A stretch of 55,872 bases of DNA, the filler included, from Dugesia japonica (Eukaryota): assembly GCA_001938525.1 (NCBI GenBank). It is 5 parts of 5 records of this genome, joined end to end, with 100 filler letters (N's around TTAATTAATTAA, not from the genome) between each part and the next. Parts side by side here need not be neighbours in the genome. Positions count along the whole stretch, not along the records: positions 9,034 to 18,023 come from MQRL01537657.1; positions 18,124 to 31,090 come from MQRL01645774.1; positions 31,191 to 39,972 come from MQRL01631683.1; positions 40,073 to 55,872 come from MQRL01573997.1; 1 more part is not named here. One strand, given 5' to 3'. The translations under genes were made by a program, and so were the position numbers. The number at the start of each line of letters is the position of its first letter. Within the stretch, counting starts at the first letter, position 1. This document shows positions 1 to 55,872 of this stretch, piece after piece. Under the pieces are notes generated by a model. The model did no database searches. It was not told the origin of the DNA and saw nothing but the letters and a program-made list of their open reading frames with translations.

Positions 1-412
1 CCGACCATAATTTAGGGGTATAAAAGATGGTTTTTGAGAGGGAGTGAAAAACGCGCGAAAAATGGCAAAAAAATTGAAAAAAGTGGCAAATTATCAGCTT
101 TTTTAAAAAAGTGAAAATTCTCAAAAATCAAAAACTAAAAAAAGTGTTTTATGGACTAGGACCAAATTTTTTTTTACTAAAAAANNNNNNNNNNNNNNNT
201 TAATTTTTGAGTAATTGAAAAAAAGTTTAAAAAAGTTAAAAAATGATAAAAATATCAACTTTTTTCAAAAAGTGATTAGGATCAAAATTTTATAGACAAA
301 AAAAATAATTAGGAATTTTACTTTTGGATGTGGTTTGTCGCTTGTATTTTGTCGCTTGTNNNNNNNNNNNNNNNNNNNNNNNNNNNNNNNNNNNNNNNNG
401 TAGAATAAAAAA

Positions 413-3400
413 TTAATACCCAAAAGGTAGTGTAGTTATTCCATCTTCTAGAATAAATCTTTTATCATCAAATGAAGTTATTGCTTTTTTAATTTGTTTT
501 GTTTGTTTTACTTGATGTATAGTAGAGTTGATAGAGTAATTAGTTCCTGTTATTATTGAATTATTATATAATACATTTTTATATTGTTGTGCTGTAAAGT
601 TATTTGTATTACTTAATCCTTTGTGTTTCTTTAAATCTTTATTGGAATTCTTATTTTCTTTTACTAGATAGTATTATTTTGCCTTTATGAAGAATGCTTC
701 TTTAATTATTTCATCAGGATATTCATCCTTCATTTGGAATAAATTACTACCAAATAAATCTTTAATTTTAGTTTTTTCTGAAAATTCACTCCAGGATTGA
801 TTAGGATGTATAAATTCAATCATTAGTGAATCTGTATCACTGTAATGTATTCTCCATTGTTCTAAAATATTATTTGGAATATAAGTATTTAATTGATTGT
901 AAACAAAATCATACATGATTAGTTTTGCATAATCTAGTACAAAGAATCCTANNNNNNNNNNNNNNNNNNNNNNNNNNNNNNNNNNNNNNNNNNNNNNNNN
1001 NNNNNNNNNNNNNNNNNNNNNNNNNNNNNNNNNNNNNNNNNNNNNNNNNNNNNNNNNNNNNNNNNNNNNNNNNNNNNNNNNNNNNNNNNNNNNNNNNNNN
1101 NNNNNNNNNNNNNTCCAAAGTCTTTCCAAAGAATGCATTATTTAGTAGTTTGAAAAATGAATTTCCAAAGTCATCATTATTAAATTTTGCGTCATCTCTT
1201 GAATTAATATTTGATTGTATGTAATCTTTTAACCAATATTTAGTAAGAATGTTTATTTTACTACGTACTTTTGATAAAATCATTCCTTGATCAAGATAAA
1301 GATCCAAAACTTGTTCTAGAACTACATAATTATATTTATTTTTCTGAGTCATTATTAGTTTTTCATAATTTGATTGTTTCTGATTCATTAATTTTAATAA
1401 TTCTTTTTGATAATCACTCAAGTCATCATAACTAATTGATTGTTTATCAACTGCTAATGGATAATATTTAGTATTTTCTTTAATATTGTCTGGATATATT
1501 AAATCAACTGTATAAATATAATCCATATAAATCTTTTCTCCATTTACAACTTTATAATTATCATTAGTTCTAATATAAGTTTTGTTATTATCCCAACTCA
1601 TTTCACCCCAAGGTAATCGTTTTGTCATCGATGCTGCGTATAAACTATTCTCATCTAAACATTTTATTGTATGAAATTCATCTGCAACTACATGTCTATT
1701 TCCACATACTCCTGAAAATCCTCCTCTAATTCCCTGTTCAATAGTTAGAAACATGTCAAAGTTTTGAGGATTAGAATTTAATAATTCAACTTTGGATACT
1801 TTCATTCCTATTTCCCATGTAAGTCCTGGTGCAGAGTAACAATATGTTGNNNNNNNNNNNNNNNNNNNNNNNNNNNNNNNNNNNNNNNNNNNNNNNNNNA
1901 TTAAATCAACTGTATAAATATAATCCATATAAATCTTTTCTCCATTTACAACTTTATAATTATCATTAGTTCTAATATAAGTTTTGTTATTATCCCAACT
2001 CATTTCACCCCAAGGTAATCGTTTTGTCATCGATGCTGCGTATAAACTATTCTCATCTANNNNNNNNNNNNNNNNNNNNNNNNNNNNNNNNNNNNNNNNN
2101 NNNNNNNNTCCACATACTCCTGAAAATCCTCCTCTAATTCCCTGTTCAATAGTTAGAAACATGTCAAAGTTTTGAGGATTAGAATTTAATAATTCAACTT
2201 TGGATACTTTCATTCCTATTTCCCATGTAAGTCCTGGTGCAGAGTAACAATATGTTGGATCAATTTNATTCCTATCTAGTGATAATTTCCTAAAGTTTTC
2301 AAAAATGTCTGCTAGAATTATTACATCAAGTTTCATGTAATGTAGTGTGTATTCCATCAAGTTGTTAAAATTTGAAAATTCTTTTAGAAATATTTGATAA
2401 TCTGATTCTGATAACTTACTTTGTTTAAGTACATTAAAAATGTCATCAATATTTGGTTTGTAATTTAATAATTTTCTTTTAACTTCAGAATAATTATTTC
2501 CATTTACATAATCATATGGATAGATTCCTTTTGCTGGTTTGAGATTAAAACTTTTTAAATGAGGATGGTTTTTACTTTTTAATAAATCTTGACCCATCTT
2601 TTCAACTAAATGTCCACTACACATTCTTAGAGAATCTAGAAGTCTCAACCTTTCTATAGAAAATGAAATGTAAACATCATCATTTAAAGGAATTAAATTA
2701 CCAATTTTATTTGGATGAGATTTACACAATTCTTTAAAAANNNNNNNNNNNNNNNNNNNNNNNNNNNNNTGTGCATAAACTGGAATGAAATACTTCTTTG
2801 TAGATTCAAATTTCTTTATACAATTGTAATGTGCATGTCCTCTAGAAGCTCCTGTCCATGTATTTATTGAAAGATAATCACAGGGGGATGAAGACTCACA
2901 GGGTGTTCCACAGGGTGCTCCACCAATTGAATTACAATAATAACATTTTACTCTTGGATCAATATCTCTTTCAAGAAGTGGAATTGAAGAATAACTTGTT
3001 TTTATTAAATTTTCAAATAAACCATCAAAGGTTAATAACCAGTTAATGAATTTTTCTATACAATCTTGTCCTGTGAAGTAATTGTATATATTACTAACTT
3101 TTGGATGATCACTTACTAGATATAATCCTAAAGCAAATGGAATTAAATCGTTGGATGATTGTTCGTTAGATGTGAGTTTATAAGTTTCTATATTAAAGTA
3201 GATTGTAAATGGATTTTTGTTTTTCATGTAGAATTTATTAAAAGAGTATGATTTATTAAAACTAAATTTAATATCTGCTGTTTTCTGTTTTAAACAAACT
3301 ATTTGATGATTAATTAAAGATTCTTTACTAGATTTCCAATTCATACAGTTTATACACAATTCATTACTATGTTTAGACTTTTTATTTATTTTATTAAGAT

Positions 3401-4574
3401 TTCTAATTAAAATGTAATGTTTGTTCCAAAATAACAAATTACATTTATTAACTGTATGTAAAGGATTAGTATCAAAGTGAGAAGAATAGAGTTTTTGAAT
3501 TCTAGGATTAATTTCATGTTTAACAACTTCAAAGATATTAATTTTAAAATCATTTAATCTTTCAAATTTAGGAATATTTTTTATTTCCATTGGCATAGTT
3601 ATTCCTGTCCAGTCTAGTTTATTTGATAGAAGTTTATTTGAGGCTAGAAGATAATTAGAAACTGATTCTCCTAAAGATGGATTAAGATGAGTCATTATAC
3701 AATATTTAAAGCAATTGAAATCATCCTTTGGATTCTTAATATTTAGAATTCCTGTAATATTTTCCCATTCTTTAGGTAATGGAGAATAACCTTGTCCAGT
3801 TAAAGATTCATAATTAGATAATTCAATTGTAAAAGAATTAAACTTTTCAAAAGACCAACCTGATCCTTGAGTCTCTGTTGTAAAAATATCTTCTGATAAT
3901 TGATCCAACATTTTATCAATTGTTTCATTAATCTGACTAGGCATTGTTATTTTCTCTGAATGAGCATCATAATCCTTTACCCAATTTTGATTAGTTGTAC
4001 TATCTTCACCAACAAAGTCCTTTGTATAAGTAGTAGAACAAGTTATTGTAACAGCTACTTTTTGAAATTTATTCAAGAATAGATTAACCATATCTTTCAT
4101 ATTAGAAGTATATTCTTTTAAAAGATTAAAGTTAATTCTATAATTAAATTGATATAAATTTTCAATAGCTGGTTGACTTTCATTTTTATAAATTGAGAAA
4201 TATTTTTTTAATTTAATCATGGCTTGTTGACATGTTTCAATTTCATATTCTGGTGTATAATCTTTAAATAATTCTCTTAGGTTAACTGGAATTTCATATT
4301 CTTCTTCAGCAGTTTCATATTCTTCTTCATCACTTTCTAATTCTTCTTCTAATTTACCTACTTTCATAACATGTTTACGTCCTTGTAAATGTCTATTATA
4401 ATTTACCAAGTTATCAAAATTTATATTACAAATGTGACATCTTCTCCAAACATTTCCAGCATTAGTTAATTCTATTTTTCGTTTATGAGCTTTTCCTTTA
4501 AGATGAGTTTCCAAGTTATAAACACTTCTAAAATGTTGATTACAGATTTCACAAAATTTTTCAACTCTAGCCAT
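413..4574 (-). CDS. pPolB: Protein-primed family B DNA polymerase (Polinton type) with N-terminal zinc fingers; one in-frame stop
   Basis: Motifs GSGWSF, NIKN..D..CFKY, KGIYPYDY, ExoIII Y..LDV..LADIFENFR, GIRGG, motif A DENSLY, motif B KLLNNAFFGKT and motif C YSDTDS (in the 674..1138 frame after the N gap). Past TAA 674-676 the frame stays open (YYLVKE..KKHKG..FDDKRFILEDGITTLPFGY) to the stop at 413-415. Confidence 0.95.
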
Positions 4575-4618
4575 TTCTTAAAGAATAAATTTTGGTATAA
4601 CTAATTTTAAAAACTAGA

Positions 4619-5287
4619 TCATTTTTTTATATTTTCTTTCTGTAACTGACCAGCAATATGAGTCATCAAGATTGGAAAGGTTTTAGCAAAGTGATCAAAT
4701 TGTTGATTAAGATCCTGTTGATTAACACCCTGATTAACACCCTGATTAACACCTTGATTAACAGGTTTAATTAATTCTTCTTTAAGATTATTTGAAATTT
4801 TAATTTCTTCATTACTTAATTTATTATCCTCCAAAGCTTTAACATGAAAGATGAATAATTTATTTTTAGTTTCTTCCAATAGTTTAATTTTCAAAGTATA
4901 TTTAATTATTCTACTTCTTATTAAACTAATACGTAAAGATCCATGTGCCATAGAATATATTATAGGTATACCAGTTATTATTCCTGTAACAATTAATGGA
5001 ATTGTAAAAGATAAAGTAGACATTAATATTATTTTTCCTGAAGCTATTCCTACTATAGTTGATATTCCTACATCAGTAAATCTAACTCCATTATCAAATC
5101 TTGACCATCTTCTTTTTAATTTNNNNNNNNNNNNNNNNNNNNNNNNNATCCATTCTAAATCACTTTCAAAATCTCTTATCCTAGTTTTATTTAATTTATT
5201 TTTTAAATCTTGAATAGTTTCGATAGAACTTAAATCTGGATACATTTTACTAGACTGATAATTTTCTTCTCCAATTAATTGGTTCAT
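4619..5287 (-). CDS. Polinton/adintovirus membrane protein (gasderminX-like)
   Basis: N-terminal MYPDL, then a basic helix, a Gly-rich double hydrophobic segment, and a C-terminal KALEDNKLSNEE resembling the KAL.D..IS.EE motif of this family. A 12-bp repeat encodes (VNQG)n. Confidence 0.7.
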   Translation of the reverse strand: MNQLIGEENYQSSKMYPDLSSIETIQDLKNKLNKTRIRDFESDLEWXXXXXXXXXKLKRRWSRFDNGVRFTDVGISTIVGIASGKIILMSTLSFTIPLIVTGIITGIPIIYSMAHGSLRISLIRSRIIKYTLKIKLLEETKNKLFIFHVKALEDNKLSNEEIKISNNLKEELIKPVNQGVNQGVNQGVNQQDLNQQFDHFAKTFPILMTHIAGQLQKENIKK

Positions 5288-5707
5288 TTTTTAGTAAAAT
5301 AATTTGAGGTTAGTTATTAAATCTATTGGGATAATATAGTCAAAGATTTAAAAAAAGAATTTGATGAAATGGTTATTGAAAATTTTAACCATTTTGTTTT
5401 TTTATCTATTTCATTAGACTTTATACTAAAATTTACTAATTCATCATTTTCTTTTATTTTAAATATAAAGGTTTTAAAAACTACTGGGTTAGATTAATTT
5501 TTTATTATAATTTCAATTTTTTTTAAATTAACTGGATATGGACCATTATAATAATCAACAATTTTTTATTGATTAGCAAATGAAAAAAACTAAACTTAAT
5601 TTATCTTCTTCTTTATTTAATTCAAAATCTAATATTAAATTATGAAATAATAAATAAAAGAAAGAACATAAAGAATCGTGGGAGCTTTTTTCAAAAAAAA
5701 GTCCATC

Positions 5708-6577
5708 TCAATAACTTTTTAGTTTTTTCTTTTTAAAAACTAAAACAGTTGGTAGATCTTCTAAAATCACTTCTACTGATAATTTAAATAATACATTCTT
5801 ATTTTCTAAACTAGTTTGATTTTCTAAAGAATAAGGAAAATAATTTTTAATTTCTTCTTTCAAAGTTTTGAGTAAATCTGGTGAATAAATTTTCTTTTGA
5901 TTTCTTTCTTTTTTTAAATTGGATATAATACATAAAAGATAATCTTTATCATTTTTATACATGTACTTTATCGAATTTAATTTATTTTCTAAATCTGGTA
6001 AAGGATCATTTTTAATTTGATTATAAAAATCTAATTCATATTTTACTTTATTAAATTCTTCTTTCAACTTGTTACATTTATCTGTACTACAAATACTTGT
6101 TAAATTATCAACTTGTTTCTTTAAATCTTCAATTTGTCCAACTAGTTTGTTCTTTAATTTATCAAGTTGTCCAACTAGTTGGTTATTAAATTCATCTTTA
6201 TAAAAATTTTTAATCGGTTTAAAATTTTCAAGTTGGGATAGCATATCACTTTTTAGATTTATAAATTCTTTTTTCCTATCACTTAAATGTAATTTATTAC
6301 TTTCCATTAAAGTATCAATAGTTATTTGTTGTTTAACAATTTTTTTATTAAACTTGTTGGTTATTTCATTAATTTCTTTATTAATCAAATTGTTAACATA
6401 GTTCCTATCATCATACTTTTTATTTTTAACTTCTTCTTGTTCTTCGTGAATTTTTAATTTTAATCTAATTTTATTTTCTACTTTACCATCAAATGCTTCT
6501 AGTAATTGAGAAGCATTTTTATTCTCTAGTGTTTCACCAAACCTATTCATTATTACATTTGAAAAGCTATGAGTCAT
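5708..6577 (-). CDS. Coiled-coil protein of the Polinton (possible fibre or structural protein); may extend to ~5325 through homopolymer frameshifts
   Basis: 289-aa heptad-rich ORF with an MNRFG-type start. Coding-like frames continue downstream across A/T runs (EKSSHDSLCSFFYLL..., VDYYNGPYPVNLKK...). Confidence 0.6.
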   Translation of the reverse strand: MTHSFSNVIMNRFGETLENKNASQLLEAFDGKVENKIRLKLKIHEEQEEVKNKKYDDRNYVNNLINKEINEITNKFNKKIVKQQITIDTLMESNKLHLSDRKKEFINLKSDMLSQLENFKPIKNFYKDEFNNQLVGQLDKLKNKLVGQIEDLKKQVDNLTSICSTDKCNKLKEEFNKVKYELDFYNQIKNDPLPDLENKLNSIKYMYKNDKDYLLCIISNLKKERNQKKIYSPDLLKTLKEEIKNYFPYSLENQTSLENKNVLFKLSVEVILEDLPTVLVFKKKKLKSY

Positions 6578-6601
6578 TTCTTATAGCTAATTTATTAGGT
6601 T

Positions 6602-6714
6602 CATTCTTTAAAGCCATTCTTTAAAGGTATATTAAAGAATGTCTTTTACTTAAAGCCATTCTTTAAAGGTATATTAAAGAATGTCTTTTACTTAAAGCCA
6701 TTCTTTAAAGGTAT
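6602..6714. repeat. 42-bp tandem repeat (~2.5 copies), each full unit containing a 10-bp-stem hairpin
   Basis: TTAAAGCCATTCTTTAAAGGTAT at 6608, 6650 and 6692; stem CATTCTTTAA/TTAAAGAATG. Confidence 0.9.
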
Positions 6715-7192
6715 TCTTAAATTCTTTAATGATATCATCAAATCGTTCATCCGAGGTCTGTTGACTGATTTTGTAAATAAAATAAATACACAATATACCA
6801 CATATTTTTGTTCTCCACGGTTGAACTTGTACTTTGTTCCACTTTGTTGGAGATTTTCCAGTTGACTTTCCAGTTGACTCTTTAATAGAATCTAATGGAG
6901 GTAGCCCATAAGAATCAAAATAATAGTTTTTCCAAGCTCCACTTGGACCTTTACCAACAACTAGTGCAACCCAATGAGAACCTCTTTGATTAGAGTTTTG
7001 ATAGTTTACTATCCAGTTCCCTACTGGCCAGTTGATTGGACAGTAGTTATTAGAATAACTATTCTTGAATTCATCATTCATTACTACATGAACATCAATA
7101 TTTAAAAAATTAGCAATTTCTATTAAATTGAAATTAGTTGTAGATGATATACCAAATGTTTTTAAGAAATCTACTATAGTCCAATTATCCAT
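6692..7192 (-). CDS. Adenain-like (C5) cysteine maturation protease
   Basis: IVN...RGSHWVAL (His), YFDSYGLPP (Asp), QVQ (oxyanion Gln) and ICG..C (Cys). Confidence 0.93.
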   Translation of the reverse strand: MDNWTIVDFLKTFGISSTTNFNLIEIANFLNIDVHVVMNDEFKNSYSNNYCPINWPVGNWIVNYQNSNQRGSHWVALVVGKGPSGAWKNYYFDSYGLPPLDSIKESTGKSTGKSPTKWNKVQVQPWRTKICGILCIYFIYKISQQTSDERFDDIIKEFKNTFKEWL

Positions 7193-7194
7193 TT

Positions 7195-7893
7195 TTATAT
7201 AATCTCTCTTAGATGTAATAGAATATTTATTTTTTCTCCATCAAAATCTATTGTATTAAAATTTTCATCTACTATATTTATTTTTATTCTGGTTATAAAG
7301 TTTATATTAATTTTTGAATAAATAGGATTAGCTGGTCTATCAGTTATTCTATATCCATAAGGAACTGTACCCATTGGTAAACTATGTAATAAATTATATT
7401 CTTTATTATTTAAATAATTACCTTGTACAATGTTACAAATANTATTAATTCTATTAACATCAATAATATTTATTTTATTATCTAAAGTATAACTTTTATT
7501 ATTACTCATTTCATAAATCTTGGGATTGAATCCTAGAATAGTATGAAAGAATGAATCTTTATCAAATTCAAGTTTAAAGTTATTGCTGGCATCCTTATTG
7601 CTTGATAATAATGCTTTACCTNNNNNNNNNNCAAATGTCAACAGTAAACCATCAACAGTCAACCGTTCACCAATTTGTTTTATTTCATAAGCACCAGGAG
7701 TTAATAACTTGTCTTCAACCAGTGAACTGGAATGTATTTTGTATTTATTATTCTTTTTATTAACATTTAAAATCATGTTTTATGTAGTAAACCAGATTAA
7801 AGCTATTTCCCATTTACCTTGTAATTCTATTCCTCTTGTTAAATTAGTTTCTAATTCATGTTCTTGACCATATATTAAAAATTGATGAGACAT
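7195..7893 (-). CDS. Minor capsid (penton-like) protein with an in-frame TAA at 7780-7782
   Basis: Extends upstream of the tracked ORF: MSHQFLIYG..LQGKWEIAL..FTT*NMILNV..NNK, then PGAYEI, LGF, ICNIV.G.Y.N, PYGY.I...P.N.IY and DFDGE....LHLR, the pattern typical of Polinton pentons. Confidence 0.8.
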
Positions 7894-7961
7894 TTACAAG
7901 TATTTATTTTTGAGCCTACAAAAATAAATTCTTGATTTACAAGTATTTATTTTTGAGCCTA
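7893..7961. repeat. 26-bp direct repeat plus a 16-bp-stem hairpin
   Basis: TTTACAAGTATTTATTTTTGAGCCTA at 7893 and 7936; arms 7897-7912 and 7919-7934 with one mismatch. Confidence 0.9.
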
Positions 7962-8831
7962 TCATACTTTTCATTAGTAATTAATTTAGAATCCAATAGT
8001 TGATTAATTATTTTTAAAAAATCTTTTTCAAGATTATCATGACCAGCTTTTATTGCACTGGTGATTATTACAANNNNNNNNNNNNNNACAAACTTTTCAA
8101 ATAGTTTTATTGGTCCACCAATGGCTCCAGTTAACTGGATTGAGTTAGTAAGATTAAGTCCTTCACCTTTTACAGTATTAATTTCTTTATATTCAGGAGG
8201 ATTTTTTAATTTTTTAAATTCCACATCAAATATTCCTTTTTTCTTACATGCTTTAATATAGTTACTTGAATGAGGAATAGAATAATTAAAACCAGTTAAA
8301 TAAATTCCTTTAGCTTCATCATCATTAGATCCATAACCAAACATTAAATTTAATACTTCTTTATTTAATGGTATTTCTCTCTCTTGATCTTGATCAGGAA
8401 TATTGATAACAAAATATTTCTTTAATTCTCCATCTCTTATTCTTTGTTTTAAATAAATTATATNTGAACCTATTTTAAAAGAATTAAAAGTCTCATGATG
8501 ATCATAAATAATATAAGGAATTAAAGTAGGAGGTAAATCATATTTATTAGTAACTATTAAATCTTCTTTTTTTTATTCTTAATCTATCATCCTTTACAAG
8601 ATCCTTTACAAGAACCTTATCAAGAACCTTTACAAGATCCTTATCAGTTTGTTCTTTAACTGGTTCTTTAACTGGTTCTTTAATAGGTTCAGTTATTTTA
8701 CCAGTTGAGAACTGTCCAGTTGAGAACTGGTTAATAAAATAAACTTGTTCAANAATTAAGTTGTTATATTTCTCTCTTCCTATAATTTGTTGTTTTAAAA
8801 TTTTTATTCTATCTTCAATCCATTCAGTCAT
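7937..8831 (-). CDS. Conserved Polinton protein (tentatively PZ-like) split by a frameshift at the A8 run (plus-strand T8, 8567-8574)
   Basis: The frame of ORF 7937..8344 is open upstream to ~8570 (EDLIVTNKYDLPPTLIPY...LNLMFG) and joins ORF 8547..8831 at the homopolymer. It contains KGEGL and a C-terminal I.AGH...IIN.L....LI..Y motif. Confidence 0.65.
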
Positions 8832-8845
8832 TTTCTTTATATTTT

Positions 8846-8932
8846 TTATGGCTTGTAAGGATTAAGATATAAACCTTTACCACTTGGTATAATTTCTATA
8901 CCATTTTTAAATTTCTTTTTATTAATAACTTT
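8846..8932 (-). CDS. C-terminal fragment of a Polinton core-like protein
   Basis: Translates KVINKKKFKNGIEIIPSGKGLYLNPYKP*. A GxGLYLxPY ending is common in Polinton basic core proteins. Truncated by the contig end. Confidence 0.6.
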   Translation of the reverse strand, partial: KVINKKKFKNGIEIIPSGKGLYLNPYKP

Positions 8933-8933
8933 T

Positions 8934-9033
8934 NNNNNNNNNNNNNNNNNNNNNNNNNNNNNNNNNNNNNNNNNNNNTTAATTAATTAANNNNNNNNNNN
9001 NNNNNNNNNNNNNNNNNNNNNNNNNNNNNNNNN
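8934..9033. other. Artificial contig spacer
   Basis: N44-TTAATTAATTAA-N44 (stops in all six frames), repeated at 18024-18123, 31091-31190 and 39973-40072. Confidence 0.97.
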
Positions 9034-9690
9034 ACATATCAATGAGGTATTCCATGGAGAGTGGCATTTCCTGATAATATTATTCTCGAAAAGGTTTTGA
9101 ATAGCTTTTTCAATTTTAGATTCTAAGTTCATTGGTTGTCTATATGGGTTTACATTGATTGGTTCAACACTTGTGATTATTTTGTGTCTGGTCAGATGTG
9201 TACGTCCTAAATCCTATTTATCTGCCATAAAAGCATTTTCTTTACTTTCAATTATTTTCAATAACCGTTGATGCTCTTTAATCTTCAAAATATTTAAGTC
9301 TCTTGTCAACCGCTCTCCCTTTTAATTTGTCTTCCGAATTTTGCTTCATTATTGCAAATGTAATTTTCGACTTTTTCATTCGTTTTGCTATCGACCTAAT
9401 ATGGGAAATATTATTACTCTTGAAGTTGCTTTAAATGTTAGAACTGGAGAGATAATTGACGAAGTGCGCACATAAGTTACTTTCTTATTTACAGACAAAG
9501 TGACACCAGATCTAATTGGAGGAAAAGATATGCAGTGGATTTTGGGAAACCAGCTTATACGATAGGTCGATAGCAAAAATTAAATTTGCAATATTGAAGC
9601 AAAATTGAAGCATATGCGGTACAAAGAGAAAATGAGTAGCAATTAGAAAGAAATCTGGAAAAATCTTAAAAGGTTTCTTAAGGAAATAAT
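9034..9690. mobile_element. Rearranged Ty3/Gypsy pol fragments
   Basis: 9034-9398 (minus) encodes ..INVNPYRQPMNLE..SPWNT (start of RT). 9400-9690 (plus) matches the protease end and integrase tail of the 45370-45925 copy. Confidence 0.8.
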
Positions 9691-11204
9691 TATTAATTAA
9701 TAAATTTAGCAAATACAAACTGACAAAATTCAATATTAAGATTTAATTAATTCAATTAAATTCTAATTATGTCATCAAGCTTGTGTTGAAGTAGTGAAAT
9801 AAATTATGTAAAACTATTAGTTGTTATTTGTAAAACGAATTACCAATTGAAGATCTACATAATAAAATATATAGAAACTATAAAAAGTATATAAATAAAA
9901 ACACAAATTTACAAAAATTTTTAAATAAAATTATAATTTTAATGGTTTTAAAAAAAGTATAATATTCAATTATAATAAAGATTAAATAAAATAAAATGAT
10001 TGTGTGAAAATAACAATTTAAAAAAAATTTTAAAAATTTTAAATATAAAAACATTATTAAAATAAATAACAAAATACAACTGATAATTTAACATTAAGAA
10101 GATTTTTAATTTAATTGAAAATTTTCATATTAAATCTAAAATTAAATTTATAATTTAAATTAACCAATAATATTATAATGAAATATTAACAACTAGTATA
10201 GTTTAAATATTTCAAAATATTATTACTTATTATCATATTAATGAAGTAGAGAATTGTCGGAAATTTTAATATTTATAAAACAACAATTTATTTTGATCGA
10301 AACCATTACTTTATTTTAATGAATTCTCAAATGGGTTGAATGGTTAAGTGCAACAATTATTCTCGCAATAATTGTAATTATGTAATTGTATAATTATTTA
10401 ATAATATATCAACAATCGTAGATATCGGACTTTCATACTTTTAACTTTGAATTGACATGGTTTACCTACAAGAAAGCTCATTTTCTTTGTTACTTCTTGT
10501 GACGATTCATCTCTTTAGCTAATATTAGTTATCATAATTAATGAATTAATGGGAAACATTAGGGTTTGTACGGAAATAGTTTTACAGTGCAAGTGCACAT
10601 TTTCGGGCACCTTTTTGATGCTAGTTTGTGTGTGTAAGTGTGTATTGAAAAAACGTTATTGGATATTTTTCTGTCCAATCTAGAACCAATTATATTGTAT
10701 AATGTATATAAAGAGAAAGTTTAATTTATATTTCATTATTTATAAAAATGACAGACTTGAAGAAAACTTTATTCCGGAAATATAAAGTGTTGAAAAAAAA
10801 TGATATTCTTTAATTATTTTAATCATATTTATTTTTTAAAAAAGAATTATGTAAATATTACTTTGATTGTTTGTTGGATTTACTTGAAGTTCACATACAG
10901 TATAATTTTTATCAATATTTTCCATCGTTTCTTTTATTATCAAATCTAAATTCATGGTAATGGAATATAAAATTTCATTTTCTTTATATATTTCATGAGT
11001 TATGCCCATGAGTTGTATAATGCATGTTAATGGAATGCTTATTCATGTTCATTGTTAGTTCGGTTTTGAAAACTCATCGAATCATTAACATCAGAACTCA
11101 AATTCATTACAATGATTTATTAAAATAAAAAACTATAGCAACACTAATTGAGGTTTTAAACAAATTAAATTCCTCTTTTAAATAGGTGATCGTTTCTTAA
11201 AATT

Positions 11205-11535
11205 TTTAAAAATAAATTTTCAGTTTATTTATTAAAATTTTAATTTCAAAATTTAAAAACAATTATTTCTTAGTCATTGGATTTTTTAAATCAGATTTTA
11301 AAATAAATTCTCAATCTATTTGTTAAAATTTAATTTCAGAATTTAAAACAAATACTNNNNNNNNNNNTGATTTTTTAATAAGATTTTTATAAATAAATTT
11401 TTTGTTTACTTATTAAAATTTAATTTCAAAATTTAAAACAATTACGTATTAGCCATTTGACTTTTTAAATCAGATTTTATAAATAAATTTTCAATTTATT
11501 TGTTAAAATTTAATTTCAAAATTTAAAACAATTAC
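11205..11535. repeat. ~90-bp tandem repeat, ~3.6 copies
   Basis: AAATAAATT...TTAAAATTTAATTTCAAAATTTAAAACAATTA recurs at about 11210, 11300, 11391 and 11481. Confidence 0.85.
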
Positions 11536-11599
11536 TTTTTTTTTATTTTATTCTGAAATGTCCGTAAGTTCCTTCATTTCATTTGAATTTCTGTTGATT

Positions 11600-12750
11600 T
11601 CTTTGCTGGTTAGTTTTTTCATATACTTTTATCTTCTACTTTTTCTTTCGAGATTTGTTTCTATCTTCCATTGATTTTTCTTCGTTCTTTGAATTCAAAA
11701 GTTTCTGCGTCTTTATTTTGTTTTTAGATCTTCTAGTTTTGCCCATAAGCTTAGCTTTCTTGCTGCTAAGATTGATCTGATACTTCGCAATTTTACCTTT
11801 TCATGGAGCTCTGTGATTTTTTGTCTATCTCTCCTGGTCGTTTCTAGGCATTTCCTTCGGCATCTATTCAATAGGATATGTAAGTCGTTTTCATATTTCT
11901 TTGTGATCGCCAAGGTTTCTGCTCCATATCTCAAGGCTGGAATGGCTATACTTTTTATAATTTGGACTTTGGTTTTGATTTTGATGTATGTTCTTTTTAG
12001 TATACTTCCCAGCATATTCAGTTTGCTTTGTTATACTTCTATTTTTGTTTTAATTTCTTTTTCATATTATCCTTTGTTTTCGATAATCTACCTGAGGTAT
12101 CTGAATTCTGATACTATTTCGATCTCTTAGTTTTCGATTTTTACCTTTTTGTTTCTTTCATCCTTTCTATTAAGCTTTTGTATTTTTTATGCTAATTTTA
12201 ATGCCCATTGGACTCATACATTTTTTTAGTCTTCCTAGATTATCATTTAGACCTTTCACTGTTTCGTCAATTAAGTACAAGTCGTCAGCATATGCTCCAT
12301 ATGCAAAGTAGATGTTTCTTTTGTCTTTGTTTTGTAATGATGTGACTGTTATAAACTTTGCTTTCTTTATTAAATGATCAAAGACGACGATGAATAAGAT
12401 TGGACAAGTATAAATCCTTGTCATACTCATGTTAACATTTTAAATTTTTCTTTACTCATGTACCTTTCTACTTCGTTGTACAATTCTTTTATTATTCTGT
12501 TCATTTTTTATGGTACTCCTATTGGTTTTAGACATTCCTACATGGTATATCTCGAGATGCTGTTGAATGCCTTTTCTCGATTGATGAACGCACATATTAC
12601 ATTTTTGTTTTTGTATCTTGCTTTTTCTTGGATTCTTCAAAGTATGTATATGCTGTTTACTGTTGATCTTTTTTCTCTGAATCCGAATTGATTATATTGT
12701 AGTGTTCTTTCAGTGTATTTTTGGAGTCTTTTTGTTTTGCCATTAATCTA
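11600..12750 (-). pseudogene. Non-LTR retrotransposon RT (RTE-like), 3' part, decayed
   Basis: QFGFREKRST, CAFIN.EKAFNS, AYADD, FRYL and IAIPALRYGAET, with many stops. Confidence 0.85.
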
Positions 12751-13019
12751 TATGTTAGATTCTCGTGGGTGAAGATATCTATCAAGGGCTTCTCTGACTC
12801 CAGATTATTTAAAAAATGCGCGTAGGTGAAACTTATATTTTATTGTAAATAATAAATATAGTAAATAACAATATAATAACTAAGACAAACACTTTATTTA
12901 AATTATGAATTTAAATTATTTATTTAAATTACTGAAGAGAATAAATTTAATAAAGAATTGATTAAAATGTCAGAGAAATATGAACATCGAATAAAATCTT
13001 TATTCTTAGCAGTTATAGG

Positions 13020-14440
13020 TCATGAATGAGTTCCATCATTTATGTACTGTGTTTCTAAAGATCATAAAACAACAATGAAAGAAAGACCTATTGTCAATGC
13101 TTCTGATACTCCATCTACTTCATTATGCAAACTTATGGCAGATTATTTAATACCATTATTAAATTTTGTTCCAGCACATTTGAAAAATAGTTGAGTTTGT
13201 TGAACGAATTAGAAGTTATGACTGGAATAATGAGGATCAATTTGGTTCATTGGATGTAACAAATCTTTATGGATCAATTCCTATTGATGTCATCCATATT
13301 GTAAGTGATTTCATTGAAAGATATAAAGAACATACAAATATTCCTGAAATCACCATAAATGGTTTCAAATTTCTTATTAATTTGTGTCTATTCTCTGACA
13401 GCATTTATTTGTCGGTGAACCACTTTTTAAACTAAAAAGTGGTCTGGCAATGGGTAACAACTTGTCTCCTATTTTAGCGATAATTTTTATGAACTTCATT
13501 GAAAATANNNNNNNNNNNNNNNNNNNNNNNNNNNNNNNNNNNNNNNNNNNNNNNNNNNNNNNNNNNNNNNNNNNNNNNNNNNNNNNNNNNNNNNNNNNNN
13601 NNNNNNNNNNNNNNNNNNNNNNNNNNNNNNNNNNNNNNNNNNNNAGTCAATCGACTTTCAGATTCCTTTTCTGGACACCTTAATCCAAAAGAAACCTGGT
13701 GAATTATTACTTTCCCAGCTGTATATGAAACCATTTCACATTCGACATATATTACCCTAGAGTAGTAATACTACCATCAGACAGAAAATTTGAATAATCA
13801 AGGGTGAAAGAATAAGAGCTGAAAGACTATCTTCAAATGAAGAAATGAGACTGACTTCCATCCGGTTGATAAAAAATAAATTTCTAAATAATGGTTATCC
13901 AAATATAATTCTATATAAACATCTATACTCAAATACAGAATTTAATAAAATCAAACAAAAGACAAAAACAGTTTTTAAATTACCTTTTATTAATGAGAAA
14001 TGTTGCCAAATCATGCAAAATATAATAACAAAGTCGAAAATAAAACACAATCCAAGAATTATATTTAAAACGCAAACAACTTTGGGCATCCAATTACAGA
14101 AACCAAGACAAACATTTTTTTGTCCCAAATGCATTTGTGATGGAAGAAATATAAGCAATAAAAAATATCACTTACAAAATAACATCCACCTTATGTAAGG
14201 ATACATATATAGGAGAATCATTCAGAACNNNNNNNNNNNNNNNNNNNNNNNNNNNNNNNNNNNNNNNNNNNNNNNNNNTCAAAACAAACATAATGTTTTA
14301 CCAGAAAATCATCATATTACATAGAAAACATTAGGAACAGGCTACATTTCTATTTTTCACAGAAAGAAACATGGATAAATTTTAATTAAAAAGATAAATC
14401 TCAGATTAATGTAGTATTCAACAATTACAATATTTGAAAA
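13020..14440 (+). mobile_element. Penelope-like element (RT + GIY-YIG), decayed
   Basis: SKDHK...RPIV, SLDVTNLY.SIP, GLAMGNNLSPILA.IFM, NGYP, and a Y.I..YIGES endonuclease motif near 14165-14225. Confidence 0.88.
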
Positions 14441-15203
14441 GGAACTTTGATGAAAAACGTTTATATCATTATCAATAAATAATATGTTTAAAATAAATGT
14501 AATTATAATAAAAACGAAAAAATATTAATTAAATATCAAAGTTTTCTTAATACGAATTTGAAAGAAACTTTAAAATGTTTTTTTATTCATAAAAATTAAT
14601 TTTATATAAAAATAATTCTTTTTCTAAATGAATTTTTAAAAAATTTATAAAAATTCATTTTAAAATAACATAAATTATATATAAGCTAAATAAAAACACT
14701 AATTATATAAACATAGTAAATAATTAAAAAAACACAAAAGAAAACTTTTCAAATTTTTTAAAAAAAATACAAAATTTAAAAGTTTTAATTATAATATATC
14801 TAAATATATAAAAGACGTTTCTATTTAATAAAAATATTTTTATGAGTTAATTTAAAATAACTTAAATCCATAATTAAAATAAACCAATAATATTTCGATA
14901 AAATCTAACGAATTGAGTAACAAAGACCTATTTCGTTGAATATATCAAGAAGCCGTCATGTTCCTGAAAAAGACTATTTCCAAAAATTTGAACGTTTTTT
15001 ACAAATACATTTTATTCTTATCGAAGCTTTTCTTTATTTTAATGAAATCTCAAATGCGATCAATAGTTAAGTTCAACAATTATTCTCGCAATAATTGATT
15101 GTAATTATAAAACTTCCGTTTACTTTTTTTGTTAGAATCTTTTCTTAAGCTTCTAATTAAAAACATTTCTTTATAATTTGATAGATATGTTTTAATTCCT
15201 TTT

Positions 15204-15930
15204 TTAATATAGTACTTTCACTTCTGCATCTCTCCATTCCTGAGGGAATGGGATGCTGCCCATCCATATTGCTTCTAGGTCTTTTTTGATTTTGTCTATG
15301 AGCCCTTTTTGACCAATGTGGAATGCATCGATCGGTATGCCTCCTTCACCGAATACCTTCCTCTTTTTGATGTTTTTTAATGTATTCCATATTTTTTCCT
15401 TTGTTGGTGAGAGGTTATTTTCGTCGTCTTGATTCTCTATTTCTCCATTTAAATAGTTGGTGTTTTTTGTTCTTTGTTTCTGAAAGTTTTTTGAACTATG
15501 TTGCAATTTTGTTGTCTTCAATTAATTGGATTGATTTTTACGTTTTTCAATTGAGCTTCTTTGACTTTGGTTTTTTCCATTTCTCTTATGGTTTTGTATG
15601 CTTTTCTTGTTTCATTTGTTTGAATCATATCTTCTACATTAATTCCTTTTTTCTGTAGCTAGTCTATTTAACATTTTTTGATAAATTTTCTTAAATCTTT
15701 GGATGTTGATTTGTACTTTTCTTTATTTGTTTCGTTTATATTATTGATGTAGTTTTGTTTGGCTTCTCATTTGTTATCATGGAGTTTTTTTTATCTCTTT
15801 GGTGTGCTCTTCTAACCAATTTCTTCGTTTTTTGGCTTTTCCTACATTTGAATTTAGACGTTTTTTCAAAGGTTTTTCTGTGTCTTTCTATCGGTAAGTC
15901 TTTCTACACTTATATTGAATAACTCTAGTA
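15204..15930 (-). pseudogene. Non-LTR retrotransposon ORF2 upstream of RT, decayed
   Basis: SPT.E.I...LK.....K..G.GGIP and PQEWRDA.V..LY, the pre-RT motifs of LINE ORF2. Confidence 0.75.
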
Positions 15931-16009
15931 ATTTTCTATCAGTTTCGTCAGCTACAATATTAATTCTACATTTTCTTCTTTTCTATTCTTCTCGAGCTTG
16001 ATGTTTTGT

Positions 16010-18023
16010 AGCTTGTACATTCAAAATTTGCTCAAGTGAAGTATAGATTGAACATTGTAACTTCGTGGATCAAACCATATGGACTTATTAGAACTGCAAT
16101 AAGTCCTTGTCAATCCTGATGGATTTCAGGAAGCTGAACTTAGAACCATATGTTACCAGATTTCTAATAGTTTTGCATAATTACAAATCCATCATTTTCT
16201 TTATATTTTCGACCGATTTCTTATACAAAATGTTGTTAAATAGTTTGCAGTAATTTCCCTCAAGCTTAGTATTATATACTGCTCTTAATGCAGTGTTTAT
16301 TTCAATGTAATTTTAAAATATACGAGCTTGATTAAATCTTATTGCTCTATGGACCAATTTAACTTAGAATCCTTATCTTATTTACATTTATAACAGTATT
16401 GTTGCTACTAGTAAATCATTAAAATAATCANGAATTTCTTCTGGAATAATCATTTCCACCTTCAAAGTGTAAATAGAACAACGCATCCATATCCATTGTC
16501 TTACATTCTTGTAATAGTTATTCTAAATCAGTGTGTACCCACTCAAAGTTTTTATATAGTAATTTTTTACTAAGAGGTAATTCATACAGATTAATAATAT
16601 AAACTTTTAAAAATCAGTGTTTTCACTTGTTGTGCTTGTTAATAAATGTCACTACATCCTTTATCTTCATCCGCGATTTCATCCCATTTTGATGGCATTT
16701 CTGTTGTTTCAACGTGTACTTGAAAATTGGTTGCATAATTATATGGTAATATCCCTTTTGACGTTGTTATAAACTTATATGAATCTATAAACTTTATCGT
16801 ACCAAATTTAGTTTTATGTACTAATAAGCACAAAGACCTTTCTAATATTGATGGAATACAATTGAGACTCCATTGCTGGAATTTGCTTATTCCATATTTT
16901 AAGATCTGATGCAAATCATACCCTCTTAAATTATAAAATACAACCGGTACTTGCGTTTTTACACTTCTGCTCAAATTGCCTTTAGAGCATGCTGCGCCCA
17001 TATACTGATCAGTAAAGTGATCATGATCATGAACTGTTGCATACAATGTTTTCTTGCACATATTACAATTAGTGTCTGCAGCGATCTTGATATTATAATT
17101 TTCTTATTCTAGTTTCTTATGTAGAATGGAGTCACTAAATTCTGATCGATATCTTGTATCTCCTAAAGTAAATCATATATACAGGTATCTGCAATGAATT
17201 GTTTGTATGTTATTTTGTTGGTAAAGTTGTTTACTTAAAACATTCCTGATGAAACCAGTATATGCTTCTGAAATTGAACTTAAACTCTGAGCCTTTCTCT
17301 GCAAGCATATTATATAGAGTTTTACCAGTTTGAATTTTTTCAAAAATTAACACATGTTTCTGAAATGCTAATTTATACTTAAATACATTTAAGTAATTTG
17401 AGTATCAATATAAACAGATTTATACACCATCTAGTTTAACATCACGATTCATTAATCTGTTCAAATTTATTACAGCTGCGTAATGGTCTTTATTTCCATT
17501 CTCTAGCAACAAATATATTTTTTCCCATCGACCACTTTAGACTTGTGAATAATATCTTAATACTTAATCTAAATATTCTTGAAAACATCTTCACCGACAT
17601 CTTGTACTTTATTTGCATTCCACACAAAACATTGATTGTATATCAAGGATTTTTTTTCAAATTTTCTTTTATTATCCAACCTCATTGGTTTATTGAACTC
17701 TAGCTCCGACATGTATTTTTGATAAATTATTGCTCTTTTTCTATGATTTTCATCATCCATATTCTTTTAATTATTACTAAGATGGTGTAAATAAAGCATT
17801 TATTATCCTTATTCTTGATACTAACAATTGCCATTTTCTTTTTCAGATTTGCTAAGGCTGATATATAATTGTAACTACTTATAGTTTTAACCTTGATGAT
17901 TTTGAATTTCACTTCTAAAATCTTGAAATTGTTTTGGTTAATTGCTTTTTTCCCTCTTGGAAAAAATTATCACTTAATTGGATGGCTCTATTTGATATTC
18001 TGAAAATATCTTCATCTTCATCA
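16010..18023 (-). pseudogene. Second, heavily decayed Polinton-type pPolB
   Basis: IVSIKNKDNKCF, HYAAVINLNRL, C..C...VHDHDHFTDQYMGAAC...NL, VPVVFYNLRGYD, KFIDS, KGILPY and KLFNN...K..ENIR. Confidence 0.85.
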
Positions 18024-18123
18024 NNNNNNNNNNNNNNNNNNNNNNNNNNNNNNNNNNNNNNNNNNNNTTAATTAATTAANNNNNNNNNNNNNNNNNNNNN
18101 NNNNNNNNNNNNNNNNNNNNNNN

Positions 18124-18208
18124 TCAATAATGAATTAATTTCAATAATGAATTAATTTCAATAATGAATTAATTTCAATAATGAATTAATTTCAATATTG
18201 AAATTATT
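18124..18208. repeat. 17-bp tandem repeat x5
   Basis: Four perfect copies of TCAATAATGAATTAATT plus one diverged copy. Confidence 0.9.
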
Positions 18209-18209
18209 C

Positions 18210-19517
18210 TTACATTAATCTAACAAACAATCAAACTGTTTGCCCTTGATCATCACTGAAATGCAGGCTTTCCCTTGCATTTTATCATACGAAATTTCTA
18301 CATTCTGTTTCTCTTAAATTGTTCCTATCAATTCTACTTTGTTAACTTCAGTATCATTGAAACTTTCTCTTTTTAAAAATCTGTAAACCTTTTCTCTAAC
18401 TTCGCTCATCTCATTCATTTCTCGGCCTCCTGAGGATAATCAATCGGTATCTTGTTTAATGATTGGCTCCGACAAACTCCTCTACCGATGAAACCCTGTC
18501 TGTTGGGTGTTTTCTTCTTGAATCTTCATTTTCTATTATGCTCTCAGAAAATATCTCTTCATTGTCATCATCATCCTCTTCTCGAATGGCATGAATTTGT
18601 TTGGTCCGCTTTTAGAATGGTAACTTCTATCTCTGGTCTTGGTTTATTAATGCTCGAATAACATTCTTCCGCTCTGTGACCTGGTCTTTTACATCTACCG
18701 ATTACAATTTATGTGTACATCCTTCTGACATGACCAATCTTACCACAACCAAAACATTTTGGTGGTTTCTTGTCTGGACAATTTCTACTTAAATGCCCTT
18801 TCTTGTAACAAGTCCAATATTCCAAATGATAATTTTTTGGACACTCTTTTTGTATGCCCATAACTCTGGCATGTCAAACACTGTGGCACTGTTCTTATCG
18901 TAGCTCTTTCGATATTTTGTCTCCTTTCTCCGGAATGTTTCCCACGTGTTACACCTGCGTAACTCTACTACATGAATAGGTTCTCTTTCTATTTTTTCAA
19001 CCAATGATAGCGTTTCTTTTATATCTTCTACTTTCTCCAATTTTCGCATGATAATCTCTTCTTCTGCTTTTTTACTATTTGCACAAATTATTAGCATTTT
19101 TGATAAGAGTTTTTCTTTCGTAAACTCTCCATTTGCTAAAAATTTATCGACCAAATCTTCCACTTTTTTAAAGAACACATCAAGTTCTTCACAACTTCGA
19201 CGATAGCTTATAATTTTCTGTAAATCTTTTATTACGTCTCTCTTGCTCTCAAAAGCTAATCGCAATCTCTCTCAATATTCGTCAACCTTCTTCAATGTCT
19301 TCACATATGCTTCCATTAAATCTTCATTCAGCATACATGTTACTCAACGTTCCTGATCTTTCTTAACAACGATGTTCTTTGCTTCAAAGTATATTTCAGA
19401 CCGTTTGATAAACTTATCTAGATCATCGCATCTGCAAAAAATATTTTTTGCAACAATCCCTCTGTGATTGCATCGGTGTTTACCGCTGCCACCATGTTAG
19501 GAGAGTTTGGAAAACTC
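18210..19517 (-). mobile_element. Ty3/Gypsy gag-protease fragment
   Basis: Homologous to the gag at 43869-45250 (FCR.DD..KF, YFEAKNI); CCHC knuckles such as CFGCGKIGHVRR. Confidence 0.8.
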
Positions 19518-19958
19518 NNNNNNNNNNNNNNNNNNNNNNNNNNNNNCATAAATTTATTTAAAATAAAAACTATAACATCATTAATTGTTTAAACAAAAAC
19601 AATTTTAAAAATTCATATTTAAACACGGAAAATACTAAATATTTAATTTTATATTTCATTCTTTTTAAAATATATTTGGATTTTAAAAAAATTCACTAAA
19701 ATAAACATCTTTTATTCATTTAATTTTATATTTTAAAAATCCTTAAATGTTAGTAATTTATTTTATAAATTATNNNNNNNNNNNNNNNNNNNNNNNNNNN
19801 NNNNNNNNNNNNNNNNNNNNNNNNNNNNNNNNNNNNNNNNNNNNNNNNNNNNNNNNNNNNNNNNNNNNNNNNNNNNNNNNNNNNNNNNNNNNNNNNNNNN
19901 NNNNNNNNNNNNNNNNNNNNNNNNNNNNNNNNNNNNNNNNNNNNNNNNNNNNNNNNNN

Positions 19959-20060
19959 TCTGACCTCCCGTAATATCTTCTCATTGTAACTTGGAATTCG
20001 GTTTCATCAGAAAACAAGATTATTCATCCTTTATTTATTTTTTCAAGAAACCAACTACAC
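19959..20060 (-). pseudogene. Possible Tc1-like transposase fragment
   Basis: ILFSDETEF resembles the first catalytic Asp motif. Very short and next to a gap. Confidence 0.35.
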
Positions 20061-21719
20061 TAGTCTTTTATATAATCATTTATATGTTTATTGTTATTAT
20101 TTATTTATATGTTATTGTTTTATCTGTTTAAAAGTCAGTATATTTATATTTTGAAAATATTCATTAATTAAAAAAAAATAAACATAAATTAAAAAAAATA
20201 AATTTAAACTAAAAACTCTATAGGAGTGCAAAAATAATTTAATTGATAATAACTAATAAATAATTAATAATTTAATAATAATAATTAATTTGATTTTTTA
20301 AATATGTATCTAAATTTAATGGCTACTGAAACTTCTAAATACCATGTAATTATATTGTTAAAGTAATTTTTTATTCATTATTTATTTAGCGTTTAAAATT
20401 ATTGAGGGTCTAAAAAAGAACTCAAAGCTCATCAGCCATTCAAGATTTTTGTGTTATAAAAATAAAGACAACAAAAAGAGCATTTTATTAAGATGCCAAC
20501 AATACCCTCACAGTCTGCACTGTAAAGGCATTACTTGCCAAAGAAGACAATAGTTTCTCATTTGAGGGTCAACACATCGCTCATGGAATGTCTTTAAGGA
20601 AATTCATCTCAAAGTTATTATCAAAATTAATTTCAACGTCAAATTATTTAATTGTCGAAATCATATTCGCACCCCTTATTTGATCTGTGTGGTTTATAAA
20701 TTGTAGCTCTGGGGTAATAAATGTGATATAAATTTCAAAGAATCTGGTTTCAAATATTCGTTTTTCACCAACTTCAAGGTGGTTTTCATTTCTTAACATT
20801 ATTCCATTTCCATTAAAGAAATGGAATCAAATTAATGCATTTGAATAACTTTAAATTATTAAACATAGAATGCAAGTTTAAGATGAAGTGGAAATCACCT
20901 AGATTATAACCAACAATAAAAAAAGACTTATTCAAATGTTGTTCAAATGGCATTCTAGTATAGTTCGAAAAAATAATAATTGTTTATCGCATTGATTGAA
21001 GCTGTTATTTACAGTTCAAATTTTCAATTGAATAGATTAGAAAACACCCAATGATTCCTCAAAATTTTAGTTAAAAATATAGTACATATAAGCTTTGCGA
21101 ATTACTATACCAACTTAAGATTCTCCAATAATAACTGATGAACTCAGAATTAAATTATTACAAGCCAGCAAACACAACAAGAATAGTAATAGGAAAAGTA
21201 ATGCAAATCAAATTTTTCGTAAGGCATCTAAAAAAGTCATTGATATGAAAAATACAAAGAAATTAACACAAATGATTTCATGTGTCATATAAATTTGTAT
21301 CTCTTCTCATTTCTATTCAGATAGAATTTCTATCGGTGATCAACTTTTTAAACCAAAGCCGATTATTTTTCTTCCGTTGGGTACTAGACTCAACAAATTT
21401 GTTAAATGGGTTCGAAAATGATTTTAAATTGCTCTATATTAATTTTATCTGTTACTATTCAGTATTTATTGATTTTAATAATTTATTGATTTAGGATGTT
21501 CTGTCTTTTAGTATGTAGCTACAATATTGTAGAACTAATATAATTACAAAAGTCTATAAATAGAGTAATAGATGTGAAAATATCTAATAAACAAATATAA
21601 CACTGTTTAATCATTTATTTTTGGTGTATGAAGATCTACCAAAGTTCTTATAACTTATTGGATTAATTTTATTTTAAACAAAAGCTGCTTCGCAGAGTCC
21701 CGATGATTTTTAATTTTCC

Positions 21720-22575
21720 AAAAACGACTGCAACATAATAATGCAGTTTATTAATTTAAACGGGAACTACTTCACTGAAAGACCAGAGTCTCTAGAACAT
21801 AGTTGGAAACTATAAAATTAAAGGCTAATGAACCGTTTAAGAGTATTTATATAGATATCAGTAGACCATTCCAAGAAACCTTAGGAAAAATATATCTGTA
21901 TCATAATAGATAAATTTAGCAGATAAATATGCTTAACAGCCCTAGTTAAACAAGATGATGAATCAATAAAGAAAACGATTGTGGATAAATGGATACTGAG
22001 ATTTAGTGCCTCAAAAGAGATACATATAGATTGTGGGAAGATCTTCGAATCGAAAGTTATCAAAGAGATGACAGATTACATGAATATAACAATTTGCTTT
22101 TCAAGTCCATATTCTCATAATACAAACGGAATAGTAGAGCGGCAATTCAGAACAATCAGAGATTACATCAATTCAACATTAAAAGATAAAAAGTGGACAG
22201 AGTTAATACCAGAAATTGAATATACACTAAATGCAACAAGCCAGAAGACTTTAGGGATAAATCCAGCAGAGATGGTATTCGGTAAGCAGATACATAGAGA
22301 AAGATGGTTCAATAATGGAGAAAAGAATGAAGAATCCGGAGAGTTGACACCAACTTGTTTCGTATATGAAAAAATCAAATACGAAACAATTGAATATGTT
22401 TAAAAACCTTGCAAAAAAAAGAATAAAGAATCCGGAGAGTTGACACCAACAGAGAGATATTTTCAAGTTGGAGACAAGGTTCTAATCAAGGTAGAAAACA
22501 GATCAAAAGACAAAGAAATATATACAGGTCCTTACAAGGTGATAAAACAGATTCATAAAAGACGATATCTGGTAA
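21720..22575 (+). mobile_element. Ty3/Gypsy integrase fragment
   Basis: EPF..IYIDI, IIDKFSR, IHIDCG..FES, SSPYSHNTNG.VER and a GPY tail. Internal ~97-bp offset duplication (AAGAATCCGGAGAGTTGACACCAAC twice). Confidence 0.88.
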
Positions 22576-23038
22576 ACTTTATAATTTTTATATATATTAT
22601 ATTAAAATGTCTTTTTTGAAAAATTCAAATATTATTGTAAAAAGTGTACTTAACAGATTTTTAAAATATAAAATATTTTTAAACGAAATTTATTTAAATA
22701 ATTTCTACATATTATATTAGGCAAAATATATAAAAGTATAAAAATTATTTTATGAAATTATGTTTATAAACAAAATAAAGATATATGAAAGTAAAAATAT
22801 TTTGTAGAATTAAAATAAATATTTTTAAAATATTTTATTAAAAATTTATCATATTATTTGTTTGAACACTATGAATTATTCATCTTTTTTTACTTTAATC
22901 AAAAATCTTGTGATAATAAATAAAAATTTATGGAGAGTTCTGTAGTTAGGAATTTAACTAATAATATTAATAATTGTTAGATGTAATATTTAAACATATT
23001 TGTTTAAATATTATTGATTTATTTAATTTTAAAAAACT

Positions 23039-23600
23039 TTGATAATGTATACTTTTGAAATACAAAATATAAATGACGACCAAGTTGAAGTAAGTGCCAT
23101 TACTAGGCAAAGGAAGGAAGAGCGACGAAAGATTTTTAAAAACGTTCCACAAGCTACTCAAGAAATGCTGATTTCGGAGCCTACATATTTTATGGCTGTT
23201 AAGATACTGCAGAAGATTGGATCCAAACCACCAAGGAATTTGCTAAATTTAATCAAATGCAAATTTCTTTTGCATTTGATATTATATTACGAGGCTATTC
23301 CAGGAATTGTGGCAAGAAACGAACACAAACGAGGACTTCAATATAGATGAAAAGAGCGAAAGTTGATTTCGATCAACATTTATTAATGACAAATCGCTAG
23401 TTGAAAAAATTACAGATCTATCATTATTTAAAAAAAGTGTTTGGGTGAAACACTTTATACGGAAAATAAATATGGCGATAAGTGAACTCGAAATTTTAAA
23501 GATTGACATAAGAAAAGAAAACGAAGAATTCAGACACAAGAAGGACATAATTCAGTTGAAGAAAGAAAAAATGAAAAAGAAAACCGGATTAGGAAGCTAA
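23039..23600 (+). pseudogene. Disrupted ORF of unknown function upstream of the Gypsy element
   Basis: 103-aa ORF followed by charged, coding-like sequence; no recognisable motif. Confidence 0.3.
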
Positions 23601-24719
23601 AACCTATGAGATAACCAGAAGCATCTAGAATTACAGCAAGAAACAACGCAGAAATAAAAAAGTCAATGAAGAAAAGAAGTCATAAAAGCGGTTATCAGAA
23701 CAAGGAAAATAATAAATGAGATCCAAGTAATTAATTCATTTGGCGAAAATAAGGAAATCATATAGCATGAATAATCGATGAAAGAGAAAATAAATTAAAT
23801 GAATTAATTAGTGGAAGAAAACAACGAATTCAAATTAATTCTAGATCATAAAAGAAAAGTGAAAATCAAATAAATATTTAAGAAGAATATAAAATAAATA
23901 ATTTATTTATTTAAATAAAATAAATAATTTGAATATTAATTATGAATATGAATATTATATTATATTAAAGAAGAAAATTAAATTTTTTACAAAAATTAGA
24001 AAAAAAAGGTTTCCTATCGAATTAAAATTAGCAATTAAGAAAATTATCGACAAGAACAAATCGGGGAGTTCAAAATTTCAAGTTAAAAAATCATAACAAG
24101 ACTAATAAATAAGAAACAAGTGTCTGAAGGTTGACCAATTGAACTCCAATAATTTCAACCAATAAGAAGAGTCAGTTGACAATATCAACCAATAAAAACG
24201 TCGAAAAATGGAGTTCGACCAAAATGAAATCAGTGAGGGTGTATTTGGAAAGCTGTATAAATACTGACGGAATTTCATACTGAAATCGAACGGAAAATCT
24301 CAACTATTACAAAGGTACATATTTTTCCATTTGGATTTTTGGTGCAACGATTTTCGACTAGAATAAACTATGCAAAATTATGGAGGACCCTTGGAGTTAT
24401 TAATAACTACCGAGGATATGTCCATCCAAGTGCTGTAATTGCTCCGGATCGGGATTCAGGCTATCTTAGTTTTATTTCTTATTGTAATTGTTAGATTACT
24501 GTTAGATTACCACAAGTGAAAGTTAACATTTATAATATAAACTTTTCACTTTTTAAATTCTTTTATTTTTTATGATAATTAATTTAACCATAAACTAGTA
24601 AAAATTCTAATTAATTAAGATTAAACTTGATAATACAATAAAGACTAATAAAAGACTTACAAAGTGGAAACTGATAAAATAAGGACTAATAAGAAAATAA
24701 ATAGTAGGAATCAAGTATG

Positions 24720-27700
24720 TCTTGAAAATCAAGCAAATATCATGAAAGACGAACCCGAAAAAAGGAATGCGAGTCTGCACTTGAATTCCGAGTCAACGGC
24801 TCCATTCCGAAGATCTGGATTAAATTAATCGTAGGATTTTACTAGGCAGATCAATCTAGAATTTGGATTTCCTAGACTAGACTTAATTTAAAAAATTCAG
24901 CCTACCTAGATAAAACGCAAACAAAAGGATTAATGAAAAATATCTGAATTTCGAGTTAAGAGTAAAAACATTCTCCACTATATATTTGAAAACAAAAGAT
25001 CACCAGTGGAAATATCAAGAGTTTTTATCCCGAATGGATTAAGAAGCGAAAAGTTAAAAGAATCCTTTGAACTCAAACCAAAGTTAAATGACGAAAAACG
25101 TCGAGATTCGGCTGCAAAGCTTGATAAATTTGTTGCAAAAAGTAATTTTAATGCTGTCAAAGGAATCTATGCAAGTGTAGTTAAAAAATCCGCTTTCGAA
25201 CCCAAATATAATAAAATGGGAAGTAATTACAAAGAACAATATTTTCATCACAAAGAAAATATTCTATTATTTCTAGAAAACCGACAAACGATTTAATGAT
25301 TGGTAATAATATGCAAAAAATAAAAGATATAAATGAAGACCAAAGAAGAGATTTACCAAAACATTCTCTGAAATATGTAACAACAAATTTTTATAATAGA
25401 TATCACAATAAAGCTCCTCCCAAAGTAGAATTCCTACAACCTGGTGCTTGTTTTTTCTGTGGTGAAATCAACCATAGAAGAATAAACTGTCCTTTAAAAA
25501 TAGGTGTTTATATGCGGTGAAGAAGTCCACGCTTTTAGAAATTGTACATTATTACCAAGAGGCCACAATAATCAAAGAATATTATGTATACCAGAACAAG
25601 AGAGAGAGAAGAATCTTTAAATAGAAACTCACTAATTGATTTTGAACATGATGCAATAAATTCTTTTATAATAATTTAAAAAATGTCCAGGTTGCATTAA
25701 AAAATCTAGATGTTGATAGAAGGTCTGATGTTAAACTGATATATCAAAAAAGTGATGGTAGAAATTGAAGCACAGTAAATTGTAATGAAAATTTTGTAGA
25801 TATGTTATGAAATTCTGGGGTGTCTGTCTCAGTGATGAGTGCAGAAATTTGGAAAAAGATTGATTCACCAAAAATTCATTTTTCAAATGTAATGGTAGCT
25901 GGAGTATTTTCTTAAAAAAGTGAAAAATGCATTGNAAAAACCAGAATTAAATTATTTTGGAATAGAAGCATATAGAGATAGAAATAACTATTGTTAAATA
26001 CATTTGTCCAAATTTTTTTCCTGATATCGATATGATGAAAGCGTTTGGAATGTGAATAAAAGAGATCAATTTCATAGATTCAAAAGATGTTATATGCAAA
26101 AATAAGAAACATAATAATAAAAAAATGAATATACTCAAGCTAAATGTCATCAATAGAATAATTGAATTACTTGATAAATATGACCACATAATTATGAATT
26201 CAAAATTCGATGTTGAGTTAACAAATATGACGATTCATAACATAGAAACTAAAAAAGAACCCGTATTGATCAATCCAAGAAGACAACCTATGCATTTAGA
26301 AGGTGAGATAGATGAATTAATACAAAATCTATTATTAGCAATTATTATATAACCTGATCGAAGTCCATGGAATTCTTCATTTGTGATTGTTCCAAAAAAA
26401 AGATGGTTCTATCAGAATGTGTCTTGATTTTAGGAAATTGAATTCAGCAACTGAAAAATAGTCATTTCTGTTCCAGATATAAATTTGTTACTGGATACTC
26501 TAAATGACTTTATGTTTTCCTCATCAATCAATCTTGGATTTACTTGGATTTAAATCGATCTTTACCAAATTAAAATAACCGAGAAGTCTAAATAAAAACA
26601 GCTTTCGGGAAAAAAATGGAACAATTTTGTTTAATTCGCATGCCGTTCGGCTTATGTAACATTCCTGAAACATTTCAAGAATTAATGCATAATCCTTTAA
26701 ACACGATGTTATTTAAAATAATAGCTTCGATCAAAATTTTGTTTTTTTTTTGGTATTTGATAACAATTCGATATTTCGACTTTGTCTTCTTCAGTAATAA
26801 TTATTTACTCGAGTACTCGTTTATTTTGATGACATTTTAATTTTTGGTCAGAACCAAGAAATTCATGATAAACATTTACAAAATGTGTTGGAACTAATTG
26901 AGCAATCTGATCTCAAGATTTATCTTGAAAACTGTATATTAAGTGTATCAAAACTCAAATTTCTTAGTTATACAATCAGTTCTAAAGGTGTTGAAAGAAA
27001 TGATGATATGATTACTAAAGAAAAAGCCTGTTCATCTAAAATGTGCAACCAAAATTCAAACTTTCTTGGAATTGACAAATTACTACCGTAGGTTTATAAA
27101 AGATTACGCAACAATTTCCATTATATGAAGCAATAACCGGATCAAAAAAGTTTTAGAGTGGACAGAAGAATGTGATATCAGCTTTAAACTACTGAAATAA
27201 AAATTATGCAGTTTGTCCAATCTTGGAATTTTCAAATCCTCAAAGCAAAATGATATTAGACATAGACGCAAGTTTCAATGCAATTGGTGCTGAGTCAATT
27301 GTTGAGAGATGTGGAAAGTGTTCATGCATCTCGTAATTTGAATGATCATGAAAAGATTTATTATGTAACCAGAAAAAACTATTGGCGTTGCACAAATTTA
27401 TGATTAATTTCAAGCATTATCTTTACGGAAAAAAGTTCATAGTCAGAACTTACAATAAGGCATAATGAAATCTATTTCACAGTTTAAGACGTGGATTAAA
27501 AACCTAGCAGAATTTGATTTTGGTCTTCAATTTCGTAAAGGCATTGATAATGGGAGTGCTGATGGATTATCAAAAATAGGAGAAAGTTTATGCGCTCAAT
27601 GTTTGTCGCCTCATCACGATGCAAAACGTAAAAAATCTGGAGTTAGAAGAATAAATACTGTAGAAAGTTCAAATTATGATAAAGAAAGTATCATAAAAAT

Positions 27701-28460
27701 TCAAAGCAATGATCAAATTACCAAAGAGATAATTGAATATATTTAAGAACAAAGTTTACCAGTTAGTAAAAATTTAAATAAAAGTAAATAAATCAGAGAT
27801 ATTGATAAATTCGTTATGAAGAATATATATTGCTGATTGTTGATAAAAATACGAAGAGGATAATTTTAGCAGGTAAATCAGTGGTTGATTTAATAAATTA
27901 CATTCATGAATAATTATGTCACTTGGGAACGAATAAATTAAATGACTATATTCACATAACTTATTTTTAGCCAGATATTTTCAAAACAATTGAACATGAG
28001 TTTATAAATGCTTAATTCGCAATCAACAAAAAACATATACATGCAAAACTAATGAACTTTTACTACTTGGAACCAAATTTTGAGCGTTAGAACAGATTAT
28101 CATTGATGTAGCTAATTTTAATGAATCAAAGTTAAAGAAGTACATTTTAGTCATTATAGATCGATATCACGAACTTGTTAGTCTGTCAGCCAAGACGGAA
28201 AATCTGTAATTGAATCAATAAAAGAGAATTGGATATATAGATGCGGCAAGCCCAAATCCATACTGACAGATAGAGGCAAGATATTTGGAAAGAAAACTGA
28301 TGAAAGTAATGACTAAGAAATTTGGAATTAACCATGAATTTTCGTCTCCATACCAACAGCAATCAAATAGGTTGGCAGAAAAAACGACCAGGACTCTACG
28401 TGATATGATTGTCACTACAATGAAAAGTTTGTTACAAAGAATGATATGAAGGACAACAAG
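24720..28460 (+). mobile_element. Ty3/Gypsy LTR retrotransposon internal region (gag-PR-RT-RH-IN), decayed
   Basis: CFFCGEINHRRINC; protease NSGVSVSVMS; RT SPWNS, RMCLDFRKLN, RMPFGLCN.P.TFQ, YFDDILIF; RNase H DIDASF.AIGA, ADGLS; integrase H..LCHLG, ILTDRG, SPYQQQSN..AE. Confidence 0.92.
26764..26800 (-). ncRNA. Minimal hammerhead motif inserted in Gypsy RT
   Basis: CTGAAGA-AGACAAAGTC-GAAA-TA-TC-GAATTG, with helix I partly decayed. Confidence 0.55.
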
Positions 28461-30338
28461 ATGAAATTTCCTTATGGAGAAGGATCGAAATTTCTTTAAA
28501 AGGGGCTTCGATGGAATGGTCAACCGCTGAAAAAAGTGCATCAATGTAAACGAAGGATATGCCAAGAAATGAGACCTATGAATGTATATTTATTGTTAAT
28601 AAAAATTTTGTTGAGTTGACTTTATTATTTCTGGTAGAGTCTAAGGACTTTTAGGCCTTACTACTTATAAGAAAAATAATCTCTTAATTGAATATTTTTT
28701 TTCATTTGAGAGTTTCTTTGCAAAATCTAAATTTTTCAAAATAGCTAATCACTTGAATCTATCGGAAAAAACATGTTTCCTTTATATGAAATTACAGGTC
28801 CGGCATAAACTCGGGTCACTGGCAACTTCGTCTCAACCTAGTATTTCTAGAAGACAGTTTCTTGTTTGAGAAGTTTCAGCGTGACAGATTCCAAGAATAG
28901 CTGAAAAGTGGTTGACTCACACTTATTAACTATAACCGTTTATGCGCTTGTTAAAGCTGATTCACACTTGAGATCAAATAAACAAGCTAACACAACAATT
29001 TTGTATCAATTTAAGAAATGGACAAAGTCATCAAACTAACGTCAAATAACTGACTACTACTGTCAATGATGCATAAACGACTGCACAACACTACTATCCA
29101 TGAAGCGCTATTTTGATTAAATGGATTAAGTGATAAAAATGTGCCTTTAGACGAAAATGATATAAAAAAGCTGCACGATCTCAGAAAAAGATCTGCCTAC
29201 ATCAAAATAAGCTCATAGTATATATTTTGTGTGATGTAAAGTCTGTGATTTCACTGGAACGCAATTAATCCAAATAAGGGTAACAGACATAATTGCATTA
29301 AAATGACCAGAATTGACTGATGTTAAGTTTCTTCATAACAACATCAAATCAAAATCTTTTGTCGTTGAAGTAGGAAATTTACATTCACCGTAGATGAATT
29401 GAAAACGGCAGTTAGGAACATCTTCAAAAGAGAAAAGCACTTGAATTTTACAAAATATTTACGATCAACACCGTTCCAGGAAGCACCTGTTTCGAAGCTA
29501 TGTTGTTTACTTTAATGATTGCTGCATTGTTTTGTTTTATATTATAGTTAATAAAATATGATAGAACTGATATAAATAAAACCAATTTAAATCATTTTAG
29601 TAAATAAAGTTAGTATATTTAAGCTGACTTGAAAAAAACTATAAATTATCAGTAAATATTAAATTGGTCACAATTTACAAGTAACGTAGGGATAAACCGT
29701 TAAGAGCGCTCCAAAAAATAAGCAAATTTTGATTCCCCTTGGGGACATTCTTTCGCAAACAAACATCTCATATTTTCAGAAAAAAATTCAAGATTTATAT
29801 ATACCCGTTATCTGAATACTATTTCTCAGTTCTCTAAATTATATTTTCTTCGAACAAGTTGAATGATAATCTGAAATTTTACATGCGAATTTTGAAGTGT
29901 AAATTAGAACTGTAGGTACTGCTGGGGACTTGTAAATATATATACAAATAAAATATAATGTATATAACTTGTACCCTAGAGTCCCATTCTTTGGATACTC
30001 CAATCACCCCCTTCTTAAAGAAAATCTTTAATGAATGATCATTTATTAATAAATACTTTAACTTTTAAATGCCACTTATATCACTTATTAAAGGAATATT
30101 GTATATTTGCTGTTAAAGAATTAATAATAATACATATTTCATTTTAAATAACATTTTTGTGCTCATGTTGTTCACTTAAAATTCCATCAATAATTGAACA
30201 TTTATACACTCCTTCAAAATCTATGAATCGATATGTAAAGAAACAAAATCTAAGTAAAATATAAGTATTATATGTATAAATAAATATAAAATATTAACAT
30301 GAATTTAATTTATTTGATATTTCCAATCTTATCTCTAA

Positions 30339-30372
30339 ACACACACACAAGCACACACACACATACATACAC
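30339..30372. repeat. Imperfect (CA)n microsatellite
   Basis: Direct reading. Confidence 0.8.
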
Positions 30373-30610
30373 AATTTTGTAGCTACTAATAATTTCTTAA
30401 AATTTCTGATAAAGTAACCAATTTCATAAATTAAAATAATAAAGACACGGTCAAAATTTATTGGAAAACATTTATAGACAGTACGAGATAATGATTCAAT
30501 CGGCGATTTAACCGTTAGAAACTCATGTAACAGAAGAACTTATCAGGCAGAGAACTATAAAACAATATCCAACATGATGATGATGTTGATGATGATGATT
30601 CGGTAAATCT

Positions 30611-30877
30611 TTAGCCGAGATCGAGATGATCTGTATAAACCAGAAATGCTATTGCTGCGCATAGAATAATTGGAATTAAGAAAAATATAACGTTATCGAA
30701 AAATGGATTTCCGAAAAATCCACCACCTCTATTCATTCCTCCAGCAATATTTTCCAACCAAAGATGTCTTCCGTTGTTCTGAGTAGCCGAATCATCATTG
30801 TTTGTGGATATGGGTGAAAGAACTAGATTATTTTGATTTTCACTTTTCTTTCTTTCAAGTATTATACCTTGTATTTT
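30611..30877 (-). CDS. Probable terminal exon of a host gene encoding a C-terminally anchored membrane protein
   Basis: TTTTAG acceptor at 30878-30883, then 88 open codons ending NVIFFLIPIILCAAIAFLVYTDHLDLG*, with higher GC than the flanks. Confidence 0.45.
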   Translation of the reverse strand, partial: KIQGIILERKKSENQNNLVLSPISTNNDDSATQNNGRHLWLENIAGGMNRGGGFFGNPFFDNVIFFLIPIILCAAIAFLVYTDHLDLG

Positions 30878-31190
30878 CTAAAATTAAAAATTGCACAATG
30901 TGGTGTTAGAAATTGATTTTTTAAAATAGAAATAAATGAGTTCCTTCTAATGTTTGGATCATTACAGGGAAACTCATTATAGCATTGAAATACTCACATT
31001 ATTAGAATTTTCAATATTTACATTTAATTATTAGGTCTACTCTTTGAGAAGGTGGCTATTTAGTAAATAGCTCTAAATTCACAATACAACNNNNNNNNNN
31101 NNNNNNNNNNNNNNNNNNNNNNNNNNNNNNNNNNTTAATTAATTAANNNNNNNNNNNNNNNNNNNNNNNNNNNNNNNNNNNNNNNNNNNN

Positions 31191-31545
31191 CTGTATCTTA
31201 CAACACATCGACCATTTTACTTCTAACTTTGACCATACTCCCAATTCTTCTATCATTCTTCTTATACATAGCACAATTCCACTTTTCAGTTTAAATTGTA
31301 TTGACTTCACAAACGAAAGTGAAACAAACATGATTTATTATCTTTTAATCTTCATTTCTTTCATCTGCATTGTTATTTTCTTCTAAAATGCATTTCACAC
31401 AATTATTGTTGTGATATCTAATTTCCAAGTAATCAACAGTTTGCAAAACTGTGACCTGTTTTACCATAAATTAGTTTGCATGATTTAAGAGGGCAATTAT
31501 GACGGATGTGACTCATCAAATCACAGCAAAAGTATGGGTCTTTTT
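31191..31545 (-). mobile_element. LTR retrotransposon gag-knuckle/protease fragment
   Basis: CCDLMSHIRHNCP and GKTGHSFANC knuckles, with VDVL*DT at the contig edge. Confidence 0.6.
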
Positions 31546-32012
31546 TTTTAAATTTAAATTTTCAACTCCTCGTTTTCAAAGTATGACGAAACAATAAATG
31601 TAATTTGTTTCTATAATCAATAATTAATACACACCAGCTTTTTGATTAAATTGAAACAATAAAACCAACTCAATATTCTTAATATTATTATAATGATTAT
31701 TTTGTATTAATATTCTATCTTTGGTGGTTTGAAATTAAGTGTTGAAAAATAATTTAAAGTTTTATTATTTTGTCTAAAATTGGAAATTTTGTTTATAAAG
31801 AAGTTAGTGTCAAAATAAGATATTTAACATAACAAGTTTAATAATCGATATTGAAATATAAAAATATAGTTTTCATGAAAATCATTACAAACTTTTAAAG
31901 CCAATTTGATTTCAATTTTGTTAAAAACATAGTACACACTATTTTTGGTTGGGTACTGAATTTAAAGAGACTAAAGATAATTTCTACTCACCCATACTGA
32001 TATTACCTAATC

Positions 32013-32359
32013 CAGTATTTCTCATTACAAGTGATAAGCTTGTATTGCGGACCACAAAAAAGTTACATACCAAATTAGGGAAAAAAGTGCATGTTTTATA
32101 AGTAATTCACGGACTATTTACCTGCATTTAAGTTACAGTTAAATAAACTACTGATTTCATACGACTGGCAGAAAATGTTAACAAATTTTGCAATCGTATG
32201 AGACAAGAACATTCAACTTTGTATGGTAAGCGATTGCTCAGTTTTCTCAGTTGTATGTATTAACATTGTCATTAAACAATAAGTAATAAGACATTTAAAG
32301 TTTGTAAATCGGTATATGGAATATAAAGAAGTACGCGGACCACCGGTTGAGAAATAGTG
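32013..32359. mobile_element. hAT (Buster/Charlie-type) MITE
   Basis: TIRs CAGTATTTCTCA / TGAGAAATAGTG (11/12); 8-bp TSD-like flanks ACCTAATC / ATCTAATT with central TA; GCGGACCAC near both ends. Confidence 0.8.
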
Positions 32360-32896
32360 ATCTAATTTACCAAGCTACATAGAAAATGAAACCCTTATGA
32401 TAAAGAAATTAAGTGAATGACAAAAGTTATCATCCTACTTTAAATATAATTTTAAAACAAATAATAAAAAACTTAATCAATAATTTATTTTACAATGCTT
32501 ATGAAAATTTNNNNNNNNNNNNNNNNNNNNNNNNNNNNNNNNNNNTTTAAGCTATTTTTGATCCAATTATTTCATAGGGATCTTCTCATATCAGTATGAC
32601 ATCCATATAAAAACAGCAGGCGTTAAAATACGCGGATTAACCGAAGTCAATAAAATAATTACTATTACCCGAATAATTATATTATGTAATAAAAAATATA
32701 AATCGAAAACATATAATTATTATATTTCTGAAAAAAAACCAACAACTAAACTCATCGTTACTACAACAATGGCAAGTCAGGTTTTTGAGGTTAATGAGTA
32801 ATTTCATTAGAAAGACTTAATAGTATCAATTTCAATACATTTGTACATCGTCAGATAATATTTGATATAAATAAAACTAAAAGCATCAGTTACAAT

Positions 32897-33229
32897 TCAA
32901 TTATTACAGCTGAAAAACACCGGTGAAAATTTTGAAATGTTAACCACAATAGGAGCTTTGACATACATCTGATTTCGAATTTTTGTCATTTGAAAATAAG
33001 ATCTTAACCAACTGGATTTAGTCACCGGATCTGGATAATTAACTTGGGAACATAAGTCACTGGGTTTATTTACTGTATTACTATCCCATTTTTGCTGGTT
33101 AACAATCTCATTTTGTTTTAAATAAAGTGGATTGATAAATTTGTTTTTCTGTAAATGTTTCGTTTTGTTGTGTATAGATGAATTACATTTGATGGAATGA
33201 ACATCTTTATTTGACTGAGATTCTATCAA
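32897..33229 (-). CDS. Possible host exon, unknown product
   Basis: 110-codon open frame directly preceded by a TTTCAG acceptor. Confidence 0.3.
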   Translation of the reverse strand: MIESQSNKDVHSIKCNSSIHNKTKHLQKNKFINPLYLKQNEIVNQQKWDSNTVNKPSDLCSQVNYPDPVTKSSWLRSYFQMTKIRNQMYVKAPIVVNISKFSPVFFSCNN

Positions 33230-33759
33230 CTGAAATTGAAATATTTTGTGAAATATTTCAAATATCTCAATATTATAAATAGAACAGTTAATTTTATAAT
33301 TGATAACAGGTCAATTAAATCGCTAAAATGTAGATAATTATTGAAAATAAAATTTTAAAAATATTTCTGGATGATTTAGAATAAATGAACTTTTTTTAAA
33401 ATTTACAGATCAATTGTAGAATCTGCCCACTAATTGAATCAATTATAGAATATCTCCTTGGCATCAATTTATTGGTCGAGAATTATTTATTATAGATTAT
33501 ATAATGTTGTGTAATTTATGATTGTAGAATCAAATTATAATCACGAATTTAAAATTTTTTAAAATTAAATGAATAAAAACACATTTATAGACAAAAACAG
33601 TTGATCTTACGCCAATTTTTGTGATGAAAAATTTTAAATGAAAGAATATCAAAATTAATTATAGAATCTCACTTTAAGTTTTATCGGGGGAGATTTTACA
33701 ATTTATCAAAATTCTTTCTATTTTAAAACCGCATCGATTTCAATATTAATAGTTTACCG

Positions 33760-33985
33760 CAGGGCTTCTTAAACTTTTCTCAATCACGACTCTATATAAA
33801 TATAAAAGACAGTTATAAATATTTTGTCAAATTCACAGCCACGTGTTAGTGTGCGTGAACATTCAAACCATTGTTTGCGTACGTGTTTCTATAATTTCGT
33901 GTATTTAAATATTTTACATTAAAATCTCGCGATCCCATGATTTTGCTAAGAAACCCCATTTAGGGTCGCGTCCCATAGTTTCTGA
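33760..33985. mobile_element. hAT MITE remnant
   Basis: Starts CAGGGCTTCTTAAACTTTT and ends GGGTCGCGTCCCATAGTTT, typical Charlie-like termini. Right TIR incomplete. Confidence 0.55.
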
Positions 33986-36586
33986 TTTACCGGAATAATT
34001 AATTTGATGTTGCCCAGAGTCGTGTTTTTAATATTAATGTGTTTAAATGAAATCTTAAAACAACTAGATTTTCGATTAAATATTTCAACTTCAAAATTTT
34101 GTTCATTATAAACAATATATTTTCTCATAAAAACCGAAATAAACATTACACAACTTTAATATTTTAAACTTTAAATGAAAAATTTCGGTGGATAGATTTT
34201 TAATTGTAAAAGTAGTTTAAAATCATCTCAGAATTATTTTTTTTAATTAATTCAAGCAACTAATATTGAGTTGAAATTAAATTGCTTAATATGAAAAAAA
34301 TCACAAAGTATTCTATCTGATTATTACACGTTCAACTATTAGTTTGCATATAATATTTTTTATTTCAACAAAACCCGTTCTAACAGACAGTTTCAGAAAT
34401 TCAGTGATTGGAAAGATTCAATAATTTCTAAGCATTGGTAGTATGTAAATTGAAATTTCAACGAATTTGATTTAGAAATTAGACTGTGTTTGGGAACGAT
34501 TAAATGATTATCCTCTACATTGAAAGACATTGATTCTATTTATTTGAAACGAATTTTAAATATTCAAGTTTAAATTTAAATTAATTGAAGAGGTAAATTA
34601 TGTATAATAACAAGGATATTTTGCATGAACATTATATATTACGATATATATTACGAAAAAGTTACAAAAACTAATGTTCAACAGTTTTATTGTTTTAAAA
34701 AAATAATTTCATTTATGATTGATGTATTTTTCCATACGAGAAAACAAATTTTCAAAACATATTTGCCAAAGCGAATTAAGTATTACTGAAACATGAAAGT
34801 TGCAAGCATCAACCGAATCTTTTGGTTTCGAAAATCGTTGACAACACAATTTGATCTTCACATATGGTAATAAAATGAAATCATTAGAAGCCAAATCAAC
34901 ATGGCGGCTGACCCATCAATTCGATGTTTTGAGAAGTCAAAATGCTACTTGTTTACACTAATGTGTGTGAGCTCGTATTGTCATTATGAAAAACGACAAC
35001 GATCCGCCATCACACGTTGTGTTATCTTATTTTCCAATGACCTCTGGCAAGGAAATGGTTGTGTACCATTCAGAGTTAACCGTTCTATCAGTCCCTAAAG
35101 TCACGATTGTCGTGTCCAGTTTTACCGAAAATACAGGGCTATATTTTCAACAAAACAAATAATTTACGGTAAAAAAATTATTAAAGAAAATCTCTTTGTT
35201 ATTTGGATTTAATAAAAGTTTTTTAATAGAAATCATTTTATATAAATCATTTAATAATTTTGATAAATTTAACATTACTTTATGACATGGACAATATTTA
35301 GGCTGAAAATTGAGAATGGCGCCTAATTTAATAATCAATATAAAAAATGTTTGTGGAAATTTATTGATGAAGATAAATGTTGAAATTAATTATTATAATT
35401 TTTTTGTTATGACAATATTAAATAAAAATTAATTTTACAATTTCCCACAATGATGATTATATTGAAATTAATATTGAATCGATTAAAACAAAATATTGAA
35501 GTTACAAATTCATTTTAAATTGCTTTTTGACAACAAGCAAACTTTGACAATAAAATTACAACACTAATTATTTTTAAATATTCCTGTAAAAATAAATTAT
35601 TTCTAAGAATGCCCTATGTTATTATGTAGCAAGAAACACCAATAATTGATTAAATTTTCAGTATTTCTGAAGAAATTTTTTAATGAATTTGAAAATCGTT
35701 TTATTTCAGTTATCGAGATTTAATGTTAAAAAATTAAATCTTTTTACATATAATTAGAAGCNAATTCTATCTAATTGGATCATTTTAAAAACTGAAACAG
35801 TACAATCATTTAATAATTATTATATTTTCAAAAATTCCAATGTAAGCATCATGCAAATAGAATTTACTGCTTATTATTAATTTATTATAAACTATATATT
35901 TAGTACCATAGAAATAGTTATCAATTAAGAAATTTCAATTTGAAACTATGGATATCTATTATTTACTTTAATAAATTTTAATNNNNNNNNNNNNNNNNNN
36001 NNNNNNNNNNNNNNNNNNNNNNNNNNNNNNNNNNNNNNNNNNNNNNNNNNNNNNNNNNNNNNNNNNATTTTTAAATAAAAACCATTAATTTAAAATAGTG
36101 ATTCATGATGTGTTTTGAACAATAAAAGCAAATTCGATTGTATAACCAAGATTTAATGAGGGAGGGAGACAATTTCGAGGAAAAAATTACTTTTAATAGA
36201 CAGCAAAAATGACATTTTCTTATTAAAATCGGTTGAAATACAATAAAAAAATCAATCAAAAAATTAAGTCTTCAGTTGAATTTGCGGAATTCCGAGAGAA
36301 ACTCGTTGAAAGAAATGCCAATATATCTTAGTAAAATAAAATATTTCACAAGTAACCATAATTTTTAATCAATATTACGAATTTTTATTAAAGCTGAAAA
36401 GAAAGTAAGTATATCCATAATATTTGAACAAATGATCCATATTTCAGAATATTAAAATTATTTTACAATTGCAATTATTGATATTATAATTGTTGGANNN
36501 NNNNNNNNNNNNNNNNNNNNNNNNNNNNNNNNNNNNNNNNAAAATAAAAGCTTCGATCAAAATTGTGTTCTTTTCGTATTTGATAA

Positions 36587-36623
36587 CAATTCGATATTTC
36601 GACCTTGCCTACGTCAGGAATTG
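36587..36623 (-). ncRNA. Minimal hammerhead motif (one core change)
   Basis: CAATTC-CTGACGT-AGGCAAGGTC-GAAA-TA-TC-GAATTG. Confidence 0.55.
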
Positions 36624-37389
36624 ACTTATTCTCGAGAATTAAAATAGTTCAAGAAATGAGAAACCCTAAGCCTTTGTATTTTTAAATCGAAAAATTTTAA
36701 GAATACAAGTTCAAACAAAAAATTTCGACAGTATTCTATATCTGATAAATTCAAAATGTCACTAATCAAATCTTCTGAATTTTCAACATTTGTAATCTAA
36801 CTCAAAAATATAATGATTGCAGTCTTAAAGTTGGAAAATAAAGTGCGAGTAAAGTGCGATTGGTAGTCGTATAAACTTTATGTTCATATGGTGCTTCCTC
36901 AGCTTGAATGTCTCAGTTTCTTGTACTACTTGATAATATATAAATTCCAAAATCTCACCTATCAATCTACGGTAATTAAAAATTAATTTCTTCTATCGTT
37001 CTAATCCGATATACAGTTATCATTTATCAATGTTATTGAAAAATGATTTCACAACTTCTATCACTATTTTTTAAACATTTTTTTGTTAATAAAGCTCGAC
37101 AGTTTACTTCAATTCCTTATCACATTTTTTACCTAGGTTTCATTTTCTTACCGTTTCTCTAATATTTTTATTCTTTGCTAGAAATATTTTCATTTTTTAA
37201 GTTTTACTCAAAAAATCCAGGTATTTATTTTAATAATAATTAATAAAAAATATTTAATTTTCAATTTATTAATTAATCTAAACAATAAATAAATATAATA
37301 TTTATTTATTTATTACAATCAAGGTTAAATATAATAAATTAATTATATTGTTTGTGTTTAACAAAAAACTTATAAAAAGTTAGGTTTTC

Positions 37390-37795
37390 AAAAATAGAAA
37401 GAAAGTCATTGTCCACGAAGGAAATTGCTTCAATCAAAGCATACAAAGATTTTGCATTTACAAATCGGGAAATTGGTATGAAATGGGGCAAACCACACAA
37501 TATTATCAACGATTACTTCAAATTAAAGGAGAAATATGCGAAAAATTGAAAACCGCAAGTTAATAAGTATACTTGAGAACTGAACACCAAATTTTCCGTA
37601 ATGCTGTCAATAATCAAATGAGTACATAAAAAATAAATGCCCGAATGAAGTTACCAATTACCACAAGATGCACACAACAAATATTTGCATCTAAATCCAC
37701 TAACAGTTTGTTGTGAAAGAGTTTGGAAACCAAAATTGACTGTCATACATTATGAGGCTCGTTTGGCTTGTGCACAAAGACATATGGCTTATAAA
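37390..37795 (+). pseudogene. Tc1/Tc3-like transposase N-terminal fragment
   Basis: RKSLSTKEIASIKAYKD...NREI, then KPKLT..H..ARLA.A..HM. Confidence 0.7.
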
Positions 37796-38067
37796 AATTC
37801 ATTTTGTTACAAGTAAATTTATTTTACGAATATTCTTTAAGAGAATAATTGGAAAAGATTTTCAATGTGAATAAAGTTAGTTAAAAATTTGAGCAGACAA
37901 TATTTTACAAGCCACATACATTCACATTTTAAATAATTTTCAATTTTATAAAGAAATATCATACATCATACAACTAATTACCAATAATTTACCTTTCAAA
38001 TTTTAATAGAATATAAACAATTATGTAACAATGTTCTAATATTGATCAAATCTATCAAAAAGTCAGC

Positions 38068-38105
38068 ATATTCCTGAAGAAGACAATTATCGAAAATTTG
38101 AATAT
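38068..38105 (+). ncRNA. Minimal type I hammerhead ribozyme motif
   Basis: ATATTC-CTGAAGA-AGACAATTATC-GAAA-AT-TT-GAATAT, with intact core and perfect helix I. Confidence 0.65.
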
Positions 38106-38469
38106 CTATAAAACAACAATTTAATTTCGTCGAAGTCATTACTTTATTTTAATGAAATTGTCGTAAAAATAGATATGGTTTGACTTTAAAAAAAAACCTT
38201 AAGTTTTCATTTTTAGAATGGTTATACATTATTCTTATTTGTATTTATGTATATATTTGTAAGAATTGATTATTCAAAATAATTAAGTTATTACAGGCAT
38301 GGTCAACACGCGGCCCACCGTAATTTTTTTCTGAAACTATTAATGAATGAAAATTGAGGGTTCTTTGATAAAATGTGAAAATTTCAATATATGATTTAAA
38401 TGTAAGAAATTTTATTAAAATCATTAGTTTTTTAGTATGGTGTTACATATTGGTTAAATTCGTGACTGG

Positions 38470-39512
38470 CAAAGAAAATATCCGGCACTGTATTCAATAC
38501 GAATATGATTGTGGTTCTAATGCAACACAAGCTGCCAAAAAATTGTACAATTTATGAAAATTTCCTCAGCAATAAACAGGCTAGAACTTGGTTTAAACGG
38601 TTCCAGATTGCTAACACCTCTTTTGAAGATCGTCTAAGACCTATTCGTAAAATTTCTTTGGACAACAATGCATTACGAAACTTGGTTTAAGAAGATATGA
38701 AGTTGACCATCGAAGAAATAGCAATCACTTTTAGAGTTAGTTGGCCAACTGTACAAAACATCTCGATCTGATTGGTAAAGTCCAAAGAACTGGTGTTTAT
38801 CTACCTTATGANTTGACACCGAATCAGAAAGAAACGCGTCTCTCGATTTTCAATTCATTACTCATTTACCATGAATTTAAGACTTTTTGGAAACGAATAG
38901 TGATAAATGGGTGTTGTATGAAAACCCTAAAAGAAAAAGGTAACGATTATCTCTAGGTCAAGTATCAGTACCTACCATCAAATCAGGGTTGTGCCAGAAG
39001 AAGGCTCTATTTTCCATATGATGGGAATACAGGGCAATAATTCATTTAGAAATGTTAAAGATGGATGAGACCATTAATGCAGGCATTTACTGCGAACAAT
39101 TAAATCGTTCTCAAAATTTATTGGCAAGCATTAGTTAACTAAGAAAGGATGATATTTTACCAAGACAACGCAAAACTCTATGCAGCAAAGACTATGGAAA
39201 ATTGACACAACTTGAAATGCGAGCTCATATTCCCACTATTGTGTACCATCTGATTATTATTTGTTTCGATCACTGTTCACTTTTTTTCAGGAAAATCATT
39301 CTCGAACATAAATGCCGTGAAATCGGAACTTGAGCAGTTTTTTGCTGAAAAACCTTGATTATTCTGAAAATATTCGAAGTTTGGTAGAAAGATACCAAAT
39401 GGTTGTGCAATCTGGTGTAAATTATATAATTGATTAACCTTTGTTATTTATAATAAAAATACGTTTTCATGTTTTATATTTTTCGGAAATTTTCAAATAA
39501 TACCCACAATAT
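38470..39512 (+). mobile_element. mariner transposon remnant
   Basis: IRHC..YEY..GSNA.QA, WFKRF, KWVLYEN, QDNA, PSDYYLFRSL, ending YIID* at 39437, with a TIR-like end near 39484-39512. Many lesions. Confidence 0.9.
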
Positions 39513-40099
39513 ATAAATATTTAAAAGTAAAACAAATGTTAATGAAATAAACAGTTTAACAAAAAGTGAAATGAAATTCATTTCTGTTATCTCAGGTGAA
39601 ATCAAATCACAATATTTTAACCATTAATATATTCATACAATTAATTTCATAAAAATAGATTTGTACTTTTGGAATCAATTTTAAGGAAATTTGTTTTCGT
39701 TTAATAATTTTCTTTTTATTAAAAATAGAAACACATTATTAAATAAGATCTACTAGTGAATAATATTTTTAAAAATCAATTTGCTTATATATTCTGCAAT
39801 TTATGATTAGAATATATTTTTTGGTAATTCTTTGATTTTGTAAAGAGCTTTTAGTAGCTTTAACAGAAGCAGTTGAAAATAAACAAAAATACATAAACAA
39901 ATGCATTATAGGATTTATTAAGAAGTAATTTCTTTATAACCGGATACTCAAAAATGAAAAATAAATTACTTTNNNNNNNNNNNNNNNNNNNNNNNNNNNN
40001 NNNNNNNNNNNNNNNNTTAATTAATTAANNNNNNNNNNNNNNNNNNNNNNNNNNNNNNNNNNNNNNNNNNNNAAATAAAAGTAACATTTCTGTAAAACC

Positions 40100-41552
40100 T
40101 TTAAGTAGAAAGTTGAGCAGGCAGTTTGTTTTTAAGTTAACTACTGATGGCAAAGTAAAAGACGGCGACAAAATTTTCTGCGTTCACTGCAATAAGCAGT
40201 TTGCTTTCCGTGGTTCAAATACCTTGCTAGCGTATCACCTTCAACAAAAATATCCAGTGCAGCATCATAAAGTTGAGGCAATTGACCAGAAAAAAAGTTC
40301 TCAAAAGAAAACAATAACCAGTTTCTTGTTGTTTAAGTCAAACAATACTATAAACGAAAAAGTTTCTACCAACTTGTAATTTAGTATTGCCCAGTTGATT
40401 GCTAGCTCAGGACGTTCACTGGCTATTGTGGAAGATGATGGTCTACAAACTGTATTACGTATTGCTCTCCAAAATCAGACTTATACTTTACCCAGTCGCC
40501 GTTCAATTGATAATCTCATCTATGAGATGTACAACGCGAAGCTGAATGAGCTTAAAATGGTTATTGCAAATGTCCTTTGTAACCCACTCACTACAAATCT
40601 TTGGACATCAAAAAACAATGAATTGTATTGTGGTTTAACAAGACACGGGATCTCTTCCGATTGTTAACTTATTTCAGTAACATTAGGTTACCTAGTTGTT
40701 GAAGAACGGCATAGGAAAGAATCGTAGACATTGATTCTTTGCCAAAGTTGTAAATGGCTATGGTCTTAGATCCGCGTTATAAGAAACATAACTGTCTGAG
40801 AAGAGAGAAACGAGAAGCAGTGTGGATATTATTGTCATATGAATTCAAAGCCTTTTACGATAAAAGCTACTGAGCTGAATGTCCAATAATCGTAGAAAAA
40901 AATCAGCGTTGATGAGACAATACAACGAGTGGCAAAGAAACGAAAATTGACTTTGATGTTGTGAGATTCTGGATCGTAGTCATCAGCTGATGAATTGGAT
41001 GGAGTAATCAGTGGCAGAGGTGGAACTGATGCGGTATCAAGAAGAACCTCCAATACCAGAAACAGAAGATTCTCTCAACTGGTGTGTGTTAATTCAATAT
41101 GGGTTTCCTATTTTCAGTAGTTTTGTGCAGATAATTATTTGTGTACCGGCTAAATCTGTTCCCTGCGGAAAAATTTTTAGTTCATCTGGTACATAAAATG
41201 TGATCTTATCCACTTCCAAAAGATGTCAACGCTCTGGTTTGTCTACATGACTGGCTAAATTGATTACTAATAATTCCATAGTAATAAATGAATTTATGTT
41301 CTTCAAACGAATGTAAATTTTAAAAAAGTCACTATAAATTTTAGTTTTTTAGTTTTTGAATTAAAAAGTGTGAAAAATAATCTGTCATTTAAGGCACTGC
41401 TACAATTTAATTTTACAAATTTATCGTGCTATCGCATATGATGACTTTTATGAGTGCATTATGTTTGTATAATTAATCAAAATTATTCGATTAATCGATT
41501 AAAATTGTTTTTGATTAATCGAACAAGAAAGTTTCATTCAGTACCAGCCCTA
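40100..41552 (+). mobile_element. hAT transposon remnant with BED zinc finger, internally deleted
   Basis: CVHC...LAYHL, IVEDDG, LTT(N)LWTS and a dimerisation motif VPAKSVPC..IFSSSG; subterminal CGATTAATCG repeats; terminal CAGCCCTA ending at 41552. Confidence 0.88.
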
Positions 41553-41927
41553 ATTTATTTTATTTTTGATATTATTGATATTGCCAATTTTCGTTATTCG
41601 GAAAGAAATCTTGGAACAATTTTTTCCCTGCTTCAAGAGACTCTGAATTCATTAACATAACTACTTATAGATTTGATTGAGAGAAGCGTGAAATTCTAAG
41701 GACTGCTCGGGTGGAATATTCCCTCAGTACGCCACTGATCTGCTGTCTCATTCAAAGCAGCAAATTAATTTCTGAATAATTGACAATAAGATTTGTATTA
41801 CGTTTTATTGTTATATACCCAAAAATATATGTTTGAAAGGTATTATTGAGGTTATTTATATTTATCACTTTGCTTAAATATTTCATTGAAATAATTGCTT
41901 GCATTAAACCGAATTGTTGTTTTATAG

Positions 41928-41965
41928 ATATTCGAATTTTCGACTATTGTCTTCTTCAAGAATAT
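41928..41965 (-). ncRNA. Minimal hammerhead motif (one core change)
   Basis: ATATTC-TTGAAGA-AGACAATAGTC-GAAA-AT-TC-GAATAT. Confidence 0.6.
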
Positions 41966-42932
41966 TTATCATTAACAAATATAAATATATCATTATATAA
42001 TATTGTATCAACACAGCAAACAACAAAGTATCATTTTAGACATCCATAAAATATAACAATCTTAATTTCAATAGATACTAAATGATAGGTATCTTAATAT
42101 TGATAATCGAACCATAAAATAGTTTTGTTTAGTCGAGTAATAAACAAAGTACCAAATTTTATTAAATTATATGACGATATACCTCAAATTAGATGACTTT
42201 TTAAAGGCTGGTTTTTTCAAGCAATTTCGTGAAAACTTATTGGAACACAGCTGTAACTATTAACATTCTTTGGTACCCCATATCGACCGGCATTGATAAC
42301 ATTATCTGACGATATCTACTGATATGTATACTTTCATGGAGGGAAATTATAGATGGACCGATCTTTGTTAAAATGTAATGTCATATCAAATGAAAATACT
42401 GATATTAATAATGCTTATGATAGAGCTTTAAGTCAAAAGTTATCCAACAAATGTCTTTAGAGAAAATTATTCAGATTTAGATTCGATACTGGAAGACTGT
42501 AAAACAATGGATCAAGAATCATTACGAGAATAATTGTTGGACGTAACCATTGATCAGTTTTCAGAATTCATTAAAATTAAAGCTTCAATCAAATATTTTT
42601 TTGTTTTTGATAATATTTGATNNNNNNNNNNNNNNNNNNNNNNNNNNNNNNNNNNNNNNNNNNNNNNNNNNNNNNNNNNNNNNNNNNNNNNNNNNNNNNN
42701 NNNNNNNNNNNNNNNNNNNNNTTGTTGTATTCTATATTCATGTTTCATCATTAATTTGGAAACTAATCAAAACTCTTAATGAAAGATAAATATATATCAG
42801 AAAAACAAATCATGAAGATTTCTTAACTCTATCAAAATAATGAAAAATAATTGTAATGTTGACTCAAGATATAAGATTCACAAATGTAAAATGAAAAAAA
42901 TAAAACAAAATCAGTACTATGCATATCGTTTG

Positions 42933-45900
42933 TCATAGTTCTTCGTGAAAATAATTAGGAAAATAGGTAACAAAGATATTTAATAATTCCCCTGCGCTAG
43001 CACGATTGGAACTATCAGAATTCACCATTTCATCGATAAGCAATTTCAACTTGTCTGAATTATGTAAATCATCTGGAAACTCATAAAGAATCTTCCTGGT
43101 ATTCATAATTATTTCAATAAATTCATATTGTTTCAATGAACTATATGGTTTCGTACCTAAAATAGAGATAGTTCTAAGTTAATAAATACGAAAGGTTTCA
43201 AATATCAACATAATTTACGTTGTAGTTTAATATTAATGATTAAACTTGTTCATAAAATGAAAAATCAAACCTGAAAAAATCAAATCTCAATGATGTTAGC
43301 TCCAAGAGACCAAATATCGAAAGAACATGAATATATCTCATCATTCATAATTTCAGGAGCCATGTAATGAAGTGTTCCACAAAATCTTGCATTTGATGAA
43401 GTTTCCTCTTCTACTTTCGATAATGGAAAACTAAATCCAAAGTCTATCAACTTTATGTTTCCCAAGGCATCAATCAAAATATTATCAGCTAATTATCGAT
43501 CACTTCATTAAAACAAAGTATTTCATAATAAAATTTATTACGTTTAATATCCCGATGAATAATCGGTTGGCCATGCAAAAAGTCAAGAGCTTCAAGAAGT
43601 TGTTTGATAATTTTCATTAATGAAAGTTCAGCTTTTTCCATTTGGTTTCGAAGAGATCCCTTAGAAAATTATTAATAAATATAAATTATATTTTATCGAA
43701 GAAAACATTATCATATAAGTTTTTCGTTTTAGTACTATGAGGAAATAATTATTATTTAATAATTTTGAGCCAATAGATAATTGAGTAAATTCTGGATAAA
43801 GATTTTAAAGCTACTATTCAATTATCATTTCTCTTATTACATTTAGAGTTGAAATAAGAAAATAAATAATGTCTAAAAATATTAGTTCTGATTTGAATAA
43901 CCAATTACCAATTAAAGATTTACCTAACATGGTGGTAACGGTAAATACCAATTCTATTACAGAAAAGTTATCACCAAAAGTGTTCTGCAGAGGGGATGAT
44001 ATCGAGAAATTCAAGAGCGATAGGAATTGTATTTTGAAGCTAAAAACATCACCCATGTGAAACAACAGGAGAGAATAGTTTCTTGTTTGTTAGATGAAAA
44101 TTTGTTTGAAGAATATGTAAAGACGTTTAAAAAAGTTGAAAGTTTTCAGTCTCGCTTACATTGGCATTTGAGAAAGAGAAAGATATCATCAAAGATTTTC
44201 AAAATTTGATTAACTACAGGCGTGGAAATGTAGAGATTCAAGTTTATTTTAGAAATGTAAAAGATTTAGTAAAAAGGTTATTTACAAATAAAGATTTTAC
44301 TGAGGAAAAAATGGTAGCAAAGTTACTAGTATATTGTTAAGATATCAAAAAAAATGAAGAAGTAACTTTGCGAAAACGAGAGAATATAGAAGAAATTGAA
44401 AAAACATTAACGTTAGTAGATCCAGTAGAGAAAAACGGAGATCAAGTCAATGCAGTTAGAAGTTACTCGAGAGTTACAAGTAAAAATTATCAGAAATCTG
44501 TAAATCATAGCGTGAATAGACATGTAGATCAAAGAAAGAAAAAACAAAATATCGAATGTTGGTTATGTCATAAGATTAGTCATACTAAAGCAAATTGTCC
44601 AACGAAAAGTGATAGAGTGTTAGACTTGCCATAAAACAGGACATATAAGTTGAGATTGTCCAAAAAAAACAACAAAATGTTTTGATTGCGGAAAGGTTGG
44701 ACATATTAGAAGGTTATGTCAAAAAGTGAGGCATAAACGATGTGGTAATGGTAGACATAGAACAGAAGAGTGCTACACAAATTTAAAAATGAAAAGAACA
44801 ACTGAGAAATTTATGACTGTAGAAAGATCAAGAAACCGATATAATCGAGTACACGCGATTGAAAATGAATATGTTAATACAAAAAATGAATATGAGAAAG
44901 TGTATGAAAGTGATTCCGAAAGGGAGTACCCAAATGGCAGGGCTCCGCCAGTAGAGGAGTTGGTTGGATCCATCCATTGTTAAATGAAGTAAGTAATTAT
45001 CCTAAGGTTCGAATAGCGAGATGATATAGGAAAGGTTACAGAAAAAGTATACAGGTTCTTAAAAAGGGAAAATTTTGCAGATGATAGAAATGTAGAATGG
45101 GTTGGAACAATAGAAGCAGAAAAGAACACAAATTTTTCGTATCATAAATTGCAAGGCAGACCAAGTGTTACGGTATCTATTCAAGGAAATAAAGAAGAAT
45201 TTCTATAAGATACAGGGGCTCGAATTAACGTGATGAGTTTGAGTTGTTTTAATAAATTACGAGAAGGAAATTTAGAAATTTGTGATGAAAGATTACGTTG
45301 TATAAATAATAGTACACTTGAAATTGTTTGGAAAGTTTAAATTGTTGTGATAATTGATGAAGTTTGCAAAGAGATTACTTTCTTAGTTGCTGAAAGAGTG
45401 ACACCAGATCTGACAGGAGGAATAGATATGCAGAAAAGTTTTGGATATCAGCTTATGCAAAAGGATAACAGCAAAACGAATGAAAAGTAGAAAATTACAT
45501 TTGTAATATTGAAGCTCAATTTGGGAAACAAATTGAAAATGTAGAGCGATTGACAAGAGCTTTAAATATCTTGAAGATTAAAGATGATCAACGGTTATTG
45601 AAAATAATTGAAAGTAAAGAAGATGCTTTTTTGGCCGATAATTGGGATGTAGGACGCACACATTTAAGAAGACACAAAATAATAGTGGTATGAGTCAGAC
45701 GTGTCAAATAGAAATAAAGAAAACATTTTAGACGTGATTACTAAAAGAGAATTCAAAGTGGGTGATATGGTACTCATCAAGGTAGAAACAAGAAATAAAA
45801 ATCAAAACAGATTTGAAGGACCCTATCAAATAATTGAGAAAATTTACGAAAAATGGTATGCAGTATAAGGAGAAAATGGACAGCGATTAGAAAGAAATGT

Positions 45901-47129
45901 GGAAAAACTTAGAAAGTTTCTTACGAAGGGGGATACACCTCTGGGTTTAGAATATATTAATTGAAAATTTTTGAATACTTTTTTTATCATTTTCTGAATT
46001 ATTTTTATTAAATAGTTCAAATTATTTAAAATTTTTATCTTTAATAAATTTTCAACAAAATAATTATAAATCTGTATCATTATTTTCAAAATGTATAGAT
46101 GTCTTATTCTCCTTTATTAAATTATATTCTTTCATAAATTTTTTTGTGTTCTTTTTTAAAATAACTTTCATTGAAAGATTTAAAATTTTCATAAATATTT
46201 TTAAAATTATCATGAGTGAAATGGATCATATTTTAATACTTTTTTGATCATTTTCTGAATAACTTTCATTAATTTTTTTAATTTCTAAAATACTTTATTA
46301 AATTTCACAATAAATAAGGAAGCAAACATTTACCGTTTGGTTCTTAATAAATTAATTGAAATTTTTGAACCCATAATAAAAAATCACAATTTTTTTAATA
46401 ATATTGAGTATCAAGTAAAAACAAAGAAAGAAAGAAACATCGTTAATACTTGGAGATTAATGATGATTTATCAAATTGAAATGGTTAATTAAAAATCAAT
46501 CTTGCACATTGTTTTCAAATATATACGCTATATTTCCGGAATTTCAATAAAGATCATAAATTTGGATTACATTTTCTGAAAAGTGTTCAATTTCGGCAAA
46601 TTTCGGCTTTTTCCAAAAGAAATCCAACCGCTATTGATGAGTTTTAAAAAATACGAATACCAATGATGTCTTTAAGAAACTACTAAGAGAAATTTTAAAC
46701 TTTCTTACTACAAGGATAGAATAGTAAAATAAATGTTAAATAAAGATGTGAAAAGTAAATCGTTATCACGTTAGTTAATGAGAACTTATTTCGATAGTTG
46801 CGGGAAAGAAAATGATTGTAAGTTGTATTTCAATCTAAAGTGTTTAAATTAATCACAAAAATAACTAACTGTTTCTATGAACTCCATGAAAACCAATTTG
46901 TTCTGCTTTATTTCAAACCCACTATAATATTGTATAATTCGCACATTTCGTATAATTTCAATAAAACCGTTTATATTTCCTTCAATAAATTTTGATGAAA
47001 TACTTTTCTTATCAAATTTCTTATATGCAAATTTATTATTTGGACAGATTATTGATTCTTTGAAGTAATAGATTTTTCCAAAGTCTCCCTCAAAAATCAG
47101 TTTGCCTTTGATTGTTTTTGAGAATATGG
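42933..47129 (-). pseudogene. Spliced Ser/Thr protein kinase gene, probably disrupted
   Basis: Exons ~47129-46870 (EGDFG, AYKK, MEFIET), 43659-43542 (GSL..HRDIK), 43488-43271 (PDNIL, DFG, GTLHYMAPE, DIWSLG) and 43156-42933 (GTKPY..R.SAGELL). All junctions are GT-AG and phase-consistent once the 5-bp duplication at 43277-43286 is removed. The 5' end is not defined. Confidence 0.85.
43800..45935 (+). mobile_element. Internally deleted Ty3/Gypsy element inside the kinase intron
   Basis: gag with CCHC knuckles and protease DTGARINVMS, then a jump at ~45687 to the integrase GPY tail, ending in the purine tract GAAGGGGGA. Confidence 0.88.
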
Positions 47130-47784
47130 CTGAATATAAATATACAGACAAAATAATGTTATCTACAGAATAATTTATGGTTTTAAGAATAATACATAAC
47201 TGTTCTACATATTTCTTAGTCTGACAAATAGGAATTAGGTAGAAATAAGCGCATGACCTCACCCCACCCCCCAAGGAAATAAATAACATGTAAGGACATA
47301 TATTTGTATATGTTTTCGCTATGAAAATAAATTTTTTGTTTAAATGAGTAAAAGCTTTTTCAAATCGGATCGATAAATTTTTAAAAACCAGGGCGGAAAG
47401 TTTCTGATCAGATCAAACTTAATATCTATGCACGCGACATGTGCACTTGCACATTTTGGTGTTATTTTTATTTAGGTCTGCCAAATGTGCTAATTGAAAT
47501 TCATAAAAATCACTTTGAGCTCTCAACAGCACTCTACTGTTATCGATTTTCATTTTTTTAAAATTAAAAACGTTGCTAACAAAGTGAGACCAAAATTCTA
47601 ACTATATACTGTTTAATGAATCTTTGGAGTAAAGATCGTTCTCGATATAAAGAGTAGGAGCTCATAACTTACCTGATGAGTTATCGCAATTTGACAAAAA
47701 AGTGTTTCACTTCCTCTATTTAGTGTCCGATTTCAATAAACTTGGTATGAATGAATACAAAACTGTCTATTTGATAGAGAATAT

Positions 47785-50700
47785 TTCGTTGATTTCAAAT
47801 ATGTTAACATAAAACTACCAAAGTTAATACTTGATGAAATAAATGAAGTTTGGTGGTGAAAAAAGAAGTTTAGTGGTCAGACCTCTGTGCGCAGATAACA
47901 GCTATCGACTCAAATTTGGTATTATTTTACTCGCGAGGAAAAATTGAGTGTATAAAGTTAAAATATCGTTGGTATAGATGTTGGTAACGAGTATTGTGTA
48001 TGTTTCGATATTCTCCCGTATAATTTTAACAATTGAAACCAATTTTTACCAAGTAATTATACGAAAAAATTAGTGTCATGAAATTTGTCAGTATTAGAAT
48101 GAATAATTTGCATTTATTCATTTCCTTGAGTATTATTAAAATGTCGAGTGAGTGGCATTCATATCGCACTATTCTCACACTTGTACTTGACACATACTTT
48201 ATAAGTAATTCAACATATTATTCATTAATCTTGCATATTTCATGTAAATTTCATAAAATGTTTTAATACTTTTATACAATTTCATAAAATAATTTGTTAC
48301 TACTGTCCAACTTCATAAAGATTTTATCGACTACTGTGCAATTTCAAATTATTTTTTATCGATTACTGTGCAATTTCATAAAATCTTTATTGACTACTAT
48401 GAAATTTCAGATAATGTTTATCGACTATTATAAAATTTCAGATTAAATCTCNNNNNNNNNNNNNNNNNNNNNNNNNNNNNNNNNNNNNNNNNNNNNNNNN
48501 NNNNNNNNNNNNNNNNNNNNNNNNNNNNNNNNNNNNNNNNNNNNNNNNNNNNNNNTGAGAATGAAACGAAACCTAGTTTGAATAAGAAATAATTGAATAA
48601 GTATTCCTTGTTTGTCCCTGTGTTGGTCTAAGTGGTGAAAATATCAATATATCCTTATTGAATGTATTAAAAATATCTAGTTTAAGAGTCTTATATTCAA
48701 TGATAAAACCAATATTTCCGTGATAAAACCAAATTTTTTCTAAGTAATTAAGTGTTTTATGTTAACATTTAAATTGTTATTTTTCAATAATTAGAAAATT
48801 ATGAAGATTGATAAAGACAATTATGATGATGAAGAGAAAAGTTATGAAGATGATAAAATTTAAATGAAATATGCAAGATGAAGAATATGAACTTATAACC
48901 ATAATTATGAGGTTAGTTTATTTATTATTCTTTTAATTAATATAATTTCATAATTTAAATAATTATTATTATCATTATTATCATTATTAGAATTTTATTA
49001 TTTTATTTGATTATTATTGAATTCTTTGTATAATTAATAATAAATTATTACTATTATTTGATTATAATTGTTTATTAAATTATTACTCTTATTTAATCTA
49101 AAATCCTTGATTTTTAATCTTTTAATTATTACTAGTCAAATAATTATTTGTAGTACTATTTTTAAACTAAATAAAATTGAAATAAATCGACATATTTAAT
49201 TTTCAAATTTTTTAAATAGTTTACCATTTATAATCCTAAATTTTAACCTTGAATTTTTCAAAGGCTTCACGTTGAAAATTGTAGAAATACAAACTAGATT
49301 TTATTTTTAACGAAAATTTTACTTTTTTGAAATAAGANNNNNNNNNNNNNNNNNNNNNNNNNNNNNNNNNNNNNNNNNNNNNNNNNNNNNNNNNNNNNNN
49401 NNNNNNNNNNNNNNNNNNNNNNNNNNNNNNNNNNNNNNNNNNNAATTATAATTTCAATATTAGATTTATTATTATTGTTATTACACATTTATTATCATAG
49501 TTAACCATTTATTATTATTAACCATTTATAATTATTATTGATGCATTTTTTCCTTGTTAAATTTATTATGAATTTATTACTATTATTTGATTATTATTAT
49601 TGTCATTATATAATATTTTAATTAAATTAAATACATACAATGTATTTGATAATAGTGAGTTGAAATTCCATGTCATTTTGCGGATCTGTGTCTAGCCAAG
49701 TATTGACGATAATCACTAACTGTTTTTAAACCATTTTAGTGGTGTACATTCATGAACGGTTGGAATCACCGCTACTGGAGATGCACATGCCGCCATCAAG
49801 CTTAGCCTAGTTAAAACTACACAAACTTATAGATAAGTTCATATTTGAACCGGCTCAATTGGAAGCTAATGGTCTTGAGACTTAACAATTTGAGACTGGA
49901 TATGAACAGTCGGAATAATTGCTCGACTGTACTAACCGGATGATGTATTGTAATTATATGTAAGAAAACAAACTATTATTGAAATCCTATGTATGAGAAT
50001 AATTTATCATTTATTAATTAATTTATAATTTATTTATCAACTTATAACTATGAATGTTAAAATATCAATGGGAGCCACTAATTAATTGTTGAAAATTTAA
50101 ATTTGACCAATCAAATTCCTTCGTAAATAGATCATTATTAAGAAATTCCTTAACAAATAGGCCGTAATTGACTGAAAATTAATCTGATTTGATCTCATTG
50201 GGTAGATTTTTCAACTAAAATCATTAAAAACTGGCTGAATATACTAGAAATAAGCAATAATTGCTACTAATTAATTATAATCAACTTTGTCGATGAAATT
50301 TTCAATCTACATAAAAGTTTTTTCTAAAACATAAAATTTAATAACATTTTATTAGTTAAAGTAAACTAATTTTTAATATCCTCGGGAGCGACTTATATTT
50401 TTATCATATGAGATTAACTAATTTAAATAAAATAATTGACCAAATCACCATTACCAAGGTATTATTACCCCAAATCATTGAAACATTACCCTTGTGAATA
50501 AAGAATTGACCATAACCATCCAATCTCTGAGCACTGTCAACTAAAGTCTGACCACTGTCAACCAGAGACTTGTATTTTTATCATATGAGATTAACTAATT
50601 TAAATGAAATTGTACTNTAGGGATTGATTGATCAACTATCACAATCTAAAAGTCTAAAAATTTATCACCAACTAAATAGCTTGAAAATAATCATCTTCTA

Positions 50701-51304
50701 AGAAGGTTGAAATTATTACCAATTAGAAAGTTTAAAAATTATCATCACATAAAAAGTTTGAAAAATTTAACCAGATAACAAATAAACGAAACAGACTGAT
50801 TGATTAGATTTTTATTAAATAAATCTTTAGTTTGAAAATGACTTTATCTTATTATTTAGTTTCACACTGCGTTCTTTATTTGTGAGTCCCCGAAGAACAT
50901 TAAAAATGATAAAATACTGGTTTTTCAATATAAATTTTTATGTATAAGATTTGTTGATTTTTATACGTTTTATTTGTACTAACCGTAAAATTTCCTATCG
51001 AATAGTATTAATTTAAATAAAATTTTAGGTACTTTTGATATTTTCGAAAAATGCACAGAATTCTGGGAGGGCGGCTGTACATAATCGTTAGGAAACATTT
51101 TTCTCGAGACGATATTTTAACTTTGTACAGTCACTTTTTCCTCACGAGTAAAATAATACCAAATATGAGTCGATAGCTGTTATCTGCGCACAGAAGACTG
51201 ATCACTAAACTTTAAAATTTGAAGTTTTTTCACCACCAAACCTCATTTATTTCATCAAGTATTAATTTTGGCGATTTAAGGTTAACATATTTGAAATCAG
51301 CGAA
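47785..51304. repeat. ~190-bp inverted repeat pair (47785-47969 and 51108-51304)
   Basis: For example CTGTGCGCAGATAACAGCTATCGACTCA versus TGAGTCGATAGCTGTTATCTGCGCACAG. Confidence 0.9.
48275..48451. repeat. ~31-bp tandem repeat, 5 or more copies
   Basis: TTTATCGACTACTGTGCAATTTCA-like units at about 48322, 48355, 48386 and 48417. Confidence 0.8.
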
Positions 51305-52691
51305 AACTTTCAGTGCAAAATACTGGAAAAATCAAAAATGATCGCCATGGATATATATAAAAATAACTATAGAAATAGAAAAAATTATTTTTAAAATTTT
51401 TGATGCTCCGGATTCCCATAAAAAATTGATTTAAAAATATTTTAAATTTTTATATCATTTAAACAGCATACCCAACTAAATACACAAGGAAAAATCACAC
51501 CAATTAATCTTATTACATAAAATTTCACCGATGAAATTAATCTTATGACATAATTTGTGTGTAAAAAGTTTTCCCAAATTAAATAGACAGGAAAAAATCA
51601 CACCAAATTAAGTAATATTACCTAATGATGTATTTTATTATGTAATTTTTAAATTTCCAACTAAATGCATTAGGATTAAATTTCATTGCGTCACTAATCT
51701 TATGGTGATGTTACTGAATTTGTGGTGTGGTGCGCTGCTATCCCCCAACTATGATTAAATGCTTGGGGCTCTATAGGGTGTTTATAATGTTTGGAATTTT
51801 GTACAGGCATTTATTAGCTTTTAAAAGGTATAATAGACTTTATAGGGTTAATAAGCAGTTATCAAAACTCTGCTCACTATACACTGTACACCAGATTTCA
51901 GTCATCAATGATCATCTATTACTTACTTATTTTATTCCACTATTTGCAGTTCTACACTCTTTTCTTGTGGTAAATGCACTGTTTAACTAGTATTTAATTA
52001 TTTAACCTGTTCTATATTTTATTTTGTAATTTTGAACTTAAATTAGATTTCATGTATTTTTATATAAATTGTTCTATTTTTTATCGTAAAAATCTAATTA
52101 TAGTTTAATTTATAATATGAATTTTTTATTTAAATTGATTCATTGAAATAATTTCTAAACATTAATTGAAAATAATCGATATAATTGTTTGAGTAAATTA
52201 AGTATGATTATGGTCCATATGAGTTTTATAAAAATTTTGATATTCACTTAATCGTAATGTCCTACAATTAGGATATACGAAATATCTTTTCTCATAAAAC
52301 CATTGGCCATGGTATTCTTCCATTATACCGTAATAATCACTATTGTTATTCATGCTTACGCAATAGTTTTTACACAATTTGCATTTTCCTGAAATAATTA
52401 GCATTTAAATATTTTAAAATGATAATTAAATAAAAGGATAATAATTTTTCTAAATTTTCATATCATATTTCATAAGAGTGGAACATTTTTTTATAAAAAA
52501 ATTCATTAAAGTGGATTTAATTTCTTCATAAATCAAAAAATATTTCACAATTTCAGGAACAAGACATAATAATCTAGTTATTTCATGGTATATTATTTAA
52601 AAAAAAATATTATTTTAAAAGTATATTTAATTAACTTCATAAAAAATGCCTATTTTCACAAATTTATACGAATCAAGAGATAAAAAAATGT

Positions 52692-53155
52692 ATGCTGAAC
52701 AAGATGAAAAAAATAATGGAAGATTTCCAGAATGGAAAATTAGATTCTATTGAAGAAAAACAAATAATAGAAGAAATTACAAAAGAAAACATCAATCATG
52801 AAGAACAAATGACTCATCATAACAAAATAGAAGTGACATGTGATTGTGAACATAAGGAAACGGTTGAAGATACGTTGGATTTAAAGAATCATTTTTATCG
52901 TAAGAAATTTAATTAATGTTAATTTTATTTTTAGAACTAGCAGCTCGAATAATGAAGGAAAGATTTCCAGATTTCAAAGAAGGATGTATTAATATGAATT
53001 AAGAAAAAAATTGGCGACATTTTTAACAAACAACAAGCATTGATATTGATGAGCTTATAGATGATTCCATTTTAGAATTGGAATTGGAGTTTCCATCTAA
53101 CAGTAACAAGACTCATTATGAGATATAAAATGATTCCATACTTGCAGCAGACTAA
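52692..53155 (+). pseudogene. Possible small spliced acidic-protein gene, disrupted
   Basis: ORF, then a GTAAG...TTTTTAG mini-intron (~52899-52934), then coding-like acidic sequence with a lesion. Confidence 0.3.
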
Positions 53156-55872
53156 AAATAAGAAAATTAGTTGTATTGTTTTATTAATAAATGTTGTTTT
53201 GGAAAATTGTTTTTTTATAAATATTTTGTTAATGCAATTAGATTTTATACGTAATAAATAAAATATATTAATTAATTATTGCAATATGGTTGCTATATAA
53301 ATGCAGCACACTTTCACACAAAAATCACGTGCCTGGGAATTTTTTAAACTACTCAAACCATTAAAATATACTAAAATATTATTATTTCGATAGTGATGCA
53401 ACACAGATGCAACACATGAGCAACACACATCATCTAAAATCACATGTCTAATAATTTTTAATCTCATAACCATTAAAAATATACTCATTTTTGCAACACA
53501 AAAGCTGTATAACTGCAACACACATTCACTTTAGCTCATAGTTACCTTTGGCAACTTATAGACCCATTTTGATGGCCAACTAAAATATGCCATTGAAACC
53601 TAAAAATTATCATTTGACACCCATTCTGTCACGATTTTCATTTTTAAAATCGAAACCTTTACACACAAAAACGCATCATCAACTGAAAAATACTATACCT
53701 TTCCACCCTCATCTGCCCCCTGTGTTCTTCTTTTAAACAAACCAAAATTCATCAAATTCCAACAAAAACTCACTACACTAGACCTCTTAAGTAGAAATCC
53801 GATAATACGTCACTGTAGCTCACATGAACATTTTTGTAAATAGTTAATTATGCCATTAGATACAGATTTACAAAATCTACACGAATACAAAATCAAAACC
53901 CAAAAAAAATTAAAAAAATAAAAGATGGGAAAGAAAAAGAAGGAAAAAAAATTTTGTAACTTTGGGCGCCAAAAAATTTCAAAAAAAAAGTTTTAAATTT
54001 CCCTCAAAAAAATTATCCACAATAACTAGTAACTCAGACGATAATATCACGATAATAAGTAACTCACGTGGTAACTAGCAACTTACACGGTTGTTGTGAG
54101 CGCACTAGATCACTGAGTTATAATAGCAAAGTGAGTTACTATTTTGGATCAATAAATCCGCGATATCCAGTAACACATAGTAACTCACTAAGCATATTCG
54201 CGCGATAACTAGTTTTTGGGATCACATAGATACAAAGCACGCAAACATAGTATTACACACAAAACCAACATCCACAACCATGATCCCAAACAAGCAAATC
54301 CAATCTATCCTCAGTCAGATCTTCAAAATACAACTTATCTTTAATTATTAGACATTCAAATCGAGACTCGATTATCGATTTATATTGAATCAGACGTTTG
54401 AATATAATTAATCCAAATTATTAGTGTTGTATATCATTTTATTTTAGTTCTGTACATTTAATTTTTATATTATAGTTCTATACATTTTAATTTTTAGTGA
54501 TGTACATTATTTTTAAATATTTTATTAAGTTGGTGTAAAACACATTGCTATTATGCAAATAATTTTGAAAATCATTGTAATTATAATTGTTTACTTTATT
54601 TTGGAATCACATTGAACTCTGTTTATTTCGGAAATTATTTATTGGAGCTATAATAAAATTCTCAAACTTAATGTTTTAAGTAAAAAAAATTATTTATTTT
54701 TTTATAAATTGGCTTTATTTAATTTGGTAAATATTTATTTTAAGAATGAATGCTGTATATGCATGGGAAGGGTATGTGTGTAAAATCAGTATAAATACTG
54801 ATTGATTTTACTTAATTTTCAGACTTACATTTACAGAGATTCTAACCCCTAAGGGCAGCAGTACTCTGGTAATTAAAAATAAGGTCTTAGTGTACATTTT
54901 TTTGATATTCAATTTTACACCAAGAAATAAACTATTATTAAGATTTTGTTTTTGATTTATTTATAGAGGAAAGCATAGACTTTTTTTAACTATATTTCTA
55001 CTTTTGATAAAATATCATTTATATAATATCGTATCAACATAAGGACATAAAGTAAATTCAAATACCCTAAAATCCTCAATTCATATTTCACTAACGATAG
55101 TTTTAAAATACGAACCATAAAATCTCTTTGTTGAGTAGAAATACCCAACAAAGTAACTCACTTTGTATTGCCGCGCGATAACCAGTAGCACATAGTAACT
55201 CACTTCAAAATAGTAACGCACTTTGTGTTTTCACGAGGAGTGGGGGGTCTATAACTAATAGTGAGCCAGTGCGCTCACATCTATCTACTGTTGTGTCACT
55301 CTGGTTTAAATAAAGTTTATACTTTGAACTAACAGAAGTTATCAGGACACTGCTGTTGTATTGTTCTAGAAAGTAAAATATTCTAAGAAAGAGTTACTGT
55401 CTTCGGTCCTGATTTACGTCAACATATGAAGAGAAATTAGATAAAATAATGCTTTCAGCTTTTTACTTGTCTGAAAACTTCATATGATTAATACGACAAA
55501 CAATTTGTATTTAAAATATTAAAGATTTTGATTGAAAATGTGAATATTAATTTCCAAATTGATTTATTTCTTGTTCAATTATATTTGAAATATTCGTTTT
55601 TACAAATACATTGAAAGATAATGAAACATTTTATTAAAATTACGAATAGTGTAAATAAACAATGCAATTATTTTCTTATAAACACAGAACTTCAAGCTTA
55701 CATTCAAAACCAATATTGTGATGACAATCAACATTACAACTCAATTTTGTTACATCAACCACTTTCCATTTCTGAAAAATTCATTTAATTAACTAATTAT
55801 AAAATTGAATTTAAGTTAAATTATGCATTAAATTTGTTTAAAATAATAGTTGCATAAATAGTTATTTTAATT

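Follow-up and report, generated by a model that had tools for sequence, protein, structure and literature searches.

A partial, lesion-bearing Polinton copy from Dugesia japonica, probably one of many in a family with an Alpha-type polymerase

Introduction

The first scaffold of a 55,872-nt stretch of Dugesia japonica DNA (assembly GCA_001938525.1; the whole stretch that was analysed is called the window) carries a compact array of virus-like genes. The question raised by this locus is whether the array is a nearly intact and comparatively recent insertion of a Polinton/adintovirus, as stated by the original prediction, or a worn representative of an older family. The evidence presented here strongly favours an incomplete copy with lesions, or a mosaic of copies created by the assembly, from an Alpha-type Polinton family that has many diverged copies and is likely inherited through the germline. 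On this reading, the scaffold itself is either an inactive remnant of that family or a piece of it that was put together wrongly.

Scaffold layout and coding signal

The window is composed of five scaffolds joined by four artificial spacers of 100 nt, each consisting of 44 N, TTAATTAATTAA and 44 N. The element occupies the whole of the first scaffold (1-8933), with its right edge at the first spacer and its continuation outside the window. This scaffold contains 13 N gaps, amounting to 398 N in total, and an exact duplication inside the polymerase gene (1498-1849 and 1900-2257), each part of which is bounded by gaps and which is read here as a scaffolding or assembly artefact.

The more decayed transposons of the window are not physical neighbours of the element, because they sit on other scaffolds, past the spacers. 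Likewise, no host junction, terminal inverted repeat (TIR) or target site duplication (TSD) is present, since the element fills a scaffold that ends at an artificial spacer. A search for the continuation of the element and for TIRs with a 6-bp TSD had been proposed as a check; no TIR pair was found in 1-12000, the ends of the scaffold carry no terminal motif, and no TSD or host junction is seen on it. Among the alignments from four sequencing runs described below (X1, X5, X8 and X12), none of the contigs covers the whole stretch or reveals a continuation past 8933. The termini of the element are probably located outside the scaffold.

The coding signal on this scaffold is strong. The longest stop-free frame has 602 aa, compared with a mean of 87 and a maximum of 144 in 200 base shuffles, and frames of at least 100 aa cover 59% of the element scaffold versus 5-21% of the other four. 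Seven minus-strand genes, counting a 28-codon stub at the scaffold end, are found between 413 and 8933 and are separated by 2-114 nt, except at 5290-5707 (Table 1), which bears out the tight packing originally described. The accompanying claim, that the element has far fewer lesions than the surrounding transposons, compares it with transposons that belong to other scaffolds, and core genes of the element are themselves hit.

Table 1. Features of the element scaffold and of the joins between scaffolds
Feature	Position	Strand	Evidence
pPolB	413-4574	-	PF03175, PF12874, 66 homologs, motif alignment
Exact second copy of 1498-1849	1900-2257		N gaps on both sides; 160 nt and 149 nt at 100%
PW-like gene, 222 aa	4619-5287	-	HMM, tblastn, synteny
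Decayed coding-like stretch	5311-5718	-	Three-frame reading
289-aa open frame, coiled-coil-like	5708-6577	-	Open reading frame
Adenain	6692-7192	-	Alignment with 9 homologs, profile search
Penton	7195-7893	-	809 homologs, structure model
PZ-like gene, two frames	7937-8831	-	C-terminal motif only; weak
28-codon C-terminal stub of cut gene	8846-8932	-	GxGLYLxPY motif
Artificial scaffold spacers	8934-9033, 18024-18123, 31091-31190, 39973-40072		Identical 100-nt unit, four times

The hallmark genes

Three genes identify the element directly. The protein-primed DNA polymerase B (pPolB) matches PF03175 above the Pfam cut-off in two pieces (E = 7e-9 and 4e-9). Palm motifs A and B and the GSG motif are kept in an alignment with 21 homologs, and motif C lies in the C-terminal piece. 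The N-terminus contains two C2H2 (matrin-type) zinc fingers (PF12874, E = 2e-11); further parts are an acidic stretch, a terminal-protein region, a vOTU region with its Cys and His, and an exonuclease that holds a degenerate endonuclease-VII-like insert and whose first motif deviates from the conserved pattern. The best matches among the 66 homologs are 29-31% identical in local alignment, and over all the comparisons made the pPolB is distant, at 29-35% at best.

The putative vOTU residues Cys289 and His387 are invariant in 22 aligned pPolBs. Both would agree with the vOTU protease of Krupovic 2024 (PMC11161782), and the assignment follows the description in that paper, not a fold computed here. 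According to the Starrett 2021 scheme (PMC8502044), the polymerase is classed, from its sequence features, as an Alpha PolB, combining an OTU domain with a PF03175-type polymerase.

Adenain is a Ulp1-like maturation cysteine protease with an open frame, in which His73, Asp93, Gln124 and Cys131 are kept when aligned with nine homologs. Its sequence alone gave no significant match in the PDB, while a ten-row profile matched the African swine fever virus (ASFV) protease S273R (E = 1e-9) and the adenovirus protease 1AVP (E = 7e-8). The penton is a single jelly-roll minor capsid protein. A word-based homolog search with it returned none of 236 candidates, and an exhaustive search then found 809 homologs, the best of them 42% identical. 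The penton profile reached at best E = 0.056 against the PDB; a structure model, built with X at the breaks, has a pLDDT of 95 and matches the mavirus penton 6G41 (E = 1e-8) as well as the Sputnik and adenovirus pentons. Thus, the polymerase, adenain and penton named by the original prediction are all what it took them to be, the last two through the kind of profile and structure comparison that it had suggested.

The remaining genes

We tentatively take the gene at 4619-5287 to be the one called PW, on the basis of synteny in related loci, and the gene at 7937-8831 to be the one called PZ, on the basis of gene order in related loci. The PW-like gene has one N gap and no stop, and its product has a hydrophobic centre. 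It was matched with an HMM from four genes of related loci (E = 1.5e-6) and by tblastn with one such locus (L035, E = 3e-10), and 218 family members were found and aligned. Its structure model is of low confidence (pLDDT 56, pTM 0.22). The product is likely a membrane-active virion protein.

The PZ-like gene is broken in frame within a homopolymer near 8563-8572. An HMM matched it with E = 0.0014, and hhalign matched its C-terminal part with E = 0.002 at a probability of 14%, with no match for the N-terminal part. A scan of viral contigs with the PZ-like protein gave 15 pattern matches, none of them confirmed, and comparison of the PZ-like piece with a protein atlas gave no lead. It is the C-terminal motif that tentatively suggests this weak assignment.

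The 289-aa frame showed a weak Apolipoprotein match, far under the Pfam cut-off, and a best atlas lead of 0.80, under the 0.9 threshold; it has no match in related loci, and no relative was identified. Next to it, the 5311-5718 stretch contains several stops and frame changes when read in three frames, with no match in Pfam or in 109 related loci. This stretch is possibly the C-terminal part of the 289-aa gene, or an eighth gene. The stub at the scaffold end bears the motif GxGLYLxPY, which pX-like/PLA2X proteins of related elements have at their C-terminus and which is present in 5 of the 109 related loci; it aligns pairwise with a protein of one of them (L019) with E = 8e-5.

Lesions of the assembled copy

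Damage can be read directly in the core genes. The pPolB gene is interrupted by a stop at 674-676 and also contains five N gaps and the artefactual duplication. In the penton gene, codon 38 (7780-7782) is a premature stop, and there are two N gaps. Both in-frame stops are TAA, and the possibility that this codon has been reassigned was dismissed: because TAA is also the codon that closes pPolB, adenain and penton at conserved C-termini, the premature TAA codons are true stops and do not reflect a change of code. The copy as assembled could not make a full-length polymerase or penton. With these stops, the frame break in the PZ-like gene, the 13 N gaps and the duplication, the description of the module as nearly intact does not hold as it stands.

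At the penton stop, every counted contig departs from the window sequence, 16 of them in X1 and 14 in X5, and most contigs also differ from it at the PZ-like break. For this reason, certain lesions may be specific to a single copy or may come from errors of assembly, and the sister copies may carry less damage than the copy in the window.

Copies of the family in sequencing runs

The stretch 2770-8050 is present in 10 of the 24 listed runs, from five studies under one organism label. Contigs of two DNA runs were aligned to 1900-8933, leaving out 1-1899: X1, from 2014, which may be the source of the window itself, and X5, from 2025, which is 11 years and one study apart. In X1, 5770 of 8.83 million contigs align, with 875 at an identity of at least 99%, 1558 at 95-99%, 2678 at 90-95% and 659 below. 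The corresponding numbers in X5 are 6019 of 10.23 million contigs, with 914, 1540, 2833 and 732 in the same classes. All 30 bins of 1900-8933 are covered in both runs, and their identity spectra are alike. The variant shares are alike too, at 53% (X1) and 54% (X5) for site 2321 and at 73% and 78% for site 2696.

The multi-copy state is observed directly in two DNA runs, and the like variant shares across them point to a likely inherited, high-copy and ageing family. Depth is about 15-42 for contigs identical to the window and 230-5,800 when summed, which is not a copy number; many diverged copies are all that the depth and contig data are taken to show. Together with the gene identities, the contigs in X1 and X5 support both the Polinton/adintovirus identity and the endogenous state that had been proposed.

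Regarding expression, 30 of 13.6 million reads of a raw oligo-dT RNA run (X12) align, all of them partially and none at 95% identity, so this one raw RNA run gives little indication of poly(A) expression. In another run (X8, taken for RNA by guess only), 371 contigs align, which may be transcripts or DNA and are not readable as expression. The listed runs with the stretch include no RNA run, which says nothing on expression.

These data weigh on the age of the copy. A recent, nearly intact single insertion, with its missing genes just past the break, would agree with the coding density of the scaffold, with the open adenain, PW-like and 289-aa genes, with the 875 X1 contigs in the highest identity class and with the absence of some lesions from the reads. 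Nevertheless, it is improbable: the commonest contig class is only 90-95% alike, there are several sites where all the counted contigs differ from the window, stops lie in pPolB and penton, and neither a junction nor a TSD is seen. The original claim of a comparatively recent insertion is not sustained by these identity classes, and its comparison with surrounding sequence crosses artificial joins.

Genes that may lie beyond the scaffold end

No double jelly-roll (DJR) major capsid gene was matched in the window by an HMM of five related capsids, and no A32/FtsK packaging ATPase by an HMM of seven sequences; an HMM from related loci found no RVE Polinton integrase on the element scaffold. In all three cases, the scaffold is cut, and the cut falls within a gene. 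The integrase matches of the window, at 21882 and 28126, are on another scaffold, near retroelement pieces. Three complete related loci (L011, L019 and L002) have the same gene set plus a DJR capsid (PF21738), an A32 ATPase and an rve integrase, and a fourth locus (L031) has a zinc-finger pPolB beside a Polinton integrase. It is plausible, by analogy with these loci, that the capsid, ATPase and integrase genes lie beyond 8933, where a gene is cut.

The joint absence of these three genes from the window would also be expected of a non-autonomous derivative without a capsid that had lost them and moves with a helper, and Polintons that lost morphogenesis genes have been reported by Krupovic 2014 (PMC4028283). 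This explanation is about as improbable as a recent insertion. The penton and adenain are kept here, whereas in that report the capsid, protease and ATPase are lost in concert; moreover, the scaffold breaks off inside a gene, and the 8.9 kb present fall short of the 12.7-24.6 kb that intact elements of vertebrates span (PMC8097293). Also improbable is that an adintovirus in free form, whether episomal or infecting, or an element belonging to a symbiont or food organism sequenced along with the host, was assembled together with the host DNA. This would match a scaffold filled without host flank and the environmental-source adintoviruses found in genome data sets by Starrett 2021 (PMC8502044), but not the matching variant spectra in 2014 and 2025 runs of different studies, the 5-10% spread among copies, the stops in core genes, or a GC content of 0.25 that is like the 0.26-0.28 of the other scaffolds.

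A partial copy of an inherited, multi-copy Alpha-type family is therefore the reading retained, and this family has likely spread by copying itself and integrating. By analogy with Polinton biology as described in PMC4028283, PMC8097293 and PMC11161782, sister copies would carry the capsid, ATPase and integrase genes, and the family would replicate, integrate and form particles. In intact members, protein-primed synthesis by the polymerase would replicate the linear genome, the vOTU domain of the polymerase would likely cleave the terminal protein off, and the integrase would insert copies into chromosomes with 6-bp duplications. Particles would involve the penton, the DJR major capsid and the ATPase, with adenain maturing them, and the PW-, PZ- and pX-like proteins would likely be internal or membrane-active virion parts.

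Relationship with known Polintons

The pPolB phylogeny was inferred with FastTree (101 rows) and with IQ-TREE (LG+G4, 30 of the 101 rows), both without pPolBs under 1000 aa, Beta PolB and Repbase rows. The window pPolB pairs with a zinc-finger pPolB (P0001) with supports of 99 and 98, respectively. In both trees, it forms a long branch, near L031 and apart from the Parasteatoda adintovirus PolB. The pairing with P0001 could be partly artefactual because both are long branches. As for the possibly undescribed lineage suggested by the original prediction, the long branch agrees with it, within a comparison that has the Repbase families outside it.

Searches of open-access main texts found no description of this Polinton family, which Repbase or supplements may hold, and six short motifs of the window were not found in the examined part of the PMC8502044 supplement. 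Most likely, the element is an ordinary, if distant, new member of the well-known Polinton group, with the architecture of known Polintons. It is unlikely that it represents an undescribed, deep-branching lineage with zinc-finger polymerases, massively amplified in a much-sequenced laboratory animal and with a whole virion module in some copies. If this were true, one could look in the host for an endogenous polintovirus that forms particles naturally. Maverick particles had not been observed as of Barreat and Katzourakis (PMC8097293), and the family would matter more if intact copies exist in an easily studied host, as a place to seek naturally made particles.

Compared with the Alpha PolB Polintons/Mavericks (adintoviruses) of Starrett 2021 (PMC8502044), the element shares an OTU-bearing PF03175-type pPolB, adenain, penton, the pX-like GxGLYL motif and a tight intronless gene array. 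The tandem N-terminal zinc fingers, the degenerate endonuclease-VII-like insert, the location of all genes on one strand and the 289-aa gene without relatives are its own in this comparison, and the capsid, ATPase and integrase are not seen in the window. Its pPolB is 28% identical to that of the Parasteatoda house spider adintovirus (P0017), which is on a separate branch. The N-terminal C2H2 fingers are shared with the pPolBs of P0001, L031 and L035, at an identity of only 29-35%, and L035 also has a PW-like gene. The finger pattern is not unique, being found in 11 of 100 other pPolBs, distant ones included.

Polintons of the AT-rich hosts Schmidtea (Polinton-1_SM, Polinton-2_SM, Polinton1_SM and Polinton2_SM) and Hydra (Polinton-1_HM) are Repbase families in Table S1 of PMC4028283, which includes complete ones: Polinton-1_SM, Polinton-2_SM and Polinton-1_HM have entries there for capsid, penton, ATPase and protease. 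They resemble the family described here as multi-copy genomic families, and are set beside the window by this table listing, not by sequence. Planarian Polintons have been treated as piRNA-silenced repeats (PMC8532177), and partial, damaged copies are usual: of thousands of loci in vertebrates, 134 are intact elements (PMC8097293). Since capsid-bearing Polintons are widespread and catalogued and damaged copies are the usual state, the copy in the window adds a distant branch to this group, not a new kind of element.

Second Polinton-Type Polymerase

The scaffold that follows that of the first element carries another Polinton-type protein-primed DNA polymerase B (pPolB), which lies in pieces in three frames, retains an endonuclease-VII motif and is far more decayed than the pPolB of the first element. 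At the sequence level, this polymerase is assigned to a second Polinton family in the same host, since it shows no match to the first element's pPolB at either the DNA or the protein level and its closest matches are other pPolBs, at 31–41%. The two scaffolds, like the others in the window, are unrelated and joined by identical artificial spacers, and neighbourhood across these spacers is biologically meaningless.

Features in the window

Feature	Position	Strand	Details
AT-rich non-coding stretch	1-412		A/T runs, short direct repeat
Endonuclease-VII-like insert, first pPolB	about 2780-2960		residues 540-600
Tandem repeats, first element	6608-6733; 8591-8650; 4719-4763		units of 42, 12 and 12 nt, respectively
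AT-rich tandem repeat	11187-11540		90-nt unit, four copies
Second pPolB	15958-17924	minus	
Retroelement pieces	21882-22499; 25227-25517; 26801-27088		decayed; rve integrase, zinc knuckle, reverse transcriptase
Protein kinase fragments	43283-43492; 46849-47412	minus	
Spacers	8934-9033; 18024-18123; 31091-31190; 39973-40072		100 nt each

Of the remaining features, the kinase fragments are probably host gene exons, belonging to one gene or more.

First Element and Related Polymerases

The endonuclease-VII-like insert in the first element's pPolB is without the usual DH motif and has additional cysteines; it is likely a structural remnant. The AT-rich stretch downstream of this gene, where no terminus is visible, could be inner terminal inverted repeat sequence. 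The short tandem repeats of the element sit in low-complexity linkers or at gene ends.

Finally, a related pPolB of 1504 aa (P0008) has additional precomputed Pfam matches, PF14528 and PF14890, which we take to be homing-endonuclease and intein families; these extra matches suggest an intein inside a Polinton polymerase.

Follow-up and report, generated by a model that had tools for sequence, protein, structure and literature searches.

The short repeats dispersed over the analysed window (55,872 nt of Dugesia japonica, assembly GCA_001938525.1, five joined parts with N filler between them) are very probably truncated pieces of the pseudo-LTR (pLTR) of a Penelope-like element (PLE), each built from 3' UTR, a minimal type I hammerhead, a leader of about 50 nt and the start of the PLE ORF. 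They were likely copied by the PLE's own reverse transcriptase (RT) and GIY-YIG endonuclease, and cleavage by their hammerhead is predicted to require either dimer formation or help from a protein. The reading of these repeats is thereby shifted from a new non-autonomous ribozyme element to the ends of a Penelope element.

Family membership and hammerhead anatomy

Six homologous motifs of 37-38 nt, each laid out like a minimal type I hammerhead, were located in the window, all at the coordinates and strands listed in the initial annotation, except that the second (noted as 14959-14994) was best parsed as 14958-14995. Leave-one-out profile searches, with each of the six copies held out, were built on the motif plus a 45-nt tail or on the 38-nt motif alone. 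With the tail, all six held-out copies were recovered (E 4.6e-15 to 0.0024) and the best non-copy reached only E 0.36; the motif alone gave E<0.01 for four of the six (10235: 0.81; 14959: 0.35). Membership of the six copies in one family beyond chance was thus confirmed. Three further profile matches, all weak (E about 1), were rejected: 46572-46613, 36720-36742 and 4283-4315. The Rfam scan of the window returned no hammerhead family match; its three weak matches (U6, snoRNA, leader; E 3.4-3.8) were unrelated and taken as chance.

All six copies shared an extra A between A9 and position 10.1, a G10.1-C11.1 pair and a palindromic helix III (AAUU in four, AUAU in two), the latter as proposed earlier for both variants. 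Helix III has no loop, helix II consists of 3 bp capped by a loop of 3-4 nt, and a 6-bp helix I closes the core boxes CUGANGA and GAAA...UH, the type I layout that was found across the family. In the copy at 38068, H17 is position 38099, in agreement with the predicted cut after this nucleotide. The full core was kept in two of six copies, while two carried one change and two carried two or three, so that the earlier remark on frequent core mutations held for four copies; the other two had helix defects. None of these six window copies is intact, and none passed the strict hammerhead descriptor.

Helix I was paired in 94.4% of cells, with both sides changed at four of its six pairs. Its covariation score was 0.370, against 0.174+/-0.062 in shuffles (reached by 1/500), on six related rows; the number of doubly changed pairs was equalled in 33/500 shuffles of these six related sequences. 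When helix III pairs were added, the score was reached in 0/500 and the pair count in 12/500 shuffles. One of the double changes (pair 2.1-1.1, copy 10235) belongs to a copy whose core is altered at three positions. The maintained pairing claimed for helix I stood, but its covariation was not statistically established, given the 33/500 shuffles and the kinship of the rows, and is suggestive only; several subfamilies (AAUU, AUAU, different helix I) would account for it. Predicted hammerhead folds were weak, from -0.6 to -4.8 kcal/mol in four copies and +3.2 in copy 26800, and free co-folding of natural copies yielded the helix III dimer in none, other pairings being preferred.

Linkage to a Penelope-like element

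A broken, 5'-truncated PLE ORF with RT, thumb, Cys linker and GIY-YIG regions was found at 12928..14437(+) by tblastn to P0001, a homologous RT/GIY-YIG protein of 843 aa. It matched P0001 residues 335-837 at 64-79% identity (E 5e-90 and 7e-69), carries stops, frameshifts and two N gaps, and ends at a stop read at 14435-14437. P0001 itself matched Pfam RVT_1 (E 7e-07) and had GIY-YIG just under the cut-off (E 0.00028), while P0002 passed both; no Pfam match was obtained for any of seven single window fragments or two longer read-through pieces, and their PLE identity was taken from the homolog search. As judged from these homologies, the window element has the make-up of an EN+ PLE, with a single ORF for RT plus a GIY-YIG endonuclease at the C terminus. 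A second, internally deleted ORF fragment (20986..21358(+), P0001 residues 200-308 and 478-508) had no hammerhead detected behind it.

Downstream of the first ORF lies its AT-rich 3' UTR (14438..14957(+)), the upstream part of the pLTR, whose last 100 nt showed homology with sequence flanking copy 10235 (p 0.003) and copy 38068 (p 0.01). The min-hammerhead of the element's own pLTR follows at 14958..14995(+), on the same strand and 520 nt downstream of the stop, with H17 at 14989; it is decayed (G8>A, G12>A, one of three helix II pairs). Leader, ORF start and tail occupy 14996..15112(+), with a 52-nt leader counted from the cut site, an in-frame ATG at 15042 and the PLE ORF start MRSIVKFNNYSRNN at 15054-15095(+); the insertion ends near 15112.

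The downstream tail described earlier as shared by the copies is indeed common, but it is not the repeat's own and is made up of the PLE ORF's first codons and the 5' leader ahead of them. In four of seven copies it encoded the ORF start (scores 47-59, against a maximum of 34 in 478 background windows), the remaining three stopping at the first ATG or at most 7 nt after it. Two classes of 3' end were thus seen, at or 7 nt past the ATG (three copies) and about 55-75 nt into the ORF (four copies), with the first in-frame ATG 47-52 nt downstream of the cut site. Since the tail holds the ORF start and copy 14958 lies behind the PLE stop, the unit is read as the PLE pLTR and the solo copies as truncated insertions; the hammerhead accordingly falls within the pLTR and has the same orientation as the ORF. 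The link to the element at 13.0-14.4 kb suggested at first was borne out by the same observations, which did not support a non-autonomous retroelement or retrozyme family distinct from it. Linkage of hammerhead to full ORF rests on the first 14-20 codons, because the window ORF lacks P0001 residues 1-334.

Distant PLEs provided a further comparison. A model derived solely from these six window copies gave 13 matches (E<=2) in 74 distant PLE loci, 12 of them on the ORF sense strand and 10 coinciding with descriptor-defined min-hammerheads; several loci repeat one family, which leaves about 7 independent motifs. Descriptor hits in unrelated PLEs were 25 in sense, 0 in antisense and 0 in 10 shuffles. 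Together with the layout, the presence of this motif class in distant loci favours the dimer-type minimal type I hammerhead predicted at the outset. Against the PLE-end reading speak the start points of three of the six copies, which all fall no more than about 5 nt from helix I, a tighter placement than random truncation suggests, and the distance of about 50-65 nt between the 3'-end classes, longer than the published 30-40-bp tail.

The other window copies retained different portions of this unit. The solo pLTR copy at 10135..10393(+) includes a 3' UTR remnant that may extend to 10020, a hammerhead at 10235-10272 (C3>A, A9>U, A13>G), the leader and the ORF start from 10319, and the copy at 37998..38158(+) has a 3' UTR remnant, a hammerhead at 38068-38105 with intact core and one helix II mismatch, and a leader with ATG at 38152, ending 7 nt into the ORF. 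An AUAU-subfamily copy (36450..36627(-)) comprises a hammerhead at 36587-36623 with A9>U as its one core change, the leader, an N gap and the ORF start at 36497-36453. Shorter copies were found at 26714..26800(-), with hammerhead and leader ending just short of the ATG (core intact, four of six helix I pairs), and at 41880..41965(-), which runs from helix I through hammerhead (C3>U) and leader to 7 nt into the ORF. A seventh, headless copy (42517..42621(-)) has leader and ORF start and abuts the N gap 42622-42721, in which the hammerhead position falls. Copy 26800 is inserted in a Ty3/Gypsy RT gene with a possible 7-bp target-site duplication, which is not asserted because this reading leaves two residues more than the Ty3 RT spacing. 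A 10-bp candidate at copy 41965 leaves 12 bases unexplained; no convincing duplication was found in the three further copies tried (14958 and 42621 being outside this set).

Other genomic copies and alternative origins

The hammerhead family is high-copy and comprises several subfamilies of AAUU and AUAU types with different helix I; summed contig depth was not taken as copy number. Family majority letters repaired the defects of both copies tested: A9 of copy 36623 (position 36611) was restored in >99% of contig depth and in 316/326 reads of X22; for copy 38068, the helix II pair (38089) was restored in 95% of depth and 183/217 reads. Of the RNA reads on copy 38068, 56 formed a loose end behind 38158 that continued into the ORF start, and 41 reached back, before 38049, into 3' UTR like that at 14912-14940. 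Among the read ends listed for two RNA runs, no pile-up appeared at the predicted cut, which is weak evidence either way with fragmented libraries. Inverted back-to-back copies were seen once (6 reads of X21). An exact pattern scan of viral contigs gave 0 matches, and a sequencing-run search, not counted as evidence, had a best DNA share of 0.43 and no RNA run among the matches listed.

These data bear on two other explanations. That the hammerhead-like shape is a by-product of an AT-rich repeat with short inverted arms, its covariation arising from chance and shared ancestry, would agree with the lack of an Rfam match, the failure of all six copies on the strict descriptor, the weak folds and the frequency at which shuffles reached the doubly-changed-pair count. 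It is hardly credible, given that core and helix II were restored by the family majority, that the motif class occupies sense-strand positions in unrelated PLEs, and that the diagnostic extra base and palindrome match the published min-HHR.

Quite improbable, if less so, is that the short copies, above all those of the AUAU subfamily, form a PLE-derived, independently moving non-autonomous SINE- or retrozyme-like unit, with the hammerhead as its first part and the PLE protein copying it in trans, possibly via circular RNA. The near-fixed start at helix I in half of the six copies speaks for such a unit, and animal retrozymes have been proposed to derive from PLE pLTRs (bioRxiv 2026.07.22.740005), but the copies hold PLE leader and ORF start and no sequence of their own. 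Loose ends behind 36627 were heterogeneous (agreement 0.45-0.47; 171 reads, 190 and 194 contigs), which many subfamilies with diverged AT-rich UTRs would equally produce. One contig joins 38158 back to 38074 through 30 letters, a short tandem at single depth and the only tandem joint among those listed; yet the joints listed (15 of 22) had single-copy depth (6-21), and none was RNA-supported in two RNA runs, one of these runs being poly(A)-selected. Non-LTR retrozymes, moreover, carry canonical hammerheads in tandem repeats of 150-450 bp and are expressed as circles (Cervera and De la Pena 2020, PMC7229834). The window hammerheads have a loop-less rather than a capped helix III and a 3-bp helix II, and no tandem array overlaps any window copy, although short-read contigs could hide arrays elsewhere.

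Relation to known elements, possible mechanism and meaning

Min-HHRs reside in the pLTRs of metazoan PLEs (Cervera and De la Pena 2014, PMC4209133), and the window copies resemble them in type I layout, an unpaired base separating A9 from 10.1, G10.1-C11.1 pair, loop-less palindromic 15.2-16.2, several sequence families within one genome, a majority of solo copies and pLTR location on the sense strand. Unlike those of Schistosoma mansoni, with a reported 7-8 bp in helix II and 4-5 bp in helix I, the copies here have 3 and 6 bp, and the palindromes AAUU and AUAU also differ. As in Adineta vaga Pen2a (PMC3846280) and Anolis PAc Poseidon (PMC11167929), the pLTR continues into the first ORF codons, with two 3'-end classes, solo pLTRs and inverted back-to-back copies. 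In PAc, however, the ORF begins inside the hammerhead, whereas the first in-frame ATG here lies past the cut site, and the 3'-end classes of Pen2a and PAc are 30-40 nt apart, closer than in the window. By analogy with these elements, the two classes fit the optional tail of PLEs and a pair of RT start sites. An additional base following A9, the G10.1-C11.1 pair, a palindromic helix III, a predominance of solo copies and a pLTR that extends into the ORF and may carry a tail have all been published for PLEs. P0001 resembles the C-terminal EN+ PLEs of the Hydra clade (Craig et al. 2021, PMC8557442) in DKT for DKG and a CxCX5C linker, but its endonuclease keeps, by eye, CxxC and H-x4-H spaced like CCHH, which that clade is said to lack. 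With non-LTR retrozymes the copies share a type I hammerhead, a short non-coding repeat and a tie to PLEs, while differing in being dispersed, minimal and joined to a PLE ORF start.

In the favoured reading of the repeats as PLE ends, reverse transcription would start internally at either of two places, close to the first ATG or 55-75 nt inside the ORF, run back through the uncut hammerhead and often stop early, giving short solo copies. Two 4-nt palindromes, one from each of two ribozymes, would pair into helix III, and the window copies would be inert relics transcribed only as passengers.

A speculative and rather unlikely further mechanism would have PLE transcription start at the first bases of helix I, so that the mRNA opens with the hammerhead; the abundant solo copies of 80-170 bp would then be run-off cDNAs primed at the internal RT site of the 5' pLTR and stopped where the RNA begins, while cleavage some 50 nt ahead of the ATG would serve as a self-decapping switch. 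A CCAAT motif was present 71-87 nt upstream of helix I in all three copies keeping the region (74 nt in copy 14958), and an initiator-like motif at helix I in two of six.

As it stands, the finding has little significance, in that a further genome joins those with many decayed minimal hammerheads of PLEs. The function of PLE hammerheads in vivo is called unclear in the literature (PMC8557442, PMC11167929), and what remains of value is an abundant family for which raw RNA data exist, with a 5' boundary clustered at helix I and two 3' boundaries. If these boundaries are a transcription start and two RT start sites, the in vivo role of PLE hammerheads would be testable here; and if the transcription start at helix I is true, the hammerheads of endonuclease-bearing PLEs would gain a testable role.

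Structure and setting of the hammerhead copies

All six motifs of the initial annotation, named here by their helix I edge (10235, 14958 and 38068 on the plus strand; 26800, 36623 and 41965 on the minus strand), were found at their places in the window, and the feature is real and was correctly seen. In hammerhead numbering, each copy comprised a 6-nt helix I, the core box, one extra base, a 3-bp helix II with a 3-4-nt loop, the GAAA box, two bases, UH and helix I'. Most copies carried core mutations, as had been noted: C3>A, A9>U and A13>G in 10235, G8>A and G12>A in 14958 (helix II with 1/3 pairs), A9>U in 36623 and C3>U in 41965. The cores of 26800 and 38068 were intact, with defects in helix I (4/6 pairs) and helix II (2/3 pairs), respectively. 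A strict hammerhead descriptor was passed by 0/6 window copies, and an Rfam scan returned no hammerhead match. Leave-one-out profiles of motif plus tail recovered 6/6 copies (E 4.6e-15 to 0.0024, against 0.36 for the best non-copy); without its tail, the motif recovered 4/6. The head of a seventh copy (42517-42621, minus strand; 42621) falls within an N gap.

The covariation first described for helix I held in part: compensating changes were present, but statistical proof was not reached with six related rows. Across helices I and II, 88.9% of cells were paired and 4/9 pairs showed changes on both sides; among shuffles of these six related rows, 1/500 reached the covariation score and 33/500 the count of doubly changed pairs (0/500 and 12/500 with helix III included). 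Helix covariation in this alignment is thus suggestive.

The window (GC 25.8%, many N gaps) consisted largely of disrupted mobile elements: one with a protein-primed polymerase, plus Gypsy, LINE-like, Tc1/mariner-like and hAT pieces. Such a content points to an animal host. A co-oriented ORF cluster at 416-8861 (minus strand, several N gaps) encoded a protein-primed type B polymerase (PF03175, E 5.5e-19) with N-terminal C2H2 fingers; its adjoining ORFs had no Pfam match. This cluster looks like a Polinton/Maverick-type element, and decayed remains of another element resembling it may lie at 16642-17966 (minus strand). Gypsy-like fragments (zinc knuckle, RT, integrase) lay at 9176-9862, 18273-19501, 21927-22616, 25227-28446 and 43740-45923, with 9176-9389 and 45470-45683 being 86% identical in opposite orientation. 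Transposase remnants surrounded copies 38068 and 41965 (37376-37813, 38466-38953 and 40029-41193, plus strand), either weakly Tc1/mariner-like (E 0.03-0.04) or hAT (Dimer_Tnp_hAT, E 4e-06). Protein kinase pieces in several frames at 42936-43668 and 46852-47412 (minus strand; Pkinase E 5.4e-17 for 43283-43492) are either host gene exons or a pseudogene; a weak U6 match at 42935-43033 overlapped the first and is likely due to chance. An AT-rich tandem repeat (period 90 bp, 3.7 copies) occupied 11204-11537.

The repeat unit as a Penelope-like pseudo-LTR

Of 216 candidate proteins, 4 were matched by a read-through translation of 13647-14195. The top match was P0001, an 843-aa protein (76% identical) with RVT_1 and a GIY-YIG match just below cut-off; both domains were above cut-off in P0002. 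The stretch 12928-14408 aligned with P0001 at 64-79% identity, and the ORF at 12928-14437 (stop codon 14435-14437) is, judged by homology, that of a Penelope-like element (PLE), 5'-truncated and broken. Minus-strand LINE-like RT fragments flanked it (11716-12839 and 15115-15900; RVT_1 E 0.022), an arrangement weakly suggesting a PLE inserted into a LINE.

The proposed link to the Penelope element at 13.0-14.4 kb was supported, copy 14958 lying 520 nt downstream of the ORF stop on the same strand. The common downstream tail also exists, its nature being PLE coding sequence: in copy 14958, MRSIVKFNNYSRNN at 15054-15095 matched the first P0001 residues (MRSMAKSNNYSRNN), and the tails of 10235, 36623 and 42621 likewise matched the P0001 N-terminus. 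ORF-start scores of these four tails were 47-59, against a background maximum of 34 (478 windows); the three short copies scored 15-21 because they end at or 7 nt past the first ATG. An in-frame ATG followed the predicted cut site at 52 nt (three copies) or 47 nt (one copy). Over the upstream 100 nt, similarity was significant in 2/15 copy pairs (10235/14958, p 0.003; 14958/38068, p 0.01), and 26800, 36623 and 41965 showed none with any other copy. From the ORF-start tails, homologous upstream flanks and position behind the PLE ORF, the unit (3' UTR, hammerhead, leader, ORF start) is therefore identified at sequence level as a PLE pseudo-LTR (pLTR). Copy 26800 split a Gypsy RT gene whose halves matched adjoining Ty3 RT residues, 170-205 weakly (E 0.34) and 210-268 at E 6e-07, and it therefore arrived via insertion.

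Distant relatives and sequencing runs

In 74 metagenome loci encoding distantly related PLEs (identity 23-36%; the top 80 of 307 were retained), a minimal type I hammerhead descriptor gave 25 matches in 22 loci, 25/25 on the ORF sense strand and 24 with the extra base, and zero on 10 shuffles. When only the six window copies were used to build a covariance model, it gave 13 matches at E<=2 in these loci (12 sense; 10 shared with the descriptor). Several loci repeat one family, leaving about 7 independent motifs. Six loci (L017, L018, L043, L052, L053, L067) carried hammerheads with a U3-A8 core variant behind PLE ORFs, and in several of these the RT ORF was preceded by another ORF that began 50-120 nt downstream of a hammerhead.

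Four public runs were placed on 36541-38350 (7,590 and 7,841 contigs; 768 and 32 RNA reads). Summed contig depth was about 250,000-350,000 at the two hammerheads vs about 10-15 on unique flanks; we infer a high-copy family, depth giving no copy number. Majority letters restored A9 of copy 36623 (36611; 316/326 reads, run X22) and a helix II pair of copy 38068 (38089; 183/217 reads); helix I positions were absent among the 40 of 252 differences listed. The letter at 38089 also makes helix II and loop of the AAUU subfamily (named by its helix III palindrome) a perfect 10-nt palindrome (38082-38091, plus strand), where two RNAs could also pair; co-folding of 38068 and 10235 favoured such pairing. 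In X22, 56 reads continued past 38158 into the PLE ORF start and 41 extended upstream of 38049 into sequence resembling 14912-14940, which therefore ties solo copy 38068 to a PLE on both sides. In X21, six reads contained a back-to-back pair of oppositely oriented hammerheads, as has been described for PLEs (PMC8557442).

Transcription, reverse transcription and kinship

Between 91 and 97% of RNA reads passed on into unlike sequence, with both directions covered. Among those listed for 36541-38350, there was no read-end pile-up (fragmented libraries could mask a cut) and no joint with RNA support. These observations argue against an active role, and the pattern fits passenger transcription of dispersed copies.

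Transcription starting at helix I, with the short copies as run-off cDNAs, would be allowed by the clustering of 5' starts (3/6 copies begin about 5 nt or less from helix I, and none of the resolved copies begins downstream of the hammerhead), by heterogeneous loose ends behind 36627 (among 23 of 815 listed), and by a CCAAT 71-87 nt upstream in the three longer copies (one homologous event; chance about 1 per kb) together with an initiator-like motif overlapping helix I in 2/6 copies. We consider it improbable, because the same loose ends would be expected if many subfamilies had diverged in their AT-rich UTRs. A search, outside which most subscription papers lay, found no literature on such starts or run-off copies.

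According to PMC11167929, PLE reverse transcription copies uncut RNA and has two internal start sites, both lying past the beginning of the ORF; by extension this may have applied here, and the two 3'-end classes and copies intact through the cut site fit this reading. The same paper reports that the Anolis PLE hammerhead cut only in the presence of the PLE protein, and that there, too, RNA-seq ends were absent from the cut site. In PMC4209133, minimal hammerheads were inactive as monomers and had low activity as dimers. Given these published findings, we regard the copies in the window as truncated, dead insertions; the ancestral motif would have been a dimer- or protein-assisted ribozyme trimming PLE RNA. 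Free co-folding formed the helix III dimer in none of the natural copies, as expected of a 4-bp A-U helix, and the dimer step gains no support.

A separate non-autonomous family, as initially proposed, was not supported, the unit being a PLE pLTR. Retrozymes are tandem with canonical hammerheads (PMC7229834 and bioRxiv 2026.07.22.740005); the window repeats are neither. P0001 has DKT and CxCX5C, two Hydra-clade marks (PMC8557442), but seems to retain CCHH-like residues, so its place in that clade would be tentative. Hammerheads are typical of pLTRs according to PMC8557442, where their role is called unclear. PLE minimal hammerheads have the extra base, G10.1-C11.1 and a palindrome, and a genome holds several families of them, mostly as solo copies (PMC4209133). 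A pLTR comprising the first 12 ORF codons, 22 including the tail, is reported in PMC3846280, as are solo pLTRs. The window repeats belong to an already described kind of element.
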